This document shows positions 1-64,000 of a stretch of DNA of 64,000 nucleotides, piece after piece. The stretch spans positions 248,001-312,000 of the IMG/VR virus record IMGVR_UViG_3300047445_000186. One strand, written 5' to 3'. Both the position numbers and the translations under genes were made by a program. The notes under the pieces were generated by a model. That model did no database searches and was not told the DNA's origin. It worked only from the letters and a program-made list of their open reading frames with translations. The number at the start of each line of letters is the position of its first letter. Positions within the stretch are counted from its first letter, which is position 1.

Positions 1-369
1 CCACCATGCCACATGTTCGCGCAGTTCTTCTTGTCGAACAAGAACGAGCTGAGCTGCCAAATGTACCAGCGCTCGGTTGACGTGTTCCTCGGCTTGCCGT
101 ACAACATCGCGTCGTACGCAGCACTGACGCACATGATTGCTCGAGTGATCGGTGCTGAGGTTGGTGAGCTGATCATGGTTCTCGGCGACACGCACATTTA
201 TCAGAATCACATCGATCAAGTGAAGCTCCAGCTCAGCCGCGAACGATTCGATCTGCCAAAGCTCGTGATCAGCGGTGAGCAAAAATCCATTGACGATTTC
301 AAGCTCGCCGATTTCTCCCTTGAAGGTTACCAGTGTCACGAAGCGATCAACGCCACAATGGCGATCTGA
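1..369 (+). CDS. thyA: Thymidylate synthase, C-terminal part (5' truncated by window edge)
   Basis: Frame from base 1 reads PPCHM (catalytic Cys) then QMYQRSVDVFLGLPYNIASY and GDTHIYQNH. Confidence 0.95.
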   Translation, partial: PPCHMFAQFFLSNKNELSCQMYQRSVDVFLGLPYNIASYAALTHMIARVIGAEVGELIMVLGDTHIYQNHIDQVKLQLSRERFDLPKLVISGEQKSIDDFKLADFSLEGYQCHEAINATMAI

Positions 370-854
370 AGCCATCGGTTTTCTATCGGTACATCCGCCC
401 GGCTCGGTTCCTTGAGAACCGCGCTGAGGTCGTCGTATCGCCGAACGGTGGGGTGTGTCTTCGTTTCGAGATCTACAGCGGTCAGCTCTGGTTCACGTTC
501 GCTCGTGGATCTTCAAAGGACCGATTCTCAAAGGACGTCGCTAAGAAGATCGCGGATCATCGCTCGATGTCGGCACGAATCGTTCCAATCGGCGATATCA
601 CTCCGTTCGCAGGAATTCTGCCAAAGGTCACGAAGGATACGGACGAGCTGATCACGCTCGTGATCGACTGGTGCCTGACTTGGTCAGCCCCTGAAACGCC
701 AACTGGGAAATTCCTTCAGGTCGAGTACGATGAGCTCGCGAAACAGCTCGCGGAAATTCGCTTGAAAAATTCCCAGCAAGAAAAAACCGCCGAAGAATGG
801 AAATCCATTCAGGCTGCAGCAAATTTCGCAGGACAATATCGTGCTCCAACGTGA
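333..854 (+). CDS. Hypothetical protein (start uncertain)
   Basis: ORF fills gap between thyA and macro gene, overlapping both. Confidence 0.65.
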   Translation: MSRSDQRHNGDLKPSVFYRYIRPARFLENRAEVVVSPNGGVCLRFEIYSGQLWFTFARGSSKDRFSKDVAKKIADHRSMSARIVPIGDITPFAGILPKVTKDTDELITLVIDWCLTWSAPETPTGKFLQVEYDELAKQLAEIRLKNSQQEKTAEEWKSIQAAANFAGQYRAPT

Positions 855-1362
855 AGGCAATCTCCTTGACCATGTCAAGGCTGGGATCATCGTTCAACAA
901 GTGAACGCCCAAGGCGTAATGGGATCTGGGATCGCGAAATCGATTCGAGATAAGTGGCCGGTCGTCTGGGAAGAGTACTCAAGGGTGGTTCGTCAGAGCA
1001 CGATTGACATGGGCGCCGGGTACATGGGGATGATCATTCCAGTCGAAGTCGAGAAGAACCTCTGGGTCGTGAACATCGTCGGCCAACAGTTCTATGGTCG
1101 TGAACCTGGGAAACGACCTGGCGGACGGTACACCTCGTACGACGCGCTTGACCTCGGCTTCCAGCGACTAGGCGCATTCGCTCTCGAGAACATGATCGTC
1201 GAAGATGGGCACTACACTGGATACCCGCAAATTCACTTCCCCTTGATCGGCTGCGGTCTTGGTGGCGGTAAGTGGAGTGTCGTTCAGGCGCTGATCAAGG
1301 ATCGGCTGCCTGGATTCCACAAGTTCCTTTGGACCCTTCCGGGGACGAAGGTACCGGCCTGA
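841..1362 (+). CDS. Macro-domain (ADP-ribose binding/hydrolase) protein
   Basis: GNLLD..IIVQQVNAQGVMGSGIAKSI and FPLIGCGLGGGKW macro motifs. Confidence 0.9.
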   Translation: MLQREGNLLDHVKAGIIVQQVNAQGVMGSGIAKSIRDKWPVVWEEYSRVVRQSTIDMGAGYMGMIIPVEVEKNLWVVNIVGQQFYGREPGKRPGGRYTSYDALDLGFQRLGAFALENMIVEDGHYTGYPQIHFPLIGCGLGGGKWSVVQALIKDRLPGFHKFLWTLPGTKVPA

Positions 1363-1403
1363 CGCCTAAATATCAGGTCAAGAACACCGCTTAGCGGGAT
1401 TAT

Positions 1404-1577
1404 ATGGGACAACACATCAACACAAAGTCTACCAAGCGCAAGGTCAAAGAGCACGACGAAGGTGCTCGCCGTCAGCGCACGTCTTTCAAGCAGTACCTCC
1501 GGAATCTGGAAGAGTCCCTGCTTGAAGAAGAACTGGAAGACGACCTCGACGACTTGACAGGCTTGAACGACGAGTAA
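1404..1577 (+). CDS. Small 57-aa protein, basic N-half and acidic C-tail (not in ORF track)
   Basis: Own translation MGQHINTKSTKRKVKEHDEG..LEEELEDDLDDLTGLNDE; TAAATA at 1367. Confidence 0.65.
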   Translation: MGQHINTKSTKRKVKEHDEGARRQRTSFKQYLRNLEESLLEEELEDDLDDLTGLNDE

Positions 1578-1632
1578 CCCGGTTGGATTGAGGTTTGGTC
1601 TGTAAATAGCAGATCAAACTCCGAGTCCAACC

Positions 1633-2109
1633 ATGTTCGTCGTTCCCCTGATCGGTGACAGCATTGATGTCGGTGCAGGTGTTACGCACACTGTACTGTC
1701 TTATGCTGCGCTCAAAGATCAACCTGCAGTGTACGTTGAAAGCGAAGGTGCTGACACGCAAAGTGTCGAGTTCTCCGCGATCAAGAAAATCAACGGCACC
1801 CCAGTCACCCTGAGCACCAGCAAGATCTTCACTGCTAGTTCGCTCGTGAAGCGCACTGTCCAGCTCCCGCAGCCGGGTGACAAGGTCACTGTTGGCGGCC
1901 AGGTCCTGAAGGTAAAGGCTCTGAAACTCCGAGAACATGGAAAGCTGACGAACGGTCTGCTGGTAGCAGGTGTACCAGAAGGCTCGGACGAAGTAACCAC
2001 GGTTCGCGCATCTCAGATCGATCGGATCGAACGCGCGAATGGCGACACGAATTTCAAGCGTGCCGCTTTCCTGTCTCTGTACAAAGAGTTTCTTGGTGTC
2101 AAAGGGTAA
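1633..2109 (+). CDS. Hypothetical late protein
   Basis: TAAATA at 1603-1608 upstream; phage-typical codon use. Confidence 0.7.
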   Translation: MFVVPLIGDSIDVGAGVTHTVLSYAALKDQPAVYVESEGADTQSVEFSAIKKINGTPVTLSTSKIFTASSLVKRTVQLPQPGDKVTVGGQVLKVKALKLREHGKLTNGLLVAGVPEGSDEVTTVRASQIDRIERANGDTNFKRAAFLSLYKEFLGVKG

Positions 2110-2111
2110 TC

Positions 2112-2729
2112 ATGTCTCTGTTCAACACGGTTCTGAATGCAATTTCCGTCTTCGTCGGTAAGACGCACTGGAAGACGAAGAAAGAAATCTCGGCTGATCA
2201 CAAGGAAGTGATCCGTCAGCTGCTCGCTAAGGACTACTACATCATCCTTACGAACAACAGCAATCACCTCTCCTCGTACGCAATCAGCTTCGCGCAGTTC
2301 CTGATCACTGGCAAGTTCGGCTTCTGGTCGCACATCCTGATGAATACTGAAGGCGAAGTCCAGACTGACGAAGACTTCCGTCTGATCGAAGCCGTTGGTG
2401 ATGGCGTGCACTTCACCCCGTTCGACGAGGTGTTCAAGGTTCAGAAGGTCGCACTGATGAAGCCAAAGAGCATGACGATCGACAAGTGGACGGCAGTTCT
2501 CGAGAAGGCGAAGACCGAACTCGGTAAGCCGTACGACACGATCTTCGATCTGAAGAGCGACTCGGCTCTGAGCTGCGTTGAACTCGTCCGCACTGCCCTG
2601 ATGGCCGAGCCAGACTACATGCAGAACTTCGCTGCATTTGAGAACATGGTTCAATCGCACAAGAACCTCACGCCTGGCATGTTCTACACATGCCCAGACT
2701 TTGAAGTTGTTTTCGCGGTGAAAGCATGA
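2112..2729 (+). CDS. Permuted papain-like amidase (YiiX/YebB-like NlpC/P60)
   Basis: His in FWSHILM precedes Cys in PYDTIFDLKSDSALSCVELV. Confidence 0.75.
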   Translation: MSLFNTVLNAISVFVGKTHWKTKKEISADHKEVIRQLLAKDYYIILTNNSNHLSSYAISFAQFLITGKFGFWSHILMNTEGEVQTDEDFRLIEAVGDGVHFTPFDEVFKVQKVALMKPKSMTIDKWTAVLEKAKTELGKPYDTIFDLKSDSALSCVELVRTALMAEPDYMQNFAAFENMVQSHKNLTPGMFYTCPDFEVVFAVKA

Positions 2730-2881
2730 AGATCCTTAGCGACACGAACGTCACCAAGGCGGATCTCGATGCGGTGAAGGCGGCTTATCGTCGTCGACTT
2801 CGCGAACTTCGGGTTATCGTGTACGGCGGTGCTGTACTGAACTTGCTCACAACTGCATTCCTCGTTCTGACAAGATCGTAA
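2726..2881 (+). CDS. Small protein with C-terminal hydrophobic segment (51 aa, not in track)
   Basis: ATGA overlap with upstream stop; MKILSD..VIVYGGAVLNLLTTAFLVLTRS. Confidence 0.6.
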   Translation: MKILSDTNVTKADLDAVKAAYRRRLRELRVIVYGGAVLNLLTTAFLVLTRS

Positions 2882-2964
2882 GGGGGCGAGTTTAGAGGCA
2901 TTAGGTGGCAGATAGCGTTACAGTTTTCTGTGAACGTTACGAATTCATGGCGTACAATACATCC

Positions 2965-3249
2965 ATGAACGAACAACCCCTCCTGCAAAAAGTCGAACAG
3001 GTCTACACGGTCAGGATCGTCGGTGAATTCACGATGATCACGCCGAAGGACGACTTCAGCCAACCGTTCCGAATCCGGGAAAAGGACGGAGTGTTCATCG
3101 TGTCCAAGGGCTGGACCGAGCGGGTCTGGGAACCACTGAAGTGGCAGAAGAAGAAATCCTGCGCCACGATGAACGAGGTGTACGACTACCTCATCAAGGA
3201 CTGGAACAAATCCGCCAAGATCGCCGGCATGAGCAGGACTCCCATATGA
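2965..3249 (+). CDS. Small early hypothetical protein, probably leaderless
   Basis: TACAAT(2953)-ACATCC-ATG. Confidence 0.7.
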   Translation: MNEQPLLQKVEQVYTVRIVGEFTMITPKDDFSQPFRIREKDGVFIVSKGWTERVWEPLKWQKKKSCATMNEVYDYLIKDWNKSAKIAGMSRTPI

Positions 3250-3455
3250 ACGGCGAGTACGTCCACAAGCCCCAGCCGAGGCCCGGCAAGTGCCACATCT
3301 TCAAGTCGTGGAACGGGTTCTGGTACCTGAACTCGAACAACGTGGAGGACTGGGTCCTCGCTGATAAGGCCCGCGTGCACTGCATCACGCGGAACAACGT
3401 CATTCGCGAACGCAATCGCGAGATTCTCGAAGCATCGCTAGGAGTTCTGAAATGA
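3246..3455 (+). CDS. Small early hypothetical protein
   Basis: ATGA-coupled chain of small ORFs. Confidence 0.65.
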   Translation: MNGEYVHKPQPRPGKCHIFKSWNGFWYLNSNNVEDWVLADKARVHCITRNNVIRERNREILEASLGVLK

Positions 3456-3721
3456 GCCAACTCGTGATCTACAACTGGTCCTGCAAGAAGCTCAAGGACC
3501 AGCTCGTTCTGACCGGCTTCGTGTCTGGTCATCCCACCGTTCCCGACGGGAACTTCGTGAACGCGACTTCGCCGGTCGTCGGGATCGTGCAGAAGCACAA
3601 TCAGACGTTCGCGCAGACCAAGAGCGGTCGCGAGTACCGCCTCGGCTTCGTTTCGACTGAGCACGAGACGTCGCACCCGAACGCCCGCGAGGGCTTGATC
3701 AAACTGTTCTCGAAAGGCTGA
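3452..3721 (+). CDS. Small hypothetical protein
   Basis: ATGA-coupled; GFVSGHP..DG..TS..TKSGREYRLG pattern. Confidence 0.7.
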   Translation: MSQLVIYNWSCKKLKDQLVLTGFVSGHPTVPDGNFVNATSPVVGIVQKHNQTFAQTKSGREYRLGFVSTEHETSHPNAREGLIKLFSKG

Positions 3722-3723
3722 TC

Positions 3724-4008
3724 ATGACCGCTTTCTACCCAAAGCCACACGGACCGGAACCTCGCTTCGAGCTGAAGGTGTACTGGGCTGACGCGTGCAA
3801 TTGCTTGCACGTGAACACGGTCGTCTTGCACACTCCCTCGAGCGTCGAAGCGTTCGCGAAGCGCGAGATGAAGTGGGAAGCCACGGTCCGCTGCGTCTGC
3901 CCCGCTCTCGAGATCGACGTGGAAGGCGACTTCGTCGGCGTCTCGCACCCCCAAGACCTGTTCGAGCGTCGGAAAAGCGACGCTGTCGTGGAGAATTGGC
4001 AGCTATGA
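3724..4008 (+). CDS. Small hypothetical protein
   Basis: Tiled in early array. Confidence 0.6.
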   Translation: MTAFYPKPHGPEPRFELKVYWADACNCLHVNTVVLHTPSSVEAFAKREMKWEATVRCVCPALEIDVEGDFVGVSHPQDLFERRKSDAVVENWQL

Positions 4009-4169
4009 CACGAGTGAAAGTCACGATCACGTCTGAAAATGGCGAAGTGCTTGACACAATCTTTGTGGATGGCACATACCTTGAGGGTACCGCCGCCCAC
4101 CCCGAGAACATGCTTGGCGCTGCGATAGTTGAAGTCATCGAAGAAAACTTCGAGACCTCTGAGAGCTGA
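4005..4169 (+). CDS. Small hypothetical protein (MTRVKVT...)
   Basis: ATG overlaps previous stop. Confidence 0.55.
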   Translation: MTRVKVTITSENGEVLDTIFVDGTYLEGTAAHPENMLGAAIVEVIEENFETSES

Positions 4170-4227
4170 TCGTTACACTTTCGGCGATCGTTACAAGGTG
4201 GGCGCGTGGATGTTGTACAATACATCC

Positions 4228-4524
4228 ATGAACAAAATCACCTTCTCCACCGGCCCCGGTTCCAAGGACATCCTGCTTAACGGCATCGTGATCGGTCACA
4301 TGACCGGTGGCCGCGAAGTCTGGGTGGAATTCGGCAATCACGAGTTCGTCGCGCGCTTCAAGTACCGCTCGCCCATGGTGGTCGCGAAGTACACGATCCG
4401 CGAGCTCCTGAAGCGCCGCACACCCGAGGAAATCCTCGCGAAGGTCAAGGCTGGTGTGTACGCCGGAACGCAGCTCCAAGAGCTCGGCATCCCACACTAC
4501 TGGGCGACGAAGGAAGCACGATGA
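4228..4524 (+). CDS. Small early hypothetical protein, probably leaderless
   Basis: TACAAT(4216)-ACATCC-ATG. Confidence 0.7.
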   Translation: MNKITFSTGPGSKDILLNGIVIGHMTGGREVWVEFGNHEFVARFKYRSPMVVAKYTIRELLKRRTPEEILAKVKAGVYAGTQLQELGIPHYWATKEAR

Positions 4525-4796
4525 TCGAGATCGAAATCACCTCCGCCGAATCCACGAACGGGTGGTTCCTGATCTGCGGTCATGGTTGCGACACGGTCGC
4601 CGAGGCCGAGCGGTACATGCAGATGAAGCCCTCGGCCCTGCGGTACCGCGTGAACGGCGGTGATTGGGTCGGCCCAGAAGCTGCGCCTCCAGCTCCGCCC
4701 GCTCCGAAGCCGGAACCCCTCGATCACGCGGTCAAGATCAACCAGACCGCGCTGAAAGAAGTCATCCGCATTCTGAAGGAGTTCGAACAGCGATGA
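4521..4796 (+). CDS. Small hypothetical protein
   Basis: ATGA-coupled. Confidence 0.65.
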   Translation: MIEIEITSAESTNGWFLICGHGCDTVAEAERYMQMKPSALRYRVNGGDWVGPEAAPPAPPAPKPEPLDHAVKINQTALKEVIRILKEFEQR

Positions 4797-4996
4797 TCAC
4801 CACACGCATTGCCCCAGGAATGTACAAGATCTCGGACGGAACGAACGAGGTTGAAGTCTTCCGGAACGATTTCTGGGACGGCCCTGCGTGGATCGCGCTA
4901 GCCTGCTGGGACAAGCACACCGTCACAGACCCGGTGCCGACCAAGCGCCAGGCTGTGATTCACGCGAAACAAATGCTCGAAAGGAAAAAGTCATGA
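4793..4996 (+). CDS. Small hypothetical protein
   Basis: ATGA-coupled. Confidence 0.65.
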   Translation: MITTRIAPGMYKISDGTNEVEVFRNDFWDGPAWIALACWDKHTVTDPVPTKRQAVIHAKQMLERKKS

Positions 4997-5310
4997 GCGC
5001 GTCCTTGTTGGAATGGACTCTGCACTTCAACTTGCGCTCGCCCGAGGGGCGACAGTTCCAAATTCGCCCATGTGGAAATCTGCCGCTCTTTCTCGTGTTC
5101 CTGAACGGCGAGTACATTTTGCACGGCCGAATCGACAAGTTCAAGCCGAAGAAGAAGCAGGTCTGGGAGATCTGCTTGCCCGATAATCTTCGCGAGCCGA
5201 TCGTGACGTATCAGCCCGATGACATCGACACGTTCTTCAAGGACCTGATCGCGGGCAAGTTCGAACCGGAACTTGCGAGTGTTCTGCCGCAGCCAGCAGG
5301 CGTTCACTAG
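4993..5310 (+). CDS. Small hypothetical protein
   Basis: ATGA-coupled, ends convergent with next gene. Confidence 0.65.
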   Translation: MSASLLEWTLHFNLRSPEGRQFQIRPCGNLPLFLVFLNGEYILHGRIDKFKPKKKQVWEICLPDNLREPIVTYQPDDIDTFFKDLIAGKFEPELASVLPQPAGVH

Positions 5311-5316
5311 TCTCGA

Positions 5317-5799
5317 TCAGCACTCCTGAGTTTCCTTGTAGTACTCATCCTCGATGAACGCGTGGTAATCGGCGAACGCGTCACCATCGACCTTGCGGTA
5401 CGTGTACCCGTTCAGCTTCCAGCGCTTTATGAACCTGTTGTACAGCTTCGCTCTGCTCGGGCCCTTTGTCTTGTCTGCTTCGAAGAACACGACTGATGGC
5501 TTGAGCATCTTGAGCGCATCCTCAAGGAATTTCTTCGCGGCTGCGAAGATCGCGAGCTGATCACCATCCCCCGTGGCGTCGTACGTTTCGCCATCTTCAT
5601 TGTAGCGATCGTCGTCCTCATCGTCCTCGCCATCGCCTAGTTGGACGAATGTGAAGTTCCATTTGCTGTCGTCCGGCCACCTGTCCATTCGAAATTCAAT
5701 CTCGCGGCCACCGAACTTGGCTCGAGCCCGGTAGGATTTCCCATTGTCTTTTACGACAGTGAGAGTGGTGTTCGTGTTCAGGATTTCGAAGATTTTCAT
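5317..5799 (-). CDS. Late hypothetical protein with MKIFEIL leader
   Basis: Minus strand TAAATA-GGAG-T-ATG directly upstream. Confidence 0.75.
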   Translation of the reverse strand: MKIFEILNTNTTLTVVKDNGKSYRARAKFGGREIEFRMDRWPDDSKWNFTFVQLGDGEDDEDDDRYNEDGETYDATGDGDQLAIFAAAKKFLEDALKMLKPSVVFFEADKTKGPSRAKLYNRFIKRWKLNGYTYRKVDGDAFADYHAFIEDEYYKETQEC

Positions 5800-5892
5800 A
5801 CTCCTATTTACGAGGTGTTCGTCCCGGTCCTGATTCGAGGACTCCAGTGCGGTGTATCTTTCTTACGATACACCCTCATCACTGGAGTTCAA

Positions 5893-7008
5893 ATGTTTCC
5901 CTCGATCGCAAAACTTGACGACTTGCTGCCGTTCGTTCAATCGAACAAGCAGATTCGCGTAAAGCCGTGCGACACGACTGGCCATACGGTCGTGTGCTAC
6001 ATGGTTCAAGACGAAGACACGTTCGACGGGGATCATCATGAATTCGCACGTGAATGCCGTGGTATCTCGTTCGACAAGAACGGCAAGATCAGCGCCCGCA
6101 CGATGCACAAGTTCTTCAACGTTGGCGAGCGTCCTGAAACGCAGCCTGACGTGATCAACTGGCGGGAAGTCACGCGGATCATGGAGAAGCGCGACGGCTC
6201 GATGGTAACACCTGTGTTACTCACCGAGAAGACCTTCAAGTTCAAGACGAAGAAGTCGTTCACGACTCCCGAAGCTGGACTGGCCGACTCGATCTGCCGT
6301 GAAGATCTGAACAAGTACCAGTGGGTGCTCCGGCTCCTGCAAGGCGGGTACACGCCGACTTTCGAGATCACTTCGCCACGGTTCCCGATCGTGGTCCGAT
6401 ACGAGAAGGACGAGCTCACGCTCCTGCATGTTCGCGAGAACGCGACTGGCCGGTACCTGTCGGCTGACGATCTGAAGTGGCTGCTTCCACCGTTCGCGCT
6501 TGTTCTCGATCACTCTGGCGAGTTCAAAGTGGACGGCGTTGTGAGCTGGGACAAGCTGAAGGTTGCGTCTGAAACGGCCGAAGGCATGGAAGGTTGGGTG
6601 ATCCAGTTCCGATCAGGCGAGATGGTGAAGCTGAAGACGAAGTGGTACATCGATTTGCATCACTCCGTGACGTTCACACGTTGGCGCGACATTGCTCGCA
6701 CCGTCTGTGCTGATCAGTCTGACGACTTGAAGGCTGCGTTCGCAATGGTTGGTCGCTCTGTCGAGCCGATCCTCCAGGTAGAGCGGAAGATCAAGTCTCG
6801 GATCGAGACTGTGGAACTGCTGGTGCGAGCATGTGTGCTGCACGCGAAAACGAACGGAATGTCGATCAAAGAAACGGCGCTGCACTTCAAGGAGAACGAG
6901 TTCTTCGGGCTGATCATGCGTTCGTTCCGTGATCAAGAAATCAACTGGGTAGAGTTCTACGAGAAGCACTACCTTGAACGAGACTTTGGATTGGAAGTTG
7001 TAGCATGA
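5893..7008 (+). CDS. rnlA: RNA ligase 1 (T4 Rnl1-like)
   Basis: KFFNVGE, motif I EKRDGS, TFE, EGWV..VKLKT; SD GGAG before ATG 5893. Confidence 0.92.
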   Translation: MFPSIAKLDDLLPFVQSNKQIRVKPCDTTGHTVVCYMVQDEDTFDGDHHEFARECRGISFDKNGKISARTMHKFFNVGERPETQPDVINWREVTRIMEKRDGSMVTPVLLTEKTFKFKTKKSFTTPEAGLADSICREDLNKYQWVLRLLQGGYTPTFEITSPRFPIVVRYEKDELTLLHVRENATGRYLSADDLKWLLPPFALVLDHSGEFKVDGVVSWDKLKVASETAEGMEGWVIQFRSGEMVKLKTKWYIDLHHSVTFTRWRDIARTVCADQSDDLKAAFAMVGRSVEPILQVERKIKSRIETVELLVRACVLHAKTNGMSIKETALHFKENEFFGLIMRSFRDQEINWVEFYEKHYLERDFGLEVVA

Positions 7009-7457
7009 GTTACTTTGATGAAGAGCGGGAGCCGCCAAGTAAGCAGGGTGAGAAGTACCTGCGCCCAATGGGCGTGAATGCTCCGCACTATCCGAACAAG
7101 TTCGAGCGGAAGAAGCTCGTGCAGATTCTGCAGAAGTCTGGAGGAGCCAGCGAAGAAGAGGTTCGCGAGCGCAAGGGTAATCGCCAAGCGCTCGCGCAAG
7201 CCCGCCGCTCTGACTATGGGAACGGGTCGAACAAGTCTCGCCTCGCGCTTCGTCGGGTTCGGAATGAGGTTGCTCAGCGCCTTGGCTTGAACGTGAACGA
7301 TCCGAAAGTCACGGCCGCGACAATGCAGGAGATCTGCGCGCCTTCAGTTCGTGACCGATGGTTCAGGCGGCCAACTGCAGCCTTTCAAGCAGCATGGGCC
7401 GCGCGCGGGCTGAAGGACAAACTGAACACACCAAGTCGTCCGAGGAAAAAGAAATGA
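7005..7457 (+). CDS. Basic hypothetical protein
   Basis: ATGA overlap with rnlA; Arg/Lys rich. Confidence 0.65.
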   Translation: MSYFDEEREPPSKQGEKYLRPMGVNAPHYPNKFERKKLVQILQKSGGASEEEVRERKGNRQALAQARRSDYGNGSNKSRLALRRVRNEVAQRLGLNVNDPKVTAATMQEICAPSVRDRWFRRPTAAFQAAWAARGLKDKLNTPSRPRKKK

Positions 7458-7831
7458 AAAATCCTGAACCCTCTTACCTCGCGTTCGCGGAAGCGATTCG
7501 CGTGCAAATCAAGCAGATCTTCGACGCACCTCCTGACGCGTCGACTTTGCAATGGCAGATCCTTCACCTTGTTGATCAGCTTGCCGATTGCGGTCGAACG
7601 TCGATCCGTCTCGCTGGGCCGAGCATCATGGTCCCTCAAGGTCTTGACCGAGACGGGATCATAAAGTTCATGGACGACATCAGCAAGGCCAGCGAACCTG
7701 CGACGATCACTGACGCGCAGATCGATCAGATCCTGCTCGAGTCCGGGACAACTGGTGAAAAGCAGGTCTGGTTCCAACGGCCAGAAGCTCGGAAAGCTGT
7801 CAAGAAAGCATTCACGCTCGGACAGCAGTGA
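7454..7831 (+). CDS. Hypothetical protein
   Basis: ATGA overlap; followed by terminator. Confidence 0.65.
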   Translation: MKNPEPSYLAFAEAIRVQIKQIFDAPPDASTLQWQILHLVDQLADCGRTSIRLAGPSIMVPQGLDRDGIIKFMDDISKASEPATITDAQIDQILLESGTTGEKQVWFQRPEARKAVKKAFTLGQQ

Positions 7832-7849
7832 GGCTCACCAGAAGCAACC

Positions 7850-7878
7850 GAGGGACCCTAGGGTCCCTCTTTTGTTTA
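7850..7878. terminator. Bidirectional intrinsic terminator, perfect palindrome GAGGGACCCTAGGGTCCCTC
   Basis: Between convergent genes, followed by T-rich run; identical copy at 22562. Confidence 0.8.
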
Positions 7879-7909
7879 GCTATACACCCAGCGCACCGGG
7901 TGTCTCTCG

Positions 7910-8689
7910 TTAAGCTCTACGAACTCCATCCTGACGGACGCCGTCGCTGAAGGAATGACGAGTTGCGGTTGGCTTCGCGTCTGGGCTGTCCAGGTGGCGG
8001 AGCAGTTCAGCAACGAGTGGCGAACGCTGAATGTCGCTGTAGCTGAACTCAACCACGTTGACCATGTTCGTTCGACCAGCGAGCTTACGGCAGATCCACT
8101 CAAGGCCGTTCTCAGTGACACCGCGAAGATCGCACTGCGATGCGTCACCGTTCACAACGAATGTCGAATAGTTACCAGCACGAGTGACGAACAGTTTGAT
8201 CTGATCGATTGTCGTGTTCTGTGCTTCATCAAGAATCACGTACGAGTTGTTGAATGTTCGACCGCGCATGTACGCGAGTGGAGCGAATTCAACCTTGCCA
8301 GTATCAAGCAGCTTCTTGGCCATCGTGACGCCAACCAGTTCTTCCATGGCGTCGAGCAGAGGACGCAGGTAAGGGCTGATCTTTTCTTCGAATGTACCAG
8401 GAAGGAAGCCAAGGTTTTCACCTGCTTCGCAGATTGGACGAGTAAGAACGATCTTCGAAACTTCATTTGCGAGAAGCTTCTCAATCCCGACGGCCATACA
8501 GAGGAATGACTTACCAGATCCAGCAGGACCGGTGCCAATCGTGAGTGGAGCTGTTCTGAGAGACTCAAGATAGAAACCTTGAGCAGCAGTACGAGCTTGT
8601 GGCTGGAATTTCAGACGGATAACCTTTTGGCTTTCTTGGCTAATTGGTTGTGGATACTTCTGACGTGTGGTAGCGAGCTTACGACCCAT
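7910..8689 (-). CDS. phoH: PhoH-like ATPase
   Basis: GPAGSGKS, TRP, GFLPG, PLAYMRGRTF, ILDEAQN, GDASQCD. Confidence 0.95.
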   Translation of the reverse strand: MGRKLATTRQKYPQPISQESQKVIRLKFQPQARTAAQGFYLESLRTAPLTIGTGPAGSGKSFLCMAVGIEKLLANEVSKIVLTRPICEAGENLGFLPGTFEEKISPYLRPLLDAMEELVGVTMAKKLLDTGKVEFAPLAYMRGRTFNNSYVILDEAQNTTIDQIKLFVTRAGNYSTFVVNGDASQCDLRGVTENGLEWICRKLAGRTNMVNVVEFSYSDIQRSPLVAELLRHLDSPDAKPTATRHSFSDGVRQDGVRRA

Positions 8690-8900
8690 TTGATCCTCCT
8701 ACAGGACTGGGTGTGGTTGTGGAACGTCTGCCGATTGGAGACGCACGGTAACGATCAGAGGGGCATGTGAAAACCGCTGCAAAGCACATAAGCACTTGCC
8801 GATAGTAGGATTTGCCCTTGACGTTCTCAAGAACACTGCAGACGTGATGCTGCACTGTAGAGACTGGAAACTTAAGATGCACGTTGCAACTTCGTTGTAT
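8690..8900 (-). ncRNA. Candidate structured 5' leader RNA of phoH
   Basis: Minus-strand TAAATA at 8905-8910; nested inverted repeats closing at the GGAGG SD. Confidence 0.3.
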
Positions 8901-8958
8901 TCGGTATTTAGGCGGCCGGCGCCTATAAGTATCTTTGTAACATCAAATGGAGTACACA

Positions 8959-9174
8959 ATGTCCGGAGTATGGGTTGACGAGAAAGTCGTCGAAATTGCA
9001 CCGCCAGATACTTGGCCATCACTTGGGTTGGATTCGTTGTTCGTTGTAAAGAATCAGCTGCTCGATAAACTCTTCCTGTCGCGCGGTATGCCTGCTTATC
9101 AGGTCCCGTTGAATCGCGCACTTGCACAGGTCGAAGTCTTTATTTCGCAGAAGATGGGCTCTTCCGCTTTTTAG
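8959..9174 (+). CDS. Small hypothetical protein
   Basis: GGAG SD 6 nt before ATG. Confidence 0.6.
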   Translation: MSGVWVDEKVVEIAPPDTWPSLGLDSLFVVKNQLLDKLFLSRGMPAYQVPLNRALAQVEVFISQKMGSSAF

Positions 9175-9799
9175 CTGCTGGTTTTTTAGCTGGAGCTTCG
9201 ATCACAGGTGGCTGATCGAAGTAGTCCACAACCTGGTCAATCAGGCCGAACTTCTTGCATTCTGCCGGAGTGAGATAGCGATCAGATGGCGCGAACAAGA
9301 TATCGCGGATCTGCTTCTCAGTCATGGTAGTGTGATTCAGGAAGTGCCTAATGAAGCGGCGCTCGAGCATCAGATTCGATTCATGCGCTGCGACCAACTC
9401 ATGCATCTTGCCGTACGTCTGGCCGGCGAATTGATGCGCCATCACTTCGGTGTTCTTCGTCATCGTGCGAAGACCCTTGTATCCGGCTGACACGAGAAGA
9501 ACGCCCATCGACATCACAGCACCGATACCGACCGTTGCGATCGGGAGGCGTGATGTCTCCATCAAGTCAATCACTGCGAAACCTTCGGTGCAATCGCCAC
9601 CAACGGAGTTCACGAACATCGTGAGCGGCATGATTTCACCCTGTGAAGTCAGATTCGACTTCAAGATGAAATCACATGCAGCGTGCGATGTATCAACATC
9701 GACTTCGCCGAAGAACATGTGGCAACCCATCGACTCAAGGCTGCTCATGTCGTATCCGAGACCGCCTCCATCAAGAAGGGCTTCAGAGATTTTACGCAT
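9140..9799 (-). CDS. ClpP-like serine protease
   Basis: VNSVGGD, MSMG (Ser), MAHQ (His), DRYLTPAECKKFGLID; SD AGGAG and TAAATA at 9825. Confidence 0.88.
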   Translation of the reverse strand: MRKISEALLDGGGLGYDMSSLESMGCHMFFGEVDVDTSHAACDFILKSNLTSQGEIMPLTMFVNSVGGDCTEGFAVIDLMETSRLPIATVGIGAVMSMGVLLVSAGYKGLRTMTKNTEVMAHQFAGQTYGKMHELVAAHESNLMLERRFIRHFLNHTTMTEKQIRDILFAPSDRYLTPAECKKFGLIDQVVDYFDQPPVIEAPAKKPAAKKRKSPSSAK

Positions 9800-9945
9800 G
9801 ATGAACTCCTGTATCTCGAACAAGTATTTAGAGACCGGCCGGTCCCCTTCGCTGAACTCCGAAATCTGATAAATACCGGTACGCCATCTTTAGATAGCTA
9901 GCAGATGTCGTATTTCTTTCAGCTAGCGGAAACCAGGAGACTTCA

Positions 9946-12042
9946 ATGTCGTACAGCTTGCAGTGGCGCTCGCCAGCGCTGCCTTATGTCCAGAAACAAA
10001 CAGCGATCACGGTTCCAGCCGGCGCTACAGTTTCGAACGCCGCTTCGTTGACCTTCACCGGTAAGGGTGCAGCGAACTATGGCAAAATCCAACAAGAGAA
10101 TCAGCTTCGTCTGCTTGAGAACTTCGCAGGCGATACCGCTCCAGCGTATGCAACGGTCGGCCAAACATGGTACGACACTTCTGCAGGCGCTCTGAAGGTC
10201 TGTATCTCGACTCCTCCATCAGCCCTGCTCTGGCGCGCTCTGAACGCAACCCAGATTACAGACATCGGTGAAGGTCCTCCAAGCCCAGCATCGCTTGGTG
10301 ACAGCTGGTTCTCGCGCACTGGTTCACAGTCCGGTATTCTGTACGTGTACACTGGCCTGGGTCGCTTCCCAGAACAGAACTGGGATGCTGAAGGCGCTGC
10401 GTACTATCCAGCAGAATCGACTGCTCTTGCGCTGATCCCAAATCAAGCTTCGTTCGCAGGTGCTCCTAACTTCGGTGAAGCATACCTGCACGGCTACATC
10501 AGCGGCACGGCTGCAGATGTGAACGGTTCTATCCTGTTCGACGGTGCTCCAACAACCGCTCCTAAGGGCGCACTGTACACCTCAATGCCGGTCTCGAACG
10601 GCTACATCCTGTGGGACTCGAGCGCTTCGCTTGTCTCGGCTGCTCCAGGCACCGTGTACTTCAGCGTTCGCCAATTGATCGACGGCCGTTGGCAGTTCGA
10701 CGATAACGTGACTTGGAGAGACTTCGAACCAACATCGCAGATGTACGCAATCGGTACGCTCGATGTTGCTGAGCAAGATGATGGTGACGGCCCAGGTATC
10801 TCGGCTAGCACGCTCTGGGAATCGGCTATCGTTCTGAGCAAGCTCGCTCAAGTTCCACTCGAAGCGGCTGATGGCGCGATCGGTGGTTGGAAGCAAGTGT
10901 GGCCTACAGTTGAAGTTGCTGGTGGTCGTGAAGAGTACGACTACGTTGCGGGCCTCGTCGCTCAACTGATTGGTGATCCAATCGGCTTCGGCGGTTCTGG
11001 CGCTCTCGGCAAGTCGGTTGATTACCTCCCAACGATGCAAACGTTGGATGCATCGCTACGTCTTGCATGGCTTGGCGGTGGTCCAGTTGACGCAACTGTG
11101 CTGAACAACGCTGCAAATCTCGGTCTCCTGAAGATTGAGCCGACATCGAACGACTGGGACAAGCTCCTCGCTGCTGCAAAGTACGCGATCGATCGCCTTG
11201 AACTTCCAGTTGATGCATGGACTGACGTGTCTGAACTTCCTTTCGTCCAAGATGGTCGCGAAGCTCCAGCAGTTCTGCTTGCAAAGGATGCTGACGATGT
11301 GCAGTACCCATCAGCTCGCCGGACCTCTAGCACGAAGGCGGGTTCGATCACAATGGGACGTCTGTATCAAGAGACAGTGAACGTGCTGAACGCCGCGATC
11401 GGTAATCGGTATGCGCTGAAGGGTATCCTCGGTCTGTCTGGTTCGAACACCGTGTTCAACTCGATCGTTCACGTTGTCGAGCACAAGACTGTCTTGAACA
11501 GCGATCCAGTAGACACGTTCGCAACTTCGCAAACATCTGGTATGGACTTCAACTTCGATTTCACTGAGCCAGAACTCGAGCGCTTCTTCTCGAGTGGCCA
11601 AGCGATCGAGCTGATTGTTCGGCACGCACCAGGTTCCGAGCCTTCGGCTGCTGACATGAACTTGAAGACGGTTTGCGACGGTTATGGCCGCTTCCGCATT
11701 ACTGCTGATGGTGTGTACGTGATGGACAGCTCGGTTCTGCCAACGCTCGCGCAATCCCCAGGCGCTGTTGGTGTAAACAATCTGACAAGTGTCGGTTCGA
11801 CGCTCGCATCCGCTGTATCTGGCGGTGCTTCGCTGGTTCTGCGCGGTGTTCGTCAAGGTGGAAACGTTCTGCGTATCCTGATTGACATCAATGCCGGTGG
11901 CGAGATTTCCGGTGAACTGACAGCAGTGTGGAACCTGATCGTCGACACTGAGACGTACACGGGTGGTCGCGTTTATCCGCTTCCGCTCGACTACAATGCA
12001 GCCGACCTGATTGGTACATCGCTCGCAGGAGAGTTGTTCTAA
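9946..12042 (+). CDS. Virion structural protein (tail/baseplate-associated, probable)
   Basis: N-terminal GKGAANYG..ENQLRLLENFA..P..GQTWYD pattern of large-phage structural proteins; TAAATA at 9870. Confidence 0.65.
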   Translation: MSYSLQWRSPALPYVQKQTAITVPAGATVSNAASLTFTGKGAANYGKIQQENQLRLLENFAGDTAPAYATVGQTWYDTSAGALKVCISTPPSALLWRALNATQITDIGEGPPSPASLGDSWFSRTGSQSGILYVYTGLGRFPEQNWDAEGAAYYPAESTALALIPNQASFAGAPNFGEAYLHGYISGTAADVNGSILFDGAPTTAPKGALYTSMPVSNGYILWDSSASLVSAAPGTVYFSVRQLIDGRWQFDDNVTWRDFEPTSQMYAIGTLDVAEQDDGDGPGISASTLWESAIVLSKLAQVPLEAADGAIGGWKQVWPTVEVAGGREEYDYVAGLVAQLIGDPIGFGGSGALGKSVDYLPTMQTLDASLRLAWLGGGPVDATVLNNAANLGLLKIEPTSNDWDKLLAAAKYAIDRLELPVDAWTDVSELPFVQDGREAPAVLLAKDADDVQYPSARRTSSTKAGSITMGRLYQETVNVLNAAIGNRYALKGILGLSGSNTVFNSIVHVVEHKTVLNSDPVDTFATSQTSGMDFNFDFTEPELERFFSSGQAIELIVRHAPGSEPSAADMNLKTVCDGYGRFRITADGVYVMDSSVLPTLAQSPGAVGVNNLTSVGSTLASAVSGGASLVLRGVRQGGNVLRILIDINAGGEISGELTAVWNLIVDTETYTGGRVYPLPLDYNAADLIGTSLAGELF

Positions 12043-12125
12043 TCGTGAACCCAAATTCCGGGTTGTACACGCGGTGAGCATTTCGCTAGAATTACTCATC
12101 TGCTAACGTTCAACCTTGGAATTTC

Positions 12126-12437
12126 ATGAAGCGTACCCCCATCATCTCCGCCGGCCAAGTCTATCTGCACACCGACATGAACGAGTATCTCGTGGTCACC
12201 AAGTCGACCCGAGGCGAAATTCAGTTCAAGGGACCTGGTATCGGCGGTCAGCACGAAGCTGATCTGTTCCTGAATCGCTTCGGTCCCGTGGACCCGGCCG
12301 ATCTGGACGCAGACGAGCAAGCACTGCTGATCGCACTGCTGGACAAGCCAGGCGTCGCTCTGTCGACTGGCTGGGTCTGCACGGAAGATGATGAGGACTT
12401 CGCCGACGCCGAGCTCGAAATGGAGCTCGAAGCTTAA
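12126..12437 (+). CDS. Hypothetical protein, acidic C-terminus
   Basis: Clean ORF after intergenic gap. Confidence 0.7.
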   Translation: MKRTPIISAGQVYLHTDMNEYLVVTKSTRGEIQFKGPGIGGQHEADLFLNRFGPVDPADLDADEQALLIALLDKPGVALSTGWVCTEDDEDFADAELEMELEA

Positions 12438-12455
12438 TTGACTTGGTGAGGACTT

Positions 12456-12944
12456 ATGGCTGGAAAATTTATTAGCTCTCGTGTAGACGAGAAAACTGAC
12501 GAACTTGAAAGGCTGCAAAGCCTTCTGTTCGTCTGTCTCGACACTCTTGGTGACGACACAGATATTCCAGCGGAGCGTCCAGAACTTCTGGATGCCCTCG
12601 ATGACTCGGTACTCGAACTTGCGGACGAGTACAACGAGACGCTCGCGGTGAACGGAGCGATGGCTGGTGATTTGATTTCGTTGAGCGTCTCGAACGTCAA
12701 TCTTGGCGTTGAACTTTCGAGGGCTGCGAACGTGATCGCTGGTCTTACGAGCGATCCAAGCGTGCCAAGCTCAGTGAACACCAAGATTCTTGATCGCTCG
12801 CTCGAGCTTTTCCTGAAGGAAAGCTTGGCTGATCTCTCAGGGAATGCGATCCAAGTGTACAGCGCTGAACAATTGAAAGAAGGCCTGATCGCTGCTATCG
12901 GGTATTACAACAACGAACTGGCCGATCACCTCATTGGGCCTTGA
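12456..12944 (+). CDS. Hypothetical protein
   Basis: GAGGA SD. Confidence 0.7.
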   Translation: MAGKFISSRVDEKTDELERLQSLLFVCLDTLGDDTDIPAERPELLDALDDSVLELADEYNETLAVNGAMAGDLISLSVSNVNLGVELSRAANVIAGLTSDPSVPSSVNTKILDRSLELFLKESLADLSGNAIQVYSAEQLKEGLIAAIGYYNNELADHLIGP

Positions 12945-13401
12945 TCTTCTTTCCTCTAGGCCGCGTTAAGACGGCTTCACTTCCATGAAGGCGCTCCAGT
13001 TCTGCTGAGAGCGCCTTTTCTGCATTCTTCGCGGCCTCAAGTGTGAATCCACCTTCGTGGACTTCGAACTTGATATTGATCGCGTTCACGTCGGTCATGT
13101 ACTTCCGACTGTACAGTTGGCTCTTGCCAATCCTGGTCGTGGTCTTGCAGTTCTTCAGTTCGGATTTATGCAGAGACGCCCGCGTTCGTGGTTGCCCACT
13201 CTGGCCTGCGTAATACATCGTGTGTCGCACGACCTCGTCCCCCATGAAATCCATGGCTGCTACGTAGGTTGATGTGCTGCCGTCAACGTGCTTTGAAACG
13301 TCGATCGTCATTGTGATCTTGATGTTCTTTTCGATATGAGCGCGCCATTGATCGGCGACTCCATCAAGATCTGGTGGGAGTTCTAAAATTGCTTCGGTCA
13401 T
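12931..13401 (-). CDS. GIY-YIG family endonuclease (free-standing, homing-type candidate)
   Basis: TYVAAM..MYYAGQSGQPRTRASLHKSEL and helix AKNAEKAL; own CGTTACAAT promoter. Confidence 0.65.
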   Translation of the reverse strand: MTEAILELPPDLDGVADQWRAHIEKNIKITMTIDVSKHVDGSTSTYVAAMDFMGDEVVRHTMYYAGQSGQPRTRASLHKSELKNCKTTTRIGKSQLYSRKYMTDVNAINIKFEVHEGGFTLEAAKNAEKALSAELERLHGSEAVLTRPRGKKIKAQ

Positions 13402-13584
13402 TTGCCGTCTTATGAGTTGGACGGCATGACTACATTGTAACGAGACCTTTTCAAAAACCGTTACTGAATTCGAGTTCAGGTCGGGGAACTCCGAATTAAA
13501 ATCGAGTCATGGGATCAAGATAATGAGACGTAATACAAACGTATTACTTTGGATATAAATTTTCACCTTCCTTGAGGGATCGAA

Positions 13585-13971
13585 ATGGATGTTCTAATTC
13601 GCCGTCGAGAGATAGACACAACCACCCACGTAGTTGAAGTTCATCTGAACGATGAATGGCTTGAATTCGCGAGGGCTACTGCTGAAGAGCCCGATCACCG
13701 CGAAGCTCATCTCTCGCATGCAGAGCGTGAAGCGTTATCTCGAATGGAGGAACTCGTTCAAGGTCCTCCCGTTCCATTCTTTGTAGGCCCAGTCCTCTGC
13801 TGTGCTTATCATCTGTCTCCCACGATGTTGAAGCATGATCTCGACATGCACGGGGCGGATGGGTTCGCCACGCGACACAATCTACTGATCCACGAGTCAG
13901 GCAGAGAGTTCGAAGAACAATTCAAAGCTTGGTACGACGAGCTCTCTGCGGGGACGTATGGCGGCGCGTAA
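13585..13971 (+). CDS. Hypothetical protein
   Basis: GAGGG SD, AT-rich upstream region. Confidence 0.6.
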   Translation: MDVLIRRREIDTTTHVVEVHLNDEWLEFARATAEEPDHREAHLSHAEREALSRMEELVQGPPVPFFVGPVLCCAYHLSPTMLKHDLDMHGADGFATRHNLLIHESGREFEEQFKAWYDELSAGTYGGA

Positions 13972-14179
13972 AGAGCCGCGACCCCCACCCACACCTGAGG
14001 AACTCGTGATCATGAAGATCGAGATTCAAGCGCGTACTGACGCCCTCATGATAGTGGCTACCAGATTGTCTGGTGTGCACACGCTACCAGGCAACGGCCT
14101 GGCCGGCCAATTGATCACCTCGGCCGAGCCACTTGTCAAATTCATCCTCACAGGAGATAAACCTATCGAACGGCACTGA
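13958..14179 (+). CDS. Small hypothetical protein
   Basis: Overlaps previous gene. Confidence 0.55.
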   Translation: MAARKEPRPPPTPEELVIMKIEIQARTDALMIVATRLSGVHTLPGNGLAGQLITSAEPLVKFILTGDKPIERH

Positions 14180-14218
14180 CAGAACTCAACTTTCGAAAAT
14201 CAACATGTTGAAAGGGTA

Positions 14219-14449
14219 TTGATGACAGCGACCCCCGTAGAGCAATTTACTGTGAATTGCACACAAGCACTCGCGATTCGATTCGTAGACACGTTCCACA
14301 CGGGTGACGAGATCGAGAAAGAAGTCGCGAAGACTGAGTTTACGAGACTCACGAAAGCCATGTACGCCGATGGCACCGCTTGCGCAGTTCAATGCAAGGT
14401 GCTCTTGCGTACGATGCAGGACGCGCTGCACGGGAACTGGCCAAGTTGA
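14219..14449 (+). CDS. Small hypothetical protein
   Basis: ORF ending before terminator. Confidence 0.55.
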   Translation: MMTATPVEQFTVNCTQALAIRFVDTFHTGDEIEKEVAKTEFTRLTKAMYADGTACAVQCKVLLRTMQDALHGNWPS

Positions 14450-14469
14450 CTGCTCGTTGTAAGGTGAAC

Positions 14470-14495
14470 GCGGCCGGCGAAAGTCGGCCGCTTCT
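14470..14495 (+). terminator. Hairpin GCGGCCGGC-GAAA-GTCGGCCGC
   Basis: GC stem with GNRA loop after gene. Confidence 0.6.
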
Positions 14496-14615
14496 ATATG
14501 CGAGACACGAAACCGGTGCTCGTTACAATTCTCTGGCAGACCGTTACCGTTTTCTGGTTTTTCTGGCCGCGACCGGGTTATAGTTCACCTATCGCAACGA
14601 GAAACGGAAAAACAA

Positions 14616-15623
14616 ATGTCGAATGTCTGCATCGGTCAATACAACGCTGGCGCTGAACGTTGGGAAGCAATCTACCGCGGTCGCACGATCGCGACGAGCA
14701 AGGACCTGAACGGCGGCCCCGAGTACCTGAAGAAGGTCATCGAAGGCGGCTTCAGCCAGAAGGCCCAAGCGCTCGGCGTCACGAAGATCGAGATCATCGC
14801 AATCGGCGGAAGCGCAGCGAATGAAGATGGTGTCGCCGGCGAGTACATCCCGGCCGCCGACATGCCGAGCGTCGAGAAGGAATTCTCGATCAACGAGCGT
14901 TTCGAGATCATGGAGTCGTACGTCGAGATGGTCGCAGCGCGAGAAATTGCGTCGACGGTCGTGACAGGCGAAGGCGGTCTCGGGAAGTCGTTCACGGTTC
15001 TGCGGACCCTGAAGGCCGCCGGCCTCCAAGACATCTCCCTGATGGAGATCGGTGCTCGACACGCCGGCAAGCAAGGTTTCGTCACGATCAAGGGTTTCAG
15101 CACTCCCAAAGGTCTGTTCCGTACGCTGTACGAGAATCGGAACCAGATCGTGATGTTCGACGACTGCGACCAAGTTCTGCGTGATCCGAACTCGGTGAAC
15201 ATCCTGAAGGCGGCGCTCGACTCGTACGACACTCGCCTCGTCACGTGGAACTCGGAAGGCGGCTTCGGCGGCGAAGATGATCTGCCGAAGACGTTCGAAT
15301 TCACGGGCGGCGTGATCTTCGTCTCGAACATGCCGAAGTCCAAGGTCCCGCAAGCGATTCGCTCGCGAGCCATGAGCGCTGACGTCTCGATGACGCGAGA
15401 TGAAGTCGTCGAACGGATGCGAGTGATCGTGAGCTCTGACGAGTTCATGCCTGACTACGAAATGACGGCGAAGCTCGAGTCGCTCGAGTTCGTCGCTCAA
15501 CATGCTCACAACCCACTGATCACCGAGCTGAACCTCCGGTCGCTCGTGAACGTCGTGAAGACCCGGACGGCCAAGCCCGAAAAGTGGACTCGCATCGGTC
15601 TGTACGCAATGGCGAACTCCTGA
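14616..15623 (+). CDS. AAA+-type P-loop ATPase
   Basis: Walker A GEGGLGKS, Walker B VMFDDCD, NILKAALDS, IFVSN. Confidence 0.85.
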   Translation: MSNVCIGQYNAGAERWEAIYRGRTIATSKDLNGGPEYLKKVIEGGFSQKAQALGVTKIEIIAIGGSAANEDGVAGEYIPAADMPSVEKEFSINERFEIMESYVEMVAAREIASTVVTGEGGLGKSFTVLRTLKAAGLQDISLMEIGARHAGKQGFVTIKGFSTPKGLFRTLYENRNQIVMFDDCDQVLRDPNSVNILKAALDSYDTRLVTWNSEGGFGGEDDLPKTFEFTGGVIFVSNMPKSKVPQAIRSRAMSADVSMTRDEVVERMRVIVSSDEFMPDYEMTAKLESLEFVAQHAHNPLITELNLRSLVNVVKTRTAKPEKWTRIGLYAMANS

Positions 15624-15639
15624 TCAAGGAGTTTCGAAA

Positions 15640-16068
15640 ATGAAACACACACTTCCTCCCGGCACCTACTTCATCGGCGACCCTGGGAACGTGCTTGAAC
15701 AGAGTTGGGACTCGATCCTCGTGTCGACGAACTTCTTCAGCGAGCCCGACCCAATCCAAATCCAGGGCCGCTCGATCTGGGGACACCGAACCCTGAACGG
15801 CAACGGCCGTTTCACCGATCAGAACGGGATCGAGTACAAGGTCGCGGACCAAGTGCTCGGCGCAGTGAACATCGAGCTGATCGAGAATCCCGAAGGCGAG
15901 ACACTTGGGACGGTCCTGATCGCCCCGAACGGTCTGGACGTCGAGTTCTTGAACGGAGTGTTCACGTTCAACTCGATCGTGATCGACTCGAACGACCCGG
16001 CCGAGACGGACTTCGGCGACATCGACGGCGGGTACGATCTCGACTTGAACGGCGACACATTCCTATGA
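15640..16068 (+). CDS. Hypothetical protein
   Basis: AAGGAG SD; GTYFIGDP motif. Confidence 0.7.
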   Translation: MKHTLPPGTYFIGDPGNVLEQSWDSILVSTNFFSEPDPIQIQGRSIWGHRTLNGNGRFTDQNGIEYKVADQVLGAVNIELIENPEGETLGTVLIAPNGLDVEFLNGVFTFNSIVIDSNDPAETDFGDIDGGYDLDLNGDTFL

Positions 16069-16403
16069 GCACCAAATCTCTACTCCAGCGCGCGCTGGAA
16101 GGACTGATCGCGACGGGTGCACTTGACGGCCAGGTGCAGAGCTACAGCGGCCGAGCGATGTACGGTCAGGAATGCGTCGGATTCTCGACTGACGACGCAG
16201 ATCAGGTTTCGCTTGGTGTTCTCCTCGCTCGCTGGGTCGCGACTCCCGGGAACTTCAAGATGTACGACCCGGACGAGTACATCGACGACAAGCTCGCGCT
16301 TCTGCTTGTTGAAACCAAAGGCACGCGTCGAGACTCCCTCGGTCTGGGCGTGATCCTGTACTGGCCGAACATCGAATTCTCAAACGACTCCGACAAAGGA
16401 TAA
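16065..16403 (+). CDS. Hypothetical protein
   Basis: ATGA overlap; YSGRAMYGQECVG motif. Confidence 0.7.
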   Translation: MSTKSLLQRALEGLIATGALDGQVQSYSGRAMYGQECVGFSTDDADQVSLGVLLARWVATPGNFKMYDPDEYIDDKLALLLVETKGTRRDSLGLGVILYWPNIEFSNDSDKG

Positions 16404-16406
16404 GTC

Positions 16407-16745
16407 ATGCGCTCACGCTGCCATCTGCACTTCAATCAGCTCGAAGCTTTCCGCGAATTCCTCGTCTCTCGAGGCTGGGTCGAGGAACAGGCGAAGGGCC
16501 AGTACGAGAAGCTGCGGATGCGGCACAAGCGCGAGAAGGATCCTCTGATCCTGCACGTTCGTGAAGGCGCGAAGGAGCACTTCACGACTTGGGGTCTGAG
16601 CGAGAAGATGGCGAGCGCCTTCCTCCATCGTCGACAGGAACCGACCTCGGCCGAGATAGCGTCGGTCCTGCATGACGAGCAGTTCCACCTAGCTGCCGCT
16701 GGCGACCACGAGGTGTCGCCGGTTGCACCGAATTTAGAGCGGTAG
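16407..16745 (+). CDS. Hypothetical protein
   Basis: Tiled in operon. Confidence 0.65.
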   Translation: MRSRCHLHFNQLEAFREFLVSRGWVEEQAKGQYEKLRMRHKREKDPLILHVREGAKEHFTTWGLSEKMASAFLHRRQEPTSAEIASVLHDEQFHLAAAGDHEVSPVAPNLER

Positions 16746-16774
16746 CTGGTACTACACCGCTCAAGGAAACGATC

Positions 16775-17218
16775 ATGCGACGTCTGCAGCGACAAGCAGT
16801 AAATAGACCAAACACACGGTCTACTATGTCGCCTACTCAAACCCGAGCGGTTCTAATTCGTCAAGCTGCGTGCGCCGTCCAGGCGCTAGACGCGGATCTG
16901 AACCATCTTCTCGACGCGTACGATTTCTACGTGCAGCGTTTCCCAGATGACAAGGAACTCGCCGATCTGAACGTTTCGATCGACGCTCTCGGCTCGCTTC
17001 CCCTGATCGTTGCGCATCAGCTCACGCACTGGGCGCAGAACGAAAAGTCAGAACTCTCGAGAGATGCTTTCGAGATTGGCGTACTGAACGAATTCTCGCT
17101 CCACATGTTCGCGCTCACGAACTTCATGGAGCGGAAGAACGTTGATGTTCAAGATGTCGTGCCTGAGAAAGTGGCCGACGCTTTCAACGCGCTGAAACTC
17201 ACGAACACAATCCTATGA
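16775..17218 (+). CDS. Hypothetical protein (alternative start 16826 behind late promoter)
   Basis: AAGGA SD at first ATG; TAAATA 16800 plus hairpin before second ATG. Confidence 0.65.
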   Translation: MRRLQRQAVNRPNTRSTMSPTQTRAVLIRQAACAVQALDADLNHLLDAYDFYVQRFPDDKELADLNVSIDALGSLPLIVAHQLTHWAQNEKSELSRDAFEIGVLNEFSLHMFALTNFMERKNVDVQDVVPEKVADAFNALKLTNTIL

Positions 17219-17580
17219 AAGTCACCGAACTGCTTGAGAGCGGCGGTGACCTGCGCGCGAAACTGATCGACAAGATGCGACTCCAGTTCGAGAGGAACGG
17301 GAAGTACATCAATTGTCGCCTTGCTGTGCAGCTCACGGTCGATGTTCCAAAGCTCGAAGAACTGCCGAAAGTGAAGCCGAAAGAGATGATTCTCGGCGAC
17401 ATTCTCGCTTGGGGAATCGCGCACTTCGCGATCTACCTCGGGAACGGCGAAGTTCTCGAAGTCCCAGGCTGGGGCGATCAAGTACAAATCACGCCTTTGA
17501 AGGCCGTTGAAGCGGATTACGACAAGGTCCGCACTGTTTACCGAGTTCCTGCAGATCAACTGCAGAAAGCCCTACAATGA
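17215..17580 (+). CDS. NlpC/P60-like cysteine hydrolase with MKVTELLE leader
   Basis: INCRLAVQ (Cys) then GDILAWG.AHFAIYLGNG (His). Confidence 0.7.
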   Translation: MKVTELLESGGDLRAKLIDKMRLQFERNGKYINCRLAVQLTVDVPKLEELPKVKPKEMILGDILAWGIAHFAIYLGNGEVLEVPGWGDQVQITPLKAVEADYDKVRTVYRVPADQLQKALQ

Positions 17581-18110
17581 AACTACAAGAACTAGCTAGC
17601 GCAGAGCGCTTTAATTCCACCACGCTGCTTGAAAGCGGCAACGCAGCCCTGCGCGCGAAACTCACTGATGATGAGTGCTTAGTTCTTGCGTTATTGATTC
17701 ATGATAAGGGGCACATCATGGCCCGCGGTAATCATGACAGCGATTTAGATAGCGCGATCAGCAAGCTAAAGATGAAGTCTACTATCCCACTTTATCGTGG
17801 CGTGTCTGATAAGGAGTTAGCAGAGATTATCGCTGGTGAAGCTGATCACTATCTCTCCTTCTCAGAAGATCGAAATGTTGCAAAGGGTTTTGGCGCGAAT
17901 GTGATTACGCTAAAGCCTGGGGCTGTGGGTCTCTGTTACTGGAAATGGGGAATCGCAGATAATAAAGCGCTCGCGAAAAAGTATGGCAAGCAATGGGCTG
18001 AGGACCAGGATATTCAGTACATGATCGATTCATTTGAGGAAGAGAAAGAGTGGGTGTTCCCGTTTGAGACACGGTTCACCCAAGTCGGACCTCTAGAGTT
18101 CAAGCAATGA
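17577..18110 (+). CDS. ADP-ribosyltransferase-like protein (R-S-E type) with MKLQEL leader
   Basis: LYRG, YLSFSED, EEEKEW. Confidence 0.75.
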   Translation: MKLQELASAERFNSTTLLESGNAALRAKLTDDECLVLALLIHDKGHIMARGNHDSDLDSAISKLKMKSTIPLYRGVSDKELAEIIAGEADHYLSFSEDRNVAKGFGANVITLKPGAVGLCYWKWGIADNKALAKKYGKQWAEDQDIQYMIDSFEEEKEWVFPFETRFTQVGPLEFKQ

Positions 18111-19363
18111 AACTACAAGAACTAGCTGGTGCAAAGCGCTTTAATTCCACTGAGGGCGGTGGGATCACCGACGCTCTCGATCTTCTTCAAGCCGAATTCG
18201 AAGCTGGCAGAACGTCGCTTCGCATTCTCGGCACTGGCGCGAACGGCGTTGCCCTGACGAATGGCACGAGCGTTTTCAAGTTCTGGCATCGCGATAGCTC
18301 GTACGAGAAGTTCGTGAATTTCTGCCACGAAAACAACAGCCCATTCCTGCCGAAGTTCACGTCAAAGATCAAGAACCTTTCTCCTCGCGTTTTCTATACA
18401 GCGACTGCTGATGAAGACGGCGAGAACATCGTGAAGGGCGTGAAGTACGTGAAGATGGAACTCCTGAAGCCGTACAAGGGCCAAGGCGGTTGCGAGGTCT
18501 GGGCGGACAAGAACATCCAAAAGGCGATCGGTGTTGACGACCCTGAGCTGGATGAGTACGGTGTCGTGAACTTCATGTCGTACGAAGACATCTGGAATTG
18601 CTCAGGTATGTCACGCACTCCTCGCGGCGCATTGATGGAGCTCTTGAGTCATCATGCCTTCCTGAATGATCATCTCGAGTACGAAGAACTGGTTCCATAT
18701 CTCGAGAAGATGAACCGCGAGATCATCGACATGGTCGGTGTTCTCGTGAAGCTTCATACGGTCTTTGGCAAGGAAGATCGACTGGATTTCGGCCCTCGGA
18801 ACATGGCGCTTCGTGGAGACCAAGTCGTGATTCTCGATCCTATCGTGAACGACAATGACATCATCGTGAACAACATGATCATGGACTTGTCGAAGTACCG
18901 GACGCCGCCGAAGATCCAAGAGAGTACCGACACCGATGCCGAGCGTGAAGCTGTCGATGAGTGGATTGAAGCCGCTTATCTTGACGAGCCAGTGATGCGG
19001 AAGTTCCTGATGAAGGGGCTCCCTTCGTTTGGCGAGAAATGCTATCGAGCAGAGTTCGGCTCGAAGGCCAAGAAGTTCAAGGCGCTTCCGATTGGTGAGG
19101 ACGTGGACATGTCATACAAGTCGGCTTCGGCGTCGATGGCTGCGCTCAATAACGGCGTGATCGAGCCGAACGGTGGTGAGCACTGGCTGCTCGAGCTTCG
19201 TATTCCAAGCGGGCTGCGCTGCGGTCGAGACATCAAGCACAGCGATCCCGAGCATCCCGAGAACGTGCAAGAGGAATTCTTGATCGGCCCGGGTGTGAAG
19301 TTCAAGATCATGAAGCAGCTCGCGGATCGAACGATTCTCGTTGCACAGAACTCCATGCACTAA
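18107..19363 (+). CDS. Protein kinase-like domain fused to C-terminal ADP-ribosyltransferase domain
   Basis: LGTGANG, VFK, DFGPRN, ILDP; then CYRA, YKSAS, VQEEFLIGPGVKFKI. Confidence 0.78.
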   Translation: MKLQELAGAKRFNSTEGGGITDALDLLQAEFEAGRTSLRILGTGANGVALTNGTSVFKFWHRDSSYEKFVNFCHENNSPFLPKFTSKIKNLSPRVFYTATADEDGENIVKGVKYVKMELLKPYKGQGGCEVWADKNIQKAIGVDDPELDEYGVVNFMSYEDIWNCSGMSRTPRGALMELLSHHAFLNDHLEYEELVPYLEKMNREIIDMVGVLVKLHTVFGKEDRLDFGPRNMALRGDQVVILDPIVNDNDIIVNNMIMDLSKYRTPPKIQESTDTDAEREAVDEWIEAAYLDEPVMRKFLMKGLPSFGEKCYRAEFGSKAKKFKALPIGEDVDMSYKSASASMAALNNGVIEPNGGEHWLLELRIPSGLRCGRDIKHSDPEHPENVQEEFLIGPGVKFKIMKQLADRTILVAQNSMH

Positions 19364-19389
19364 ATAGAGTTCGAACACGAGAACCGATC

Positions 19390-20679
19390 ATGAAAGTCAA
19401 CGAACTATTTGAAGCCCGTCAGCTCCGTGAAGGATCCTGGTACGACGACTTCCGCCCAGAAGATACCGTCCCGTCCCAAAAAGACAAGGGATGGACGGGT
19501 CGTCATAAGGTGAAGGAAGACGACGGAGAGACGTACGAAGACCTGAAGTATGAAGGTCGAATTCTTCTCCATTACGATGCTCCTATCAAGACGCATGGTC
19601 TTGATCAAGCAGCCGTTAAAGAGGCCTATGAGAAAGCGAAGGCTAAATTCTTGGAAATTCGTGCCGCGCATCCAACGCAGCTTCGCTTTAAGACTTCCGT
19701 TGAAGCCACAAAGTACATGAAGACGATGGAGTACCCTGGTTGGACTCTCGTCGTGCAGTATGCAAGGCTGAACTGGGGATCCGGAGGATACAAGTACGCA
19801 CAAGACCTCGAGTACAAGACGCCTCGCAAGGTTAAGACGCTCGACTTGCCAAAGCAAGAGTTCAAACCAAAACACGCCGAGAACGCGATCAATGCGGAAA
19901 TGGACGGCGATAAGGTCAAGCTCAGCATTGACGTGAAGGTCGGTCCTCTGATGTCTGCATTCATCACGACGGTTTATAACGTCGGCGATAAAATGAAGGC
20001 AAAGATTCTTAACGTTAAGGGCAAGGTCCTTGACTATGATGATCTCTATCGCTCACGCCCACAGAAAGTTTGGGTGACCACTACTGATCTGGATCGTGTG
20101 AAGGCGATCATCGCGAAGAAGCATGCTGACCGCGTTGAGGATGAGAAGGCAGATCACGACAAACTGCAGAACGCTTTGACTGACCGCAAAGAAACCAGCA
20201 AATGGCGAGCTGACGATCAGAAGCAGCGAAAGGCTAAACTCCACGCAACATACGGTAAGGAAATCGTCGATCGTGTGAAGATCAAGTCTATGAGCATGGA
20301 AGGTGATGATGGTTATCAATGGGCTCTGTTCGTTGATGGACGGCGCAAGAAGTCAGGTCTGACTAAGTATCAAGCAGAGGGTGAGCAGCGTATCATGTGG
20401 CGCTGGCTGAAAGAGTACGAGGACATGACTCCTGAGCAGCGGCTGCAGCACGCTCAAGAACTTGAAGGTATTCGCCTGTACTTCATGATGGACGCGATTG
20501 AGAAGTCAGTTGGCGCGCAACTTCCACAGTATCTGAACGCGATCAAGAAGAATGCGAAGGACTTCGTTGATGCGAAGCAGGCAACTAAGGACGCGATCGA
20601 AACTTCGAAGGTCTCTGACGCTCAAGCAAAGAGCATCTTTAATGACCTGATGAAGCGCATGGGCGACAAGCTGGACTGA
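19390..20679 (+). CDS. Late hypothetical protein, probable internal head protein (MKVNELFE leader)
   Basis: TAAATA 19361; highly charged; LFE/LRE sites near N-terminus. Confidence 0.7.
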   Translation: MKVNELFEARQLREGSWYDDFRPEDTVPSQKDKGWTGRHKVKEDDGETYEDLKYEGRILLHYDAPIKTHGLDQAAVKEAYEKAKAKFLEIRAAHPTQLRFKTSVEATKYMKTMEYPGWTLVVQYARLNWGSGGYKYAQDLEYKTPRKVKTLDLPKQEFKPKHAENAINAEMDGDKVKLSIDVKVGPLMSAFITTVYNVGDKMKAKILNVKGKVLDYDDLYRSRPQKVWVTTTDLDRVKAIIAKKHADRVEDEKADHDKLQNALTDRKETSKWRADDQKQRKAKLHATYGKEIVDRVKIKSMSMEGDDGYQWALFVDGRRKKSGLTKYQAEGEQRIMWRWLKEYEDMTPEQRLQHAQELEGIRLYFMMDAIEKSVGAQLPQYLNAIKKNAKDFVDAKQATKDAIETSKVSDAQAKSIFNDLMKRMGDKLD

Positions 20680-20797
20680 TCCCGAAATCCGAGTGCACTC
20701 GGACTCCTCCGTGATTAAATAAGAACTGGTGCTGATGAGGCACCTTTTCTTTTACCTGCGAACAGTGGGTACCTATCACAACCTCGGAGTACGAGAC

Positions 20798-21613
20798 ATG
20801 TCAGACCGCACCACCATCGGTGATCGGATGAAGAGCTACGAAGCGCCTTCAACGACCCGCAAAGCTTTCAAGGGCCAGCCCCTCATTGTCCGCCTGGACG
20901 GAAGCTCATTCCACAAATTCACCAAGGGCATGAAGCGCCCATTCGATCTGGTTCTGAGCCAGCTCATGATCGACACCATGAAGTCCATGGTCGAGCGATA
21001 CAACGCGAACATCGGGTACACGCAATCGGACGAGATCACGCTCGCCTGGTACATGGAGCCATTCGAATCTCGCGAGCTCGAGTTCGGTGGCCGCTTCCAG
21101 AAGTTCGAAAGCGAACTTGCTGCATGGTGTTCTGTGAAGTTCAACTCGCTCCTTCGCGAAACCGAGTACGCCAAGAAGGCAGAGATGCTGCCGTACTTCG
21201 ATGCTCGCGCGTTCGTCGTGCCGAACTTGACCGAAGCGATGCACTGCTTCCTGTGGCGCCAGCAAGATTGCACGAAGAACGCGATCAGCATGGCCGCTCA
21301 GTCGATGTTCTCGCACAAGGAACTGCAAGGGAAACATGGGCCTGAGATGCAGGAGATGATGTTCCAGAAGTTCAACGTGAACTTCAACGACTACCCTTCG
21401 CACTTCAAGCGTGGCACGTTCGCTCGACGCGTGAAGCGCGAGTGGTTCCCGTCCGATGCAGAGATCGAAGCGATTCCGGAGAAATACCGGCCAAGTGGGC
21501 CAATCCTCCGCTCGTTCGTGCAGACCGAAGACATCTGGCTATCGAAGCAACCGAGCGGAACGCAAGCTCTGTTCGGTGACGCACCGATCGTTACAAATGT
21601 TACGGTGTCATGA
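20798..21613 (+). CDS. tRNA(His) guanylyltransferase Thg1-like protein
   Basis: RMKSYE, IVRLDGSSFHKF, YTQSDEITL, FDAR, WRQQDC..NAI. Confidence 0.92.
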   Translation: MSDRTTIGDRMKSYEAPSTTRKAFKGQPLIVRLDGSSFHKFTKGMKRPFDLVLSQLMIDTMKSMVERYNANIGYTQSDEITLAWYMEPFESRELEFGGRFQKFESELAAWCSVKFNSLLRETEYAKKAEMLPYFDARAFVVPNLTEAMHCFLWRQQDCTKNAISMAAQSMFSHKELQGKHGPEMQEMMFQKFNVNFNDYPSHFKRGTFARRVKREWFPSDAEIEAIPEKYRPSGPILRSFVQTEDIWLSKQPSGTQALFGDAPIVTNVTVS

Positions 21614-21739
21614 GATACAATCTGAGCATGAACACCCACAAGGAAACTTCATGCTCAACATTGCACGCCTTGCAGGCGAGCTGCTAGCCATCAAGGCAAA
21701 GCTCGCCTGGAATTCGGTCCAGATCTGTTGGTACTCGTG

Positions 21740-21883
21740 ATGGACGACCCAGACATCCTGTTCGCGATCGTGATCCTCGTGATCGTGGCGATCGTGAACA
21801 GTTTGCACTTGGATCACTGCGATCAGGACCGCCGCGGCTCAGATGGTCCGCTGTGTACAAAAGACGAGAACGGGTTAGAATAG
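21740..21883 (+). CDS. Small membrane protein (47 aa, not in track)
   Basis: MDDPDILFAIVILVIVAIVNSL..; overlaps stop of 29-aa ORF 21651-21740. Confidence 0.45.
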   Translation: MDDPDILFAIVILVIVAIVNSLHLDHCDQDRRGSDGPLCTKDENGLE

Positions 21884-21937
21884 CTCTGTCCACACGGACA
21901 CGTCGGGCAATTTCGCCTGATGAAACGGAGCACATCC

Positions 21938-22297
21938 ATGTCAGCATCAACTGCCCCTATTCGCGGGCGCATCTTCACGTTCTTAATTCGCAAAGCAGTG
22001 CTACGTGAAACCGCAACCTACGAGGAAATCGCACTTCGGTTCGATCTTCCGAGTTCTGGAAGCCAACTCGCCGTCGTACTCTCGCCGCTTCTCGGCGATC
22101 TGTTCAAGTGGTGTGAACGTTCCGGTCTGCCAAAAATCACCTCGCTCGTCGTGCGCAAATCCGGCGCCGAAGAAGGCCTGCCTGGCCGAGGGTTCTGGAC
22201 TCTGCTCGATCTCGATCTGCTCGACACGAGCGCGAAGCGCGTTGTGCTGAAGACACTCCAGAACGAAGTGTACACATTCTACTCGGCCCTTCGATGA
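21938..22297 (+). CDS. Hypothetical protein
   Basis: GGAG SD. Confidence 0.65.
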   Translation: MSASTAPIRGRIFTFLIRKAVLRETATYEEIALRFDLPSSGSQLAVVLSPLLGDLFKWCERSGLPKITSLVVRKSGAEEGLPGRGFWTLLDLDLLDTSAKRVVLKTLQNEVYTFYSALR

Positions 22298-22539
22298 AAT
22301 TCTTCTGTGACGATGGACGGCACTTGATCTGCGTGCCGTACTCGATCGAGAATCTGCACGCGATGGCCGAGGAACTTGGTATCAAGCGCTGCTGGTTCCA
22401 CAACATGAAGTACCATCATTACGACATTCCGAAACGTCGTATCGCCGAAATCCAGGCGAAGTGCACCGTCGTCTCGGATCGTGAGATTCTGACGATCATC
22501 AAGGCAGCTCAACAGGAGCTCGCAGAGACCACCGAATAG
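22294..22539 (+). CDS. DUF4031-like small protein
   Basis: LHAMAEELGIKRCWFH..HHYDIPKRR. Confidence 0.65.
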   Translation: MKFFCDDGRHLICVPYSIENLHAMAEELGIKRCWFHNMKYHHYDIPKRRIAEIQAKCTVVSDREILTIIKAAQQELAETTE

Positions 22540-22560
22540 CACGGTGTAGCGCTAACCAAA

Positions 22561-22590
22561 CGAGGGACCCTAGGGTCCCTCGGCTGTTTC
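22561..22590. terminator. Bidirectional terminator, 22-bp perfect palindrome
   Basis: CGAGGGACCCTAGGGTCCCTCG between convergent genes. Confidence 0.8.
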
Positions 22591-22604
22591 TGGTGGTCCG
22601 AGCC

Positions 22605-23261
22605 TTAGCCGCGGCTGATATCGATGATTGCGTCCTTCGCTGCATCGGCACCGAGCGTGGTACGGATGAACGAGCGGATTGCCGAGTCTTGCAGAGCACC
22701 CTTGGTCGGGAGCAGAACTGCGTGGACTGAAGAGCCCATGCCAGCAGAACCCTTCTTGACCTTGTTGTGCACGTTGTTACCGAGCGAGCCGGCGAACTTC
22801 TTCTGGATCGCAGCAAGGAGAGCTTGAGCGGCGGTGCGGTCAAGGTTCTGAACTTCGATCGAGAACGATGGACCTTCGTGGAAAGCTTCTTCCAGAGCTT
22901 CGTAAGCGCGGCGGCCAGTCTGATTCTTTGCCTTCAGGTCGTTCACCTTGTCTTGCTTTGCGAGAACCTTGCGATCGCGCGAATCAAGAACATCATCCCA
23001 ATCTGCATCGTCGTTCGCACCAGCGGCCTTAGCTGCAGGGGTGACCTTCTTCTTGTCGCCAGCGGCCCAAGCAGCCAGAGCTGCGTCGAGCTCTTTCTTC
23101 TTCTCTGAGCTCATGCCCTTCAGACGTTCGCGTTCCTTCTTGAGCTTGTCAAGCTTGGCGTTATTGCGGAACAACCCGAAGATTTCGTTGATCTGTTCGT
23201 CAGAGAGTTCATCGCCGGTCTCGACGAATTCGTTGAACTTCTTGAAGGAAACTTTTGACAT
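22605..23261 (-). CDS. Late protein, probable internal head protein
   Basis: TAAATA 23296; N-terminus SFKKFNEFVE resembles T4 capsid-targeting sequences. Confidence 0.7.
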   Translation of the reverse strand: MSKVSFKKFNEFVETGDELSDEQINEIFGLFRNNAKLDKLKKERERLKGMSSEKKKELDAALAAWAAGDKKKVTPAAKAAGANDDADWDDVLDSRDRKVLAKQDKVNDLKAKNQTGRRAYEALEEAFHEGPSFSIEVQNLDRTAAQALLAAIQKKFAGSLGNNVHNKVKKGSAGMGSSVHAVLLPTKGALQDSAIRSFIRTTLGADAAKDAIIDISRG

Positions 23262-23367
23262 ACCCGTGATCCTGTGATCGTTGTAATTTGAGATTTATTT
23301 AGACCCGGTAGCCAGAAGATCCCAATGTCCAGGTGCATACGAAGGCACGATCGTTACAATTGTTCTC

Positions 23368-23733
23368 ATGTTCCATCCTGTTCTGTGGCGATGGCACAAC
23401 CACCAAGGGATCAACATGAGACGTTTTATTCTGGTTACGGCTACGCAGTCGGAACCGGCCGGGGTGAAGACACACTCTGGCATCAAGAAGCTCAAGCGAG
23501 GAGTCGGGATCGTTGACTTCATGAGCGAGTACCTCGAGCAATTCGCAGGTCAAAAGGAAATCTACGCACGTGGCGAAACGCAGGTCGCGTTCGCTCGCGA
23601 AGATAACAAGTCCATTCAATGGGCATTCACCGAGTTCGCAGAAGACGAGCTCATTCGGGCCGTGTCGAACCTGACCCGTGAAGAACTCCTTCGCGATCTG
23701 AAAGAACTGCTCCCGCTGAAGGCTGCGCTGTGA
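23368..23733 (+). CDS. Hypothetical protein
   Basis: CGTTACAAT-N7-ATG. Confidence 0.65.
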   Translation: MFHPVLWRWHNHQGINMRRFILVTATQSEPAGVKTHSGIKKLKRGVGIVDFMSEYLEQFAGQKEIYARGETQVAFAREDNKSIQWAFTEFAEDELIRAVSNLTREELLRDLKELLPLKAAL

Positions 23734-24371
23734 GTACCTTAGTTGGTTTGAGTGGCGCCCAGGGCGGTGGAAAGTCCAGTCTCCTGAAAGAGCTGGCAAA
23801 GCGGGGTTGGCACGTCGATGACTACCGAGTTAGTCGTGCAGTTCAAGATGCTTTGGGATGGGACTCCCTCGATCGAGTTCTAGATTCATTCGAGACGATG
23901 CAGTCCTTCCAAGAAGAAGTGTACAAGCAGAAGTTCAATCGTGAGATGTACTTGAAGCGCCAAGTCGGCGCGATTCTGACTGAGCGGACATTCGCTGATT
24001 TGGCCGCGTACACTCAGTCGTGGACATGGAAGTTCTTTCCTGTCGACTCGATGATTCCGCGCTCAGCACTTCGGTGGCTGACTGACTACATCAAGAACTG
24101 CCAGCTCGCGCAGAATGAACTGTACGATGGTGTGCTTCTTCTGCCACTCATGGATCATGTCGTATTCGAAGATGATCCGCATCGCGCAAAGAAGGAAGAC
24201 GCAGAGGAGGTGTACAACTTCATCGGGGCGCTTTCCGCAATGACTGACATGCCAAAATTGGTGATCACTCAAGAGTCGATCGAAGACCGCGCGACTGAAG
24301 TTGAAGACTTTTTGAAGGACAAGCTGAACACCGTGCTTGTTCGCAGACATTACAACTTGGAAGAAAACTGA
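23730..24371 (+). CDS. P-loop nucleotide kinase-like protein (dNMP kinase/AAA_28-like)
   Basis: GAQGGGKSS, LTERTFAD, FEDDPHR. Confidence 0.65.
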   Translation: MSTLVGLSGAQGGGKSSLLKELAKRGWHVDDYRVSRAVQDALGWDSLDRVLDSFETMQSFQEEVYKQKFNREMYLKRQVGAILTERTFADLAAYTQSWTWKFFPVDSMIPRSALRWLTDYIKNCQLAQNELYDGVLLLPLMDHVVFEDDPHRAKKEDAEEVYNFIGALSAMTDMPKLVITQESIEDRATEVEDFLKDKLNTVLVRRHYNLEEN

Positions 24372-24979
24372 TGGCATACGTTAAGGGGTATTCAAAGGCC
24401 CACCCAGGCTCGAAGGGCTTGCTCCTCGACTGGGAAACAACTGGATCGAATTTCGGCGGTGACAGCTCGATCGATTATCAGGGTATCACGTTCGGTGGTG
24501 TTGTGTTCGACACGACCACGTACGAAGAACTTGACTCGATCTACTGTGAACTGCAGTTCGACGACACGAAGTACAAGTGGACCGACGGCGCTGAGAAGAT
24601 TCACGGGAAATCGCGTGAATACCTTGCTGAGCATGGGATCCCTCGTGAAGAAGGTCTGGCGCAACTGCTTGAGCTCTTGCTGAAGCACTGGGCTCCAGGC
24701 TCGAAAATCCTGATGGCAGGTCACAACGTCGGATTCGACAACGACTTCACCGCTCAGCTCTTCCGCGATCACGACATGGAAGGCGAGTTCCGTCCTCATC
24801 ACGTGGTTGTTGACACGAGCGGTATTGCATTTGTTCTGACTGGCGAGTACAAGTCTGACATCGTGTTCGAGCTGCTTGGTGGTCTTGGCGAGCGCAAGGA
24901 GCATAACGCTCTTGAAGATGCTCGTGCAACTCTGGCTGTTCTTCGGAACGTGCGTCAGATTTTCGAAGGCAATCTGTGA
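24371..24979 (+). CDS. DEDDh 3'-5' exonuclease (DnaQ-like)
   Basis: LLDWETTG, GHNVGFD, VVDT, HNALEDA. Confidence 0.88.
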   Translation: MAYVKGYSKAHPGSKGLLLDWETTGSNFGGDSSIDYQGITFGGVVFDTTTYEELDSIYCELQFDDTKYKWTDGAEKIHGKSREYLAEHGIPREEGLAQLLELLLKHWAPGSKILMAGHNVGFDNDFTAQLFRDHDMEGEFRPHHVVVDTSGIAFVLTGEYKSDIVFELLGGLGERKEHNALEDARATLAVLRNVRQIFEGNL

Positions 24980-25155
24980 TCTCGTTCGATCGAACTGGGG
25001 AAACTTACATCCCCCTTCAATTGACTGGTGAGTTCCAGAAGGACTGTGATGTCACTCTGGAAACCAGGTATGGCAAGCGCCGCGTCGTCGTTCGCGATTG
25101 CAAGATCGTGTTCGAAGAGTATTTCAACAACAAACCAGAGAATTTTCCATCATGA
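24976..25155 (+). CDS. Small hypothetical protein (59 aa, not in track)
   Basis: GTGA and ATGA overlaps on both sides. Confidence 0.5.
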   Translation: MISFDRTGETYIPLQLTGEFQKDCDVTLETRYGKRRVVVRDCKIVFEEYFNNKPENFPS

Positions 25156-25520
25156 GCAGAAACGTTTACTACATTGATGTCGGCAATTACGGCCGAAAGC
25201 AAGTCGAAGAATACATCGCCGCGGTGCGTGAAGGAATCCAAAACCGAGAAGCACCTACTCTCGAAGAACTCGAGCGCAATGTGTGGGGTCCTGCTGATGA
25301 AGCTGAGCACGGCATCAAGCTCACGCCGAAGTCGCACAACATGTACGCGGGCGTGAACCTCGGTCCAGGTAGTGTGAACTACCGATTCACGTTCCTGATG
25401 CGTGAGCTCGAGAATCGCTTCCCGAATCCAGCACCGTACCGCTCTGATCGGATGCCAGAACAGGCATACCTCGAAGCGATCGACGCGCTCCTCGCTGACA
25501 CGTACAATCGAACCCGCTAA
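25152..25520 (+). CDS. Hypothetical protein with N-terminal T4 gp20 portal-like motif
   Basis: RNVYYIDVGNYGRKQVEEYIAAVREGIQNR. Confidence 0.65.
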   Translation: MSRNVYYIDVGNYGRKQVEEYIAAVREGIQNREAPTLEELERNVWGPADEAEHGIKLTPKSHNMYAGVNLGPGSVNYRFTFLMRELENRFPNPAPYRSDRMPEQAYLEAIDALLADTYNRTR

Positions 25521-25559
25521 AGTGCAACCCGAGTCTGACCACGTTCTTACAATGTGGTT

Positions 25560-25874
25560 ATGACTTGGAAACTCTTCCTCGACGACTTGAGAGCGCCGCC
25601 CGATCAAACTTGGGTGGTAGCTCGGTCCGTCCCTGCCGCGATTCTGTACATCACAGAGTACGGCTTCCCTTACGAGATGAGCCTTGATCACGATCTCGGC
25701 ACTGGAACAGATGCGCCGCAGCTTCTGCTCTGGATTCTCGAAGAGCTCATGGATGAGCACATCCACCCCTCAGCTTTGAAGGTCAAATTCGGCGTTCATT
25801 CGGCGAATCCTGTCGGGGCGCTCAATCTGAACAATCTCTGGAAACACATTCTCCGATATGACAACATTCTCTGA
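25560..25874 (+). CDS. Cyclic-phosphate-processing receiver-like domain protein
   Basis: KLFLDDLR.P, SLDHDLG, VHSANPVG; TACAAT-N6-ATG. Confidence 0.78.
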   Translation: MTWKLFLDDLRAPPDQTWVVARSVPAAILYITEYGFPYEMSLDHDLGTGTDAPQLLLWILEELMDEHIHPSALKVKFGVHSANPVGALNLNNLWKHILRYDNIL

Positions 25875-26046
25875 AGACAAAACGTACGTGTACGACGGCG
25901 CGGAAGTGAAGCTCACGGGCCGGAAAGCCAAGAAGCCGAACATGGCCGGCACGCAGTTCGAACTGGTCGAAGTGACGCCAGTTGACGAAGACAACGGCAC
26001 CTGGAAGAAGTGGGTGCCACGCCAAGGACTGTTCGAGATCCAATGA
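25858..26046 (+). CDS. Small hypothetical protein
   Basis: Tiled in operon. Confidence 0.6.
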   Translation: MTTFSEDKTYVYDGAEVKLTGRKAKKPNMAGTQFELVEVTPVDEDNGTWKKWVPRQGLFEIQ

Positions 26047-26450
26047 AAACTGCTGTCTGTCTCCTCTGCCCTCGCGGCGACAAGTACCTCTCGATCTCTC
26101 GTCGGAATGATCCCACACAGTGGGGAATGCCTGGTGGCAAGGTCGATCCGTACGAATCGAACGTTGAAGCAGTTCAACGCGAAGTCGGCGAAGAAACCGG
26201 AATCCTGGCAAGCGCAGTCTCGTACGAACCGCTTCTGAGCTCGCACTGCCCAGGTGAAGTCGACTTCTGGGTCACGACGTACCTCTGGGTTGACGAGTTC
26301 GCGATCAATGACTGCGAGCTGGTCGCCGAAGAAGGGATGACCCTTGACTGGAAGACGGAAGAAGAGCTCTGTGATCCTGCAGTTTCTCCGTTCGCCGAGT
26401 ACAACAAGCGAGTGTTCAAGGCGCTCCGTGAATACCGTCAGGAGACCTAA
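26043..26450 (+). CDS. Nudix hydrolase
   Basis: Nudix box GGKVDPYESNVEAVQREVGEETGI. Confidence 0.92.
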   Translation: MKTAVCLLCPRGDKYLSISRRNDPTQWGMPGGKVDPYESNVEAVQREVGEETGILASAVSYEPLLSSHCPGEVDFWVTTYLWVDEFAINDCELVAEEGMTLDWKTEEELCDPAVSPFAEYNKRVFKALREYRQET

Positions 26451-26695
26451 TGCGATACTCAATCATCTCGAATTTCCAACTGTTCTGGATGTCGATCGTG
26501 ATCGGCTTGATTGCCGGGATCGGTCCAGTCGTCGGGAACATGTACCACGACTATCGGCTGCTTCCAGTTGTCTCAGTCACACCGAACGATCAGTGTGTGA
26601 AGGTCACGAACTACGAGAACGGTCATGCGTTCACTTGTCCTGACGTTGACGTCCTCCTGCGTAGGTACAAAAAGGTGATCGTCTCGGCTTCGTAA
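26450..26695 (+). CDS. Small membrane-anchored protein
   Basis: Hydrophobic N-terminus, two Cys. Confidence 0.6.
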   Translation: MRYSIISNFQLFWMSIVIGLIAGIGPVVGNMYHDYRLLPVVSVTPNDQCVKVTNYENGHAFTCPDVDVLLRRYKKVIVSAS

Positions 26696-26724
26696 ATACG
26701 ACTGTCCTCCACAGGCAGTCCAAA

Positions 26725-27900
26725 TTGAAACGATACACGACCCTTCAGTGCAACACTTGCTCCCGCAAGAAAGATGAACTAATCGATCTGACGCATTACG
26801 CGCCGGACCGATGCACAATCACGCTCGGCTGCGAAGGCCGTCTAACTCCTGTTGGGTACACCAGCGAAGGAAGCACCATTCTCGGTGTGCCTCCTGCTGG
26901 TCTCACGAACTGGGCTCCTCGCGGATCTACCGTCACTGGTACGGTAGCGCTGAAGGCCGACCCGATGTACGACACATCGACTGGAACCAAGAAGCAGATC
27001 GTTCTTGCTGTGGCGAACGACACACTCGGCTTCGTCCCATCTGACACCGCTGTCGTCACTCTGAATTTTGTCACTGAGCAACAGTCCGCAAAGGACTACC
27101 GCCAGTACACATACCGCCGCTCGAACTCGTTCACGATCGTGAACGGCATCGAAGACAATCAGGCCAAGAAGGTTCTGCGGTACAACATCTCTGGCGGGTC
27201 CGCCGATCAGGTCGATGTGTATGTGAACGGCGTGAAGCGCGAACGCGGCACAGCGGCAGATCAGTACCAGTTGTACGACGGTGTTGGCTCGGTGGTTCCG
27301 CCCAATTCTGTGTTGTTCAACACAACGATTACCGGTGGGTCCACTCAGGTGGACGTCGTGGTTTCTAAGGCAGCTGCAGTGTCGACTGCCTCTCTGAATT
27401 TCGTCCGAGCAATCGATGACGAAGCTCGTGTGAACACTGGTGCCTGGGAAGGCGTTCACTCAGTGAACTCTCCTGCGCATGGTGGTTTGTACTCGCTGTT
27501 CGTCTGCGATTTCTCTGAGAACCACGCGCTCGCTCTCGATGTGAAACTCCGTGTCGATCCCCAGATCCCATCGATCGTGGTTGATGTTCCAGGCGGTTCG
27601 CCGTTCATCATCACGAACGCAGCGATCCTGCTTTCACGCGCGAAGTCGTTCACTCAGATTGATCGTCAACGAGCAAAGTGGGTTCCACTTACGAAGCTGA
27701 ACTCTGAAACAGAGTACATGGTCGTGAAACTTGTTGATAACGCACGTGCACTGTTCATCACTGAAGCTTCGACTGTGAATCTTTTCCCAGTGATCGAAGC
27801 TGTTCGATTCGGTTCGCCAAAGCTGCAAACTCAAAATCTGCTTGGTGATCCTGATGCGGCCGAGTTGGACAACGATCTGATCTCTGGGCCTGACGCATGA
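26725..27900 (+). CDS. Late hypothetical protein, beta-rich, N-terminal Cys cluster (possible structural)
   Basis: TAAATA 26693; CNTC..CTITLGC. Confidence 0.65.
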   Translation: MKRYTTLQCNTCSRKKDELIDLTHYAPDRCTITLGCEGRLTPVGYTSEGSTILGVPPAGLTNWAPRGSTVTGTVALKADPMYDTSTGTKKQIVLAVANDTLGFVPSDTAVVTLNFVTEQQSAKDYRQYTYRRSNSFTIVNGIEDNQAKKVLRYNISGGSADQVDVYVNGVKRERGTAADQYQLYDGVGSVVPPNSVLFNTTITGGSTQVDVVVSKAAAVSTASLNFVRAIDDEARVNTGAWEGVHSVNSPAHGGLYSLFVCDFSENHALALDVKLRVDPQIPSIVVDVPGGSPFIITNAAILLSRAKSFTQIDRQRAKWVPLTKLNSETEYMVVKLVDNARALFITEASTVNLFPVIEAVRFGSPKLQTQNLLGDPDAAELDNDLISGPDA

Positions 27901-28373
27901 TCACTCCTCCGCTGCACGCACCTGTTTTCTACAGCGCAATTCTCGAGGGTGATGCCGCGAATTTCCTCACAAGCCTGCTCACTGATACGTTCGCAAAGTC
28001 AGGCGACATCCAGAAGGTGATGATCACCTCGCAGGATTTCACGTCTGATATCGCGGCTGCGAATGAGCTCCATGAAGGCACTCGTGAAATCGCTTCGCAC
28101 ATCACTGCGTTCGATGAAGAAGTAGACACCGTCACTCGATACAATCCGATGTTGCTGCCGAAAGAGAATGCGATCTTCGATCTGGCCGAGCTCGATCATG
28201 ATGGCGACATTCTGACAGTTGACGGATTCGCCTCGCCGTACGTGATGCTCACTACGAAGATCAGCACAACATCCCATCCAGAGGTCATTGACGGTAAAGT
28301 CGTGTTCAAGCAGTTCGAAATCTCGGAGCTGAACAAGGGTCTGGAACGAACAACGGGTCACTATCTGTCATGA
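27897..28373 (+). CDS. Hypothetical protein
   Basis: ATGA overlap. Confidence 0.65.
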   Translation: MITPPLHAPVFYSAILEGDAANFLTSLLTDTFAKSGDIQKVMITSQDFTSDIAAANELHEGTREIASHITAFDEEVDTVTRYNPMLLPKENAIFDLAELDHDGDILTVDGFASPYVMLTTKISTTSHPEVIDGKVVFKQFEISELNKGLERTTGHYLS

Positions 28374-28774
28374 GCTACTTCACACAACCAAAGAAATTCA
28401 AGTACGGGCTGAGTGTAAAGCTGCATCTCTTGAAGGCGAACACTGCGGTGAACTCCGTGTTCCCACGTGTTGAAGACTTTGTTCTGAGCTCGAAGCAATT
28501 CGATGATCTGGAAACGGCGATTCAGTCAGTGAACATTTTGACAACTGAGCTCACATACACTCTGAACAAGGCGATCGATCAAGAGAAGTTCGGGATCATT
28601 AGTGAAAGTCGGGAGGATGAAACCCCATTGACACATGAATGGGACGAAACTGCCGTCGCAAAGATCTGGATTGTCGACAAGGAAGCTCAGGCCGCGAATA
28701 AGACGGGCGGTGTCCGAGCAATCGGGATGGCGCAGATTGTTCATGTGCTCGAAGATCCCATATATCTGAACTGA
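28370..28774 (+). CDS. Hypothetical protein
   Basis: ATGA overlap. Confidence 0.65.
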   Translation: MSYFTQPKKFKYGLSVKLHLLKANTAVNSVFPRVEDFVLSSKQFDDLETAIQSVNILTTELTYTLNKAIDQEKFGIISESREDETPLTHEWDETAVAKIWIVDKEAQAANKTGGVRAIGMAQIVHVLEDPIYLN

Positions 28775-28851
28775 CCCAGTTCAGGGACGCTGCTCCCTCC
28801 ATGAATCGTTACAATTGAACATCCAATCGTAACACTCAATGGAGTCAAATT

Positions 28852-29196
28852 TTGAACATGCTTGTAAATGCTGAAGCAAAGTCCAGCAAATTCCGGAACA
28901 TCGAAGACATCCTGAAGGACCCCGCCCTGAAGGCGCGTCTGAACAATCTCGTCGATGAAGCCGTCCGCGCTAAGCTGAAGATTCAGCTCGAGCAAACCAC
29001 GATCAAGGATCTGCGCGATGTCGCGAAGAATGATCTGAGCCTGAATCCGAAGTTGTTCAACTACTACGTTGGCATGGTCTTCAACAACGACTACGCGATG
29101 CGCAAGGACAATCTCGATCAACTCACGTCTCTGATCGACGCAGTGATGGCCCTTCTGCCGGCCGACAACTCGAACTTCGTTGGCGACGATGATTGA
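28852..29196 (+). CDS. T4 DsbA-like double-stranded DNA binding protein
   Basis: EAVRAKLKI..IKDLRDVAKNDLSLNPKLFN matches recalled T4 DsbA pattern. Confidence 0.7.
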   Translation: MNMLVNAEAKSSKFRNIEDILKDPALKARLNNLVDEAVRAKLKIQLEQTTIKDLRDVAKNDLSLNPKLFNYYVGMVFNNDYAMRKDNLDQLTSLIDAVMALLPADNSNFVGDDD

Positions 29197-29425
29197 GGAA
29201 GTGCACGCCCAAGTTCTTGGCGCGTTGCAAGCTCAGTACGATCTAGCACACGACGCGAACGGGTTCGAATTCCACGCGCTTGTGCGGAAAGACAAGAAGA
29301 TCTCGCATGTTCTCAAGGGCGTCGCGGAAACTCCACAAGATGCGTTGTTCATGCTGGCGAGCGCAGGCTCGTTTATGTATGAGACGTCACACACTATTTT
29401 GCCAATCGTAAATGTCAGCAGCTAA
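29180..29425 (+). CDS. Small hypothetical protein
   Basis: Bridges dsbA-like and polymerase. Confidence 0.5.
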   Translation: MATMIEEVHAQVLGALQAQYDLAHDANGFEFHALVRKDKKISHVLKGVAETPQDALFMLASAGSFMYETSHTILPIVNVSS

Positions 29426-32216
29426 CTCATACATCAGCGCCGTTCAAGACTACGACTCAGATAAGATCCTTATCTGGGAGCGTCCGATTGAGGGCGGGGA
29501 TCGAGTTCTGCGGATGATCGATCCACCACGGTACTTCTACGTTCCAGACGAGAACGGGTCGTACACGGGGATCGATGGTGTGAAACTGAAGAAGCTCGTG
29601 TTCGACTCTGAAGACGAGATGAACGCGGCAATCAAGAGCAATTACAAACGATACGAGAGCGACGTGCGTCCTCTCGCTCGTGCTCTGATGGACGAGTATT
29701 ACGGTCGGCCAACGCCGATCATTCACTTCGCGTTCCTCGACATTGAAGTCGATTACTCGTCGAAGCTCGGCTTCAGCTCACCAGAAAATCCGTACGCACC
29801 GATCAACGCAATCACGATCTATCAGTCGTGGACTCAGAAATATCTGACGTACGCGGTCCCTCCAAAGGGTTACAAGGACCAAGAGAACTTCCAAGCGAAG
29901 ATCAAGGCGATGTGGGAAGAGCACAAGCTTGGCTTCGAGCCGAACGTGGTGCTCTGCAACAGCGAACGCGATCTGCTTCTGTACATGCTCGGCGATCTGG
30001 AAGATGCCGACATCATCAGCGGTTGGAACTCCGAGTTCTTCGACTTGCCGTACATTGTGAAGCGCCTTGAGCGAGTCCTCGGCAAGAAGGCGCCTGCGCA
30101 TCTGTGCTTCAAGGGTGCTGGTGCGCCTAGAGAACGGCAAGTGAATCGTTTCGGTTCGCCTGCGATCGTGTTCCAACTGAAGGGCCGCTCGCATCTGGAC
30201 TACTTGGATCTGTTCAAGAAGTTCACGTTCGAAGGCCGGACCTCGTATTCCTTGGGGAACATTGCAGCAGAAGAACTTGACGTTCCGAAGCTGGATTACG
30301 ACGGCACTCTCGAGCAGTTGTACAACAACGACTTCGTTCACTTCGTCACGTACAACGCACGAGACGTTGAAGTGCTTGTGAAGCTCGACGTGAAGTACAA
30401 ATTCATGCAGCTCGTGAATCAGATGGCGCATGAGAACACCGTGCCATTCGAAGCGATTCTCGGCACGGTGCGATACGTTGAGACTGGGATCATGAACCGT
30501 GCGCACCACGTGCATAATCTGATCGCCACGAACAAGGTGAACGTCCAGAAGGACAATGAGAAGGTCGAAGGAGCGATCGTGATGACCCCACTCGCGGGTC
30601 TGTGGGAATGGTTGGCATCAGTGGACATCACGTCACTGTACCCGTCCGTTATCCGCGCGCTGAACATGTCGATCGAAACGTTCATTGGTCAGTTCTACGA
30701 CGAAGAGCGTGCATGGCGTGGTATCACGAACATGGACGACAACGTCTGGTCGCTCGCGAGTCGAGACGGCGATCTGGAAATGACTGGTGCCCAGTGGCAC
30801 GCTCTGATCCGTCAGAAGAACTGGGCGCTCTCGGCGTTCGGCACTGTGTTCGATCAGTCGAAGCCAGGGATGGTCGCTGATACCCTCACGTTCTGGTTTG
30901 CTGAACGTAAGCGTCTCCAAGCAGAGAAGAAGAAGTACGGTAAGCTTGCAAAGGCCGAGACCGATCCAGTGAAGAAGCTCGAGTACGAGAAGCTCGAGGA
31001 ACAGTACGACCTGTTGCAGCTCACGAAGAAGATTCAGTTGAACTCGACTTATGGTGCCTTGCTGAACGAAGCATTCCGCTTTGGCCGGCGAGAAATCGGT
31101 GCATCAGTTACGGGTACGGGCCGTCAGATCACTCTGCACATGGCGCAGACTATCGGTGAGTTGATCACTGGCGCTCCAGTGAAGATGGAGAAGCGGTACG
31201 CTGCGACTAAGGCTGGAAAGCACGTCGCTGGTGAACTGATTTCGAGAGCGCGCCGCGATTCGAACTGGGCGTTCCTTGAGGAACTCTCAGAGAAGCCAGT
31301 GACGTTCCTTGACAAGAACGACGAAGATGCTGAAGTGTCGGGTGCAGTGTACTGGACGCAAACGCCAGAGATCATTTACGGCGACACTGACTCGTGTTAC
31401 TTCATGACGAACGGCACGGATTACGACTCGGCTGTAGAGCTCGCAGACGCGATCGCATCGGAAACGAATGCGTCGTTCCCAGAGTTCATGGCTCGCTCGT
31501 TCAATTGCACTGATGGTCGTGAAACACTGATCAAGGCAGCTCGTGAAGTCGTCGCTGAGCGTGGAGTGTTCTTGCTTGCAAAGAAGAAGTACACGTTGAA
31601 GGTCGTGAATCTCGAGGGTGCCGATCTGCGCGAGAAGCCGAAGCAGAAGTCGATGGGTTCTGAAATCAAGAAGGCCGACACACCGAAGCCGGTGCAGGAA
31701 TTCTTGAAGAACATGATGAACCTTGTGCTTGACGGCAAGGAGTACGCAGAGCTTGAGACGTACGTGAACGCGCATCGTGGTTCTCTGATCCACAAGACGA
31801 ATGACCTATTGGCTCTTGGTTCCGCGAAGCAGATCAACAACTTGGATGCGCTGTACGCCGAATGGCAGCGCACAGAGAAGATCGGTCGCGGTAAGTGCAA
31901 GCTTCCAGGTCACGTGCGAGCAGCGGTGAACTACAACGAGCTTATCCTCGCGTACGACGAAGGCGCAAAGAGTCTTCGAGCTGGTGACAAGGGCGTGATC
32001 TTCTATCTGCGGAAGAACCCGTACAACTTCAATTCGATCGCGTTCCCAGCAGATGCGATGCGTCTTCCTGAATGGTTCGTTGAGAACTTCCAGGTTGACA
32101 TGAAGAAGACTGAAGAGAAGCTGATTGACAACAAGATCGAGGGTATCTTTGATGCACTTGGTTTTGATCTCCCAACCCCGCAGACTGCGTTCTTGAACAC
32201 GGTTTTCACGTTCTGA
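29412..32216 (+). CDS. Family B DNA polymerase (T4 gp43-like)
   Basis: ExoI FLDIEV, ExoII GWNSEFFD, ExoIII YNARD; DITSLYPS, KIQLNSTYG, YGDTDS. Confidence 0.97.
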   Translation: MSAANSYISAVQDYDSDKILIWERPIEGGDRVLRMIDPPRYFYVPDENGSYTGIDGVKLKKLVFDSEDEMNAAIKSNYKRYESDVRPLARALMDEYYGRPTPIIHFAFLDIEVDYSSKLGFSSPENPYAPINAITIYQSWTQKYLTYAVPPKGYKDQENFQAKIKAMWEEHKLGFEPNVVLCNSERDLLLYMLGDLEDADIISGWNSEFFDLPYIVKRLERVLGKKAPAHLCFKGAGAPRERQVNRFGSPAIVFQLKGRSHLDYLDLFKKFTFEGRTSYSLGNIAAEELDVPKLDYDGTLEQLYNNDFVHFVTYNARDVEVLVKLDVKYKFMQLVNQMAHENTVPFEAILGTVRYVETGIMNRAHHVHNLIATNKVNVQKDNEKVEGAIVMTPLAGLWEWLASVDITSLYPSVIRALNMSIETFIGQFYDEERAWRGITNMDDNVWSLASRDGDLEMTGAQWHALIRQKNWALSAFGTVFDQSKPGMVADTLTFWFAERKRLQAEKKKYGKLAKAETDPVKKLEYEKLEEQYDLLQLTKKIQLNSTYGALLNEAFRFGRREIGASVTGTGRQITLHMAQTIGELITGAPVKMEKRYAATKAGKHVAGELISRARRDSNWAFLEELSEKPVTFLDKNDEDAEVSGAVYWTQTPEIIYGDTDSCYFMTNGTDYDSAVELADAIASETNASFPEFMARSFNCTDGRETLIKAAREVVAERGVFLLAKKKYTLKVVNLEGADLREKPKQKSMGSEIKKADTPKPVQEFLKNMMNLVLDGKEYAELETYVNAHRGSLIHKTNDLLALGSAKQINNLDALYAEWQRTEKIGRGKCKLPGHVRAAVNYNELILAYDEGAKSLRAGDKGVIFYLRKNPYNFNSIAFPADAMRLPEWFVENFQVDMKKTEEKLIDNKIEGIFDALGFDLPTPQTAFLNTVFTF

Positions 32217-32244
32217 TCTGCACAATTTTCGTTACAATTAGACT

Positions 32245-32541
32245 ATGAAATTTATTGCCACTTTGTCTGACGGGACAACTCACGAGGTTGAGTTCGTGAA
32301 TGAGCCCGGAATCACGTTCGAGTCGGTCGAAATCGTGACTCCAAACGGAATTGGGTACATCGCAGGTGCCCAGACATGGAACAAGCTCCAATCGCTCGTG
32401 CCTCTCGACGCGCTGATCAACGGACTGCCATTCACCTTGGCTACCGCTGCTGGCGAGACGAAGCACTTCCTGTTGGAAGACTGCTATGTTCTCGCTGACA
32501 AGCTCACGGTGTACGTGCGGTTCGGTAAGCAGGTGTTCTGA
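32245..32541 (+). CDS. Hypothetical protein, probably leaderless
   Basis: CGTTACAAT-N6-ATG. Confidence 0.65.
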   Translation: MKFIATLSDGTTHEVEFVNEPGITFESVEIVTPNGIGYIAGAQTWNKLQSLVPLDALINGLPFTLATAAGETKHFLLEDCYVLADKLTVYVRFGKQVF

Positions 32542-33269
32542 TGCGACTCACAGGAACTGATGTTCAAAAGCTGCGATCGGCTATGCAGGCCTGCCGTCTG
32601 GCTGACATCGATCTTGCTGTGATCTCCGAAGGGAAGATCCGCGGTCTGAGCGAAAGCAAGAACGCCGCGATCTTCTCCGAGCTTGAGCTCTCAATCGACG
32701 CAGATATCAAGATGGGCATCACCCGTCTGTCTGAGTTCGAGAAGCGGCTCTCGCTGTTCGGCGATGACATCCTGATCGAAGGCGAGCTGAACGCCGACAA
32801 GAAGGTCAAGAAGCTCACGATCAAGGGCAAGGCCGGCAAGATCGAATTCCGCTGCACCGACATCGCGCTGCTGGAACGCAAGTACCCGAAGACGCACAAC
32901 GAAGAAGTCGGCACGGTCATTACGATCTCGAAGCCTGAAGTCTCGTTGATCTCAAAGGGTGTGAAGACTCTGGGTGCAGAGCAAGTCACGCTCCAAGTGA
33001 AGCGCGATGGACACGTGCACGTTGAAGGTATTGACAGCTCGAACGATCGGTTCGAGACTGAACTGGAAACGGCTGCTGAGTTCGTCGATGAGGATCCGCT
33101 ACCGTCTGTGAACTCGTACGCGAGCACGACTTCAGGCGTGTTCCTGAAGGTCCTTGATCACTCTGTTCGCGATGCAGACAGTGTGCAACTCATGATGATG
33201 AAGTCGGGTAACCTTGGCATGAAAGCCTATGGTCACGATCTTCTGATCATTCCACGAATCGAAATTTAA
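32541..33269 (+). CDS. Probable DNA sliding clamp (gp45-like)
   Basis: 242 aa, two alpha/beta halves, position after polymerase; no diagnostic motif. Confidence 0.55.
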   Translation: MRLTGTDVQKLRSAMQACRLADIDLAVISEGKIRGLSESKNAAIFSELELSIDADIKMGITRLSEFEKRLSLFGDDILIEGELNADKKVKKLTIKGKAGKIEFRCTDIALLERKYPKTHNEEVGTVITISKPEVSLISKGVKTLGAEQVTLQVKRDGHVHVEGIDSSNDRFETELETAAEFVDEDPLPSVNSYASTTSGVFLKVLDHSVRDADSVQLMMMKSGNLGMKAYGHDLLIIPRIEI

Positions 33270-33280
33270 GAGGTACACAA

Positions 33281-33643
33281 ATGGATGATATTGAAAAGGG
33301 CCGCGTCTCGTACGTGCAAGAGCTGGAAGTGAAGATGAAGCACCTCCAAGCAGAACACGATCGATTCAAGCGGATCGCCGACAAGTGGGAACCGCGTCTG
33401 ACCGTCGTGATCGATCCGAAGACGCAGAAGACCACGTTCGGTCTGGCGTTCGGCGGGAAGAAGATGCAAGCGACTGTCGGCTCTGACTTCCTTGCGCAGA
33501 TGGACGCCACCGGTATCACCACGCAACTCGCTGACACGTTCTACGAGAACCTGGTCTCTGAACATCTGAAGACGATCATTCGCCCAGAAGTCGAGCGCGT
33601 TCAGAAGGGTGCGATCTCGGTTGAAGGTGCAGGCAAATGGTGA
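33281..33643 (+). CDS. Hypothetical protein
   Basis: GAGG SD. Confidence 0.7.
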   Translation: MDDIEKGRVSYVQELEVKMKHLQAEHDRFKRIADKWEPRLTVVIDPKTQKTTFGLAFGGKKMQATVGSDFLAQMDATGITTQLADTFYENLVSEHLKTIIRPEVERVQKGAISVEGAGKW

Positions 33644-33993
33644 AATGGCTGAAGAGCCTTTTCGGCTCTAAGCCCGCTGAGGTCGAGGTCTTTGCTGAGC
33701 GACACAAGTTCGTCGAAGAGCAACAGGCCTTGAGCACACCGTGGGCGATGTTCGAGGTCACTGGCTTCGAAGATGACGGGCGTGTAAAGGTTGAATTCAA
33801 TTGGAACAAGCCGTTCATCAATGTGATGGACCAGCTCGGCTTCACGGCCGAGACTGAAGAAGACACGGTTCAACTGTTCTTCTACGCCAGCCAAATGAAG
33901 CCGACGTCGCTAGAGCTCGCCGGTGGTGACGAAACTGTTCAGTCAGAAGATCTACCACAGCTCAGCGCGAACACAAACCGGATGGTGTCCTGA
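33637..33993 (+). CDS. Hypothetical protein
   Basis: VEFNWNKPFI..GF..E..VQLFF pattern. Confidence 0.7.
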   Translation: MVKWLKSLFGSKPAEVEVFAERHKFVEEQQALSTPWAMFEVTGFEDDGRVKVEFNWNKPFINVMDQLGFTAETEEDTVQLFFYASQMKPTSLELAGGDETVQSEDLPQLSANTNRMVS

Positions 33994-34004
33994 GGACCTG
34001 ACCT

Positions 34005-35048
34005 ATGAAACAGAAGCGACTCGTCGTAGACATTGGAAATCTTTTCTGGAGGTCCGTCTCTGCTCAGCAGAAATACGGTCCAGCAGACGCAAGTGACAGC
34101 GCAGGTCTCGGCCTGCACATGAGCCTGATGTCGCTCCGCAAGCACTACAACAACATCAAGCCGCAGAAGATTGCGGTCGTGTTCGAAGGTAAGGCGAACT
34201 GGCGTAAAGAGTACACGAAGTCCGAGGAATGTTACTCGAAGCGTCTGTACAAAGGCAATCGAGTTGCTGACCCGAAGATGGCTGTTCTGTTCGACGTGAT
34301 CAAGTCGTTCGAAGACCTGGCCAGGAATCACACGAGCCTGACGACTCTGTCGCATCCAAAGCTCGAAGGCGATGACCTGATCAGTGGGTACGCTCGGCAC
34401 TTTGCCGCTCAAGGCGATGAAGTCGTGATCCTCTCGGGTGACAAGGACTTCGTGCAGGATCTTGACGATCCATTGATCACACTCCTGAACCCTGACACTG
34501 GCAAGCCACGCACTCTGACTGACGTCTGTGGTGTCGATGATGCAGGGTACTTCATGTTCGAGAAGGCATTCCGCGGCGACGGTGGTGACAACGTTCTGCC
34601 AGCATTCCCTCGCGTTCGAAAGACTCGACTGCACAAGGCGTACGGTGTGAAGGACGGCAAGGTTGACGCAGCTCTGGCTGATGCGTTCGAACTGAGCAAT
34701 CTGTTCGGCAGCACTTGGGACTTCCTTGACCCTGACACTGGTGACAAGCGAGTGATGTCGGTCGAGAAGATGTTCGAAGAGAACAATCTTCTGATGAACC
34801 TTCGCATGCAGCCTGATTACGTTCGTGATCTGATCACGGAAACGATCACGCATGAGAGTGAGAATCACGGGCAGTTCAACTTCTTCAAGTTCAATGCTTT
34901 CCTCGGGAAGTACAAGCTGGTTGAGATTGCTGAACGCGCATCTGACTTCGTTGGTCTGTTCAGTGGTAAGGGGTTCGCAGCTCATGACCCAACTGTTCAG
35001 GTAGCAGCACAAAAGCCTGTACGTTCGCTCGGCGGACTGCAGTTCTGA
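34005..35048 (+). CDS. rnh: RNase H / 5'-3' flap exonuclease (T4 Rnh-like)
   Basis: LVVDIGN, YKGNR, EGDDLI, SGDKDFVQ, GDGGDNV. Confidence 0.9.
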   Translation: MKQKRLVVDIGNLFWRSVSAQQKYGPADASDSAGLGLHMSLMSLRKHYNNIKPQKIAVVFEGKANWRKEYTKSEECYSKRLYKGNRVADPKMAVLFDVIKSFEDLARNHTSLTTLSHPKLEGDDLISGYARHFAAQGDEVVILSGDKDFVQDLDDPLITLLNPDTGKPRTLTDVCGVDDAGYFMFEKAFRGDGGDNVLPAFPRVRKTRLHKAYGVKDGKVDAALADAFELSNLFGSTWDFLDPDTGDKRVMSVEKMFEENNLLMNLRMQPDYVRDLITETITHESENHGQFNFFKFNAFLGKYKLVEIAERASDFVGLFSGKGFAAHDPTVQVAAQKPVRSLGGLQF

Positions 35049-35050
35049 TC

Positions 35051-35311
35051 ATGGAAATCCTAATCGAATCTCTTGGTTGGTTGGGATCTCTATTCCTTGC
35101 GATCTGTGGCTTCCCACAAGCGTGGATGTCATTCAAGCAAGGACACTCGGACGGAGTGAGTAATGGTCTGCTGTTCTTCTGGGGCGGCGGAGAATTGCTC
35201 ACTCTGTTCTACGTGCTATCCCTCGGGAACGCACCACTGATCATGAACTACGTTTGCAACATGGTCTCCATGAGTGTGATTATCTGGTACAAGTTTAGGC
35301 CGAGAAAATGA
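35051..35311 (+). CDS. PQ-loop / SemiSWEET-like 3-TM membrane protein
   Basis: GWLGSLFLAICGFPQAW..SDGVS; three hydrophobic segments in 86 aa. Confidence 0.75.
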   Translation: MEILIESLGWLGSLFLAICGFPQAWMSFKQGHSDGVSNGLLFFWGGGELLTLFYVLSLGNAPLIMNYVCNMVSMSVIIWYKFRPRK

Positions 35312-35685
35312 TTGCAGTTGGCGATAAAGTAATTGCGAAGATCGACATCACGCAAGGTGCTGATGAAGACGGGCCTGCCCAAGTGTTCGCCACGAAGGGC
35401 ACGCCTCTCGTGGTCAGGCGAATCGGTCAGCAGTGTCTGCACGTATCGCACGAGGACATTACTGATCAGTCGTTCAGGGTGTTCGACGGCGAAGTGATTG
35501 ATTTTCTGCCTGATGGGAAACTTACATACGCAGTCACGGTCCAGAAGTGGGAACGAGTTGCGAAGATCATTCGCGAATTCAAGAAGAAGAAACACGTTGG
35601 ATACTTCCTGGACGTGGAAGAGCTGCCATCATCGGTGTCTCCTGAGTTCGCTTATTACCGGGTCTGGGTGTACAAGGAAGCGTAA
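35308..35685 (+). CDS. Hypothetical protein
   Basis: ATGA overlap. Confidence 0.6.
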   Translation: MIAVGDKVIAKIDITQGADEDGPAQVFATKGTPLVVRRIGQQCLHVSHEDITDQSFRVFDGEVIDFLPDGKLTYAVTVQKWERVAKIIREFKKKKHVGYFLDVEELPSSVSPEFAYYRVWVYKEA

Positions 35686-35711
35686 ATACAATCTTGAACT
35701 GAAGGATTGTT

Positions 35712-36596
35712 ATGCGTCTCGACGAACTCGCCGGTGTAAAGAAATTCCAGCGACTACAGTGGCATCAAATCACGCGTCTGCTTGATCGGAAATTCGGCAT
35801 CAAATACATTGGTGGCGGAAAGTACGGTCAGGTTTTCACGCACCCGGGCTGGGACTACGTCGTGAAGATCATGGAGCGCGAGGACCCGAACTATCTGGAG
35901 TTCGTTGACTTCGCGCTGAAGCATCCAGACAAGCATTATCCGAAGATCATCAAGAAGCCTTTCATGATGCACGCTTTTCACAAGCGTGAACGCAGCCAGA
36001 AGTACCAACGTCTGACTGTCCTGAAGATCGAGAAGCTTCTCCCGATCGAGAAGAACAAGCTTGACTTCATTGTTCAGAACCTGGATCAATACGCCAGCAT
36101 CGTCACTCGGTACAAGAACAACGAGTACAAGCACGAGAAGAACCAAGAGGCGTACACGCAAAAGCATCCACACCACACGAAGGTCTTGCCTGACGGCACA
36201 AGTGAACAGAACCTGTCGTACAAGGACATCTTCGATCGGTACCCATGGTTCGAGGATCTGTGCTGGGCATTCCGCCGGATCATGGACAACTCGGAGTACG
36301 GGTCGGCCGATATCCATGGTGGGAACTTCATGGAGCGGAAAGACGGCACCGTCGTGATCATCGATCCGCTGTGGGAAGGATACAACTTCGAAGCTGCTGC
36401 ATGGCAGGCCGAGATGGCTGAACGCGGCGACTACTGGGGCGACTACGAAGAGCACATCCCAATGGTCAGCGGCCCCGGGTATGACAGTGCACGCAAGCGT
36501 GAAGAACAAGAAGCGCTCGAGAAGAAGGAAGCCGAAAAGGCGGCCAGGATTGCTGGCGTGTTCGCGCACAATTTCGACGACGATATTCCGTTCTGA
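35712..36596 (+). CDS. Protein kinase-like protein with MRLDELAG leader and SSB-like C-terminal tail
   Basis: IGGGKYG, VVK, DIHGGN, IIDP; ends NFDDDIPF; TAAATA 35683. Confidence 0.8.
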   Translation: MRLDELAGVKKFQRLQWHQITRLLDRKFGIKYIGGGKYGQVFTHPGWDYVVKIMEREDPNYLEFVDFALKHPDKHYPKIIKKPFMMHAFHKRERSQKYQRLTVLKIEKLLPIEKNKLDFIVQNLDQYASIVTRYKNNEYKHEKNQEAYTQKHPHHTKVLPDGTSEQNLSYKDIFDRYPWFEDLCWAFRRIMDNSEYGSADIHGGNFMERKDGTVVIIDPLWEGYNFEAAAWQAEMAERGDYWGDYEEHIPMVSGPGYDSARKREEQEALEKKEAEKAARIAGVFAHNFDDDIPF

Positions 36597-36717
36597 CCGG
36601 CCGGAACTGCTAAATACTTTGCACGCACCTCTGTGCGTTCTAAAGGGTTCGGAGAAGCATTCAGCTTATCCGGTAAATCGTTGAACGATTACCCACATGC
36701 CTAGTAAGGAGATTCAC

Positions 36718-37146
36718 ATGGCAGCAGCAAAGATTGAAAAGCGCGGTACCGACCTCAAGCACGTGTTCCTGATTGACTGGAACGACGATGGTATCTTGAA
36801 GGAAATCGCCGTTGTAAACGAACAGGCAGATGGCACTCTCTTCGGTATCGAAGTTGACCGACTCCATCCAATCGACAAAGCCCGCCTGAAGAAGGTCATC
36901 ACATCCGTTCACGCTGACAAGTACGCCCTCTGGGAACTTCTGTCGCAAGGTCGTCTGAACAACGGCATGAACGCTCTGGACTTCTTCCACGCGAACTATG
37001 TCAAGGTCAAGCGTCCAAAGGGTGCGATGATCGGTGGTGGTCTTGCTTCGATCGAGGTTGATCTCGACGACGGCCGCATGATTGGCTCCAGCTTCTCGAA
37101 CCCACTGGGTGCGACGGTAGCTAGCGAAGTGCCAGCAATGCGCTAA
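36718..37146 (+). CDS. Late hypothetical protein
   Basis: AAGGAG SD; TAAATA 36611; terminator after. Confidence 0.75.
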   Translation: MAAAKIEKRGTDLKHVFLIDWNDDGILKEIAVVNEQADGTLFGIEVDRLHPIDKARLKKVITSVHADKYALWELLSQGRLNNGMNALDFFHANYVKVKRPKGAMIGGGLASIEVDLDDGRMIGSSFSNPLGATVASEVPAMR

Positions 37147-37169
37147 CCTGATCCCGAAATCAGGCTAAG

Positions 37170-37200
37170 AAGGGGTCGCTATGCGACCCCTTTGTGTTTT
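37170..37200 (+). terminator. Intrinsic terminator
   Basis: AGGGGTCGC-TAT-GCGACCCCT followed by T-rich run. Confidence 0.85.
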
Positions 37201-37306
37201 AGAATCACAGTTCTAACAAACTTAGGAGATGCCAGGCAATACACATCGGCTCGTATAATGAGTCACCACCTGAAACTACGGTGAGCAATCACCCAACTCT
37301 AAAGGA

Positions 37307-37954
37307 GTGCACCACATGTACAAGACCCTTGCGGCGCTCGGCGTCGTTCTAGCTCTTGTTTCCTCAGCCGCCTATCAAATGGTCGGCCTTCTCCCTGAGC
37401 CAAAGGCCAATACGGTCCTGGCTGAGAAGTCATCTGTTATCCTCGGTGGTCAGGCCGCCGTTCTAGTCCCCGACAATCTGTCGACGAGTCAGTACCAAGT
37501 GCTGAACACGGCGTACCAGATTGCAAAAGCGGATGGACACAAAAACCCTGAACTTGTTCAGGGGATTCTGCTCCAAGAATCCAAAGCCGGTGCGATGAAC
37601 TCGTACAAGGTCGCCGGGAATAAAGGCGACGAATACTACGGCCTCGGCCAGATCAAGCTTGCGGCCACACGCGACGTGATGGCGACCTTCCCCGCTCTGT
37701 GGGCGAAATACAAGTTCCAAACGAAAACCGACGACGAGCTGAAAGCGAATCTGATCTTGAACCAGACGTTCAACATCGAGATCACGTCGAAGTACCTTAA
37801 GATGTTACAGGAGCGATACGGTCTTTCCGGCCGGCAACTCGTGAATGCTTATAATCGTGGTCCAGGCGGCGTGAAGAACGTGGACTCCTCGTTCCATTAC
37901 GCCATTGGTGTCGAAAAGAACATCGCGAACATGCGAAAGAAGAAGGACAGTTAA
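37307..37954 (+). CDS. SLT-like lytic transglycosylase with N-terminal signal/anchor
   Basis: ILLQES (catalytic Glu), GLGQI, AYNRGPG; hydrophobic N-terminus. Confidence 0.85.
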   Translation: MHHMYKTLAALGVVLALVSSAAYQMVGLLPEPKANTVLAEKSSVILGGQAAVLVPDNLSTSQYQVLNTAYQIAKADGHKNPELVQGILLQESKAGAMNSYKVAGNKGDEYYGLGQIKLAATRDVMATFPALWAKYKFQTKTDDELKANLILNQTFNIEITSKYLKMLQERYGLSGRQLVNAYNRGPGGVKNVDSSFHYAIGVEKNIANMRKKKDS

Positions 37955-38388
37955 TGCCAGCAAAACTGAGACCGAGGTTGATCATGCAGGACTCGTGCTG
38001 CGTTTGCGGCAGCGAGAACATCGAGACGGTCGTGAGCGATCGCTCGTCATGGGGAAAGGTTCGCCTCGGTTGCCAGCACACTCGGTGCAACGACTGCGGC
38101 TTTGAAGCTACGAGCGGCGAGCAGAGCGCGTACAACGATAAGTGCGAGGTCGTTGAGATCTGCGGACCGTTCAAGCCGATCGAGATCGGCACCGTGCACA
38201 ACGCGAACGCGTACTTCGATTGGAGCTGGTTAGGATGCGGCTTCGGCCAGCTCTCGTTCAGCAAGGACAAGGAAACTGGCGAGCTAACATGCATGAACGA
38301 GTGCATGGGTCGCGAGGCGGTCCGGAAGCTGCTGCACGCGTTCGCTGATCACTTGGCAGACAACGTTCGTCTTCTCGACGAGCGGTGA
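37954..38388 (+). CDS. Hypothetical protein with CxxC motifs
   Basis: CCVCGS..CNDCG. Confidence 0.6.
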   Translation: MPAKLRPRLIMQDSCCVCGSENIETVVSDRSSWGKVRLGCQHTRCNDCGFEATSGEQSAYNDKCEVVEICGPFKPIEIGTVHNANAYFDWSWLGCGFGQLSFSKDKETGELTCMNECMGREAVRKLLHAFADHLADNVRLLDER

Positions 38389-38403
38389 ATATAGAGGCAT
38401 TAG

Positions 38404-38505
38404 ATGGCAAATAGCGCGCACAAAGTTCCTGGGGACGTTCTGACCCGCGTCCTCGTTGCAGTGGTGATCGGTATCTGGTGCTTCGTGCTCTACCGAGCTT
38501 TGTAA
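38404..38505 (+). CDS. Possible 33-aa membrane peptide (not in track)
   Basis: GAGG SD; VLVAVVIGIWCFVLYRAL. Confidence 0.4.
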   Translation: MANSAHKVPGDVLTRVLVAVVIGIWCFVLYRAL

Positions 38506-38580
38506 CAGATTCCTGCGCCGTTACAGATTGACCCGGCGGATGTTGTACAATCACCCATCGACAACGAAACGGAGTACAGC

Positions 38581-38799
38581 ATGAACGGAACCGCAGCAAA
38601 GTTTGTTCGCTTCGAGCGCAAGAACGGGAAGCTCGCCCTCGTGTACGATGTGATGAACAAGACCGGTGAATATGTGATGGCACAGTTCACCACGTCCCCG
38701 CAGTTCCGCTCGATCGGAGCAGCTCGGAAAGCGATCGTCCGCGTCGATGCAGCGCTCGCCAAGACCGGCGCTTTCCCGAACTGCTGCGCCTGGTTCTGA
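38581..38799 (+). CDS. Small early hypothetical protein
   Basis: TACAAT 38546, GGAG SD. Confidence 0.7.
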   Translation: MNGTAAKFVRFERKNGKLALVYDVMNKTGEYVMAQFTTSPQFRSIGAARKAIVRVDAALAKTGAFPNCCAWF

Positions 38800-38800
38800 A

Positions 38801-39163
38801 ATGACAGCACGATACGTTGAAGTCGATCGTGCTGCTTTCCGCGCAGCACTCGAATCCGCCGGGTTCACGCCCGACCCCGAAGCAGTCGGAGAGCTGGTGT
38901 ACGTTCGCCAGCACCACAAGGATCCGACGATGTTCGTGAAGATCTTCACGTCGCTTCCGCTGAACGCCGGGAACGCTCGCCCACCGGGTGCCGACGCGAT
39001 TCGCGTCCTGCTGATCTTCAAGAACAGCCAGACCGGAAAGTCTGGCTGCCTATACAAGACCTCCCGCGTGTACCGGACTGGTTCCCAAGAAGCCGTCATT
39101 CGTCGCACGATCGATCGCGCTCGCGAAGCGTACGGCGAAGGCAATCGTCGAGCCAATCGCTGA
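38801..39163 (+). CDS. Hypothetical protein
   Basis: Follows previous stop directly; GADAIRV motif. Confidence 0.7.
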   Translation: MTARYVEVDRAAFRAALESAGFTPDPEAVGELVYVRQHHKDPTMFVKIFTSLPLNAGNARPPGADAIRVLLIFKNSQTGKSGCLYKTSRVYRTGSQEAVIRRTIDRAREAYGEGNRRANR

Positions 39164-39185
39164 TCACTCCTCGGCGACACCAGAG

Positions 39186-39209
39186 AAGCCCGGTTCATCC
39201 GGGCTTTTT
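39186..39209 (+). terminator. Intrinsic terminator
   Basis: AAGCCCGG-TTCAT-CCGGGCTT-TTT. Confidence 0.8.
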
Positions 39210-39279
39210 GGGCTTTAGAGTCATACTTCTCGCTGCTAAATAGTCCTCAGAGGGCCACGTCGTGGCCGCAGAGGACTCC

Positions 39280-40503
39280 ATGACATCTCCGGTCGATACA
39301 TCCGTCAAATCTTTCGATAGCACCATGCTCGGTGCTCCAGCCCTGAGTGGTACTGCTGGCACCACAATTGGCGTGCTTGATGCTTGCTTGGTGAACGGGT
39401 TCGACACACGTGCTGCTTCATCTATCGTTGTTTCAGGTGGTGTGGCTACGGTGAGCTACTCGGGTGCAGTGCACTCAGCTCGGTTGAACAGCGTTATTCT
39501 CGTGTCTGGCGTGACTGACATCACGTCGTTGAATGGTGAACAGAAGATCACGGCAGTCGGTTCTGGCTTCGTGAAGTTCGCGACAGCGGCCTCGCCAGGT
39601 ACCGCAACCGGCACGATCTCGTTTAAGATGGCTCCACTCGGATGGGTGAAGCCCTTCAATGGTACCAATATCGGCGTGTACCAGTCGAGTGACATCACGT
39701 CAACAAAGTGCTACCTTCGCGTTGACGATACTGGTACCCAGACATGCCGCGTTATGGGGTACGAAACCATGACTGACGTGAACACTGGACTTGGTGGATT
39801 CCCGCTGTCTGGTCAGATTCTTGGTCCTGTCACAGGTGGTGGTTGGTGGTACAAGAGCGCTCAGGTCAACTCGACCCCAGTTGTGTGGTCTATTCACGGT
39901 GACGGCAAGATCTTCTACATCAACATTCAGATGGGAACTAGCACGAACGCCTCGTATCAAATGACGTCTGGGCGTGTGTTCGGTGATCCAATTCCGTACA
40001 GACCTGGCGGCGATCCATACTGCTGCATTTTGAACTATGCCACTGCATCTGGTGGTATGGCCGGTGGTGTTGGAAATACGTACAGCTCATCTGCAAATTG
40101 CTCATTCGCGACACCTCGCGATTTCACTGGAATTGGATCCGCAGTTGGGAACTTCTTGATGCAGTTCGGAATCCCAGTAGGCTCTAACTCAAATTCAGGA
40201 ATTACGAACTTGGCTGGGGCATTCCCATCGTACATCGATGGAAGTCTTTGGTTGTTCCAGAAATTTCTTGCCGCAACTTCAACTGGCATGCCGCGGGCGC
40301 TCATGCCAGGTCTTTATATTTGCGGGCAGTCTAGCATCTATAACAACTTTAAGCAGGGCGATACGACCCCAGGCACAGGTGCTCTTGCTGGTCGATGGCT
40401 ACGTGCAGCAACGTCAAATGATGATGCAACCGTGCCGAACACGGCAAGCACAACGGCGAACACAGGTATCATTTTCTTTGATGACACTGGGCCGTGGAGA
40501 TAA
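39280..40503 (+). CDS. Tail-fibre-associated structural protein, paralog A1
   Basis: MTSPVDTSVK..LDACLVNG..APLGW..DDTGPWR; late promoter 39237. Confidence 0.75.
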   Translation: MTSPVDTSVKSFDSTMLGAPALSGTAGTTIGVLDACLVNGFDTRAASSIVVSGGVATVSYSGAVHSARLNSVILVSGVTDITSLNGEQKITAVGSGFVKFATAASPGTATGTISFKMAPLGWVKPFNGTNIGVYQSSDITSTKCYLRVDDTGTQTCRVMGYETMTDVNTGLGGFPLSGQILGPVTGGGWWYKSAQVNSTPVVWSIHGDGKIFYINIQMGTSTNASYQMTSGRVFGDPIPYRPGGDPYCCILNYATASGGMAGGVGNTYSSSANCSFATPRDFTGIGSAVGNFLMQFGIPVGSNSNSGITNLAGAFPSYIDGSLWLFQKFLAATSTGMPRALMPGLYICGQSSIYNNFKQGDTTPGTGALAGRWLRAATSNDDATVPNTASTTANTGIIFFDDTGPWR

Positions 40504-40506
40504 ACA

Positions 40507-42720
40507 ATGGCTGCGCATCGATACTGGCGCATCACTGGTCTTGAGGCCTTTGCAGGTGCAGATCTTGAACTGAGTGAATTTCAGCTCCTGAACGGTGCCA
40601 CTCGCGTTGATGCGTCTGCAACGCTCACATGCTCAAACTCACCAGCAATTGGCGCAGTTGCGAACATCCAAGATAACAATCTGAGCACGTCTGCGTACTG
40701 GCAAAAGGCATCTCTTGTCGGGCTTACGCTGAACTGGGACTTTGGTGGATCGCCGACTCAGGTGAATGATATTCGGATTGCTGGTGGTGACAGCGCACTG
40801 ACGTTCCCGCTGTATGCTCGGCTAGAGTACTCGGACGATAACGTTGCGTGGATCGTGCAGTACACGTACGGTGGTATCACCTGGCCAGGCCCGCGCACGC
40901 TGACTTCATCTGGGACATTCTTGACTAATGGCGGGGTATGCACCTGCTTGTTGCACTTCGACGGTGTGAACGGTGCTACCACAACAACTGACAGCAGCTC
41001 AATCGGGGCGACCGTCACGTTCAACGCGATGGCAATTTCCACGACCTTGTCGATCTATGGTGGCTCTTCACTGTCTCAAACTGGAGCTCGCGGGTACATT
41101 AGTCTACCAGCTAATACTGCGTACGTGCCAGCGGGCGATTTCTGTATCCAGGGCTGGTTCCGAAATGCTGCAGCGGGTGGCGGCAGTACCCTTGTTTTGT
41201 ACGTCAAGGGATCAATTTCGGTCTATTCTTACTTGGTATTTGTGAATGGCAACGGGTATCTGCAGGCCAACATCTTCGGCACCGGCGGCAGCGTTGCGCT
41301 GCTCGCCCCTTCACTATGGGCAACAAATACCTGGTGTCATGTTGCGGTGACTAGACAAGGTAACGTTTTTAGACTGTTCGTGAATGGTTTAATTGTAAGC
41401 ATAATCACGGCGCCGAGTTCATTTGGCGCCTTAGTCGCTAGCGCAGGTCCCCTCAGTCTCGCTAATGACACGGCGGGGACATATGGTTGGGGCGCTGTTC
41501 CTGGCTATATCGACGAATTTCAAATCATTAATGGCGCGGCAATTTACACGCAGGCCTTTACTCCGCCAGCCGCCCCCTCAACTGCTACCGCAATTGACCA
41601 AGTTCAAGGTATTCTTCAGAACCTCGGCGGTGGCCGCGTAGCGAGCGGGAACAATCTCGTTCTCCCAAGCGTGATTGGGAGTTCCCTGGCGTCATATGGC
41701 GCGAGCAGTCAACCGCCGAGCGCGTTCATTCGTGGTCGAAGAGACTACGTGTACAACGCGAATGGATACCAAGGTCTCATTGACGGGATCGTCGATTACA
41801 AGGCGACCCCGTTTAATGTGCCTGTCTCGCGGCGCGTCCGGCTTCACCGACAGGCAGATGGTTTGTTGATCCGCGAAGTGTTCAGTGATCCAATCACTGG
41901 CGAGTACAAGTTTGATTACATTGACGAGACACAGAAATACTTTGTGTGCAGTCTCGATCACACTGGCGCTTTCCGTGCCGTGATCAGCGATAATCTGACA
42001 CCGACAATTATGAGTGGTGCACCGATCGCGTATCCACCTGCGCACTACAGAAGCGTCGGTCCTGTGGCAACGTACCAGGCCGGGCCGGGCACTACAGTTG
42101 TCCCTAGCACTCCTACTGGGATGACTGTTGGTGATCTCATGATTGCCAGCATTGCGAACATGATCTGTACCGTGACGCCTCCAGTAGGATGGACATTGGT
42201 GAATTCGTACAGCATGAATAATGGCGCAAACACCCAACAGGTTATGCTAAGTGTGTACAGCAAGTATGCGACCTCTGCAGACGTTGCTATTGCGGCGCAT
42301 ACTTTCAGTTTCAGCGCCACGAGTACACAGGGCGCAACTGGAGTTATCACCGCGTTCTACAACCCAGCAGGGCTTCCAGTTGTTGTTGACACGTCTGCAG
42401 TGAACGGGTATTTGGTCGGGAATGCATCCACCCCACCACAGCAGTCGCAGACGATGATTTTCACGCCAATGCGAGTAACGAACAATAATTCGCACATCAT
42501 GCTCGTTACCGCTCAAGCGTTCATGGGTACAACGTTCAATGCAGGCACAGGTCTGATTCTCAGAGCAGGAAGTACAGCAGGCGGGATCGGTGTCTGCACA
42601 GGTACCAGCAATCTGCAAAGCGGGTATGAGAACGGCGTTGGGTACAATGGGTACATGATGACATGGAATAACGTCGCGACGCAGCCGGCGATCGGCATTG
42701 GTCTGATTTTGACGACATAA
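40507..42720 (+). CDS. Tail fibre / receptor-binding protein B1 with LamG-like domain
   Basis: MAAHRYWR start; WCHVAVTRQGNVFRLFVNG..GYIDE. Confidence 0.75.
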   Translation: MAAHRYWRITGLEAFAGADLELSEFQLLNGATRVDASATLTCSNSPAIGAVANIQDNNLSTSAYWQKASLVGLTLNWDFGGSPTQVNDIRIAGGDSALTFPLYARLEYSDDNVAWIVQYTYGGITWPGPRTLTSSGTFLTNGGVCTCLLHFDGVNGATTTTDSSSIGATVTFNAMAISTTLSIYGGSSLSQTGARGYISLPANTAYVPAGDFCIQGWFRNAAAGGGSTLVLYVKGSISVYSYLVFVNGNGYLQANIFGTGGSVALLAPSLWATNTWCHVAVTRQGNVFRLFVNGLIVSIITAPSSFGALVASAGPLSLANDTAGTYGWGAVPGYIDEFQIINGAAIYTQAFTPPAAPSTATAIDQVQGILQNLGGGRVASGNNLVLPSVIGSSLASYGASSQPPSAFIRGRRDYVYNANGYQGLIDGIVDYKATPFNVPVSRRVRLHRQADGLLIREVFSDPITGEYKFDYIDETQKYFVCSLDHTGAFRAVISDNLTPTIMSGAPIAYPPAHYRSVGPVATYQAGPGTTVVPSTPTGMTVGDLMIASIANMICTVTPPVGWTLVNSYSMNNGANTQQVMLSVYSKYATSADVAIAAHTFSFSATSTQGATGVITAFYNPAGLPVVVDTSAVNGYLVGNASTPPQQSQTMIFTPMRVTNNNSHIMLVTAQAFMGTTFNAGTGLILRAGSTAGGIGVCTGTSNLQSGYENGVGYNGYMMTWNNVATQPAIGIGLILTT

Positions 42721-42769
42721 CGGGAGGGCTAAATAGTCCTCAGAGACCACTGCAGGTCTGAGGCTATTC

Positions 42770-43975
42770 ATGACATCTCCAGTAGATACATCCGTAAAAT
42801 CATTCGACTACTCAATGTTGGGAGCGGCTGCCCTGAGCGGCACGGTCGGCTCGTTGTTGCCAATTCTTGACCAATGCCTGGTGAATGGGTTTGACACTCG
42901 AGCAGCGTCAAGCATTGTCGTTTTTGGCGGGATCGCGACAGTAAGCTACACCGGCATTACGCACTCTGCGCGTTTGAACTCGGTTATTCTCGTGACTGGT
43001 GTGACTGACCTTACGGCCCTGAACGGAGAACAGAAGGTCACCGCCGTCGGCTTCGGTTTCATTAAGTTCGCAACCAGTGTTGCGAACGGTACCGCGACCG
43101 GTACGATCTCGTTCAAGATGGCTCCACTTGGATGGGCGATTGCGCAGACAGGTACTAATCTTCGCGCGTACAAATCGACCGATGTTACATCGACCGGCTG
43201 CATTCTTCGTGTCGACGACACCGTTGCCACGTCGTGCCGTGTCGTTGGATACGAAAGTATGACCGACATCAATACTGGTCTTGGCGCATTCCCGACTGCT
43301 TCGCAACAGCCTGGCGGCGGGTACTGGGTGAAGAGCATTACGGCCTCGGCGGGTACTGTCCTCTGGTCTATCCATGGGGATGGGAAGGTGTTCTACCTGA
43401 ATGTTCAGCCTGGTAGCGTTTCTGGCGCAGGTTTTCAGATCACTTCTAATCGTATGTTCGGAGACATTATTCCGTTCAAACCGGGTGGTGATCCTTATGC
43501 GTGCGTAATGAACTACTCGATCACGTCAACGATTGGCGCGATGCACGACGCCGGTGTTGGTGGGTCGGCTGTCACTCAGTTCGCTCAACCACGCGACTTC
43601 ACGGGGCTTGGATCAGCGGTGATCTCGTTTATCTACCCGTACAACGGCACGACTCTGAACACAATTTCCGGCATTACCTCGATTGCAGGTCCATTCCCAT
43701 CTCAGGTAGATGGTGGCATTTGGTTGAGCTCAAAGTATCTGAACACCACCACCAGCGTTGGCATGCGTGGTCAGCTTCCAGGCGTATTGCACTGTGGTCA
43801 GAGCGGGGTATGGGCCTCGTTTAAAATGGGTGACACGACGCCCGGCTCTGGCCCCCTCGCCGGGCGTTCGCTGCGCGCTACAACAGCAGGGCACGATACG
43901 ACAGGTAGTAACACCACCTCGTCAACTGCAAACACCGGGATCATGTTCTTCGACGACACTGGGCCTTGGCGATAA
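42770..43975 (+). CDS. Tail-fibre-associated structural protein, paralog A2
   Basis: Colinear with A1; late promoter 42730. Confidence 0.75.
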   Translation: MTSPVDTSVKSFDYSMLGAAALSGTVGSLLPILDQCLVNGFDTRAASSIVVFGGIATVSYTGITHSARLNSVILVTGVTDLTALNGEQKVTAVGFGFIKFATSVANGTATGTISFKMAPLGWAIAQTGTNLRAYKSTDVTSTGCILRVDDTVATSCRVVGYESMTDINTGLGAFPTASQQPGGGYWVKSITASAGTVLWSIHGDGKVFYLNVQPGSVSGAGFQITSNRMFGDIIPFKPGGDPYACVMNYSITSTIGAMHDAGVGGSAVTQFAQPRDFTGLGSAVISFIYPYNGTTLNTISGITSIAGPFPSQVDGGIWLSSKYLNTTTSVGMRGQLPGVLHCGQSGVWASFKMGDTTPGSGPLAGRSLRATTAGHDTTGSNTTSSTANTGIMFFDDTGPWR

Positions 43976-43978
43976 GCA

Positions 43979-46900
43979 ATGGCTACGCACAGATATTGGC
44001 GCGCTAAAAATCTTCAGGCGTACGGCGCAACCGGCCTAGACATCACTGAGTACCAGCTTTTTGTTGGCAGCACACGTGTTGACGGCCCGGCGACGCTCAC
44101 CTCCAACATCGCGCCATCAACTGGTTCATTGTCATATCTGCAGGACGGGCTAGCTACGAACAGCGCAATCTGGCTAGCAGCTGATGTTCCCAAACTCGTG
44201 CTCTCGTGGGACTTTGGTTCGACATCCGGTAACTGGGTTGATGTGAATGACATTCAGCTCGGTGGTGGCGCGCTTCGGCAGAATTTTCTGGCGTTCTCCA
44301 CTCTTCAGTACTCGGATGATGCCAGCACTTGGACAGATGCATTCATTAGCACTACGAACGGCTATGTTGCGGGTGCGTACGCGTGGCCTGGAAGTTTTAC
44401 GGCCACCACGAGTAGACCATTCTCGTACAATAGTCTGACAGTGTTGCTTCACGGTGATGGTACTGACGGTGGGACCACGTTCACGGATAGCTCAACGAAC
44501 GCATTCACGGTCACCCCCACAGCTACAACAACAAGTGCAACGCAGAAAAAGTTTGGTACGACTGCGCTTTCGTTCAATGGCGCGACCTGTAAGCTGTTGA
44601 TCGCGCACAACAATGCGTTGGTTCCGAGTGGAGATTTCTGCATTCAGTGTTACGTATGGGTTGCTTCTGCGACGGCTGCGACTCATCGATTCATCGTGAA
44701 CAAATCGATCTCAAGTGGAGTCTGTCCATACGCATTTGCTGTGATGTCGACAGGTGTGTTGTCTGCTAATTCATACAACGCGGCTGGCACGTCGATGGTG
44801 AACTTCACCGCGACTCAGTTAATCACAGCTCAGACTTGGACACACGTAGCGTTCACACGTCAGGGCTTGATTTACCGTATTTTCATGAATGGTCAAATCG
44901 TTGCGCAGGCAACGGCGCCATCAACTGGCGCGCTGTACAACAACAATACGCACCCGATGTGTATTGGGAACGTGTCAGACAGCATTTACCCTATGTTTGG
45001 AACAGGTGGTACCGGGTACATTGACGAGTTCTCATTTGATGCGAACAACGCTGTGTACACTGCGCCATTCATTCCACCTGCGGCTCCAGGCTCAGGTGGT
45101 GGAATCGTGCTTACGAACAATTTCGCGATCTCATCTCCGACTGAGCCGTCTACGGTAGGAAATGGTGTATCATCGTATGGCGTATCAGCGGTGTCAATTG
45201 CGCCGGAAACGGTCGCAGATGTTATCGCCATGTCAGCGCCAACAGTGTACGGTGTAGCTCCACCTCCAGTTTTCTTTGGTGTCAGCACGACATTGATGCT
45301 CTCATATGGTGCTGGACTGCGAGCGCCTAATAACACGCGTGGTCGAAATGATTTCGTCACTGGTGTTCTCGGCTCTGGCGTCGGACGAATCGACGGTGTT
45401 GTGCAAGTTCCTGGTACGCCAAATCAGCCAGTGAAGCGTCGTGTTCGTCTGTACAGGCAAGAAGACGGATACCTTGTGCGCGAGGCCTGGAGTGATTCAA
45501 GCACTGGGGCGTTCTCATTTGACTACGTTGACGAGAAACAGCTGTACTACATCTGCGCATTTGACCACACGAATGCGTTCGTTGGGCTGATCGCTGACAA
45601 CTTAACGCCATCCCTGCTTGAAACTTCTACTGTTGACGCATACGCAGGTGCTCTGAAGAGACTGATCACGATCACTGGCGCAGGTGGTGCAGGTACAGGA
45701 TACGCTATGTTGTTCAAGATTGGGGAGAGCAGCGGTTCTGCCGGCTCCGATTTCAACCTTGAAGCTGTTACAACGACGTTCCCACTTGATAAGAACATCC
45801 CTGGCGATGTGCAGTTCACTGACGTCAGTGGAAGCCCGCTTCCACAGTGGGTCGAGCAAGTCACCGGGACGGCACCGAATCGTGTTGCATGGTTCTGGGT
45901 TAAAGTTTCGGCCGATCTGAGTACAACGCAGTCGATTTACTGCACGTACCGGAATGGTATGAGCACCGCAAGCAATGGCAATACCGTGTTCCTGTTGTTC
46001 GATGACTTCGATGACGGCACGCTCGATACTGGAAAGTGGTCGAACGTCACTGGATCAGGCAGTTATGTAATCTCCGGTTCTGAATTCGTACTCACCGGTA
46101 CTGGTGTTGGTCGCGCGCTTTATTCGGCCACGACGTTCGGTGATGGAATGGAAGTGGTTGGTAAGGTCGGACCATCGGCTACCTCGCTGAGCTACAACGG
46201 TAAGTTCGGTTTCGAAACGCAGTACATCTTCCAAAATGACTGGGACAGCCAAGGATCATCGGAAGTTGTAGTTGGCCCATCGACTAAGACACAACTTGAC
46301 GCGCGCTATCAGACCACGTATTACAGAATGCGAATCCGGCGTGCGGGTGGCGCAGGTAGCATGTTGGTCAATGACGTGGTGAAGCATACACAAGGTTCTG
46401 GGATTGGGACTTCATCTGTGCCAGTTTGGCTGATGAACGTGTATGACGCCACTGTTGCCGGTAAGGTTGATTGGATCGCAGTCAAGAAGTACATGCTCAC
46501 CGAGCCTACGTACTACTCGGCCGACACCTCCATTCCTGCGGCGACTACCGTGATCAACATGACTTTCGATACCGGGAACGGTTCGACTACGTTCACGGAT
46601 ACTGGTTCACAAGCATCAAGTTGGCAGATCGGTACGGGCGCGGTTCAGTGTTCGACGACAGCGGTTCTTGAAGGCGTTTCATCGCTCTTTGTTCCTGGTG
46701 GTGGCTTCGCCTATCTGTACACTACAGCGTACTCCGCGAACATGCTTCCAGCTACCTCAGACTTCTCGCTGAAATTCAAGGCGCGTTCGTCGTCATGGCT
46801 GCGCTTTGACGCTTCTGGGTGCTATTTGATCTCGATTCAGGGCGCGGTAGGAAATGGAGCAGACACGCAATTCGCGATCGCAACGAATCTGAATACATAT

Positions 46901-47170
46901 CTGGCATTCGCGTATAGTGACGGCACGACGCGTTCAGCAGTGACTGGGACTACTCCTGTCCCGGTGAATGTGACCGTGTCATTCGAGTTCAAGCGAGTAG
47001 GCAGTACACTCTCATTGCTGATGAACGGCGTGCTTCAATGTTCTGCTACTCTGTCTGGCGCGTTGAACGTGCCGTCTGGTCAGCAGTGGCGAATCGGTGC
47101 ACCGGCCGGTGCACAAGGCGGTGCATTTAACGGGATGTATTTCGACTCGCTCTCGCTTACTGTTGGTTAA
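43979..47170 (+). CDS. Tail fibre / receptor-binding protein B2 with LamG-like and DUF2341-like domains
   Basis: MATHRYWR start; WTHVAFTRQG; DVQFTD..LPQWVE..AWFWVKV..IYCTY. Confidence 0.75.
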   Translation: MATHRYWRAKNLQAYGATGLDITEYQLFVGSTRVDGPATLTSNIAPSTGSLSYLQDGLATNSAIWLAADVPKLVLSWDFGSTSGNWVDVNDIQLGGGALRQNFLAFSTLQYSDDASTWTDAFISTTNGYVAGAYAWPGSFTATTSRPFSYNSLTVLLHGDGTDGGTTFTDSSTNAFTVTPTATTTSATQKKFGTTALSFNGATCKLLIAHNNALVPSGDFCIQCYVWVASATAATHRFIVNKSISSGVCPYAFAVMSTGVLSANSYNAAGTSMVNFTATQLITAQTWTHVAFTRQGLIYRIFMNGQIVAQATAPSTGALYNNNTHPMCIGNVSDSIYPMFGTGGTGYIDEFSFDANNAVYTAPFIPPAAPGSGGGIVLTNNFAISSPTEPSTVGNGVSSYGVSAVSIAPETVADVIAMSAPTVYGVAPPPVFFGVSTTLMLSYGAGLRAPNNTRGRNDFVTGVLGSGVGRIDGVVQVPGTPNQPVKRRVRLYRQEDGYLVREAWSDSSTGAFSFDYVDEKQLYYICAFDHTNAFVGLIADNLTPSLLETSTVDAYAGALKRLITITGAGGAGTGYAMLFKIGESSGSAGSDFNLEAVTTTFPLDKNIPGDVQFTDVSGSPLPQWVEQVTGTAPNRVAWFWVKVSADLSTTQSIYCTYRNGMSTASNGNTVFLLFDDFDDGTLDTGKWSNVTGSGSYVISGSEFVLTGTGVGRALYSATTFGDGMEVVGKVGPSATSLSYNGKFGFETQYIFQNDWDSQGSSEVVVGPSTKTQLDARYQTTYYRMRIRRAGGAGSMLVNDVVKHTQGSGIGTSSVPVWLMNVYDATVAGKVDWIAVKKYMLTEPTYYSADTSIPAATTVINMTFDTGNGSTTFTDTGSQASSWQIGTGAVQCSTTAVLEGVSSLFVPGGGFAYLYTTAYSANMLPATSDFSLKFKARSSSWLRFDASGCYLISIQGAVGNGADTQFAIATNLNTYLAFAYSDGTTRSAVTGTTPVPVNVTVSFEFKRVGSTLSLLMNGVLQCSATLSGALNVPSGQQWRIGAPAGAQGGAFNGMYFDSLSLTVG

Positions 47171-47223
47171 CCCGAGCCCATTGCTGGGACGCTCTGCAGT
47201 TGTACACTCGTTACAATTGACAG

Positions 47224-48258
47224 ATGCAGCAGAAGCTACTTCGGGATCTCATTGAAACGCAAGTCCATCTCGGTCAGGAATCCTCGACCGGGTTCAGGGC
47301 CGTGCGATGCGCGAGCTGCAATGACCACAGTGAAAGAGCGGGGTTCAAGTTCGACGGTGAGACTGTCGGGTACTCTTGCTTCAACTGCGCGGCAAAGTTC
47401 AGGTACGAGGAAGGGAGTGGCAAGCTCGGGCGATCAGCGAAGCGGATCCTTGAGGCGTTCGGTATCTCTCAGAATCAACTGAATGAAGTCACTGGCTCAA
47501 GCTTCTTCAACAAGAGTCAAGAGCCGAAAGAGATCACTTTGGAGTCAATGGCTCCGAAAGTCAGGCTGTTCACGCCTGAAGTCGCGCTCCCTCCGAAATC
47601 GCATCCGCTAGGTTCACCATTCGCTGATGAGCTTCAGGCTCCGATCATTGAGTACCTGATGAAGCGAAAGATCGATCCACTGGAGGTCCAAGCACATTTC
47701 AGTCTCGATCCGAAATTCCTGTACCGAGTGATCATGCCTTGCATGAGAGAAGGTAAGGTCATTTACTGGCAGGCTCGGACGATTCTGGATGGCGTGAAGC
47801 CGCGGTACATGTCGCCTGGGATCAACAAAGACGCGGTTCTCTGGGGGTACGACAATCTCTGGCGCGATCACGATCAGCCGCTGTTCTGCACTGAAGGTAT
47901 CTTCGATGCAGCAGCCCTGAACGGTGTTGCGTTACTGGGATCGAAGTTGAACGAATCGAAGCTCGAGGTTCTGAATCGGTGCAGGCGACGGAAGATCGTT
48001 GTAGTCGATCGCGATGATAATGGTGGAGAGCTTGCGCAACTCGCGCTTGAGAACAAGTGGGAGATTACGTTCCCACCCGCTGGTGTCGATGACGTGAACA
48101 AGAGTGTCCAGAAGTACGGACGACTGCTGACAATCTGGACCCTACTAAAGAACGCTACAGTCCCACAAGGGCTGAAGGCCGCCGATGGTCTGGCCGTACA
48201 ATCAAAGCTTGCTCTCGGAATGGAGCTAGCACTCGCAAAATTATCTAGAAGGAAATAA
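47224..48258 (+). CDS. DNA primase (T4 gp61-like)
   Basis: Zn finger CASC..CFNC, YWQAR, TOPRIM TEGIFDA and VDRD. Confidence 0.88.
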   Translation: MQQKLLRDLIETQVHLGQESSTGFRAVRCASCNDHSERAGFKFDGETVGYSCFNCAAKFRYEEGSGKLGRSAKRILEAFGISQNQLNEVTGSSFFNKSQEPKEITLESMAPKVRLFTPEVALPPKSHPLGSPFADELQAPIIEYLMKRKIDPLEVQAHFSLDPKFLYRVIMPCMREGKVIYWQARTILDGVKPRYMSPGINKDAVLWGYDNLWRDHDQPLFCTEGIFDAAALNGVALLGSKLNESKLEVLNRCRRRKIVVVDRDDNGGELAQLALENKWEITFPPAGVDDVNKSVQKYGRLLTIWTLLKNATVPQGLKAADGLAVQSKLALGMELALAKLSRRK

Positions 48259-48425
48259 TGGCAACATTCAACATTGCAATCAGCTTCGAAGTCGAAGTTG
48301 GAACCTATGACGCGGCCCATGAGATGGCGGCCACGATCTTGGAAGAAGTGGATCACTTCAGCGCAGGCACAATTACTGGCGTCGTGATCGATGTCGAACA
48401 CGCAAGCGGAGACCTGGATGAGTGA
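48258..48425 (+). CDS. Small acidic protein (55 aa, not in track)
   Basis: AAGGA SD; bridges primase and helicase. Confidence 0.55.
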   Translation: MATFNIAISFEVEVGTYDAAHEMAATILEEVDHFSAGTITGVVIDVEHASGDLDE

Positions 48426-49806
48426 TGTCATGATCGACGACATGGCGCAGAAGCTATATGTCTCGAGCATGCTGGGGAATCCCGCGCTGTTCGCGCGTGT
48501 TCAACATCTTCTGAAGCCGTCGTACTTCGACGCGCACTTGCAGGACGGAGTTTCGTTCATGCAAGAGTTCTATCAAAAGCATCGCGGTGTGCCGAGTCAA
48601 CCAGTTTTTCACGCCAGTACAAAGCTCGTAATTGAGCCAACAAGCTTGCCCGCGCAAGACCTGCAGTTCGTGGCTGAACAGATCGCATCGTTCTGCCAGA
48701 TCAGAGCCGTCACTGAGGCTGTTCTGCAGTCTCCAGCTCTGATCGAGAAAGGCGATTTCGGTAAGATGGTTCAACAGATCAAGCTCGCAGCTCAGGTGCA
48801 GCTTCACAGCGATCTGGGTGTCGAGTACTTTGCAGACCCGGTTGGTCGACTCGAAGAGAGCGAATCGTCTGAAGTGCTGATCCCTACGGGTTGGGATACG
48901 GTCGATGAGATGATCGGTGGCGGTGTTGGCCGACAGGAGCTCGTGCTGTTCACTGCGAACTCTGGTGGTGGTAAGTCTGTTGCGATGCTGAACATGGGGT
49001 ACAACCTCCTGAAGTCAGGTCTGCACGGCGTGTACATCTCGCTGGAAATGCGTGACAAGGTCGTGGCAAAGCGTCTTGACTCGATGATCTCTCGGATCGC
49101 GGGTAAGAACATCTTCGCGAACAAGCTCAAGGTCGGACAAGAAGTTGAGCTCGCTCGTGAAAAGGGTTTCGGCCGGTTCTTCATCAAGCGAATGCGCGAA
49201 GGTTCGACCACAGCCGATCACATCATCTCGTACCTCCGAGAGCTCGAAGCAGTTCATGGCTTCAAGCCAGACTTCGTGATCGTGGACTACATCGACTTGA
49301 TGGCCTCGGTGCAGAAGACGAGTGGAGACAACATGTTCACGAAGGACAAGTACGTCACTGAAGAAGTTCGAGCGATCGGCTTTGACTTTGATTGCTTGAT
49401 GATCTCGGCTTCTCAGCTTGGACGTGGCGCGATCGAAGCGACTCAAGAGCAGAAGAGCATCGGCCAGAACCACATTCAAGGTGGTATCTCGAAGATCAAC
49501 ACTTCGGACTTGGTGATTGCACTGGTGAAGGACGAAGCGATGGACGCGGCTGGTGAATACCGGTTCGAGTTCCTGAAGTCGCGGAACTCGAACGCCGTGA
49601 ACAAGAAGCTCACGATGCGGTGGAACCACGAGGCTCTGCTGATCACCGATGCTGGTCTGAATTTCGTGTCAGCGGCGGTTCGCCCGGCTCTCGGCAAGAC
49701 ACCAGACAAGAAGGGTCCGCGTCAAGTGCTTCAGATGGGTGATGCAGTTCCAGGTCAGTCAGCAGGCGGATTGGATGACCTGATCCGGAACATCAGAAAA
49801 CCGTGA
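48418..49806 (+). CDS. DnaB-like replicative helicase (T4 gp41-like)
   Basis: ANSGGGKS, YISLEM, IVDYIDL, SASQLGR, LKSR. Confidence 0.92.
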   Translation: MSDVMIDDMAQKLYVSSMLGNPALFARVQHLLKPSYFDAHLQDGVSFMQEFYQKHRGVPSQPVFHASTKLVIEPTSLPAQDLQFVAEQIASFCQIRAVTEAVLQSPALIEKGDFGKMVQQIKLAAQVQLHSDLGVEYFADPVGRLEESESSEVLIPTGWDTVDEMIGGGVGRQELVLFTANSGGGKSVAMLNMGYNLLKSGLHGVYISLEMRDKVVAKRLDSMISRIAGKNIFANKLKVGQEVELAREKGFGRFFIKRMREGSTTADHIISYLRELEAVHGFKPDFVIVDYIDLMASVQKTSGDNMFTKDKYVTEEVRAIGFDFDCLMISASQLGRGAIEATQEQKSIGQNHIQGGISKINTSDLVIALVKDEAMDAAGEYRFEFLKSRNSNAVNKKLTMRWNHEALLITDAGLNFVSAAVRPALGKTPDKKGPRQVLQMGDAVPGQSAGGLDDLIRNIRKP

Positions 49807-49853
49807 CAACCTGCCCCCGTAAATAGTCAGTTCATACACATAGGAGAATCCTC

Positions 49854-50108
49854 ATGGATCAAGCCCGTTCAATCACGATTGACGGCATCAGCTACGATGC
49901 CGGTCAGTTCAGCCCCGCAGTTCAACAAGCCGTTCAGATCTACAACGTGTTCAGCGCCGATCTTCAAAAGGCACAACTCGACGTGATCAAGAACCAAGCC
50001 GCTATTCAGTCTGTTGGCGCTCAGATCGGCGAAGCCGTGAAGAAGGAACTTGCTGATAAGCAAGCCGAAGCGAACGCACTTCCTGAAGCAGCGAACGACC
50101 AGGTCTAA
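49854..50108 (+). CDS. Small late coiled-coil protein
   Basis: TAAATA 49820, AGGAG SD, terminator after. Confidence 0.75.
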   Translation: MDQARSITIDGISYDAGQFSPAVQQAVQIYNVFSADLQKAQLDVIKNQAAIQSVGAQIGEAVKKELADKQAEANALPEAANDQV

Positions 50109-50126
50109 GCCAAGATGCTTGACCCT

Positions 50127-50160
50127 CCGAAGCCGTCCTCGTGGCGGCTTCGGTTGTTTC
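50127..50160 (+). terminator. Intrinsic terminator
   Basis: CCGAAGCCGTC/GGCGGCTTCGG stem. Confidence 0.7.
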
Positions 50161-50205
50161 CGGATCAGGATGACCTAAATAGAGACTTCTAGTCAGAGAA
50201 TTCAA

Positions 50206-52530
50206 ATGCGAATTATTAGCGAAGGTGCTGGGATTACCCACATCGAAGACCTCCCTGTTGGCGAGTTCATCCGAGTCCTGCGGAACATGCCACTCATGAC
50301 TGCGCAGGAAAAGCTCGATGGTGCTCAGCTCTGGGTCGGTGTCGACGAGGCCGGGAAGCTCTTCGCTTCCCGTGAAGGTAAGCGTTCCGGTTCGGACCGT
50401 AAGTACTCACCGGACGACTGGAACCTGGTCTCCGCGAACAATCAATTCCGCGCTGCTCATGCTGCTCTCGTAGCAGTGCAAGACAAGATCCTTTCGGTAC
50501 TGCAGCCTGGCGACACGGTTGAGGCCGAGGTGTTGTTCGGGCGCCAACCTAATAGTGTCACTTACGGTGCTGGTGGAAAGTCCTACATCGCGTTCCTGCG
50601 TGGTGTCCTCGAGACCGAAGACTCGGTCGCTGAACGGCTCGGTGCCGCGCTGAAGGGGCAGGAAGCCGAAGCGAAGGTTCAAGTGGTTGACACCGAAGAC
50701 GGCGAGACCCTGAACGACGTCGAAGAATCGTACCCGTTCATGTTCACGACACCCCAGCGCGTCGATCCAGAGAAGCTGAAGCAAGCGGCTCAAGTTGAGA
50801 AGCTCCTGAAGAAGCTCGAAGCTTTCCTGCAAGAGCCAAGTGGTACCGAAGGTCTGTCGAACAACGAACTGCTGAACACCAATCTGCAAAAGATTCCGAC
50901 TGATAAGCGACCAGCAGTGAAGGAAGCACGGAAGGCTCTGATGGAACTCGTGATGAACGAGTACAAGATGCCAATCAAGAACGCGCTCCTTGACAATGTG
51001 GTTCGCAAGATCCGCTCTGGCCTGAGTGATGAGGACAAAGGCACCGGGGCCGACATTGGCATCGAAGGAATTGTGCTGCGTGATCAGCAAACCGGTGAAC
51101 AGATCAAGATTGTCGACAAGGACATCTTCACGGCGATCAACACGTTCAATCAGTCCATTCGTCAGACTGTTCAATCATCTCTGACTACCGTCGATCCAGA
51201 CTCTCCGCTCGAGCAGCGTGGTGGTCTCGTTGGTGAGCTCCGTATTCGGATCGCTGAGCTGTTCGGTAATCGCGAAATGGCGAAAGCTTCGAACACCCGC
51301 AAGGTTCTTGAGCCACTGAAGGGCAAGTCGCCTGAAGAAGCAATTGAGAACATGGCGAAGTCGATGGGCGCAATTGAGGACCACGAAGCGATCAAGAAGA
51401 AGATTCTCGCAATGGTCTCTGATACGGCCAGCCAGTTGAAGTCGAAGCTTGAAGAGTTCAAGGCGAATCAGAAGAACTACAAGCTTCAGCTTACGAACGG
51501 CAAGGAAATCAGCCTGAGCGACGACACGATCAAGCGTACTCTGTTGACGTTCGCTGAAGCCCGCAAGAACCTGTTGATTATGTTCGAGCACCTGAAGGCA
51601 ACAACGACTCTGGCGCAGATCCTCGCGGTCCTGTATGGCGGTCAGGCAAAGGCTGTTCACGCACCGAAGATCGACGAAGGCTTGCTCCTTGAGAAGAAGG
51701 TGAAGCGGAAGACGACACAGGCTCAGGACGTTGATCGTCATGAGTACGACAAGCGTGATGTGTTCCAGCTCGTGAACTCGTACCTCGCTACGGTGTTCAT
51801 GACGATGTTGGTCTGGCACGAAGATGACAAGCCAGGTATGCGGATCCTTCGTGACCGTAAGAACATGGGTCTGAAGAATTGGTCGAGCGACATGAGCCCG
51901 TTCAATCACTGGGGCTATGTCATCTGGCGAAATAACAAGCCTGACTTGAAGAAGCAACTGTCGAAGAAGGTTCAGCACGAGCTGTTCGCTACTACCCGTC
52001 AGATCCAAGCTCCACGCTGGCGCTTCCTGCACATTGACTTCTCGACGAATCGGGATGTGAAGGTTGACTGGGCCGATCACCGGAAGACTCTGCAACGCCT
52101 GATTGATCTTACCCGGCTGCGTTCAGATCGACTAAATACGCTACTCGACAAACTGATCCGTTTCCCTGATCTGTCGCATGATGAGAAGCTCTCGGCCGTG
52201 AAGAAGCTGCATACGTTCGCGATGCAATTTGTTCCACGCTCGGTTATGCTCTCTCGGCTGAAGATCATTGAACGGGCACTCACGAACGGAAAAGACGACC
52301 AAATGGTGACTGAAAGTAAACTGCTGAAGTCAATCAGTGCTCTCGCTGAAGACGAAGGTGGCGAAGGCGTGTACACACAGCCTGTCAGCGTTGCCGGAAC
52401 CACATCTGCCGCAATTGCGCCAGTTCAATCACGCGTAGCCCGGGAAGCAACGATCATCAAGCGTAAACGGAATCCTTCCGTGAAGCGTCTGACGATGAAG
52501 TTCCCTGATCCACGCAAGGAAAACGAATGA
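50206..52530 (+). CDS. Large late protein with N-terminal ligase-like covalent nucleotidyltransferase domain
   Basis: EKLDG (motif I), EAEV, IEGIVLR (IV), IKIVDK (V); TAAATA 50176. Confidence 0.7.
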   Translation: MRIISEGAGITHIEDLPVGEFIRVLRNMPLMTAQEKLDGAQLWVGVDEAGKLFASREGKRSGSDRKYSPDDWNLVSANNQFRAAHAALVAVQDKILSVLQPGDTVEAEVLFGRQPNSVTYGAGGKSYIAFLRGVLETEDSVAERLGAALKGQEAEAKVQVVDTEDGETLNDVEESYPFMFTTPQRVDPEKLKQAAQVEKLLKKLEAFLQEPSGTEGLSNNELLNTNLQKIPTDKRPAVKEARKALMELVMNEYKMPIKNALLDNVVRKIRSGLSDEDKGTGADIGIEGIVLRDQQTGEQIKIVDKDIFTAINTFNQSIRQTVQSSLTTVDPDSPLEQRGGLVGELRIRIAELFGNREMAKASNTRKVLEPLKGKSPEEAIENMAKSMGAIEDHEAIKKKILAMVSDTASQLKSKLEEFKANQKNYKLQLTNGKEISLSDDTIKRTLLTFAEARKNLLIMFEHLKATTTLAQILAVLYGGQAKAVHAPKIDEGLLLEKKVKRKTTQAQDVDRHEYDKRDVFQLVNSYLATVFMTMLVWHEDDKPGMRILRDRKNMGLKNWSSDMSPFNHWGYVIWRNNKPDLKKQLSKKVQHELFATTRQIQAPRWRFLHIDFSTNRDVKVDWADHRKTLQRLIDLTRLRSDRLNTLLDKLIRFPDLSHDEKLSAVKKLHTFAMQFVPRSVMLSRLKIIERALTNGKDDQMVTESKLLKSISALAEDEGGEGVYTQPVSVAGTTSAAIAPVQSRVAREATIIKRKRNPSVKRLTMKFPDPRKENE

Positions 52531-54794
52531 ACCTCCTCAAAGAATTCTCCAAGGGCGACGTCCAGCAGAATCTGAAAACCAGCGATCAGTCCGATGCTGG
52601 TACGACTGACACTGCAGCGAAAGCTGTTGACGTGAAGTTCTCGCTTATGCGGAACGCGATCAACACCGACAATAATGAAATCACCGGTTCCGACGTGAAC
52701 GATTACCTTGAGCGTGCTCAGGATCTGAACGACGAAGTTGAATCCGTTGGTTTCGCGATCGAGACCGATGACGGTTCCTTGATCAAAATCTACGTGAACG
52801 CTGAACAAGCCGACGCGTTCAGCGAAGAGCTCGCAAAGGTGCTCGGCCTTGACGATGACGCTGAAGTAGCGATCAACAATCTTGCTCAGAAGTACGACAT
52901 TGTTGACGTGGTATGGCCAGACTCTGGTGATGTAAATGCACTCGGCTCGGGTGATGAAGATGAATTCCAATTGGACGGACCAGGAGAGCCTGGAGACAAT
53001 GACGGAGACGTTTCTATTGACGACGATCTGTCTGACTTTATGGGTGGTGATGATCACGCTGCTGAACCAACCGCAACTGACGCTGCGTCTGATGAGACTG
53101 CTGATGCCCTTCCAGCCGATGACGAATCTGCTGACGGTGATGTACCTCCGGAATCGGGTGAAGACGATGGTGATCTGTCCAAGGATGATTCCGATGGCGA
53201 TAAGGCTGATGGCGATAAGCCTAAGAAGAAGCCTAAGAAGTCTCTGATGAAAGACGTCGCTGGTGGCGACGATGCTGAAGACGACAAGGGCGAAGAAGAA
53301 GGTGGCAAGCCTGAAGGCGCTGATGGTGAAGAAGGCGGCCCAGAAACAATCGATGACGGTGAAGATGAAGGCGACGCTGATGTCGATCCAGATGCTGAGC
53401 CAGACGCCGGCGAAGAATCCGATGAGCTTGACGATGAAGGCAAGCCAAAGAAGAAGTCGAAGAAGAAAGACAAAGAAGTAACGGAAGAAGGTATGAAACT
53501 TAGCAAACTCGAATCGATGGCGAAGGCCCTCACAGAAGACCAGCTCGACGAAGCTGGTGGCACTGATCTGAAACTCGACACGCAGTGGACTGGCCTTCGT
53601 AGCCGTCTGAAGCGCCCGTACGAGAAGAAGATTGTTGAGCTGTTCTCAATGCTCGGCGTTCCAGGTCGTTATGTTGTCGCTGAAGAAGGTGTTGAAGACC
53701 TGATTCGCGGTGCAGCAGACGTTATCCGTCGCCCAGGTCGTAAGCAAACGACGTTCAATGAGTTCTATTCGCAAGTGAAGGCAAGCACAGCTACCACGAA
53801 CGAAAAGAAGCGTGGTGGTCGTCTGCAAAAGGTTCTCGAAACCGTGATGATTGAACTCGGCTTCCCAGCATCGCTGGTCAGCACTGAGTCTGGTCCAGGC
53901 GCTCTTGGTACCGTTCTTGGCCGTGCAGCGAACAAGATCGAAGCAAGCCAATCGCTTGAATCCGCTCTGATCGCATTCGCTAAGGCAATGGGTATCACGT
54001 CCGCTCAAGTGAACGAAGCAAAGACGATCAAGGTCAAGGAACCAGGTTGGTACGTTGTTGACCACATGGACAAGGCAGTTGCTGGTCCAATGCAAGAACG
54101 TGGTGCACACGAACTCTGCGATGAGATGAATGCTGGCAAGACTGGTGGCGACATCAAGGCTTTTGACGTTACGTACTTCACGGATTACGAAATCCGCCGC
54201 ATGAACGAAGCTGTTGTTACCGAAGCAGTTGACGTTGGGAACGACGAGTTCTTCCAGAAGGTTGTTCAACTTGCGGTGTCCCTCGGTATTCCAGAACGCA
54301 ATCTGCAGTACGGTCGCCCAGCACTGGTGAAGTCCCTGCGCGACAAGAAGATGTCCCTCTCGAACCGTGGCATGATCGAAGCACGTGTTGATCAACTGCT
54401 CGCTATCATCGAGAAGGCAACTCGCCAAGCTCCAGCGACTGCACAAGCTACGAATGAAGGCATGCTTGCTGAAGCATTCGACGCGCTTGAAGCTATCCCA
54501 CAAGAGATGTACCAACGTTTCAATGTGCAAGAACCTTCGACCGGTCCAGTGATGATGGCTGGTTACGTTGGTGACACTGACGCGCATTCTGAGACTGTTC
54601 TGGTTCTTGGCGTTGACCCAGAAGCAGAAGGTCGGAACACTCTCCGCGTTGGCGTTGACAACCCATGGAGCGGCTCTGTTCAATCGAAGTATTTCCCAGA
54701 CACGCGCGAAGGTTACCGTGACGCACTGCGTTACGCGAAGATGCTCCGCACGCTGAACCTGAAGACTGGCGGTCGTCCAGCTGAAGTGAAGTAA
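52527..54794 (+). CDS. Large acidic protein, probable head core/scaffold-type protein
   Basis: Asp/Glu/Gly low-complexity block; many h-x-E sites (LTE, VNE, MNE, VTE, LAE). Confidence 0.6.
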   Translation: MNLLKEFSKGDVQQNLKTSDQSDAGTTDTAAKAVDVKFSLMRNAINTDNNEITGSDVNDYLERAQDLNDEVESVGFAIETDDGSLIKIYVNAEQADAFSEELAKVLGLDDDAEVAINNLAQKYDIVDVVWPDSGDVNALGSGDEDEFQLDGPGEPGDNDGDVSIDDDLSDFMGGDDHAAEPTATDAASDETADALPADDESADGDVPPESGEDDGDLSKDDSDGDKADGDKPKKKPKKSLMKDVAGGDDAEDDKGEEEGGKPEGADGEEGGPETIDDGEDEGDADVDPDAEPDAGEESDELDDEGKPKKKSKKKDKEVTEEGMKLSKLESMAKALTEDQLDEAGGTDLKLDTQWTGLRSRLKRPYEKKIVELFSMLGVPGRYVVAEEGVEDLIRGAADVIRRPGRKQTTFNEFYSQVKASTATTNEKKRGGRLQKVLETVMIELGFPASLVSTESGPGALGTVLGRAANKIEASQSLESALIAFAKAMGITSAQVNEAKTIKVKEPGWYVVDHMDKAVAGPMQERGAHELCDEMNAGKTGGDIKAFDVTYFTDYEIRRMNEAVVTEAVDVGNDEFFQKVVQLAVSLGIPERNLQYGRPALVKSLRDKKMSLSNRGMIEARVDQLLAIIEKATRQAPATAQATNEGMLAEAFDALEAIPQEMYQRFNVQEPSTGPVMMAGYVGDTDAHSETVLVLGVDPEAEGRNTLRVGVDNPWSGSVQSKYFPDTREGYRDALRYAKMLRTLNLKTGGRPAEVK

Positions 54795-54809
54795 ACGTGA
54801 ACCTAGTTT

Positions 54810-54831
54810 GAAAGGGCCTTCGGGCCCTTTC
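54810..54831 (+). terminator. Intrinsic terminator with UUCG loop
   Basis: GAAAGGGCC-TTCG-GGCCCTTTC. Confidence 0.85.
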
Positions 54832-54852
54832 TTCGTTACAATTGAAACTTCT

Positions 54853-55527
54853 ATGAAATTCAACTACCAAGACTATCAGACGACGAGTGAGCTCGGCCTT
54901 CGGTGGTATCACACACCAGATGGCGCGTTCCCCTCGATCACGACAGTCCTTGGTGTGTCTGAACCTCCAGAGAAGAAGGCTTCCCTTGTTGCGTGGCAAC
55001 AATCTCTCGGTGCTGTAAAGGCTGCTGAAAAATCGAAGGAAGCGACTGATCACGGCACGATGGTTCACCTTTTGGCCGAGCGATTTCTGAAGGGTGAAGA
55101 GGTCTTTGCTCCTGTTGACGGGAAGCCAGTCTCTGATGTTAGCAAAGCCGGGTTCAACGGCTTGAAGCTGAAGCTTCGTCAGATCAACGAGGTCTGGGGT
55201 CAGGAAGAATCGATCTACTCGCCGACCCTCGAGGTTGCTGGTCGCTTTGACTGCATCGGCCTGTACAAGAACAAGCCATCCGTGATTGACTTCAAGACCG
55301 CTGGCCGTCTGAAGTCGCGGAAGGACATTGAAGATTACGAACTGCAGCTCGCGTTCTACGCTGCTGCGCACAATGAATTGTTCGGCACCGAGATCACTCA
55401 AGGTGTCGTGCTGATGAGCTCTGCCGGTGGAATGCCACAGGAGTTCGTTGTTGATGTCGACTCGAAGCTCGAAGAGCTGGTCGGCCGAATCCAGATCTTC
55501 TGGGAAAAGACTCTCTCCAAAGTATGA
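54853..55527 (+). CDS. PD-(D/E)XK exonuclease (Cas4/RecB-like phage nuclease)
   Basis: PSITTVL, GTMVH, AGRFDC, VIDFKT, QLAFYA. Confidence 0.85.
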   Translation: MKFNYQDYQTTSELGLRWYHTPDGAFPSITTVLGVSEPPEKKASLVAWQQSLGAVKAAEKSKEATDHGTMVHLLAERFLKGEEVFAPVDGKPVSDVSKAGFNGLKLKLRQINEVWGQEESIYSPTLEVAGRFDCIGLYKNKPSVIDFKTAGRLKSRKDIEDYELQLAFYAAAHNELFGTEITQGVVLMSSAGGMPQEFVVDVDSKLEELVGRIQIFWEKTLSKV

Positions 55528-55700
55528 ACACCGCTCCGCTGACCGAAGAAGAGAAGGCCCTAATCATCGCTGGTGGTTGGAAGTTCCTGAGTGACGATCA
55601 CATCTACATTCCGGAAGATTACGACGGATGCATGGCGTCCGGAATCGAGCAGATTCGTAAAGTGCTGTTCGCCATAAATAGGTCTCGCAATCGAGACTGA
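55524..55700 (+). CDS. Small hypothetical protein (58 aa, not in track)
   Basis: ATGA overlap. Confidence 0.45.
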   Translation: MNTAPLTEEEKALIIAGGWKFLSDDHIYIPEDYDGCMASGIEQIRKVLFAINRSRNRD

Positions 55701-55702
55701 AC

Positions 55703-56116
55703 ATGCTCCTGAATGAAATCAAACTTGGTACCAAATCTGACCCTGAAGCCCTGAAGGCTTTCATGGCTGACATGCGCGCGAACACTGAAGCGCATCCATT
55801 CGCTCGTGGAATGGTAATTCATAATGACTCCGTCGGGGTTGAGGTATCAATCTTTGACGGCAAGATTCACCTGAGCTCGATCATGAGCTTTGTTCAGAAG
55901 AACGCTGGTGAAGCTTCGAAGACTCTGAAATTCCTGACTGATCTTGCTGACAAGCACCAGGTGATCATGGATCTGGCCGTTTCGCCGATCAAGAACGCCG
56001 GCGCTCGTGAAGGTAAGAGCCTTACGAAGGCGCAGCTCACGGCCTGGTACGGTAGGTACGGTTTCAAGAAGGCACGTGGCGATTACATGGAGCGCCCACC
56101 TGGCGCCGCTGCGTAA
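55703..56116 (+). CDS. GNAT acetyltransferase-like late protein (MLLNEI leader)
   Basis: IHLSSI..KNAGEASKTLKFL..LTAWYGRYGF; TAAATA 55675. Confidence 0.65.
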   Translation: MLLNEIKLGTKSDPEALKAFMADMRANTEAHPFARGMVIHNDSVGVEVSIFDGKIHLSSIMSFVQKNAGEASKTLKFLTDLADKHQVIMDLAVSPIKNAGAREGKSLTKAQLTAWYGRYGFKKARGDYMERPPGAAA

Positions 56117-56144
56117 ATAGAGCTGCACAATTAGGAAATTTCAA

Positions 56145-56729
56145 ATGCATCCAGTAGTCATCATGGCTTACGAGCCATCCGACGCGATCGACGCGGCCGT
56201 TGCTGCTCTCGGTGAAGCGGGTCTGACAGCCATCGTCCTGAGCACCGCGAAGGCGAAGCTCGTCGATTTTCTCGGCGCTCTCGCCGCTGACGAAAAACCG
56301 GCAGACGACGAAAATATCGATAATTCCGGCGCCGAAGAAACCGGCGGTGGAGAACCCGCAGCTGATCTGCCTCCTGAGCCAAAGGGCAAGACTGACCCAA
56401 AGGTCGAAGAATCCGTGATCGTTGACGGCGAGAAGATCGCAGTCAAGATCGTTGAAGGCATGACTGCTGAACTCTTCCCAAGCGGCCTGATGGTCGGTAC
56501 GAAGACCGCGTACGCTCTGAACGAATCGCACTTCGCTTTCTGGCCGGCCGGTTCCGAAGGCATGTTCGATCTGACGCATGACATCCAAATCGAGCGCAAT
56601 GGCCGTGCTATGTTCACGGCTGCTACGATCAAGGAAGCGGTCGCAGTACCATTCCTGAACCTTGGCATCGAGCTCTGGAAGAAGCTCAATGAGGTCGAAC
56701 AAGAAACTGAACTCACAACGGACGTCTAA
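56145..56729 (+). CDS. Late hypothetical protein
   Basis: TAAATA 56114, AGGA SD. Confidence 0.7.
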   Translation: MHPVVIMAYEPSDAIDAAVAALGEAGLTAIVLSTAKAKLVDFLGALAADEKPADDENIDNSGAEETGGGEPAADLPPEPKGKTDPKVEESVIVDGEKIAVKIVEGMTAELFPSGLMVGTKTAYALNESHFAFWPAGSEGMFDLTHDIQIERNGRAMFTAATIKEAVAVPFLNLGIELWKKLNEVEQETELTTDV

Positions 56730-56932
56730 TGCTCGTTCAATATACACAGATCAGTGCTCTCACGCCTGACCAGAAGCAACGTCTGAAGGCGACTTTCCGA
56801 GGCGCCGTGCTTGAAGGTATGCCGCACGTTCAGTTCGAAGGCCTGACTCTCAGCGTTGCTGAGCTGGCCTCTTTCCAACGCATGTGGGAAGCTGAACAGC
56901 GCCAAGGTGGTCGTCAGACCTTGTTCGGATAA
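56729..56932 (+). CDS. Small hypothetical protein
   Basis: TAATG overlap. Confidence 0.6.
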   Translation: MLVQYTQISALTPDQKQRLKATFRGAVLEGMPHVQFEGLTLSVAELASFQRMWEAEQRQGGRQTLFG

Positions 56933-56935
56933 TAA

Positions 56936-58138
56936 ATGACATCTCCAGTCGATACCTCAGTTAAGTATTTCAGCTCGAATATGCCGAACGCTCCAGTGCT
57001 GAGCGGCACTGCCGGCGCGCTGATTGCATTGCTGGACGCTTGTCTCAAGGACGGCTTCAACTCGATTACACCGACATCGATTGTGGTCGCTGGAGGTATC
57101 GCTACTTTGAGCTGGGCCTCTGGTACGTTCGCGGCACTGCCAGACTCGGTAGTGCTGATTGCTGGCGTGACCGACAAGACCGGCCTGAACGGTGAGCAGA
57201 AAGTGCTCACCAAGAGCGCGCTGTCAATCACGTTCGCAACTGCTGAGACTGCTGGCACTGCAACGCTCTCCGCTGCCACGGTGAAGATCGCGCCGCTTGG
57301 ATGGCTGAAGCCTCAATCAGGTACCAACCTTGCAGCGTACCAATCAAGTGATTCACTGTCTACCAAGATGCTACTGCGTGTTGATGACACCGGAACCACG
57401 ATGGCCCGCGTTGTCGGATACGAGTCCATGACCGATGTGAACACTGGAGTGAACCCATTCCCTTCAGCGGCTCAGATGTCAGGTGGCGGTTATTGGTCGA
57501 AGAGCGTGAATGCGAGCGCCGCTACCGTGAATTGGTCCTTGCATGGCGATGGAAGAATCTTCTATCTTAACGTTCAGCCAGGATCGTCGAACGCTTTGGT
57601 GAATCAAATTTGTTCAGGCAAGGTCTTTGGAGACGTGATTCCGACCAAGCCGGGCGGAGACCCTTATGCCTGCTGCCTGAACTACGCCCAGACCGCAACG
57701 ATTGGTAACCAGACCGATGGCGCGTTCGGCGCGTCTGGCGACTTCAAGTTCGCCATGCCTCGCGATTTCACAGGATTGGGGTCTTCAGTGATGTACGGCG
57801 CGTGGACTTTGACTGGAAATGGCGGAGTTTCAGGTCTAGCGAACGCCCTTGGCTCGTTCCCTTCCCCAATTGACGGCGGCCTTTGGCTGTGCAAGAAGTT
57901 CCTGTACACTTCTATTCTCAGTTCCCCTCGTGCCATTTTCCCAGGCCTCCTGAACGTCGTCCAGTCTGGCGTTTGGAATTCCTTCAAGCAAGGAGACTCA
58001 GTGCCGGGGTCTGGGATTTACGCGGGTAAGAACCTGATGGCGGCAACGACATCTGACAACTCGACGGCGTTCACCACAGCTTCTACTGCAGCTAACACTG
58101 GCATCATCTTTTTCGACGTCACAGGCCCTTGGAGATAA
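56936..58138 (+). CDS. Tail-fibre-associated structural protein, paralog A3
   Basis: MTSPVDTSVK..FDVTGPWR, colinear with A1/A2. Confidence 0.75.
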   Translation: MTSPVDTSVKYFSSNMPNAPVLSGTAGALIALLDACLKDGFNSITPTSIVVAGGIATLSWASGTFAALPDSVVLIAGVTDKTGLNGEQKVLTKSALSITFATAETAGTATLSAATVKIAPLGWLKPQSGTNLAAYQSSDSLSTKMLLRVDDTGTTMARVVGYESMTDVNTGVNPFPSAAQMSGGGYWSKSVNASAATVNWSLHGDGRIFYLNVQPGSSNALVNQICSGKVFGDVIPTKPGGDPYACCLNYAQTATIGNQTDGAFGASGDFKFAMPRDFTGLGSSVMYGAWTLTGNGGVSGLANALGSFPSPIDGGLWLCKKFLYTSILSSPRAIFPGLLNVVQSGVWNSFKQGDSVPGSGIYAGKNLMAATTSDNSTAFTTASTAANTGIIFFDVTGPWR

Positions 58139-58139
58139 G

Positions 58140-58766
58140 TTGATCCACAGTCCGTTCCATACCGTTGAGAACTTCATCTCTCCACTGCAATGTGAAATCA
58201 TTGCAGATCGCCTGAAGCTGAATGTTCCAAGCTACGCTGAAGATGGTCAGCCTCTGAAGTACGAATGCCGTGTTCCCGTTGAACTGGCAGGAAATATCGC
58301 ATCAGAGCTGGACGCCCTGTCACCGCTGCTTGAGCGACGTTATGGTGCTCAGATTTCCGCTGAACCAGCGCTGTTGTTCCAGCAGTACTGGGAGAACGCG
58401 AAAGCTCCAGCAGAACAGATCGGCTGCGAGAACTCAAAGTTCTCACGGAAGAAGTGGATCAAGACGAAGGACGTCGATCTGGTCGGATTTATCTGGCTGA
58501 AGTCGTTCCACAACTCGGTTCCGCTCGATCCTCGCCACGAGGTCTATGGCGGCAAGCTCGAATTTCCTGGGTACAACTTCAGCCTGACGCCGGTCCGCGG
58601 CACGCTGGTAATCTTCCCAGCTACTCCGCACTTCATCACGGCCACGTCGCACGTGATGCTCGGTTCTCTTGAGCAAATCAAGCTGAACATCAAGCTCAAG
58701 GACTGGCAGTACCAGCCTGAGAGTTTTCCAGGCACGTACCAAGAGTGGTTCTTCCCTGAAGAGTAA
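58140..58766 (+). CDS. 2OG-Fe(II) oxygenase-fold protein, metal ligands apparently lost
   Basis: VENFISP.QC start, YGGKLEFP, RGTLVIFP; CEN and T where HxD and distal H are expected. Confidence 0.65.
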   Translation: MIHSPFHTVENFISPLQCEIIADRLKLNVPSYAEDGQPLKYECRVPVELAGNIASELDALSPLLERRYGAQISAEPALLFQQYWENAKAPAEQIGCENSKFSRKKWIKTKDVDLVGFIWLKSFHNSVPLDPRHEVYGGKLEFPGYNFSLTPVRGTLVIFPATPHFITATSHVMLGSLEQIKLNIKLKDWQYQPESFPGTYQEWFFPEE

Positions 58767-58839
58767 TCTGTAACGGCGTTACAGATTCGTTTACACGCAT
58801 TCCCAGGATGCTGTACAATTCACCATCGACACTGAAACG

Positions 58840-59166
58840 ATGATGAACATGAAAAATCCCGCCCTCGCAAATCTCACGCCGGTCAGCTCCGAATCGCTGA
58901 GCTGCTCGATGGCGCGGAAACTGCTCCTGGGCGATATCAGCGATCTGAACGTCCGTCGCTTCGAACACATCTACAACGACCCCCGCCCGCACGTCGGTCT
59001 TGCTCTGAAGGGCAAGGAAGGGAACGTCACGGTCTGGGCCCTCACGAAGGAACTCCGCGACGAACGCGAGAACGAGCTGATCGGTTGGGAACTCACGCCG
59101 ATTCGCGAAACCATCGAAGCTCAGCCGTCGCTCGCCGGCTGGACCCTCCGTTTGCTGAACGACTAA
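58840..59166 (+). CDS. Small early hypothetical protein
   Basis: TTTACA-N18-TACAAT promoter upstream. Confidence 0.7.
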   Translation: MMNMKNPALANLTPVSSESLSCSMARKLLLGDISDLNVRRFEHIYNDPRPHVGLALKGKEGNVTVWALTKELRDERENELIGWELTPIRETIEAQPSLAGWTLRLLND

Positions 59167-59178
59167 GAAGGAAAAATC

Positions 59179-59457
59179 ATGGCAAGCTTCAACGACTTCC
59201 CGGCGAACTGGCGCGAAATCACGCAAGAGGTGTTCGCCAAGAGCCGGCACTTCACGTTCGCGCCGGTGAACATCGAGTTCCGGCAGATGATCGATCGGAA
59301 TGATCGCTCCAAGCCGCCGCTGAATGCCAGGCTCGAGTGGCAAGCCGACGGCACCGGGTACTCGATCGTGAACGACTACTGGGCCGGGACCGTGAAGCTC
59401 TTCGCGTTCGGCGAGCGTACGCCCGGTCTGGTCGAAAACTTCGATTCTTCGGACTGA
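59179..59457 (+). CDS. Small hypothetical protein
   Basis: AAGGA SD. Confidence 0.7.
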   Translation: MASFNDFPANWREITQEVFAKSRHFTFAPVNIEFRQMIDRNDRSKPPLNARLEWQADGTGYSIVNDYWAGTVKLFAFGERTPGLVENFDSSD

Positions 59458-59459
59458 TC

Positions 59460-59765
59460 ATGTCGATCTCCATCGTCGCCGGCGGCGACCTGTACAAGCG
59501 GCTCCAGCAGGAGATGCTGATCAACGTTCCGCGCCAGACCACCCTGACCGGGTTTCAAGAGCGGATTGCTGACCGCGGCTTTCGCGGCGCTGAGCTGATC
59601 GAAGGTGCGCATGGTTGGTGCCTTCGGTACGACTCTGGTCTGCAGGGTTTCGACATCATCAAGGTCGACGGTCTTCCGGGCACGTTCTTCACGGCATGCA
59701 AGAAGGCCACGGCCTGGGTCGCCGAAGACCCACTTCATCGGTACGCTTTTGTGAGGACAGTATGA
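59460..59765 (+). CDS. Small hypothetical protein
   Basis: Tiled array. Confidence 0.6.
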   Translation: MSISIVAGGDLYKRLQQEMLINVPRQTTLTGFQERIADRGFRGAELIEGAHGWCLRYDSGLQGFDIIKVDGLPGTFFTACKKATAWVAEDPLHRYAFVRTV

Positions 59766-60076
59766 GAGCACATCTCTGTTTCATCGGTGGCGGCGATCGC
59801 ATCGAACGGTACTGCCCGGGCTGCATCGACGAAAGGCGAGCCATGAAAATGAACATCGTGTACTGCCATGTCGGGTACGACCAAGCGTCGGCCCACTCCA
59901 GAATCAAGCCGAACATGCCTGACAACATGAGGCTCACGTTCAATGACGCTGGCGTGCTGATCCGCGCCGATGTCCTGTCGCCGATCGAGCGGCGGGTGAA
60001 AGCCATGCGCGCGGCCGATGTGGAACAATCCGATCGCGAATACATTCTGTCTACTCAACGTAAGGGGAAAATCTGA
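59762..60076 (+). CDS. Small hypothetical protein (start 59762 or 59843)
   Basis: Tiled array. Confidence 0.55.
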   Translation: MRAHLCFIGGGDRIERYCPGCIDERRAMKMNIVYCHVGYDQASAHSRIKPNMPDNMRLTFNDAGVLIRADVLSPIERRVKAMRAADVEQSDREYILSTQRKGKI

Positions 60077-60315
60077 TGTGGGAAAACCGTCGCAATGCTG
60101 GCTCGGCGAGCTGGACCGGAGTTGACAAGAAGAAGGTCGACGCGGCCAAGAAGAAGGAATGGCTCCAGAAGCTGAACCAAGGCAAGCGCGGCCAGAAGGG
60201 GTTCACGCTGATCGAGCTCATGATCGTGCTCGCGATGGTCACGATCGTTCTCGCCATGGTCGGCCCCGGCATGTGGGGTTACCTTGGTGAACTTTTCGCG
60301 GTCGTGTCGAAATGA
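60076..60315 (+). CDS. Minimal type IVa prepilin-like protein
   Basis: QKG|FTLIELMIVLAMVTIVLAMVGP with E5 and P22; AGGGG SD. Confidence 0.85.
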   Translation: MWENRRNAGSASWTGVDKKKVDAAKKKEWLQKLNQGKRGQKGFTLIELMIVLAMVTIVLAMVGPGMWGYLGELFAVVSK

Positions 60316-60563
60316 GCGACGCAATGAATGAGCTGTTCGCAGCGACTGAAAAGCGGCGCGCTGAAATCCAACTCGAGCACATCGAGAAGATGATCGAGAT
60401 GTCAAATCAGATCGCCAAAGATCTGCTGAACGGAATCGGCTTTGAGGAGCGGCCGAAGCTCAGCGATCATAAGATGCAGCTCATCTTGCTGAACAACATG
60501 GCGAACAAGCTTCAGCGCCGTGTGATCATGATGCTGGCTGCGGCCGGTCAAGACGGCACGTAA
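60312..60563 (+). CDS. Small hypothetical protein
   Basis: ATGA overlap. Confidence 0.65.
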   Translation: MSDAMNELFAATEKRRAEIQLEHIEKMIEMSNQIAKDLLNGIGFEERPKLSDHKMQLILLNNMANKLQRRVIMMLAAAGQDGT

Positions 60564-62962
60564 TCCTGCCAAGACCCGATGTTCTGACTTGGTCCTACCC
60601 AGTGGTAGACCTTGTTCAGAACGCCTAGATCGCCAGTGTCGAGCTCGGCGTAATTCATGTGAATCAAGACTCGCTTCGGTCCAGTGTTCAGGACTGCAGG
60701 CGAGATTGGCAGGCCATCGCCTCCCGTGAGAGTCATTGGCTCGAACGCTGACAGAAGCTTCTCGTCTCCCTTGTCGTCTTGCGAGTCCTCGTTCTTTTTG
60801 GACGAGGACGGTCCGCTTCCGGAATCCCCACCAGCACTTGTTCCAACAATCGCGCCTGGAGTACCTTCAGGTCGATCTGGCATGTACACCCACGTGTCGC
60901 CATTCAGGGAGGCCCGGAGCTCTCCAATGTCCCAGCCTGTTGTACTACTTGTACTGCCAGAGCCGGTGTCTCCGGTGTCGCCTGAAGAGCCCGAGTCGCC
61001 TCCTGCCGAGGTGTCTCCACCAGCAGAAGTATCTTCTGGCGTGATCGTCTTCAGGACGAGATCGTATGTGCGAACCCGAGGGCGAATGTACAGGACCCCG
61101 TTCGTCGGCCACACGACGGACCCGAGCTTGAACGAGACTGCAGGGTTGCTGAACAATTTGCCTGGGGTGACAGTTCCGAGATCCTTCACAAGGGTCCCGA
61201 CGTCGTCGGCTATTTGCCAACTAATGCCGTATAAACTCGCCCCTAACGAGCCATTCGGCGCCTTTTGAATTCTGATCTCTTGGTCCCAGTCGAGTTTCAA
61301 GCTAAGCAGATCAATGTCGGGGATCGACATATTCTGCACGCTCAATGACTCGTCTGGAGCGAGAGCTGTGTGCTGGATTACGCAGAGACCTTCACTGAGA
61401 TCGTCGTTCTCGACGACACTGATCCTAATCAAATTGGCTGCTTGACCACGTTCAACTGATCTAAAATAGGTACCACCTGCCCACAGTCGCGCGCGGGTGC
61501 TTGATGACGTCTTCAGGAACACTGGCCCCTGCATCGTCGGCTTGAACTCGCCCTTAACCGGCGCTTGTTGCGCAGCAATCTTAACGACATCCAGTGTCGC
61601 GGGTCTGCCAGTGATCTTGAACGTGCCAGCCGTCGCCCGTACAATCGGAGCAATCTTAGCGGTCGATGGGTAACCAGTGACAGTGAACGCGCCTGTTCCA
61701 AGGAACATTGGCCGATCAATGAGCCGCCAGACCGTGAAGTTCGCGCCATTGCTGCCGATCGTGAACGCACCAATACTTGGTGAGAGCTTGTACGAGAGCT
61801 TGCTCTCAATCGACGTGCTGCCGATAATGAAGTTCGCCGTTCCAGCATTGATCTTCCGCTGGAACAGGTACTTGGTGTCGCGACCCTGAACGGCGTACGC
61901 ACCTGTCGCTCCAGCTGGAACGTGGTTGTACACCCAGCGCATGCTTGGCGCACTGATTGTGAACGTACCCGCCAAGAACCCAGCGCCAGTAGACGAAATT
62001 AGCGCTGTAGATCCGTCAATCGAGAATGCGCCAACGGCTGGCGACCACTGATGTCCGCGCCAGATCTTTGCCGAGCGGGTCCCAATGCTGAACGAACCTG
62101 TTCCTGCTCGAATCGCGCGACCAAGCGATGTCGTGGAAAGAACACCGGTGATGTTGAACGCAGCGGGATCAACTCGCCAGGCGGTGTTGTTCTTCGTGAA
62201 CGCAGCTGGAGGCGTATCAATCGTGAATGCCTGCGGAACAGGCACGTTGATACGACGGGATCTAATGTAAGACGCCGCTGGGTAATCAATCGTGAACGTG
62301 CTGGTCGATGTGAACCACTTACGTCCAGTGAACTTGAACAGGACATCGCGACCAGTGATCGTGTACGCACCAGTCGTCTCACCCCATGCTCGCGTTCTTG
62401 CAATTCGGCCATTTGATCCAACGACCGTGAATGACGATGGTGGCAGGAACCACTCAAGATCTGCGCGTTGGAAGAACGCCAGATAGCTGTTGTCGATCGT
62501 AAAGACGCCTGGCTGCGTTCTAAGCTTGTGCGCTACCGACGGCTGAACAGTTGCCCCAGTGTACGTGAATACGCCAGGTGATACAGGGAACTTATGGGCG
62601 AACGTGATTTTGGCTGGGAAGCCAACTACGTTGAACGCGCCAGTCGGCGCTGGCATTGTGCGCGTGAGCGATTGCCGTGCCGAATTTCCAGAGTAATTGA
62701 ACGTGCCTGGTGCTAGCGACCAGAACACCGATGTCGAAATCGCCGCCGACGACGGCGTGATCGAGAACGCCCCTGGCGTTGCATCGAAGGAATATGAGTT
62801 CGCGGTTCCAACAGAACCGAATAGCAGGGTAACCGAGGACGCCCCTGCAGTAGGAACGCCCGCGAACGTCAGGTGGGCCGCAGACGACATCGGCGTCAAC
62901 GACCCAGAGACGGTACTTACGGCGAAAGAGCTAGGTGTACAACTGAGGAGATAGTCAGCCAC
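60548..62962 (-). CDS. Virion structural protein with about 18 imperfect ~22-aa repeats
   Basis: Recurring (P/T)G(A/T)F(T/S)I.G..A; Ser/Gly/Thr linker near C-terminus. Confidence 0.7.
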   Translation of the reverse strand: MADYLLSCTPSSFAVSTVSGSLTPMSSAAHLTFAGVPTAGASSVTLLFGSVGTANSYSFDATPGAFSITPSSAAISTSVFWSLAPGTFNYSGNSARQSLTRTMPAPTGAFNVVGFPAKITFAHKFPVSPGVFTYTGATVQPSVAHKLRTQPGVFTIDNSYLAFFQRADLEWFLPPSSFTVVGSNGRIARTRAWGETTGAYTITGRDVLFKFTGRKWFTSTSTFTIDYPAASYIRSRRINVPVPQAFTIDTPPAAFTKNNTAWRVDPAAFNITGVLSTTSLGRAIRAGTGSFSIGTRSAKIWRGHQWSPAVGAFSIDGSTALISSTGAGFLAGTFTISAPSMRWVYNHVPAGATGAYAVQGRDTKYLFQRKINAGTANFIIGSTSIESKLSYKLSPSIGAFTIGSNGANFTVWRLIDRPMFLGTGAFTVTGYPSTAKIAPIVRATAGTFKITGRPATLDVVKIAAQQAPVKGEFKPTMQGPVFLKTSSSTRARLWAGGTYFRSVERGQAANLIRISVVENDDLSEGLCVIQHTALAPDESLSVQNMSIPDIDLLSLKLDWDQEIRIQKAPNGSLGASLYGISWQIADDVGTLVKDLGTVTPGKLFSNPAVSFKLGSVVWPTNGVLYIRPRVRTYDLVLKTITPEDTSAGGDTSAGGDSGSSGDTGDTGSGSTSSTTGWDIGELRASLNGDTWVYMPDRPEGTPGAIVGTSAGGDSGSGPSSSKKNEDSQDDKGDEKLLSAFEPMTLTGGDGLPISPAVLNTGPKRVLIHMNYAELDTGDLGVLNKVYHWVGPSQNIGSWQDYVPS

Positions 62963-62983
62963 GTAACGGCACCGTTAGGCCGA

Positions 62984-63427
62984 TTACGTCAGCGTCAGAA
63001 TCGTACCTGGCGTAGCCGAGTTGAACTGAATCGTGACCGTTTCCGTATCGCCCAGCGTAATGCTGGTACCGTAGTCGTACCAGCCAACAACAGCGTCGGC
63101 TGGCGACGTTGCGGTGTCATTGTACAGGACAGCGTACCGGAATGGACCGATCGAACCACCAGTTGCGGTGAACACAACCTGCGTACCGAGCACCGAGGTA
63201 ACGCCCGAAGAGACGCTCAGTGTGATCGTTGTTGCCGAACCACCAGTTGGGTAACCGACGGCCGAAGTTGGCGGCGCGTGTGCGCTGACCAGGTCAAGCG
63301 TTGTTTGCGAAGCAATAGGCGCAACGTTCGTCAGGCAGACCTTGTAAACGTCGGTAGCAAAGTGATGCACACCCTTGATGACCTGCTGCGAGAAGTCATT
63401 GAACTTGTTGAATGCTGAAACAGCCAT
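62984..63427 (-). CDS. Probable tail structural protein
   Basis: FNKFNDF..KGVHHFATDVYKVCLTN..FRYAVLYNDT..GWYDYG pattern; TAAATA 63460. Confidence 0.7.
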   Translation of the reverse strand: MAVSAFNKFNDFSQQVIKGVHHFATDVYKVCLTNVAPIASQTTLDLVSAHAPPTSAVGYPTGGSATTITLSVSSGVTSVLGTQVVFTATGGSIGPFRYAVLYNDTATSPADAVVGWYDYGTSITLGDTETVTIQFNSATPGTILTLT

Positions 63428-63489
63428 GATTATCCTTAAGAGGGACTGGAGATACCGGCTATTTACACGCTATCTACGCGGTCCAAAAA

Positions 63490-63786
63490 TCACTCTTCGA
63501 TTGAAACGTCAGGTGAGCCCTGGATCGCGACACCATCGTGCCAGCGCTTTCCACAGATGTGGAGCATGATCCGCGTCTTGTTCTTCAGAGCGACAGGCTG
63601 CTTGTTCACAAAGACCGTGTTCGAAAAGTTCGAAATGAACACGGACGGTGGGAAGCAGTAATGTCCAGTCGTCATTCGCTGACCCATGTGCGTGATCGGC
63701 ATTCCGTTCGCGAACACGTTATCAGATCCCTGAGCACTGAAGTCACCACAGGAAACGCCATCACCGATCCGGACTACGTTCCCCAT
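63490..63786 (-). CDS. PAAR-like spike tip protein (gp5.4-like)
   Basis: RIGD, GSDNVFANG, HYC, H.CG, GSPDV. Confidence 0.85.
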   Translation of the reverse strand: MGNVVRIGDGVSCGDFSAQGSDNVFANGMPITHMGQRMTTGHYCFPPSVFISNFSNTVFVNKQPVALKNKTRIMLHICGKRWHDGVAIQGSPDVSIEE

Positions 63787-64000
63787 TATGTCAGGCTCTG
63801 CACGTACGACATCGACTTCGAAGCACGATCAAGCCAACCGTTCTGATACTTCGGATTTCCGATGTTCTTGATGAACTGTACTCGAGCAGCGTTCAGCTTC
63901 CGGCAATCTTCAAGTGCCTTATCGGCCGAGTCACTTGTCGCGCTTGTGATCCCGGCATTCGCGTAGATCGTCCGAGCATTACCACAGCCATGGTGATAAT
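63786..64000 (-). CDS. C-terminus of probable GH108-type lysozyme (truncated by window edge)
   Basis: Own translation ..ARVQFIKNIGNPKYQNGWLDRA..; TAATG-coupled to PAAR. Confidence 0.55.
   Translation of the reverse strand, partial: YHHGCGNARTIYANAGITSATSDSADKALEDCRKLNAARVQFIKNIGNPKYQNGWLDRASKSMSYVQSLT

What the first reader, a model, noticed from the sequence alone, without database searches (positions are those of the whole stretch)
2953..47226. Systematic leaderless mRNA architecture (TACAAT-N6/7-ATG), including the primase
Seen: TACAAT followed by 6-7 nt then ATG with no SD at 2965, 4228, 23368, 25560, 32245 and 47224 (primase); 10 nt at 54853. Known: this spacing places the TSS on or near the A of ATG; leaderless mRNAs initiate on 70S ribosomes without S1 or anti-SD, and T4 ModB ADP-ribosylates S1. 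Inference: the phage could disable canonical initiation with its ARTs or kinases while key early and replication mRNAs stay translatable.
Basis: partly seen in the sequence, partly recalled or inferred. Interest (0 to 1): 0.72.

Follow-up and report, generated by a model that had tools for sequence, protein, structure and literature searches.

The report
Leaderless genes in a jumbo phage
An uncultured 332-kb T4-like soil phage places a promoter -10 box (TACAAT) exactly six bases before the ATG of about 30 early or replication genes, so these mRNAs most likely begin at their start codon; this is a known mechanism (as in lambda cI) used on an unusual scale.

Summary
All seven cited sites exist. 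In the window, TACAAT-N5-10-ATG occurs 10 times against 1.0 expected. In the whole 331,776-bp phage genome, TACAAT is the hexamer most enriched six bases before ATG (19 of 101 sites, P=6e-16).

Gene-opening starts lie 5, 6 or 7 nt after TAnAAT in 4, 24 and 4 cases. Spacings of 8-20 nt are nearly empty, and a second group sits at 22-30 nt, many of them with SD leaders. All 32 close starts are ATG. They lack SD, and their 5' ends are predicted to be unusually unstructured. Family-profile or orthologue alignments begin at residues 1-17 of most that have a match.

The TAnAAT boxes belong to two conserved promoter classes. The primase arrangement (GTTACAAT-N6/7-ATG) is kept in relatives at 64-80% identity, while the spacer sequence drifts.

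The leaderless reading is therefore well supported, but only indirectly, because no RNA data were listed.

Caveats:
- The conserved protein at 23368 begins at an SD-led ATG at 23416.
- 54853 has a 10-nt spacing.
- The 70% relative has a leadered primase.

The idea that the phage disables canonical initiation has no support. Most of its genes, including those behind its T4-late-like promoters, have leaders.

The parts
2908..2964 (+). Class A promoter: GTTACA-type boxes at 2917 and 2936, TACAAT at 2953-2958, then the 6-nt spacer ACATCC
   Evidence: It belongs to a family of about 17 repeated cassettes in the genome.
2965..3249 (+). Leaderless candidate gene, 94 aa, function unknown
   Evidence: ATG lies 6 nt after TACAAT and the anti-SD energy is -1.5. 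There is no PHROG or Pfam match. Public gene callers disagree on the start (94, 100 or 114 aa). The upstream in-frame ATG at 2947 lies just upstream of the -10 box.
4171..4227 (+). Class A promoter: boxes at 4172 and 4190, TACAAT at 4216-4221, and the same spacer ACATCC
4228..4524 (+). Leaderless candidate gene, 98 aa, function unknown
   Evidence: N6 spacing, anti-SD energy -3.4. Gene callers give 98 or 104 aa. The alternative ATG at 4210 is part of the conserved GGATGT promoter element.
21590..21687 (+). Class A-like promoter (TACAAT at 21616) whose N6 ATG at 21628 opens only 19 codons. An SD-led ATG at 21651 opens 29 codons.
   Evidence: This is not a convincing leaderless gene.
23321..23367 (+). 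Class B promoter: CCYR box at 23321 and TCGT-TACAAT at 23355-23360
23368..23733 (+). Gene with an N7 ATG at 23368. The conserved protein begins at Met17 (ATG 23416), which is preceded by AAGGGA.
   Evidence: The G001 orthologue starts MRKFILVTAA, aligned to residue 17, and is itself leaderless there (TACAAT-N6-ATG). Gene callers give 121 or 105 aa. The start is ambiguous.
25513..25559 (+). Class B promoter: CCYR box at 25513 and TACAAT at 25548-25553
25560..25874 (+). Leaderless candidate gene, 104 aa, with a cREC_REC receiver domain
   Evidence: Pfam PF20274 aligns residues 3-93 to profile positions 1-85. phrog_1479 aligns residues 1-99. The G001 orthologue aligns from residue 1. There is one consistent public gene call.
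32233..32244 (+). TCGT-TACAAT box plus 6-nt spacer. The promoter overlaps the 3' end of the family B DNA polymerase gene (29412-32216).
32245..32541 (+). Leaderless candidate gene, 98 aa, an ORFan
   Evidence: N6 spacing and no SD at the ATG (+0.5, +1.2). It was found only in this phage, where it is called at 98 aa. A downstream GTG at codon 18 has a moderate SD (-6.6), so the start is not proven.
47169..47223 (+). Class B promoter of the primase gene: a CCCGAGCCC box, a GG..GC box, GTTACAAT (TACAAT at 47212-47217) and the spacer TGACAG
   Evidence: Alignment A2: GTTACAAT and ATG are invariant in 5 lineages at 64-100% protein identity, and the spacer varies. The promoter sits in the 53-nt gap after the gene that ends at 47170.
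47224..48258 (+). DNA primase, 344 aa, the best-supported leaderless candidate
   Evidence: phrog_47 E=4e-32. Most of the 120 listed homologues (of 237) are 335-346 aa long with about 100% coverage. No SD at the ATG (+0.7, +1.2) and no downstream SD-led start.
54802..54852 (+). Class B promoter: CCYR box at 54802, a hairpin, TCGT-TACAAT at 54837-54842, then a 10-nt spacer
54853..55527 (+). PD-(D/E)XK exonuclease, 224 aa. The start codon is confirmed, but the N10 spacing implies a leader of about 3-4 nt.
   Evidence: phrog_298 E=1.7e-48 and PF12705. Orthologues in G001, G003, G004 and G005 align from Met16 of the longer TTG ORF, which is the ATG at 54853. All four relatives have a leader of about 20 nt or more; only G004 shows a clear SD.
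38501..38583 (+). Contrast case: a class A promoter (TACAAT at 38546) with ATC where the others have ATG, then the leader ATCGACAACGAAACGGAG and an SD-led ATG at 38581
58769..58842 (+). Contrast case: a class A promoter (TACAAT at 58814) with a leader and an ATG at 58840
42729..42772 (+). Example of the third, T4-late-like promoter class: CTAAATAG, then a 33-nt hairpin leader and an ATG at 42770
17577..18110 (+). Alt-like ADP-ribosyltransferase domain protein, 177 aa.
   Evidence: phrog_832 'RNA polymerase ADP-ribosylase' E=2.6e-7. PF03496 scores below its cut-off (14 bits).

Best explanation
The window is part of an uncultured T4-like jumbo phage (331.8 kb, 54% GC, from rhizosphere metagenomes). 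No RNA polymerase of its own was detected, so it probably uses the host enzyme.

Promoters. Its early or middle-type promoters have a sigma70-type -10 box (TAnAAT, mostly TACAAT) and no canonical -35. There are two classes:
- Class A has tandem GTTACA boxes, with 20 bp between the proximal box and the -10.
- Class B has a CCYGA box 35 bp upstream of the -10, often with TCGT or TGT directly before the box.

Leaderless arrangement. In about half of the promoters that sit before a gene, the box lies exactly 6 nt (sometimes 5 or 7) before the ATG of the first gene. Transcription then starts on the A of ATG, as at lambda PRM-cI. The mRNA has no leader and no SD, and it is presumably bound through its 5'-terminal AUG (the 70S/IF2-favoured route described for E. 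coli). The other promoters of the same classes carry leaders, mostly of 22-30 nt and often with an SD. About 30 genes, mostly for replication and nucleotide or RNA metabolism, are affected.

What is shown:
- the motif, its spacing and its enrichment;
- starts that are ATG only;
- true N-termini;
- weak 5' structure;
- conservation in relatives.

What is inferred:
- the start site itself;
- the use of host RNA polymerase;
- the early or middle timing, by analogy with T4;
- the purpose.

The most economical purpose is that only transcripts begun at the gene's own promoter are translated. Read-through from upstream genes presents an internal ATG without an SD and stays silent. This would give promoter-gated expression in a genome where nearly all genes lie on one strand.
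For: 1. Enrichment. TACAAT is the top hexamer 6 nt before ATG (19 of 101 sites, P=6e-16).
2. Spacing. Gene-opening ATGs sit at N5, N6 and N7 in 4, 24 and 4 cases. Spacings of 8-20 nt are almost empty, and a second mode lies at 22-30 nt.
3. Start codon. None of these starts is GTG or TTG, although 23% of strong-SD genes use a non-ATG start. In S. meliloti all 171 mapped leaderless start sites begin with AUG (PMC3616915).
4. No alternative start. There is no SD at these ATGs. A downstream SD-led in-frame start (dG -5 or lower) exists in only 8 of 33 cases, most of them weak or far downstream.
5. True N-termini. Profile matches begin at residues 1-17 for the clamp loader, helicases, dTMP kinase, Tpt1, cREC_REC and a Rossmann-type MKIAVIG start.
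6. 5' structure. The first 25-35 nt are less structured than SD-led gene starts (p about 1e-5) and than internal ATGs (p about 1e-13).
7. Real promoters. A CCYR box lies at a fixed distance in 48 of 184 TAnAAT sites, and GTTAC sits at -26 and -36. The same classes occur in a 45%-GC relative.
8. Conservation. Seven or eight of about 19 orthologue pairs between G000 and G001 keep the -10-N6-ATG arrangement with different spacer sequences. The primase keeps GTTACAAT-N6/7-ATG in relatives at 80, 75, 72 and 64% identity, and TACAAT-N5-ATG at 52-54%.
9. Polymerase. No phage RNA polymerase or sigma70 region-2 match was found. The closest cultured relative, RsoM2USA, has no annotated RNA polymerase (PMC8504454).
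Against: - There is no transcript data. Only DNA runs were listed, and no RNA run, so no start site has been observed.
- The promoters lack a canonical -35, so an unknown phage factor could shift the start site.
- The pyrimidine preference at -1 is not significant (14 of 24).
- Several small genes (2965, 4228, 32245) have no homologues that could confirm their N-termini, and gene callers disagree on the first two.
- The conserved protein at 23368 starts at an SD-led ATG 48 nt downstream.
- The arrangement is weaker in more distant relatives: the N6 peak is 8 in G001, 4 in G003, 4 in G004 and 0 in G005.
- The host, and its ability to translate leaderless mRNA, are unknown.
Confidence: 0.75

Rival explanations
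1. Leaderless mRNAs let key early and replication genes escape a phage-imposed block of canonical (S1- or SD-dependent) initiation, caused by ADP-ribosylation or phosphorylation of the ribosome.
For: An Alt-like ART domain protein is encoded at window 17577-18110. The leaderless candidates are enriched in replication and nucleotide-metabolism genes. T4 ModB is reported to modify S1 (my own knowledge).
Against: - Only 33 of about 444 genes are leaderless candidates. Most genes, including the cistrons that follow leaderless ones, start internally, and many have an SD.
- Of the 67 late-type promoter motifs, 55 have a gene start within 70 nt, and 39 of those leaders are 16-35 nt long.
- Orthologues switch freely between leaderless and SD-led forms, the primase included.
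- No Pkinase or RegB match was found.
- The ART match is to an enzyme that modifies RNA polymerase.
Confidence: 0.06
2. The TACAAT boxes are promoters, but the true start codons lie downstream and are SD-led. On this view the ATG at N6 is incidental, or part of a conserved initiation region, especially CCAT(G/C) in class A.
For: The conserved protein at 23368 starts at 23416 behind AAGGGA. At 21616 the N6 ATG opens only 19 codons. Class A has a conserved CCAT(C/G) at this position. Gene callers disagree for 2965 and 4228.
Against: For most genes the profile or orthologue alignment reaches residues 1-5 of the N6 ATG product. Of the 33 candidates, 25 have no downstream in-frame start with an SD. 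The spacers of class B are not conserved, yet the ATG position is. A sharp peak at N6 made of in-frame, gene-opening ATGs cannot arise by chance.
Confidence: 0.1
3. TACAAT is not a -10 box read in the sigma70 manner. It could be bound by a phage-specific factor or polymerase whose start site lies elsewhere, or it could act at the RNA level as an SD-independent ribosome-binding element on longer transcripts.
For: There is no canonical -35. The upstream boxes are unlike any I know. No transcript data exist.
Against: - The TAnAAT pattern, with fixed T, A and final T, is the hallmark of sigma70-family -10 recognition.
- The same box also sits 22-30 nt before SD-led starts, so it works independently of the ATG.
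- The conserved elements lie 20-35 bp upstream at fixed distances, as promoter parts do.
- No phage polymerase was found.
- The preferred spacing is exactly the canonical distance from a -10 box to +1.
Confidence: 0.08

Closest known systems
Lambda PRM-cI leaderless mRNA (also P2 gene V and Tn1721 tetR)
   Same: A -10 hexamer is followed by 6 nt and then ATG (lambda: TAGATT-TAACGT-ATG, from my own knowledge). Transcription starts on the A, there is no SD, and AUG is required.
   Different: In lambda this is one regulatory gene on a weak, activator-dependent promoter. Here about 30 genes, many for replication enzymes, sit behind two phage-specific promoter classes. The start sites are not mapped here.
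Genome-wide leaderless genes of Actinobacteria, Deinococcus and some Proteobacteria (the GeneMarkS-2 leaderless class; S. meliloti has 171 leaderless start sites)
   Same: A -10-like box lies a fixed short distance before the start codon, the starts are AUG only, and the leader lengths are bimodal (PMC6028130, PMC3616915, PMC4007540).
   Different: Those are cellular genomes. This is a phage that otherwise uses SD, and the host is unknown.
T4 middle promoters (MotA/AsiA sigma appropriation) and T4 late promoters (TATAAATA, gp55)
   Same: The replication gene set is T4-like. The promoters keep a sigma70-type -10 box but replace the -35 with a phage-specific upstream box. A separate [CG]TAAATA[ACG] class resembles the T4 late motif.
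   Different: The boxes (CCYGA about 35 bp before the -10, or tandem GTTACA) differ from the MotA box in sequence and position. No MotA, AsiA or gp55 homologue was sought successfully. To my knowledge T4 is not known for leaderless mRNAs.
Jumbo phages with mapped start sites (phiKZ, AR9)
   Same: They are large phages with several promoter classes.
   Different: The phiKZ dRNA-seq study detected no leaderless transcript (PMC8244752). AR9 leaders are 26-491 nt long (PMC5312081). Both use their own RNA polymerases.

Membership tests
Leaderless mRNA genes | The transcription start coincides with (or lies within about 2 nt of) the A of the start codon | not testable with these tools
   No RNA run was listed. 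The start is inferred only from the -10-N6 spacing.
Leaderless mRNA genes | The start codon is AUG (GUG and UUG are poorly used at a 5' end) | tested here: met
   32 ATG, 0 GTG and 2 TTG were counted at N5-N7, and none at N6 is non-ATG. The TTG examined (TACAAT site 217366, N5) has an SD-led ATG just downstream; the N7 one was not examined. Strong-SD genes use a non-ATG start in 23% of cases.
Leaderless mRNA genes | No Shine-Dalgarno sequence is available before the start | tested here: met
   The anti-SD duplex energy is above -5 for 27 of 33 candidates. The sequence upstream is the promoter itself.
Leaderless mRNA genes | The ATG is the authentic N-terminus of a real protein | tested here: met
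   Profile and orthologue alignments start at residues 1-17 for most candidates that have a match. Exceptions are 23368 and the unverifiable ORFans 2965, 4228 and 32245.
Leaderless mRNA genes | The 5' end is unstructured | tested here: met
   The mean folding energy of the first 25 nt is -0.72, against -1.99 for SD-led genes and -3.31 for internal ATGs.
Sigma70-type promoter | A -10 hexamer of the form TAnnnT with conserved A at position 2 and T at position 6 | tested here: met
   TACAAT, TAGAAT, TAAAAT and TATAAT are used, and GTTACAAT is invariant before the primase gene.
Sigma70-type promoter | A -35 hexamer (TTGACA-like) 16-18 bp upstream | tested here: not met
   The consensus scan calls none of the TACAAT sites in 46000-56000. 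The upstream boxes lie 20 bp (GTTACA) or 35 bp (CCYGA) before the hexamer.
T4 middle (MotA-dependent) promoter | A MotA box (TGCTT core) centred near -30, plus MotA and AsiA genes | tested here: not met
   No such box appears in the aligned promoters. MotA and AsiA genes were not searched for. The resemblance is functional only.
T4 late promoter | A TATAAATA motif at -10 without a -35, read by gp55 | tested here: inconclusive
   [CG]TAAATA[ACG] is enriched upstream of genes (P of 1e-12 to 1e-13, 67 sites). A gp55 homologue was not tested. This class is not the leaderless one.

The most novel reading that the evidence does not exclude
A clade of uncultured T4-like jumbo phages may have made leaderless initiation a programmed layer of gene control. 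About half of its early or middle transcription units would then be translated only from transcripts that begin exactly at the ATG. These genes would be independent of SD and S1, silent on read-through RNA, and possibly resistant to a host- or phage-imposed attack on canonical initiation, such as ART modification of S1, SD-cleaving nucleases or translation-targeting defence systems.
Probability: 0.12. Interest if true: 0.8.

Novelty: new member of a known kind. Interest (0 to 1): 0.5.

Why it matters
If the start sites are confirmed, this would be the largest set of leaderless genes I know of in a phage outside the actinobacteriophages. It would also be the first in a T4-like jumbo phage; phiKZ showed none, and AR9 leaders are at least 26 nt long.

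The practical uses are:
- It gives a rule for annotating starts in this clade: take the ATG 6 nt after TAnAAT. Public gene callers currently disagree on the starts of at least three of these genes.
- It defines three promoter classes for a group of soil phages that has no cultured member closer than 34% primase identity.
- It offers a natural test bed for how leaderless and SD-led versions of the same gene interchange during evolution.

It does not by itself show any takeover of translation.

Tried and rejected
- RNA evidence. One search of any kind found only DNA runs from rhizosphere metagenomes. One RNA search on window 2900-4600 listed none.
- Near-identical phage records. There was no megablast match in the phage collection.
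- Phage RNA polymerase or sigma. PF04542, PF00562 and PF00940 gave nothing. The PF00940 control rang nowhere, so that negative result is weak.
- Kinase and RegB. PF00069 and PF10715 gave nothing. ART-PolyVal (PF18760) gave nothing, again with a silent control.
- Host inference. The genome-contig scan returned only two MAG contigs, labelled Acinetobacter sp. and Micavibrio sp., which is not informative.
- Homologues of the 32245 ORFan. None exist beyond the phage itself.
- Pyrimidine at -1. The count was 14 of 24, which is not significant.
- RsoM2USA. TAnAAT-N6-ATG occurs 30 times against 12 for the reversed control. I did not check whether these open genes. Its primase sits 28 nt behind a GTAAATAT motif and is not leaderless.
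- My crude start chooser mis-assigns some SD-led starts. Counts that depend on it (the gene after a leaderless gene, and the late-motif distances) are rough. redid the late-motif distances independently of it.
Full report
**What the window is.** The window is bases 248,001-312,000 of a single 331,776-bp contig. It has 54% GC. IMG/VR lists it as a virus record that is 94% complete. The same sequence is held by several rhizosphere metagenome runs.

The gene content is T4-like:
- family B DNA polymerase and an RnlA-type RNA ligase;
- primase, followed by a DnaB-type helicase;
- clamp loader, topoisomerase II, dCMP deaminase and further helicases.

The closest cultured phage is Ralstonia phage RsoM2USA, at only 34% primase identity. 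It has no annotated RNA polymerase (PMC8504454). No sigma70 region 2, Rpb2 or T7-type polymerase match was found here either.

**The observation.** All seven cited sites are present. In the window, TACAAT-N5-10-ATG occurs 10 times against 1.0 expected, and none of 100 shuffles reached 10. TACAAT itself occurs 25 times against 11.5 expected, almost always on the coding strand.

In the whole genome, 19 of 101 TACAAT sites have ATG exactly 6 nt downstream, where about 1.5 are expected. TACAAT is the most enriched of all hexamers at that position (P=6e-16), ahead of the SD hexamers.

I then relaxed the box to TAnAAT and required the start codon to open a called gene of at least 50 aa:

| Spacing from box to start | Gene-opening ATG starts |
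|---|---|
| N5 | 4 |
| N6 | 24 |
| N7 | 4 |
| N8-N20 | almost none |
| N22-N30 | broad second group |

So leaders are either absent or long enough to hold a ribosome-binding site. The intermediate lengths, which would serve neither route, are avoided.

**Are these real promoters?** The boxes fall into classes with conserved upstream parts.

- Class A has about 17 copies. It carries GTTACA-type boxes starting 26 and 36 bp before the hexamer. It also has a conserved GGATGTwG just before TACAAT and a conserved region after it, yCAyCCAT(C/G)GACAAC. Where that region reads CCATG, the ATG opens a gene (window 2965 and 4228; genome 82676 and 225602). Where it reads CCATC, a leader of about 25 nt follows, often ending in GGAG (window 38546 and 58814). 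This fits a start site on that A.
- Class B has about 45 copies. It has a CCYGA or CCCA box with its CC 35 bp before the hexamer. TCGT often lies directly before TACAAT.
- A third class, [CG]TAAATA[ACG], has 67 sites and resembles the T4 late motif. Where a gene start lies within 70 nt (55 sites), the distance is 16-35 nt in 39 cases.

None of the TACAAT promoters has a canonical -35. They therefore look dependent on an activator or a modified polymerase, as T4 middle promoters are. That comparison is an analogy, not a membership claim.

**Are the ATGs real starts?** Profile matches begin at the very N-terminus for most candidates that have a match:

| Gene | Residues aligned | Profile positions |
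|---|---|---|
| cREC_REC (PF20274) | 3-93 | 1-85 |
| Clamp loader | 5-302 | 9-308 of 314 |
| phrog_2488 helicase | 14-575 | 19-573 |
| Tpt1 | 4-180 | 7-180 |
| dTMP kinase | 4-164 | 6-185 |
| Rossmann-type MKIAVIG start | 1-33 | 1-33 |

Most of the 120 listed primase homologues (of 237) are 335-346 aa long with about 100% coverage. Twenty-five of the 33 candidates have no downstream in-frame start with an SD.

All close-spaced starts are ATG, whereas 23% of strong-SD genes use GTG or TTG. This is the signature expected of leaderless initiation. In S. meliloti, all 171 mapped leaderless start sites begin with AUG (PMC3616915).

The first 25-35 nt of these ORFs are predicted to be much less structured than the starts of SD-led genes (p about 1e-5) or internal ATGs (p about 1e-13).

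**Comparative evidence.** I fetched a 336-kb relative, G001, which has 70% primase identity but only 45% GC. It has the same promoter classes and an N6 peak of 8.

Of about 19 orthologue pairs, seven or eight keep the -10-N6-ATG arrangement with different spacer sequences and even different -10 variants, for example TAGAAT against TATGAT and TAAAAT against TACAAT. The others switch to an SD-led leader.

For the primase:
- GTTACAAT-N6/7-ATG is kept in lineages at 80, 75, 72 and 64% identity. GTTACAAT, the ATG and the upstream boxes are invariant, while the spacer varies.
- Two lineages at 52-54% have TACAAT-N5-ATG.
- One lineage at 44% has TATAAT-N7-ATG.
- G001 and L005 have a leader inserted after the same TACAAT box; in G001 it is about 37 nt long and carries an SD.

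The arrangement is therefore under selection but interchangeable, and it is not a fixed requirement of the primase.

**Caveats on the cited sites.**
- 23368: the G001 orthologue starts at the residue aligned to Met17. In this phage that is the ATG at 23416, behind AAGGGA. The N7 ATG may add 16 residues or may not be used at all.
- 54853: the start codon is confirmed by four orthologues. The 10-nt spacing implies a short leader, and the relatives are leadered.
- 2965, 4228 and 32245: these are ORFans or have no homologue in the four relatives searched. Public gene callers disagree on the first two.
- 21616: it opens only 19 codons.

A 177-aa protein at 17577-18110 matches the catalytic end of the T4 Alt-type 'RNA polymerase ADP-ribosylase'. 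No Pkinase or RegB match was found. Nothing ties this enzyme to S1.

More importantly, 33 candidates stand against about 410 genes that start inside their mRNAs. Those include the cistrons just after the leaderless ones and the genes behind the late-type promoters. A general block of canonical initiation would stop the phage.

I favour a simpler purpose, which remains an inference. A start codon with no SD is translated only when it is the 5' end of the RNA. Expression is then gated by the gene's own promoter and is blind to read-through. That would be useful where nearly all genes lie on one strand and promoters overlap the end of the preceding gene, as at 32233 behind the polymerase gene.

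**Novelty.** The mechanism is the classical one of lambda cI and of leaderless genes in many bacteria. What is new is the scale and the setting. About half of the -10-type promoters that sit before a gene are leaderless, in a T4-like jumbo phage clade known only from metagenomes. The two jumbo phages with mapped start sites show no leaderless transcripts (phiKZ; AR9).

There is no transcript evidence, so the start sites remain inferred.

Noticed in passing
window 1602, 16799, 19360, 35682, 39236, 42729, 49819, 50175, 56113 (+); 63466, 23302, 9831 (-): There is a third promoter-like class, [CG]TAAATA[ACG], which resembles the T4 late promoter TATAAATA. It has 67 sites genome-wide. Of these, 55 have a gene start within 70 nt, mostly 16-35 nt away. 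The motif is strongly enriched upstream of genes (P of 1e-12 to 1e-13).
   Followed up: partly
window 39236-39282 and 42729-42772: Two late-like motifs are followed by near-identical hairpin leaders (tcctcagag...ctgagg). They precede paralogous genes that begin MTSP, which lie next to two large Laminin_G_3 (ConA-like) proteins at 40507-42720 and 43979-47170. The hairpins may be a leader element.
   Followed up: no
window 17577-18110: A 177-aa protein matches the C-terminal ART domain of the T4 Alt-type RNA polymerase ADP-ribosylase (phrog_832, E=2.6e-7). This fits a phage that modifies the host RNA polymerase.
   Followed up: partly
window 5641-7008, 20729-21613, 25560-25874; genome 246883-247431, 49328-50479: There is a cluster of RNA repair and tRNA enzymes: a T4 Rnl1-type ligase, a Thg1-like tRNA-His guanylyltransferase, a cREC_REC cyclic-phosphate receiver, a Tpt1 RNA 2'-phosphotransferase and a PNK-like ATPase. 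Three of them are leaderless candidates. The set suggests a counter-measure against tRNA-cleaving defence systems.
   Followed up: no
genome-wide; window 2908-2964, 4171-4227, 38501-38580, 58769-58839: The class A promoters are repeated cassettes of about 75 bp. They have GTTACA boxes one helical turn apart and a conserved transcribed start, ATCGACAACGAAACGGAG. They are reminiscent of the repeated early-promoter cassettes of T4-type phages, and the protein that binds the boxes is unknown.
   Followed up: partly
L003 (G001) and L005, upstream of the primase gene: Two relatives share a similar leader (ataccac..tatttgtt), about 37 nt long in G001, inserted between the same TACAAT box and the primase start. 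A leaderless gene appears to have been converted into a leadered one; an SD is evident only in G001.
   Followed up: no
window 13425-13439 (-): On the minus strand, TCGT-TACAAT-N6-ATG opens only a 5-codon ORF upstream of the gene at 12931-13401. It may be a promoter with a mini-ORF or simply a leadered transcript.
   Followed up: no

Follow-up and report, generated by a model that had tools for sequence, protein, structure and literature searches.

In phage T4, the function of the capsid targeting sequence (CTS), processing by gp21, the processing of Alt and the diversity of the IPs behind a conserved CTS have all been described (PMC9026906, PMC5694885, PMC3012670, PMC12373910), and the T-even IPI, IPII and IPIII and their CTS were treated by Mullaney and Black 1996 and Repoila et al. 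1994, as cited in PMC9026906, PMC3012670, PMC12373910 and PMC2839356. The T4 IPs are small basic anti-restriction proteins, unrelated and poorly conserved, behind a short N-terminal MK..(Q/K)E(F/L) leader that ends in x-E before a small residue. By sequence comparison, T4 ipII and ipIII are identical over 32 nt that encode MKTYQEFIAE, and the ipI product begins with MKTFKEF. T4 Alt is a packaged, injected and gp21-processed ADP-ribosyltransferase (ART) with an N-terminal propeptide (PMC5694885, PMC9026906). In the phiKZ-like giant phages (phiKZ, 201phi2-1, SPN3US) many head-internal proteins are cut after Glu by a gp21-related protease, mostly with propeptides of >100 residues and at the motif A/S/G-x-E, and SPN3US gp53 and gp54, whose bodies have diverged, share the same first 15 residues (PMC5694885). 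In the MuF/SPP1-gp7-type minor capsid-ART fusions, a constant head-incorporation domain of ~300 residues bears an ADPrib_exo_Tox cargo.

In this work we focused on a gene cluster in a 64-kb window (the whole stretch of DNA analysed) of a 331,776-bp virus record, which is that of a jumbo phage. This phage belongs to a clade of 332-kb jumbo phages that has RsoM2USA, Xoo-sp13 and XacN1 among its relatives. The capsid protein of the phage is ~51% identical to the counterpart in Ralstonia phage RsoM2USA and is related to T4 gp23-type proteins. A Peptidase_S77 gene (PF03420, the T4 gp21 family) lies at 5943-6353 of the full record (G000), with 93.5 bits against a cut-off of 27, and is placed within a portal-protease-core-scaffold-capsid module. 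The cluster comprises the following features of the window:

17215..17580, plus strand: p121, with the leader MKVTELLE, then SGGDLRAKL and a small candidate NlpC/P60-like body (open reading frame; weak Pfam and PHROG matches)
17577..18110, plus strand: ART177, an ADP-ribosyltransferase of the R-S-E class behind a two-unit leader, 177 aa, GC-poor (PHROG, motifs, model, Foldseek)
18107..19363, plus strand: p418, made up of leader A, a domain resembling protein kinases (~residues 20-262) and a putative ART domain at the C-terminus (~285-418) (homologues, model, Foldseek, Atlas)
19390..20679, plus strand: p429, a 429-aa ORFan with the leader MKVNELFE-A...LRE-G (open reading frame)
20728..20744, plus strand: terminator-like hairpin with a T-run, just 3' of p429

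This hairpin and another at 14470-14491 may bound one transcription unit, hairpin counts in general not being above shuffled expectation. The T4 late-promoter motif TATAAATA was not found anywhere in the genome, and the T4 late promoter was dropped as an expression signal for that reason.

Like the T4 IP genes, this cluster places a short leader, ending in x-E before a small residue, on unrelated and poorly conserved proteins, in a genome that encodes a gp21-family protease. Leader DNA is near-identical between neighbours in both (32 nt in T4 ipII/ipIII, 43/46 here), and the loci vary between strains. Unlike in T4, ~19 tagged genes are scattered over several clusters of a phage of the jumbo clade, the cargos include ARTs and kinase-like enzymes, and one leader is a two-unit mosaic; adjacent genes meet in ATGA overlaps and lack the promoter/stem-loop elements described for T-even IP loci. 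ART177 recalls Alt in being an ART whose putative N-terminal propeptide occurs alongside a gp21-type protease, but it is only 177 aa long and gave no tblastn match to T4 at E <= 0.01. The leaders, with 8-20 residues, are far shorter than the phiKZ-like propeptides, and they accompany a T4-like capsid protein. As for the MuF/SPP1-gp7-type fusions, the constant part here is a predicted cleavable peptide of 10-20 residues instead of a large domain.

Proteins encoded by the cluster

ART177 matches phrog_832 (E 2.6e-7), whose PHROG annotation is 'RNA polymerase ADP-ribosylase', and scores 15.7 bits against Pfam ADPrib_exo_Tox, below the gathering cut-off of 23.4; its class membership rests on motifs, fold and phrog_832 and not on the Pfam score. 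The catalytic motifs are R74, S94-x-S96-E97 and E156-x-E158, in which R74, S94/S96/E97 and E156/E158 reach a conservation of at least 90% in 40 aligned relatives. In the AlphaFold model (pLDDT 90) residues 1-13 are disordered, and the top Foldseek matches of this model were exclusively ARTs (ExoS, C3, Tre1; probability 0.97-1.0, TM ~0.5), which confirms the ART fold at the level of the predicted structure. The nearest relatives, P0030 and P0033, lie on short contigs, and the nearest annotated ones belong to Erwinia Snuvirus and Ackermannviridae phages. Among 99 HMMER relatives, homology sets in at about residue 26-29, the ART core standing behind other leaders or none; the Erwinia Snuvirus homologue has no leader. 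Many relatives carry an MKLxDLxxE-type leader of their own, and LLE-S followed at a short distance by KL-[ST]-D-D-E is a common pattern among them.

The initial annotation had described the ART body as looking more AT-rich, and the GC/codon profile agrees. GC and GC3 are 0.476 and 0.506 for the ART gene, and 0.464 and 0.500 for its body alone, against means of 0.548 +/- 0.032 and 0.667 +/- 0.080 for the genes of the genome. For both values the ART gene thus falls in the lowest 1% of the 450 genes called heuristically, whereas p121 and p418 are unremarkable; by its composition, the ART body is foreign.

The p121 gene starts with an ATGA overlapping the stop of the upstream gene. Its product matches phrog_329 (E 8.3e-5) and Pfam NLPC_P60 (E 0.0012); the latter score, 19.3 bits, stays below the cut-off of 23, and the alignment covers the His-containing half only, so that the NlpC/P60 identity is a lead only. 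A word-based search for homologues of p121 returned nothing except p121 itself. For p429, Pfam, PHROG, phage and Atlas searches gave zero matches, and neither p418 nor p429 had a tblastn match among 50,697 phage records.

The 25 homologues of p418 that were recovered have 239-284 aa and span its N-terminal ~62% only, whereas P0028 matches its C-terminal domain only; the fusion of the kinase-like and ART parts was found in the phage's own lineage only. In the kinase-like domain, which had no match in Pfam, G42/G44, D227, N232 and D244, candidates for the Gly-rich loop, the catalytic D-x4-N and the metal-binding Asp downstream of it, are invariant or at least 90% conserved in 26 sequences. Foldseek matched its model to APH(2'') and MEK1 with E ~1e-4 and probabilities of 0.96-1.0, but with TM values of only 0.2-0.27. 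A kinase-like paralogue at 166097-166720 of the full record matches a T7 gp0.7-type kinase PHROG (2.9e-7). The C-terminal domain carries the motifs YRA, S-x-S (SASAS) and Q-E-E; Pfam and PDB sequence searches gave no match for it, and against Atlas ADPrib_exo_Tox clusters it reached 0.96 for features and a TM by query of 0.71-0.79, our own model being of low confidence there. ART clusters of the MuF/SPP1-gp7 type are its structural neighbours in the Atlas. In related jumbo phages, clusters of leader-type genes also adjoin a kinase-like gene. The window contains two more genes with such leaders:

35712..36596, plus strand: paralogue, in the same genome, of the kinase-like domain of p418; its leader is of the same type, MRLDELAGVKKF (homology search)
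5317..5799, minus strand: additional leader-type gene, MKIFEIL..., 160 aa (leader motif)

Leader peptides and leader DNA

The motif M-[KQR]-[LIVM]-x(1-2)-E-[LFIMY] starts 19/456 genes, where 0.6 are expected from N-terminal composition, and occurs at 0.24% of internal Met. An E-[ASG] dipeptide at residues 6-21 accompanies it in 12/19 genes, compared with 95/437 others (odds ratio 6.2, P = 2e-4); the remaining 7/19 have no obvious E-[ASG] site, and some of them may bear the motif by chance or in another role. The tagged cargos belong to unrelated families and are mostly ORFans, and the motif is also present on the prohead protease and on a protease-adjacent 277-aa protein. Within the first 25 residues, LLE-[SGAT] occurs in five proteins only, namely the 277-aa protein, the capsid protein, p121, the ART and one unrelated protein, and ALLEGL is kept in the RsoM2USA capsid protein. 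The protease sites predicted at the sequence level are LLE|S in p121 and the ART, STE|G in p418, and LFE|A and LRE|G in p429. The leader resembles the T4 CTS, and this analogy, with the presence of the protease, points to a role in capsid targeting; the initial annotation had offered no function for it.

At the DNA level the following segments are related:

17575..17620, plus strand: copy 1 of a 46-nt repeat, CA + ATG + ART codons 1-15 (leader A'; repeat family)
18105..18150, plus strand: copy 2 of this repeat, at the 5' end of p418 (leader A; repeat family)
17230..17265, plus strand: leader-B segment of p121, codons 6-17, LLESGGDLRAKL (direct reading; codon-identity test)
17625..17666, plus strand: leader-B' segment of the ART gene, codons 17-30, LLESGNAALRAKL (direct reading; codon-identity test)

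Direct reading bore out the match of 41/44 nt between 17577-17620 and 18107-18150 reported initially. Counted in full, 43/46 nt are identical; this in-frame match extends from 2 nt 5' of each ATG to codon 15. In 171 pairwise comparisons between leader-type gene starts genome-wide, the leader A pair is the sole outlier with 41/45 (runner-up 31/45, median 18/45). Where residues are conserved between the two peptides, the codon is identical at 11/12 degenerate codons, against 5.0 expected from genome codon usage (P = 2e-4). An old pair of paralogues with the same peptide motif gave no such signal (3/7, expected 3.3), and DNA-level identity was looked for between the leaders of p418 and of its paralogue at 35712..36596, with none found.

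The initial annotation had further noted that the ART leader continues in a manner mirroring the protein at 17215, and this holds in the DNA too. LLESG..LRAKL of p121 and LLESG...LRAKL of the ART are encoded by blocks identical at 14/15 and 14/14 nt, with spacers of 6 and 9 nt, ART codons 17-30 being the counterpart of p121 codons 6-17. The codons are identical at 8/10 positions in these segments (expected 3.5, P = 3.5e-3). In a hand count, GC3 of the two leader segments was 7/16 and 9/14, codon numbers too small for use.

The 5' end of the ART gene is thus a true mosaic at the DNA level. It had been said to look like a chimera of its two neighbours, of which the mosaic stands, but the second segment need not derive from p121. 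The first segment derives from a p418-type gene, since MKLxELxGxKx(L/F) is kept in the 25 distant kinase-like homologues of p418, with E5, L6, G8 and K10 conserved at 90% or more, and in the in-genome paralogue; by this comparison leader A is native to the kinase-like family, its ART copy having been taken from such a gene. Leader B may have its origin in the ART family. Since LLE-S...KL-[ST]-D-D-E is common in the ART relatives and p121 has no homologues for comparison, p121 may be the recipient of leader B.

Variation between strains

The arrangement of the locus was recovered on nine contigs from several samples, representing two haplotypes. An invariant locus in relatives had initially been named as the observation that would count against recruitment at leaders, and gene order is identical in 9/9 related contigs, among which no swapped cargo or pre-insertion state was found. 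Likewise, no relative was found with another cargo behind leader A at the locus, or with p121 beside p418 without the ART. The event at the ART leader therefore predates the split of the two sampled haplotypes. A degenerate DNA pattern of leader A had zero matches in viral contigs, and a near-exact one zero in metagenome contigs, records near the window's own being possibly excluded from both. By blastn against phages the sole match of the locus was a short piece of a Thg1-like gene, and a search for related loci with the upstream AAA-like protein returned zero relatives.

The two haplotypes differ in one part of the locus:

17536..20442, no strand assigned: divergent block, ~2.9 kb, ~6% between two natural haplotypes (contig alignment)

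The block spans the ART, p418 and p429, and its flanks are 99.5-100% identical. Its left edge falls in 17536-17621, which comprises the 3' end of p121 and ART leader A, and its right edge, at ~20442-20607, is not at a leader. Within it, dS is 0.13-0.33; p121 has a dS of only 0.024, its protein being identical across the 9 contigs, and the flanks have hardly diverged. The dN/dS of 0.08-0.14 (0.13 for p429) implies that the genes of the block are functional and that it was imported rather than fast-evolving, indicating homologous replacement between strains. Positive selection as the cause of the block was ruled out by this dN/dS with high dS. As to the proposal that cargo was recruited by recombination at leaders, the mosaic, the foreign body and strain recombination with an edge at leader A favour it, but no swapped cargo was seen. 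The word 'recent' in that proposal holds as a relative term only, the leader-A copies differing by 7%, similar to the divergence between haplotypes.

Probable packaging and possible recruitment of the leader-tagged proteins

On the analogy with T4, 17215-20679 is probably a cassette of four leader-tagged proteins of the T4 CTS type that are packaged and ejected. The four genes are co-oriented and tightly packed in a jumbo phage with a T4-like head, and their products have what appears to be a CTS-type N-terminal leader. This leader would most likely dock each protein onto the prohead scaffolding core and would then be cut off after Glu (LLE|S, LFE|A, STE|G) by the gp21-type protease, and the mature enzymes would remain in the head and enter the host along with the DNA. 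Packaging, cleavage and ejection are inferred here, as are the targets of the enzymes. The cargo set would consist of an NlpC/P60-like protein, the 177-aa ART as a functional counterpart of T4 Alt, the kinase-like/ART fusion and an unknown protein. With a short leader as the sole shared requirement, leader-coding DNA would become a patch of homology between otherwise unrelated genes. In the 5' 90 nt of the ART gene, codons 1-15 would have been copied from a p418-type leader and codons 17-30 would share recent ancestry with the p121 leader, ahead of the foreign body. More tentatively, in the RsoM2USA/XacN1-related jumbo phages a leader of 8-20 residues might serve as a general plug-in address that loads ~20 unrelated proteins (two ARTs, several kinase-like, peptidase-like), the effectors being captured by recombination in leader DNA, with the mosaic and the block as footprints.

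The same similarities could also have arisen by concerted evolution, if the ART had long been resident behind a CTS-type leader of its own and gene conversion over short patches had made adjacent, functionally equivalent leaders alike, in which case the similarities would be silent on how the ART arrived. The MKLxDLxxE-type leaders of many ART relatives, the family-wide LLE-S...KL-[ST]DDE, the invariant gene order on the nine contigs and the restriction of identity to two short patches all fit this course. We nevertheless hold it to be somewhat unlikely, because in the two haplotypes the leader-A copies change independently of each other and are not being homogenised, the tandem CTS-like units look like addition and not conversion, and the ART body is foreign in composition. 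Recombination at leaders is common to this account and to the packaged cassette. It is highly improbable that p121, the ART and p418 are old tandem paralogues with conserved N-termini and bodies diverged beyond recognition; they are adjacent, on the same strand and have N-terminal motifs in common, but their bodies are of different folds or families (NlpC/P60-like; R-S-E ART; kinase-like + ART), synonymous-site identity in the leaders is far above the level of old paralogy, and ART relatives elsewhere lack the leader of ART177. Repeats can mislead assemblers, yet a chimeric join at the 46-nt repeat is next to impossible in view of the same arrangement in nine contigs that were assembled independently, come from several samples and represent two haplotypes, with all reading frames intact and under purifying selection.

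Whether the MK-hydrophobic-x-E-L N-terminus addresses proteins to the capsid is a separate matter. It might instead be a feature of translation initiation or of the mRNA, or a tag for another destination in the infected cell, such as degradation control, the membrane or partner binding, in line with the mostly A/T-ending codons of leader A and the ATGA overlap starts in 3/4 genes. Members of the kinase-like family retain the leader at identities of 35-54%, and there the N-terminus could simply be part of the protein's function. Such alternatives appear quite unlikely, as it is the peptide and not the DNA that is conserved in the 25 distant kinase-like homologues, the old paralogue showing no codon identity. 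The motif is like the T4 CTS, co-occurs with a gp21-type protease, and is found on this protease, on the protein adjacent to it and near the conserved LLE-G site of the capsid protein; it also lacks the hydrophobic core of a secretion signal. We retain the cassette of packaged and ejected proteins as the preferred reading.

The principle is already known from T4, and our finding is confirmatory and not surprising, a fresh example in an almost unstudied clade of jumbo phages. The locus provides a DNA-level footprint of leader recombination, a possible route of cargo assembly, and extends the proposal made for T-even phages to another lineage. A short portable packaging tag beyond that of T4 would be useful in phage engineering. 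Should the leaders indeed address proteins to the capsid, the repertoire of ejected proteins of this large clade would be recognisable by a simple N-terminal motif. Ejected proteins are the first to arrive and are candidates for host take-over and anti-defence, and they would then include ARTs and kinase-like enzymes beyond small inhibitors.

Gene layout and the mosaic start of ART177

Four neighbouring genes form the cassette, and ATGA start/stop overlaps link the first three.

17215-17580, same strand as the other three: p121, an ORF with weak NlpC/P60 likeness
17577-18110, same strand: ART177, an ORF for an ADP-ribosyltransferase (ART)
18107-19363, same strand: p418, an ORF for a kinase-like protein
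19390-20679, same strand: p429, an ORFan

The p429 gene is the last of a same-strand run whose first gene encodes an AAA-like protein (14616-15623; PHROG 1250, 1.9e-49, function unknown). A strong terminator-like hairpin (14470-14491) lies just upstream of the latter, and the heuristic gene set holds no confidently called gene in the ~1.2 kb between 13402 and 14615. Directly downstream of the cassette is a gene for a Thg1-like tRNA-His guanylyltransferase (20729-21613; PF04446, 1.6e-27; phrog_4717, 4.6e-71); no tRNA was found within the whole 64-kb window.

The repeat finder aligned 17575-17620 with 18105-18150 at 43 of 46 nt (41 of 44 counted from the ATG). The identity sets in 2 nt 5' of each ATG, continues in frame to codon 15 and stops there, and the encoded peptide, MKLQELA-S/G-A-E/K-RFNST, is referred to as leader A. 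Codons 17-30 of ART177 and 6-17 of p121 (leader B) are alike in DNA too, in two blocks, of 14/15 and 14/14 nt, with 9 nt between them in ART177 and 6 nt in p121. Both similarities noticed in the initial annotation, the 41/44-nt match and the one between p121 and ART177, were thus confirmed and are visible in the DNA.

Chance is excluded as the source of the leader-A match: among all 171 pairs of the genome's leader-type gene starts, the ART177/p418 pair stood out with 41/45; the runner-up had 31/45 and the median was 18/45. At degenerate codons of conserved residues, the same codon was used at 11 of 12 positions in leader A (5.0 expected, P = 2e-4) and at 8 of 10 in leader B (3.5 expected, P = 3.5e-3), whereas no excess (3/7 versus 3.3 expected) was seen for an old pair of paralogues sharing this peptide motif. 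The DNA identity therefore exceeds what selection on the peptide would produce, and marks recent shared DNA ancestry of both segments. The suggested AT-richness of ART177 was also borne out: against means of 0.548 and 0.667 over 450 heuristic gene calls, its GC (0.476) and GC3 (0.506) rank in the bottom 1%. The composition of its neighbours is ordinary.

Cargo domains and direction of copying

ART177 matches phrog_832 ('RNA polymerase ADP-ribosylase', 2.6e-7) and, weakly and under the cut-off, Pfam ADPrib_exo_Tox. HMMER found 99 relatives, and tblastn matched Erwinia Snuvirus phages (1e-11 to 1e-14) and, more weakly, Ackermannviridae. Residues R74, S94/S96/E97 and E156/E158 are conserved at ≥90% in a 40-sequence alignment, and every match of the AlphaFold model (pLDDT 90, residues 1-13 disordered) is to an R-S-E ART, ExoS, C3, Plx2A and Tre1 among them. 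At 56% identity, residues 813-955 of a 2476-aa protein (P0029) rank second in closeness to the ART core, so giant multidomain proteins also use this core as a module.

The N-terminal domain of p418 has a confidently predicted fold resembling aminoglycoside phosphotransferases and protein kinases, with G42, G44, D227, N232 and D244 invariant or near-invariant in the family. Its 25 homologues (239-284 aa, 34-54% identity) span only the N-terminal ~62%, the C-terminal part being absent from all 25. For residues 285-418, which carry YRA, S-x-S and Q-E-E motifs, Atlas matches in features (0.96) and structure (TM 0.71-0.79) point to an ART domain; their only sequence relative, P0028, has a different N-terminus with a DGRHR motif. 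From these comparisons p418 probably joins a second ART to a leader-tagged kinase-like protein, in a fusion specific to its lineage.

The consensus of 26 kinase-like sequences starts MKLxELxGxKxL (E5, L6, G8 and K10 at ≥90%), p418 aligns colinearly with this family across leader A, and a paralogue in the same genome (35712-36596) begins MRLDELAGVKKF. Leader A is thus native to the kinase-like family, and a p418-type gene was the source from which the first 15 codons of ART177 were copied. The phage genome has at least four kinase-like paralogues, among them that at 35712-36596 and those at 110406-111086 and 166097-166720 of the whole record; three carry starts like the T4 capsid targeting sequence (CTS), and one matches a T7 gp0.7-type protein kinase PHROG (2.9e-7).

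Homology of ART177 to its family starts at residue ~26-29 in nearly all matches. In 73 short relatives the prefix ahead of the conserved HDK motif ranges from ~5 to 50 residues; 7-17 of them have their own MKLxDLxxE-type leader, and some relatives, including the Erwinia phage homologue, have none. The same cargo therefore stands behind different leaders in different phages. A pattern of LLE-S, 5-8 residues and KL-[ST]-D-D-E recurs among ART relatives, the leader-B spacing of ART177 is family-typical and no homologues of p121 were found; leader B may thus have belonged to the ART first, with p121 as recipient. The ART177 leader looks like a tandem of two CTS-like units, a p418-type unit having probably been added ahead of an older one.

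Comparison between strains

The p121 protein is identical on nine contigs, of which L014 and L015 match the window at 100% identity, while L016, L017 and L004 represent a second haplotype. Gene order is the same in 9/9, so that among close relatives the locus is invariant, the outcome that the initial annotation had named as refuting its reading; neither a pre-insertion nor a swapped-cargo state was found among the nine. The chimera originally proposed is partly supported, by the DNA-level mosaic and the copying of leader A from a p418-type gene.

Divergence between the haplotypes is strongly uneven. The left flank (16607-17525) has 1 mismatch in 919 nt and the Thg1-like gene on the right is 99.6% identical, versus ~6% divergence from 17622 to ~20442. 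Values of dS are 0.23 for ART177, 0.33 for p418 and 0.125 for p429 versus 0.024 for p121, a signature of homologous replacement of the ART177-p418-p429 block by a more distant allele. Fast adaptive change was rejected as the cause, given the high dS and a dN/dS of 0.08-0.14; these values also place each of the three genes under purifying selection. The left edge of the block falls between 17536 and 17621, in the p121 3' end and leader A; this coincidence is only suggestive, since the right edge lies inside p429, away from a leader.

In the second haplotype (compared over 18104-18150) a 1-nt deletion just 5' of the p418 ATG moves the ART stop to a TAA within the p418 leader, giving an ART of 188 aa with a ~38-nt overlap and leaving the ATG intact. 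In L004 codon 2 of p418 is also altered (AAA to ACA).

A leader family of a probable T4-like capsid-targeting kind

The window covers bases 248,001-312,000 of a virus record of 331,776 bp (54% GC). The capsid protein encoded by this record shares 51% identity with its counterpart in RsoM2USA, a Ralstonia jumbo phage, and 45-53% with those of Xoo-sp13, Stenotrophomonas CM1/RAS14 and XacN1, with more distant matches to T4 gp23-type proteins in >2,500 phage records. In the head module a portal gene is followed by those for the protease, a 277-aa protein, a coiled-coil scaffold and the capsid protein. Within 5877-9856 of the record, the T4 gp21-family prohead protease (PF03420, 93.5 bits, 5943-6353) starts MQLLKEYL, and MKLLQEMLGLLE-A opens the adjoining 277-aa protein. 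In the capsid protein, ALLE-G lies at residues 12-16, in a site (ALLEGL) kept in RsoM2USA, and HLLE-T near residue 39. These are candidate maturation sites.

A start of the form M-[KQR]-[LIVM]-x(1-2)-E-[LFIMY] occurs in 19 of 456 genes versus 0.6 expected from N-terminal composition (0.24% at internal Met), including the protease and the 277-aa protein. These genes cluster at 108.5-116 kb and 164-178 kb of the record and at the p121-p429 locus; other tagged proteins are mostly ORFans, one being kinase-like. E-[ASG] at residues 6-21 is found in 12/19 of them versus 95/437 other genes (odds ratio 6.2, P = 2e-4), and LLE-[SGAT] within the first 25 residues in only five proteins (277-aa protein, capsid protein, p121, ART177 and one unrelated). 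In related jumbo phages such clusters adjoin a kinase-like gene in differing contexts, which fits a plastic region.

This family resembles the leaders of the T4 internal proteins (IPs): the first 32 nt of ipII and ipIII are identical and encode MKTYQEFIAE, and ipI starts MKTFKEF. Variable IP loci were reportedly first described by Repoila et al. in 1994. In T4, propeptides of 10-19 residues direct IPs, Alt and further proteins of the core to the prohead, and gp21 cuts them off after Glu; in IPIII only the first 10 residues are required. The CTS is the sole common part of the diverse T-even IPs and may be an evolutionary route by which the capsid comes to incorporate various proteins (PMC9026906, PMC5694885, PMC3012670, PMC12373910).

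What was observed is a protease of the gp21 type, a ~30-fold enrichment of T4-like leaders, sites with Glu before a small residue, cargos unrelated to one another, ART and kinase-like domains, DNA-level mosaicism and block replacement between strains. On the model of T4 Alt, the leaders would bind the prohead core and be cleaved off behind a Glu; the enzymes, once mature, would be ejected with the DNA and modify host proteins early in infection. Leader-coding DNA may be the source of homology for capture or exchange of cargo. A literature search found no published description of such leaders in the RsoM2USA/XacN1 clade. The cassette is best filed as a CTS-tagged internal-protein cassette of the known T4 kind, and what is new is its occurrence in a jumbo-phage clade where it had not been described before.

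What the first reader, a model, noticed from the sequence alone, without database searches (positions are those of the whole stretch)
16775..20679. Candidate capsid-delivered effector cassette: NlpC/P60, ART, kinase-ART, unknown
Four consecutive late genes start MKVTELLE, MKLQELASA, MKLQELAGA and MKVNELFE, each leader joined to a different enzyme. Known: T4 internal proteins and Alt (an ART) carry short N-terminal capsid-targeting peptides removed by prohead protease after L/I-x-E. Inference: a polymorphic locus of host-modifying enzymes packaged and injected with DNA, analogous to secretion-signal plus toxin cassettes. Best candidate for an undescribed system in this window.
Basis: partly seen in the sequence, partly recalled or inferred. 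Interest (0 to 1): 0.85.

Follow-up and report, generated by a model that had tools for sequence, protein, structure and literature searches.

The report
Leader-tagged late effector cassette, jumbo phage
Four neighbouring late genes of an uncultivated jumbo phage carry a short shared N-terminal tag on four different enzymes; it looks like phage T4's tag for loading proteins into the capsid for injection, but packaging is not shown.

Summary
In 64 kb, only four ORFs begin MK[VLI]x[ED]L, and they are adjacent (17215-20679, + strand). The first three are coupled by ATGA overlaps.

- **Transcription unit:** two copies of TAAATAG frame the genes, and a terminator-like hairpin follows them. The window holds 11 copies of TAAATAG against 1.1 expected. 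In the nearest cultured relative, RsoM2USA, this motif precedes portal, neck and baseplate genes.
- **Cargo:** an NlpC/P60-like hydrolase, an R-S-E ADP-ribosyltransferase, a kinase-fold domain fused to an ART-like domain (by motif only), and an unknown 429-aa protein.
- **Leader:** it is a portable peptide module. MKVTEL[LF]E heads proteins of at least 10 unrelated families (Acb1, a deaminase and others) on about 20 phage contigs, with free synonymous variation. It resembles the protease-removed N-termini of T4 gp24 and Alt.
- **Clade context:** the clade has a T4 gp21-type prohead protease. It also puts T4 internal-protein-like targeting peptides (xTFKQFLxE) on virion proteins confirmed by mass spectrometry. 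Both leader types mix in the same clusters and families.

Packaging of these four proteins is not shown. The best reading is a T4-style capsid-targeted effector cassette: a new variant of a known kind, not a new system.

The parts
16800..16806 (+). Late-promoter-like motif TAAATAG, 20 nt upstream of the ATG at 16826
   Evidence: The window holds 11 copies against 1.12 expected, and 0 of 100 shuffles reach 11. All lie 4-40 nt upstream of start codons. In RsoM2USA the same motif precedes portal, neck, baseplate-hub and virion-protein genes.
16826..17218 (+). First gene of the operon, 130 aa, no leader, function unknown
   Evidence: A gene call on the close relative L177 gives 130 aa at 100% identity. 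The only family hit is a sub-threshold Pfam match to IMEF_Flp, E = 0.052.
17215..17580 (+). 121-aa protein: leader MKVTELLE (17215-17238), then a minimal NlpC/P60-like papain-fold domain
   Evidence: Matches cover only the His-containing half of the domain: NCBIfam NlpC_P60_DIP1281 with local E = 2.4e-9 over residues 52-96, PDB RipA-like chains down to 4e-5, and Pfam NLPC_P60 at 19.3 bits, below its cut-off of 23. Candidate triad C34/H70/E81 was read from the sequence. The ATGA overlaps with both neighbours.
17577..18110 (+). 177-aa ADP-ribosyltransferase with a composite leader (about 17577-17633)
   Evidence: PHROG 832 'RNA polymerase ADP-ribosylase', 2.6e-7. tblastn matches Erwinia jumbo-phage genes annotated the same way, 2e-14. 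The R (PLYRG), S-x-S (LSFS) and E-x-E (EKEW) motifs are conserved in that alignment. The first 45 nt are 41/45 identical to the start of the next gene, and the following block is shared with the 121-aa gene.
18107..19363 (+). 418-aa fusion: leader MKLQELAGAKRF (18107-18151), kinase-fold domain (about 18194-18892), ART-like domain (18914-19360)
   Evidence: AlphaFold pLDDT is above 90 for residues about 40-260. Foldseek matches APH(2'') and CDK2/CHK1 with probability 0.99-1.0. G42, G44, K58, D227, N232 and D244 are invariant or nearly so in 28 sequences. The C-terminal domain family has invariant R, S(TS) and QxE, but no Pfam or PDB sequence match.
19361..19367 (+). Second TAAATAG late-promoter-like motif, 22 nt upstream of the ATG at 19390
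   Evidence: It is conserved in the close relative L177.
19390..20679 (+). 429-aa protein of unknown function with leader MKVNELFE (19390-19413)
   Evidence: The five homologues keep MKV/IxE/QL(F/L)xE at the N-terminus, followed by a variable stretch. No Pfam, PHROG or NCBIfam hit. AlphaFold mean pLDDT is 72, with no significant PDB fold match. In a related contig the orthologue lies between the tail sheath and terminase genes.
20728..20754 (+). Terminator-like hairpin plus T-run that closes the unit
   Evidence: The Thg1 domain of the next ORF starts at its residue 32, so that gene probably starts near 20798.
35712..36596 (+). Second kinase-like gene (294 aa) with the same kind of N-terminus, MRLDELAGVKKF, outside the cassette
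   Evidence: It is homologous to the N-lobe of the 418-aa protein. PHROG 15752 protein kinase, 2e-10.
22605..23261 (-). 218-aa lysine/alanine-rich protein starting MSKVSFKKFNEFVE, resembling the clade's T4-internal-protein-like targeting peptide
   Evidence: No convincing family hit. This is a candidate internal protein 2 kb from the cassette.

Best explanation
The region is one late transcription unit: promoter motif at 16800, then the 130-, 121-, 177- and 418-aa genes, a second promoter motif at 19361, the 429-aa gene, and a hairpin at 20728. It belongs to an uncultivated 332-kb myovirus-type jumbo phage distantly related to T4 (XacN1/RsoM2USA group).

Four of its five products start with a short amphipathic peptide, M-K-(V/L)-x-E-L-(L/F/A)-x-E, followed by a poorly conserved or low-confidence stretch and then a different enzyme.

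I infer that this peptide works like the T4 capsid-targeting sequence:
1. It docks the newly made protein onto the scaffolding core of the prohead.
2. The gp21-type prohead protease removes it after a (L/I/V/F)-x-E site. Candidate sites are LLE8, LFE8 and LQE5 or LLE19.
3. The mature enzymes stay in the head and enter the next host cell with the DNA, before any phage gene is expressed.

Once inside, the ART and the kinase-ART would modify host proteins or nucleic acids, as T4 Alt does. The papain-fold hydrolase would cut a peptide or peptidoglycan substrate. The role of the 429-aa protein is unknown.

Shown: the anatomy, the promoter motif, the portability and N-terminal specificity of the leader, and the cargo folds. 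Inferred: docking, cleavage, packaging, injection and targets.
For: 1. **The leader is a peptide-level module.** A back-translated search for MKVTE(L/F)(L/F)(D/E) in IMG/VR gave 25 loci.
   - About 21 of them lie at ORF starts, many on contigs of 100-340 kb, and several as adjacent gene pairs.
   - The cargos fall into at least 10 different PHROGs and into Pfam Acb1, dCMP deaminase, DUF6321 and NlpC/P60.
   - Codons vary synonymously and the upstream DNA is unrelated. The residue after E8 is mostly A, S, G or N.
2. **It is specific to N-termini.** In 1.6 Mb of related head-module loci, 59 of 3515 first-ATG ORFs match, against 8 of 9880 internal ATGs. Observed against expected from position-independent composition is 26 against 1.5, 35 against 1.4 and 6 against 0.25.
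3. **It is not a general feature of late genes.** Tail and baseplate genes driven by TAAATAG in the window and just beyond it lack the leader.
4. **It resembles leaders known to be removed in T4.** T4 gp24 begins MAKINELLRE and Alt begins MELITELFDE. Both lose N-terminal propeptides to gp21.
5. **The clade has the machinery.**
   - A gp21-type protease is present in RsoM2USA, XacN1 and 57 related contigs.
   - RsoM2USA virion proteins ORF89, ORF132 and ORF438, identified by mass spectrometry, begin (K/L)TFKQ(F/Y), like the T4 IPIII targeting peptide MKTYQEFIAE.
   - Tandem arrays of such genes sit beside head genes.
6. **The two leader types are interchangeable in context.**
   - A related contig holds at least 10 genes with one or the other leader between tail sheath and terminase, including the orthologue of the 429-aa protein.
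   - Kinase homologues P0005 and P0013 carry the TFKE(F/Y)L type in front of the usual LDELAG.
   - One RsoM2USA paralogue family has members of both types.
7. **Same cargo, different leader.** The Erwinia phage ART and both of its neighbours share a different leader, MEL(F/M/L)(I/V)SLS.
8. **Late expression is likely.** TAAATAG motifs are present, and gp55-like late sigma factors occur in the relatives.
9. **The leaders are not part of the folds.** The N-terminal residues have pLDDT below 50 in both models.
Against: - No virion proteomics, N-terminal sequencing or transcript data exist for this phage. Its protease and head genes lie outside the window and could not be fetched.
- In RsoM2USA, the ten abundant virion bands include TFKQF-type proteins but no MK(L/V)xE(L/I)-type protein. 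Only abundant bands were analysed.
- The MKLxELxGxK N-terminus is nearly invariant across the whole stand-alone kinase family (E5, L6, G8 and K10 at 90% or more). It may therefore have a role tied to the kinase itself.
- RsoM2USA has about 45 paralogues starting M(K/R)LxEI. Packaging all of them seems a lot, which hints at a more general role for the motif.
- The enzymes found in XacN1 virions (lipase, M23 peptidase) lack either leader.
- The leader is 2 residues shorter than the 10-residue minimal T4 targeting peptide.
Confidence: 0.55

Rival explanations
1. The genes encode late-expressed enzymes that act in the producing cell, for example on lysis, the host envelope or host shut-off. The shared N-terminus is a non-packaging signal, such as a short helix that favours translation start or stability, or a docking site for a phage chaperone or regulator.
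For: - The kinase family keeps the MKLxELxGxK N-terminus in all of about 26 stand-alone homologues, as if it were part of the protein's own function.
- A second kinase with the same N-terminus sits among replication genes without a TAAATAG motif.
- A family of about 45 members in RsoM2USA shares MKLxEI.
- No MK(L/V)xE(L/I) protein was among the abundant RsoM2USA virion bands.
Against: - Free synonymous codon variation and unrelated upstream DNA argue against an RNA-level or initiation effect.
- The leader is absent from other TAAATAG-driven late genes.
- It co-occurs in clusters and families with the T4-like TFKQFL leader, which is present on virion proteins.
- The orthologue of the 429-aa protein lies inside a structural module.
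- The (L/F)xE triplet is kept even when E5 changes.
Confidence: 0.2
2. The proteins are virion-associated and delivered, but not through a cleaved, T4-type core-targeting peptide. The leader might stay on and dock the proteins to the portal, neck or tail lumen, or act as an ejection signal.
For: - The leader (8 residues) is shorter than, and different from, the clade's own TFKQFLxE peptides.
- In XacN1, enzymes are packed into virions without either leader, so other routes exist.
- The orthologue of the 429-aa protein lies next to tail genes.
Against: - Tail and baseplate proteins in the window lack the leader.
- The leader resembles the cleaved N-termini of two T4 head proteins, gp24 and Alt.
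- The (L/I/F)xE followed by a small residue fits gp21-type cleavage.
Confidence: 0.15
3. The shared starts are only a relic of local tandem duplication and recombination within this phage and carry no function.
For: The starts of the 177-aa and 418-aa genes are 41/45 nt identical. The 177-aa gene also shares a second DNA block with the 121-aa gene.
Against: - The same peptide heads unrelated proteins in many other phages, with different codons.
- Orthologues at 35-66% identity keep it.
- The enrichment is specific to N-termini across the whole clade.
Confidence: 0.04

Closest known systems
T4 capsid-targeting sequence (CTS) proteins: IPI, IPII, IPIII and Alt, processed by prohead protease gp21
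   Same: - A short N-terminal leader ending in (L/I)-x-E on otherwise unrelated proteins.
- Late expression.
- An ADP-ribosyltransferase among the cargos.
- The phage belongs to the wider T4-like group, and its relatives have a gp21-type protease and a gp55-type late sigma factor.
- The leader resembles the N-termini of Alt and gp24.
   Different: - The leader is 8 residues, MK(V/L)xEL(L/F)E, not MKTYQEFIAE.
- The clade also has a separate, more T4-like TFKQFLxE leader.
- The cargos are mostly enzymes (kinase, papain-fold hydrolase, Acb1, deaminase) rather than small basic proteins.
- The genes form one operon.
- Packaging and cleavage are untested.
Hypervariable internal-protein loci of T-even phages (diverse injected anti-restriction proteins sharing only the CTS)
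   Same: A conserved leader on exchangeable cargos that differ between related phages. Signs of recombination at the leader.
   Different: - Seen here in a jumbo-phage clade known mostly from metagenomes.
- The locus is identical in a 97% relative.
- Variation is seen only between distant relatives.
Ejection and inner-body proteins of phiKZ, 201phi2-1 and SPN3US
   Same: Giant phages that package many proteins, including paralogue families, with propeptides removed after Glu by a gp21-related protease.
   Different: Those propeptides are mostly 100 residues or longer, and the cleavage motif is (A/S/G)-x-E. That clade is a different one, with nucleus-forming phages that carry a virion RNA polymerase.
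MuF-fused and polyvalent head-packaged effectors (Iyer, Aravind and co-workers)
   Same: - They predict delivery of ART, 2H/Acb1-like and other enzymes from the phage head.
- The ART-like domain of the 418-aa protein also occurs inside proteins of 837 and 2374 aa, and fused to ParB-like and topoisomerase IB domains.
   Different: No MuF or portal fusion here. Targeting would rest on an 8-15 residue peptide rather than on a structural domain.
Phage P1 Dar anti-restriction proteins
   Same: Head-packaged proteins injected to protect or assist the incoming DNA (title and abstract only).
   Different: Unrelated proteins and a different incorporation hierarchy. Not examined further here.
Bacterial polymorphic toxin and secretion-signal cassettes
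   Same: The logic of a conserved targeting module joined to variable enzymatic 'warheads'.
   Different: No secretion system, no immunity-gene pairing was shown, and the destination is a capsid. This is an analogy only.

Membership tests
T4-type CTS / internal-protein system | Short N-terminal leader containing a (L/I)-x-E protease site, on proteins unrelated beyond the leader | tested here: met
   Candidate sites are LLE8, LFE8, LQE5 and LLE19. The cargos are unrelated to one another. The LFE site is kept in orthologues.
T4-type CTS / internal-protein system | The phage encodes a gp21-family prohead protease | tested here: inconclusive
   Present in RsoM2USA (ORF379), XacN1 (ORF297) and 57 related contigs. 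The window phage's own head module was not retrieved.
T4-type CTS / internal-protein system | Late expression together with head genes | tested here: met
   By motif only. TAAATAG lies at 16800 and 19361. The same motif precedes structural genes in the window and in RsoM2USA. There are no transcript data.
T4-type CTS / internal-protein system | The protein is present in the mature head with the leader removed | not testable with these tools
   This needs virion mass spectrometry. The only clade data cover abundant bands (RsoM2USA), which show TFKQF-type proteins only.
T4-type CTS / internal-protein system | The leader is sufficient to package a foreign protein | not testable with these tools
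   This needs a leader-reporter fusion experiment.
R-S-E ADP-ribosyltransferases (Alt/VIP2-like): 177-aa protein | Arg, Ser-x-Ser and Glu-x-Glu motifs in order, with family-level sequence similarity | tested here: met
   The motifs are conserved against the Erwinia phage homologue. PHROG 832 matches at 2.6e-7 and tblastn at 2e-14. Pfam ADPrib_exo_Tox scores only 15.7 bits against a cut-off of 23.4.
R-S-E ADP-ribosyltransferases: C-terminal domain of the 418-aa protein | ART fold or significant similarity to a known ART | tested here: inconclusive
   Invariant R, S(TS) and QxE in a 13-member family. There is no Pfam or PDB sequence match, hhalign against the 177-aa ART gives probability 0.3, and the AlphaFold model is below pLDDT 50 in this region.
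Protein-kinase-like fold: N-terminal domain of the 418-aa protein | Bilobal kinase fold with Gly-rich loop, beta-3 Lys, catalytic Asp...Asn and metal-binding Asp | tested here: met
   Foldseek matches APH(2'') and CDK2/CHK1 at probability 0.99-1.0, E down to 1e-4. G42, G44, K58, D227, N232 and D244 are conserved. The substrate, protein or small molecule, is unknown.
NlpC/P60 papain-fold hydrolases: 121-aa protein | Family similarity above the curated threshold, and a Cys-His-polar triad | tested here: inconclusive
   Only the His-containing half matches: NCBIfam local E = 2.4e-9, PDB 4e-5, and Pfam 19.3 bits against a cut-off of 23. C34 is a plausible nucleophile by position only.
MuF-fused / polyvalent head effectors | Fusion to MuF, portal or another head structural domain | tested here: not met
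   No such domain in any of the four proteins.

The most novel reading that the evidence does not exclude
MK(V/L)xEL(L/F)E may be a second, 8-residue class of capsid-targeting peptide. If so, it marks a large and so far unrecognised repertoire of capsid-delivered enzymes across a mostly uncultivated clade of T4-related jumbo phages. That repertoire would include ARTs, protein-kinase-like enzymes, papain-fold hydrolases, the anti-CBASS nuclease Acb1, deaminases and an LRR-like paralogue family. In effect it would be a 'signal peptide' for injection, allowing a phage's immediate-early effector set to be read straight from sequence.
Probability: 0.4. Interest if true: 0.75.

Novelty: new variant of a known kind. 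Interest (0 to 1): 0.6.

Why it matters
If the leader does direct packaging, a simple N-terminal pattern would pick out the proteins that these jumbo phages deliver with their DNA. Those proteins act before any phage gene is transcribed, so they are prime candidates for counter-defence and host takeover. An Acb1 anti-CBASS enzyme carrying the leader in RsoM2USA is one example.

It would extend the T4 capsid-targeting principle to a distant, environmentally widespread clade and to enzyme cargos. It would also supply a very short tag for loading foreign proteins into large capsids. RsoM2USA is cultivable and carries both leader types, so the idea can be tested directly.

Tried and rejected
- **No GenBank match for the region.** Megablast of the region and tblastn of the 418-aa protein against GenBank phages found nothing.
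- **Thg1 neighbour search.** It returned only the source contig and an unrelated low-GC phage, L002.
- **The four cargos in RsoM2USA.** tblastn found none of them. Only the AAA and Thg1 neighbours matched.
- **Head module of the window phage.** I queried with the RsoM2USA protease and major capsid protein. This gave 57 and 80 related loci, but not the source contig. Walking 10 kb past the window end reached only baseplate, PAAR and M23 genes.
- **Is the 418-aa C-terminal domain an ART?** hhalign against the 177-aa ART, a profile search of PDB sequences, and Pfam scans of it and its homologues were all negative.
- **Fold of the 429-aa protein.** The Foldseek search of its model gave no hit below E = 0.4.
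- **Homologues of the 177-aa ART.** The big protein database held only one 93% relative.
- **More virion identifications.** The RsoM2USA supplements held only the annotation table, and the PA5oct paper had no cleavage data.
- **Explanations considered and rejected.**
  - A Sec or Tat signal: there is no hydrophobic core.
  - An RNA-level element: the codons vary.
  - Membership of the four proteins in the RsoM2USA LRR-like paralogue family: hmmsearch was negative.

Full report
**Source and relatives.**
- The window is part of IMGVR_UViG_3300047445_000186, a 331,776-bp viral contig.
- Its DNA polymerase is closest to that of Ralstonia jumbo phage RsoM2USA (46.8% identity), then to XacN1-like and Rak2-like jumbo myoviruses.
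- These phages share T4-type core genes. RsoM2USA and XacN1 encode a portal, a gp21-type 'prohead core scaffold and protease', a T4-like major capsid protein and a gp55-like late sigma factor.
- The window holds replication genes, three duplicated tail-fibre-like modules, an RNA ligase, PhoH and a Thg1-like enzyme. It has no tRNA genes.

**The observation.**
- A scan of every possible start on both strands finds MK[VLI]x[ED]L only at these four ORFs.
- A looser pattern adds a second kinase-like gene at 35712-36596 (MRLDELAGVKKF) and 5317-5799 on the - strand (MKIFEIL).
- Against the window's own N-terminal composition, 0.25 matches are expected and 6 are seen.
- The 130-, 121-, 177- and 418-aa genes overlap by ATGA, which suggests translational coupling.
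- The start of the 177-aa gene is 41/45 nt identical to the start of the 418-aa gene. It then continues with a block shared with the 121-aa gene (LLESG..LRAKL). Its leader is therefore a mosaic of the other two.

**Transcription unit.**
- TAAATAG occurs 11 times in the window against 1.1 expected, always 4-40 nt upstream of a start codon. Two of the sites are at 16800 and 19361.
- In RsoM2USA it occurs 47 times. There it precedes the portal, neck, baseplate-hub and several virion-protein genes. It also occurs in related metagenomic contigs.
- It resembles the T4 late promoter TATAAATA (my own knowledge), and the relatives have a gp55-type sigma factor. I therefore read it as the clade's late promoter.
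An independent gene call on a 97% relative agrees.
- A hairpin with a T-run at 20728-20754 follows the 429-aa gene.

**Cargo of the four proteins.**
- *121-aa protein.* Only the His-containing half matches NlpC/P60 endopeptidases: NCBIfam local E = 2.4e-9, PDB RipA-like 4e-5, and Pfam below its threshold. A C34/H70/E81 triad is plausible by position.
- *177-aa protein.* It is an R-S-E ADP-ribosyltransferase. It matches PHROG 832 at 2.6e-7 and Erwinia jumbo-phage 'RNA polymerase ADP-ribosylase' genes at 2e-14 by tblastn. The R, SxS and ExE motifs are conserved.
- *418-aa protein, N-terminal part.*
  - It belongs to a family of about 26 stand-alone proteins of 240-280 aa on jumbo-phage contigs.
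  - The AlphaFold model is confident for residues about 40-260. Foldseek places it in the protein-kinase-like fold (APH(2''), CDK2, CHK1; probability up to 1.0).
  - The canonical Gly-loop, Lys, Asp...Asn and Asp residues are conserved.
- *418-aa protein, C-terminal 149 residues.*
  - They form a separate family with invariant R, S(TS) and QxE. Its members are stand-alone proteins, parts of 837-aa and 2374-aa proteins, or fusions to ParB-like and topoisomerase IB domains.
  - That pattern is ART-like, but no profile, PDB or fold evidence confirms it.
- *429-aa protein.* It has five homologues, no family match, and no fold match to a medium-confidence model.

**The leader is a portable module.** A degenerate DNA search for MKVTE(L/F)(L/F)(D/E) in IMG/VR returned 25 loci.
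- About 21 hits are at ORF starts, mostly on phage contigs of 50-56% GC, many of 100-340 kb. Three contigs have two adjacent leader-bearing genes.
- The proteins share nothing beyond the leader (13% mean column identity). They fall into at least 10 PHROGs and several Pfam families, including Acb1 and a cytidine/dCMP deaminase.
- Codons vary synonymously, the upstream DNA is unrelated, and residue 9 is mostly small.
- In RsoM2USA the Acb1 homologue is annotated too short. The full ORF starts MKVTELLDTSKPK, ahead of a complete Acb1 domain.
- Across 1.6 Mb of head-module loci from the clade, the looser motif sits at 59 of 3515 first ATGs but only 8 of 9880 internal ATGs. It exceeds position-independent expectation about 17-fold there, and about 25-fold in RsoM2USA and in the window.
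- Tail and baseplate genes with the same promoter motif lack it.

**Link to capsid targeting.**
- T4 gp24 starts MAKINELLRE and Alt starts MELITELFDE. Both lose short N-terminal propeptides to gp21. The 10-residue leader of IPIII (MKTYQEFIAE) is sufficient for packaging, with residues 4 and 7 needed for targeting and 8 and 10 for cleavage.
- The leaders here share the K-(I/V)-(N/T)-E-L-(L/F) core of gp24 and Alt, and end in L-x-E.
- Orthologues of the 429-aa protein keep LFE even where E5 becomes Q.
- The clade clearly uses T4-like targeting peptides.
  - RsoM2USA virion proteins ORF89, ORF132 and ORF438, identified by mass spectrometry, start (K/L)TFKQ(F/Y).
  - Tandem arrays of genes starting xxTFKQFLxE lie next to the protease and capsid genes in many contigs.
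- The two leader types are mixed together.
  - In contig L098, the orthologue of the 429-aa protein sits between tail sheath and terminase, among at least 10 genes with one or the other leader. One of them is a zeta-toxin/AAA_33-like kinase.
  - Two kinase homologues carry the TFKE(F/Y)L type in front of LDELAG.
  - One RsoM2USA paralogue family has both types. A weak relative of that family, ORF89, is a virion protein.
- In Erwinia phage pEa_SNUABM_7, the ART homologue and both of its neighbours share a different leader, MEL(F/M/L)(I/V)SLS. The same cargo therefore carries a lineage-specific tag.

**What is not shown.**
- There is no evidence that these four proteins are packaged or cleaved.
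- The abundant RsoM2USA virion bands include no MK(L/V)xE(L/I) protein.
- The kinase-type N-terminus is nearly invariant across its family.
- About 45 RsoM2USA paralogues share MKLxEI.
- XacN1 packs a lipase and an M23 peptidase without either leader.
- The window phage's own protease was not seen.

**Polymorphism.**
- A 97%-identical contig has the same five genes in the same order. The only structural change is a lost stop codon that lengthens the ART by 11 residues.
- RsoM2USA has none of the four cargos, and its Thg1 neighbour is a different leader-bearing gene.
- L098 has a different set of leader-bearing genes.
- The content therefore varies between distant relatives but not between close ones.

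**Comparison with what is known, and verdict.**
- Diverse injected proteins that share only a capsid-targeting sequence are established for T-even phages.
- Head delivery of ARTs and 2H enzymes has been predicted from MuF and portal fusions and from gene context.
- Giant phages of the phiKZ and SPN3US type package many proteins with long propeptides.
- What is new here is threefold: a distinct 8-15 residue leader class, its spread over many enzyme families in a mostly uncultivated jumbo-phage clade, and this particular operon.
- I rate it a new variant of a known kind. My confidence in the capsid-targeting mechanism is about 0.55, and interest is 0.6.

Noticed in passing
window 1603, 5810(-), 16800, 19361, 39237, 42730, 49820, 50176, 55675, 56114, 63465(-): TAAATAG occurs 11 times against 1.1 expected, always just upstream of start codons. 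The same motif precedes structural genes in RsoM2USA (47 sites) and occurs in related contigs. It is probably the late promoter of this clade.
   Followed up: partly
window 22605-23261 (-): A 218-aa lysine/alanine-rich protein starts MSKVSFKKFNEFVE, which resembles the clade's T4-internal-protein-like targeting peptide. It is a candidate internal head protein, with a near-match to the promoter motif (TCTAAATA) upstream.
   Followed up: partly
window 35712-36596 (+): A second kinase-like gene (PHROG 15752, 2e-10) has the same kind of N-terminus, MRLDELAGVKKF. It sits among replication genes and has no TAAATAG motif nearby.
   Followed up: partly
window 5317-5799 (-): A 160-aa ORF starts MKIFEILN with TAAATAG only 4 nt upstream of the ATG, so its mRNA may be leaderless or nearly so. 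It gives a weak match to PHROG 16075.
   Followed up: no
window 39262-40503, 42770-43975, 56936-58138 and 40507-42720, 43979-47170: There are three paralogues of PHROG 9998 ('tail assembly'-like) with almost the same N-terminus (MTSPVDTSVK). Two of them are followed by large proteins resembling baseplate-wedge or fibre proteins. These look like duplicated receptor-binding modules.
   Followed up: no
window 20729-21613 (+): A Thg1-like tRNA-His guanylyltransferase (Pfam 1.6e-27). Its true start is probably near 20798, because a terminator-like hairpin overlaps the listed GTG start.
   Followed up: partly
window 22561-22582: A perfect 9-bp GC-rich hairpin lies between convergent genes. It is scored as a terminator on both strands.
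   Followed up: no
L005:29535-30023 (-) (RsoM2USA ORF37): The GenBank annotation is truncated to 91 aa. The full 162-aa ORF is a complete Acb1 anti-CBASS domain (Pfam 2.2e-36) preceded by MKVTELLDTSKPK. It lies directly after virion protein ORF38.
   Followed up: yes
L008 and L009 (RsoM2USA ORF274-344): About 45-50 tandem paralogues of about 200 aa have an LRR-like consensus. Most start M(K/R)LxEI, and a few start MSFKQWL or MRFKKWL. ORF90 and ORF185 are members, and the virion protein ORF89 is a weak relative.
   Followed up: partly
L011:5378-7048 (Erwinia phage pEa_SNUABM_7 gp210, gp209, gp208): Three consecutive genes, the middle one an ART homologous to the window's 177-aa protein, share the leader MEL(F/M/L)(I/V)SLS.
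   Followed up: partly
L098:4725-16565: Between the tail sheath and terminase genes of a related contig lie at least 10 genes starting with either MRFKEFL/TFKEYL/SFKQFM or M(K/R)(V/L)xELxE. One of them is a zeta-toxin/AAA_33-like kinase.
   Followed up: partly
L177:971-1537: In the 97% relative, the ART gene has lost its stop codon and runs 11 codons into the kinase-ART gene.
   Followed up: no
L179:1-10000 (contig beyond the window end): A baseplate module lies on the other strand. It holds an M23/GH108 murein hydrolase, a PAAR-like spike tip and a protein of more than 1600 aa. None of them carries the leader.
   Followed up: partly
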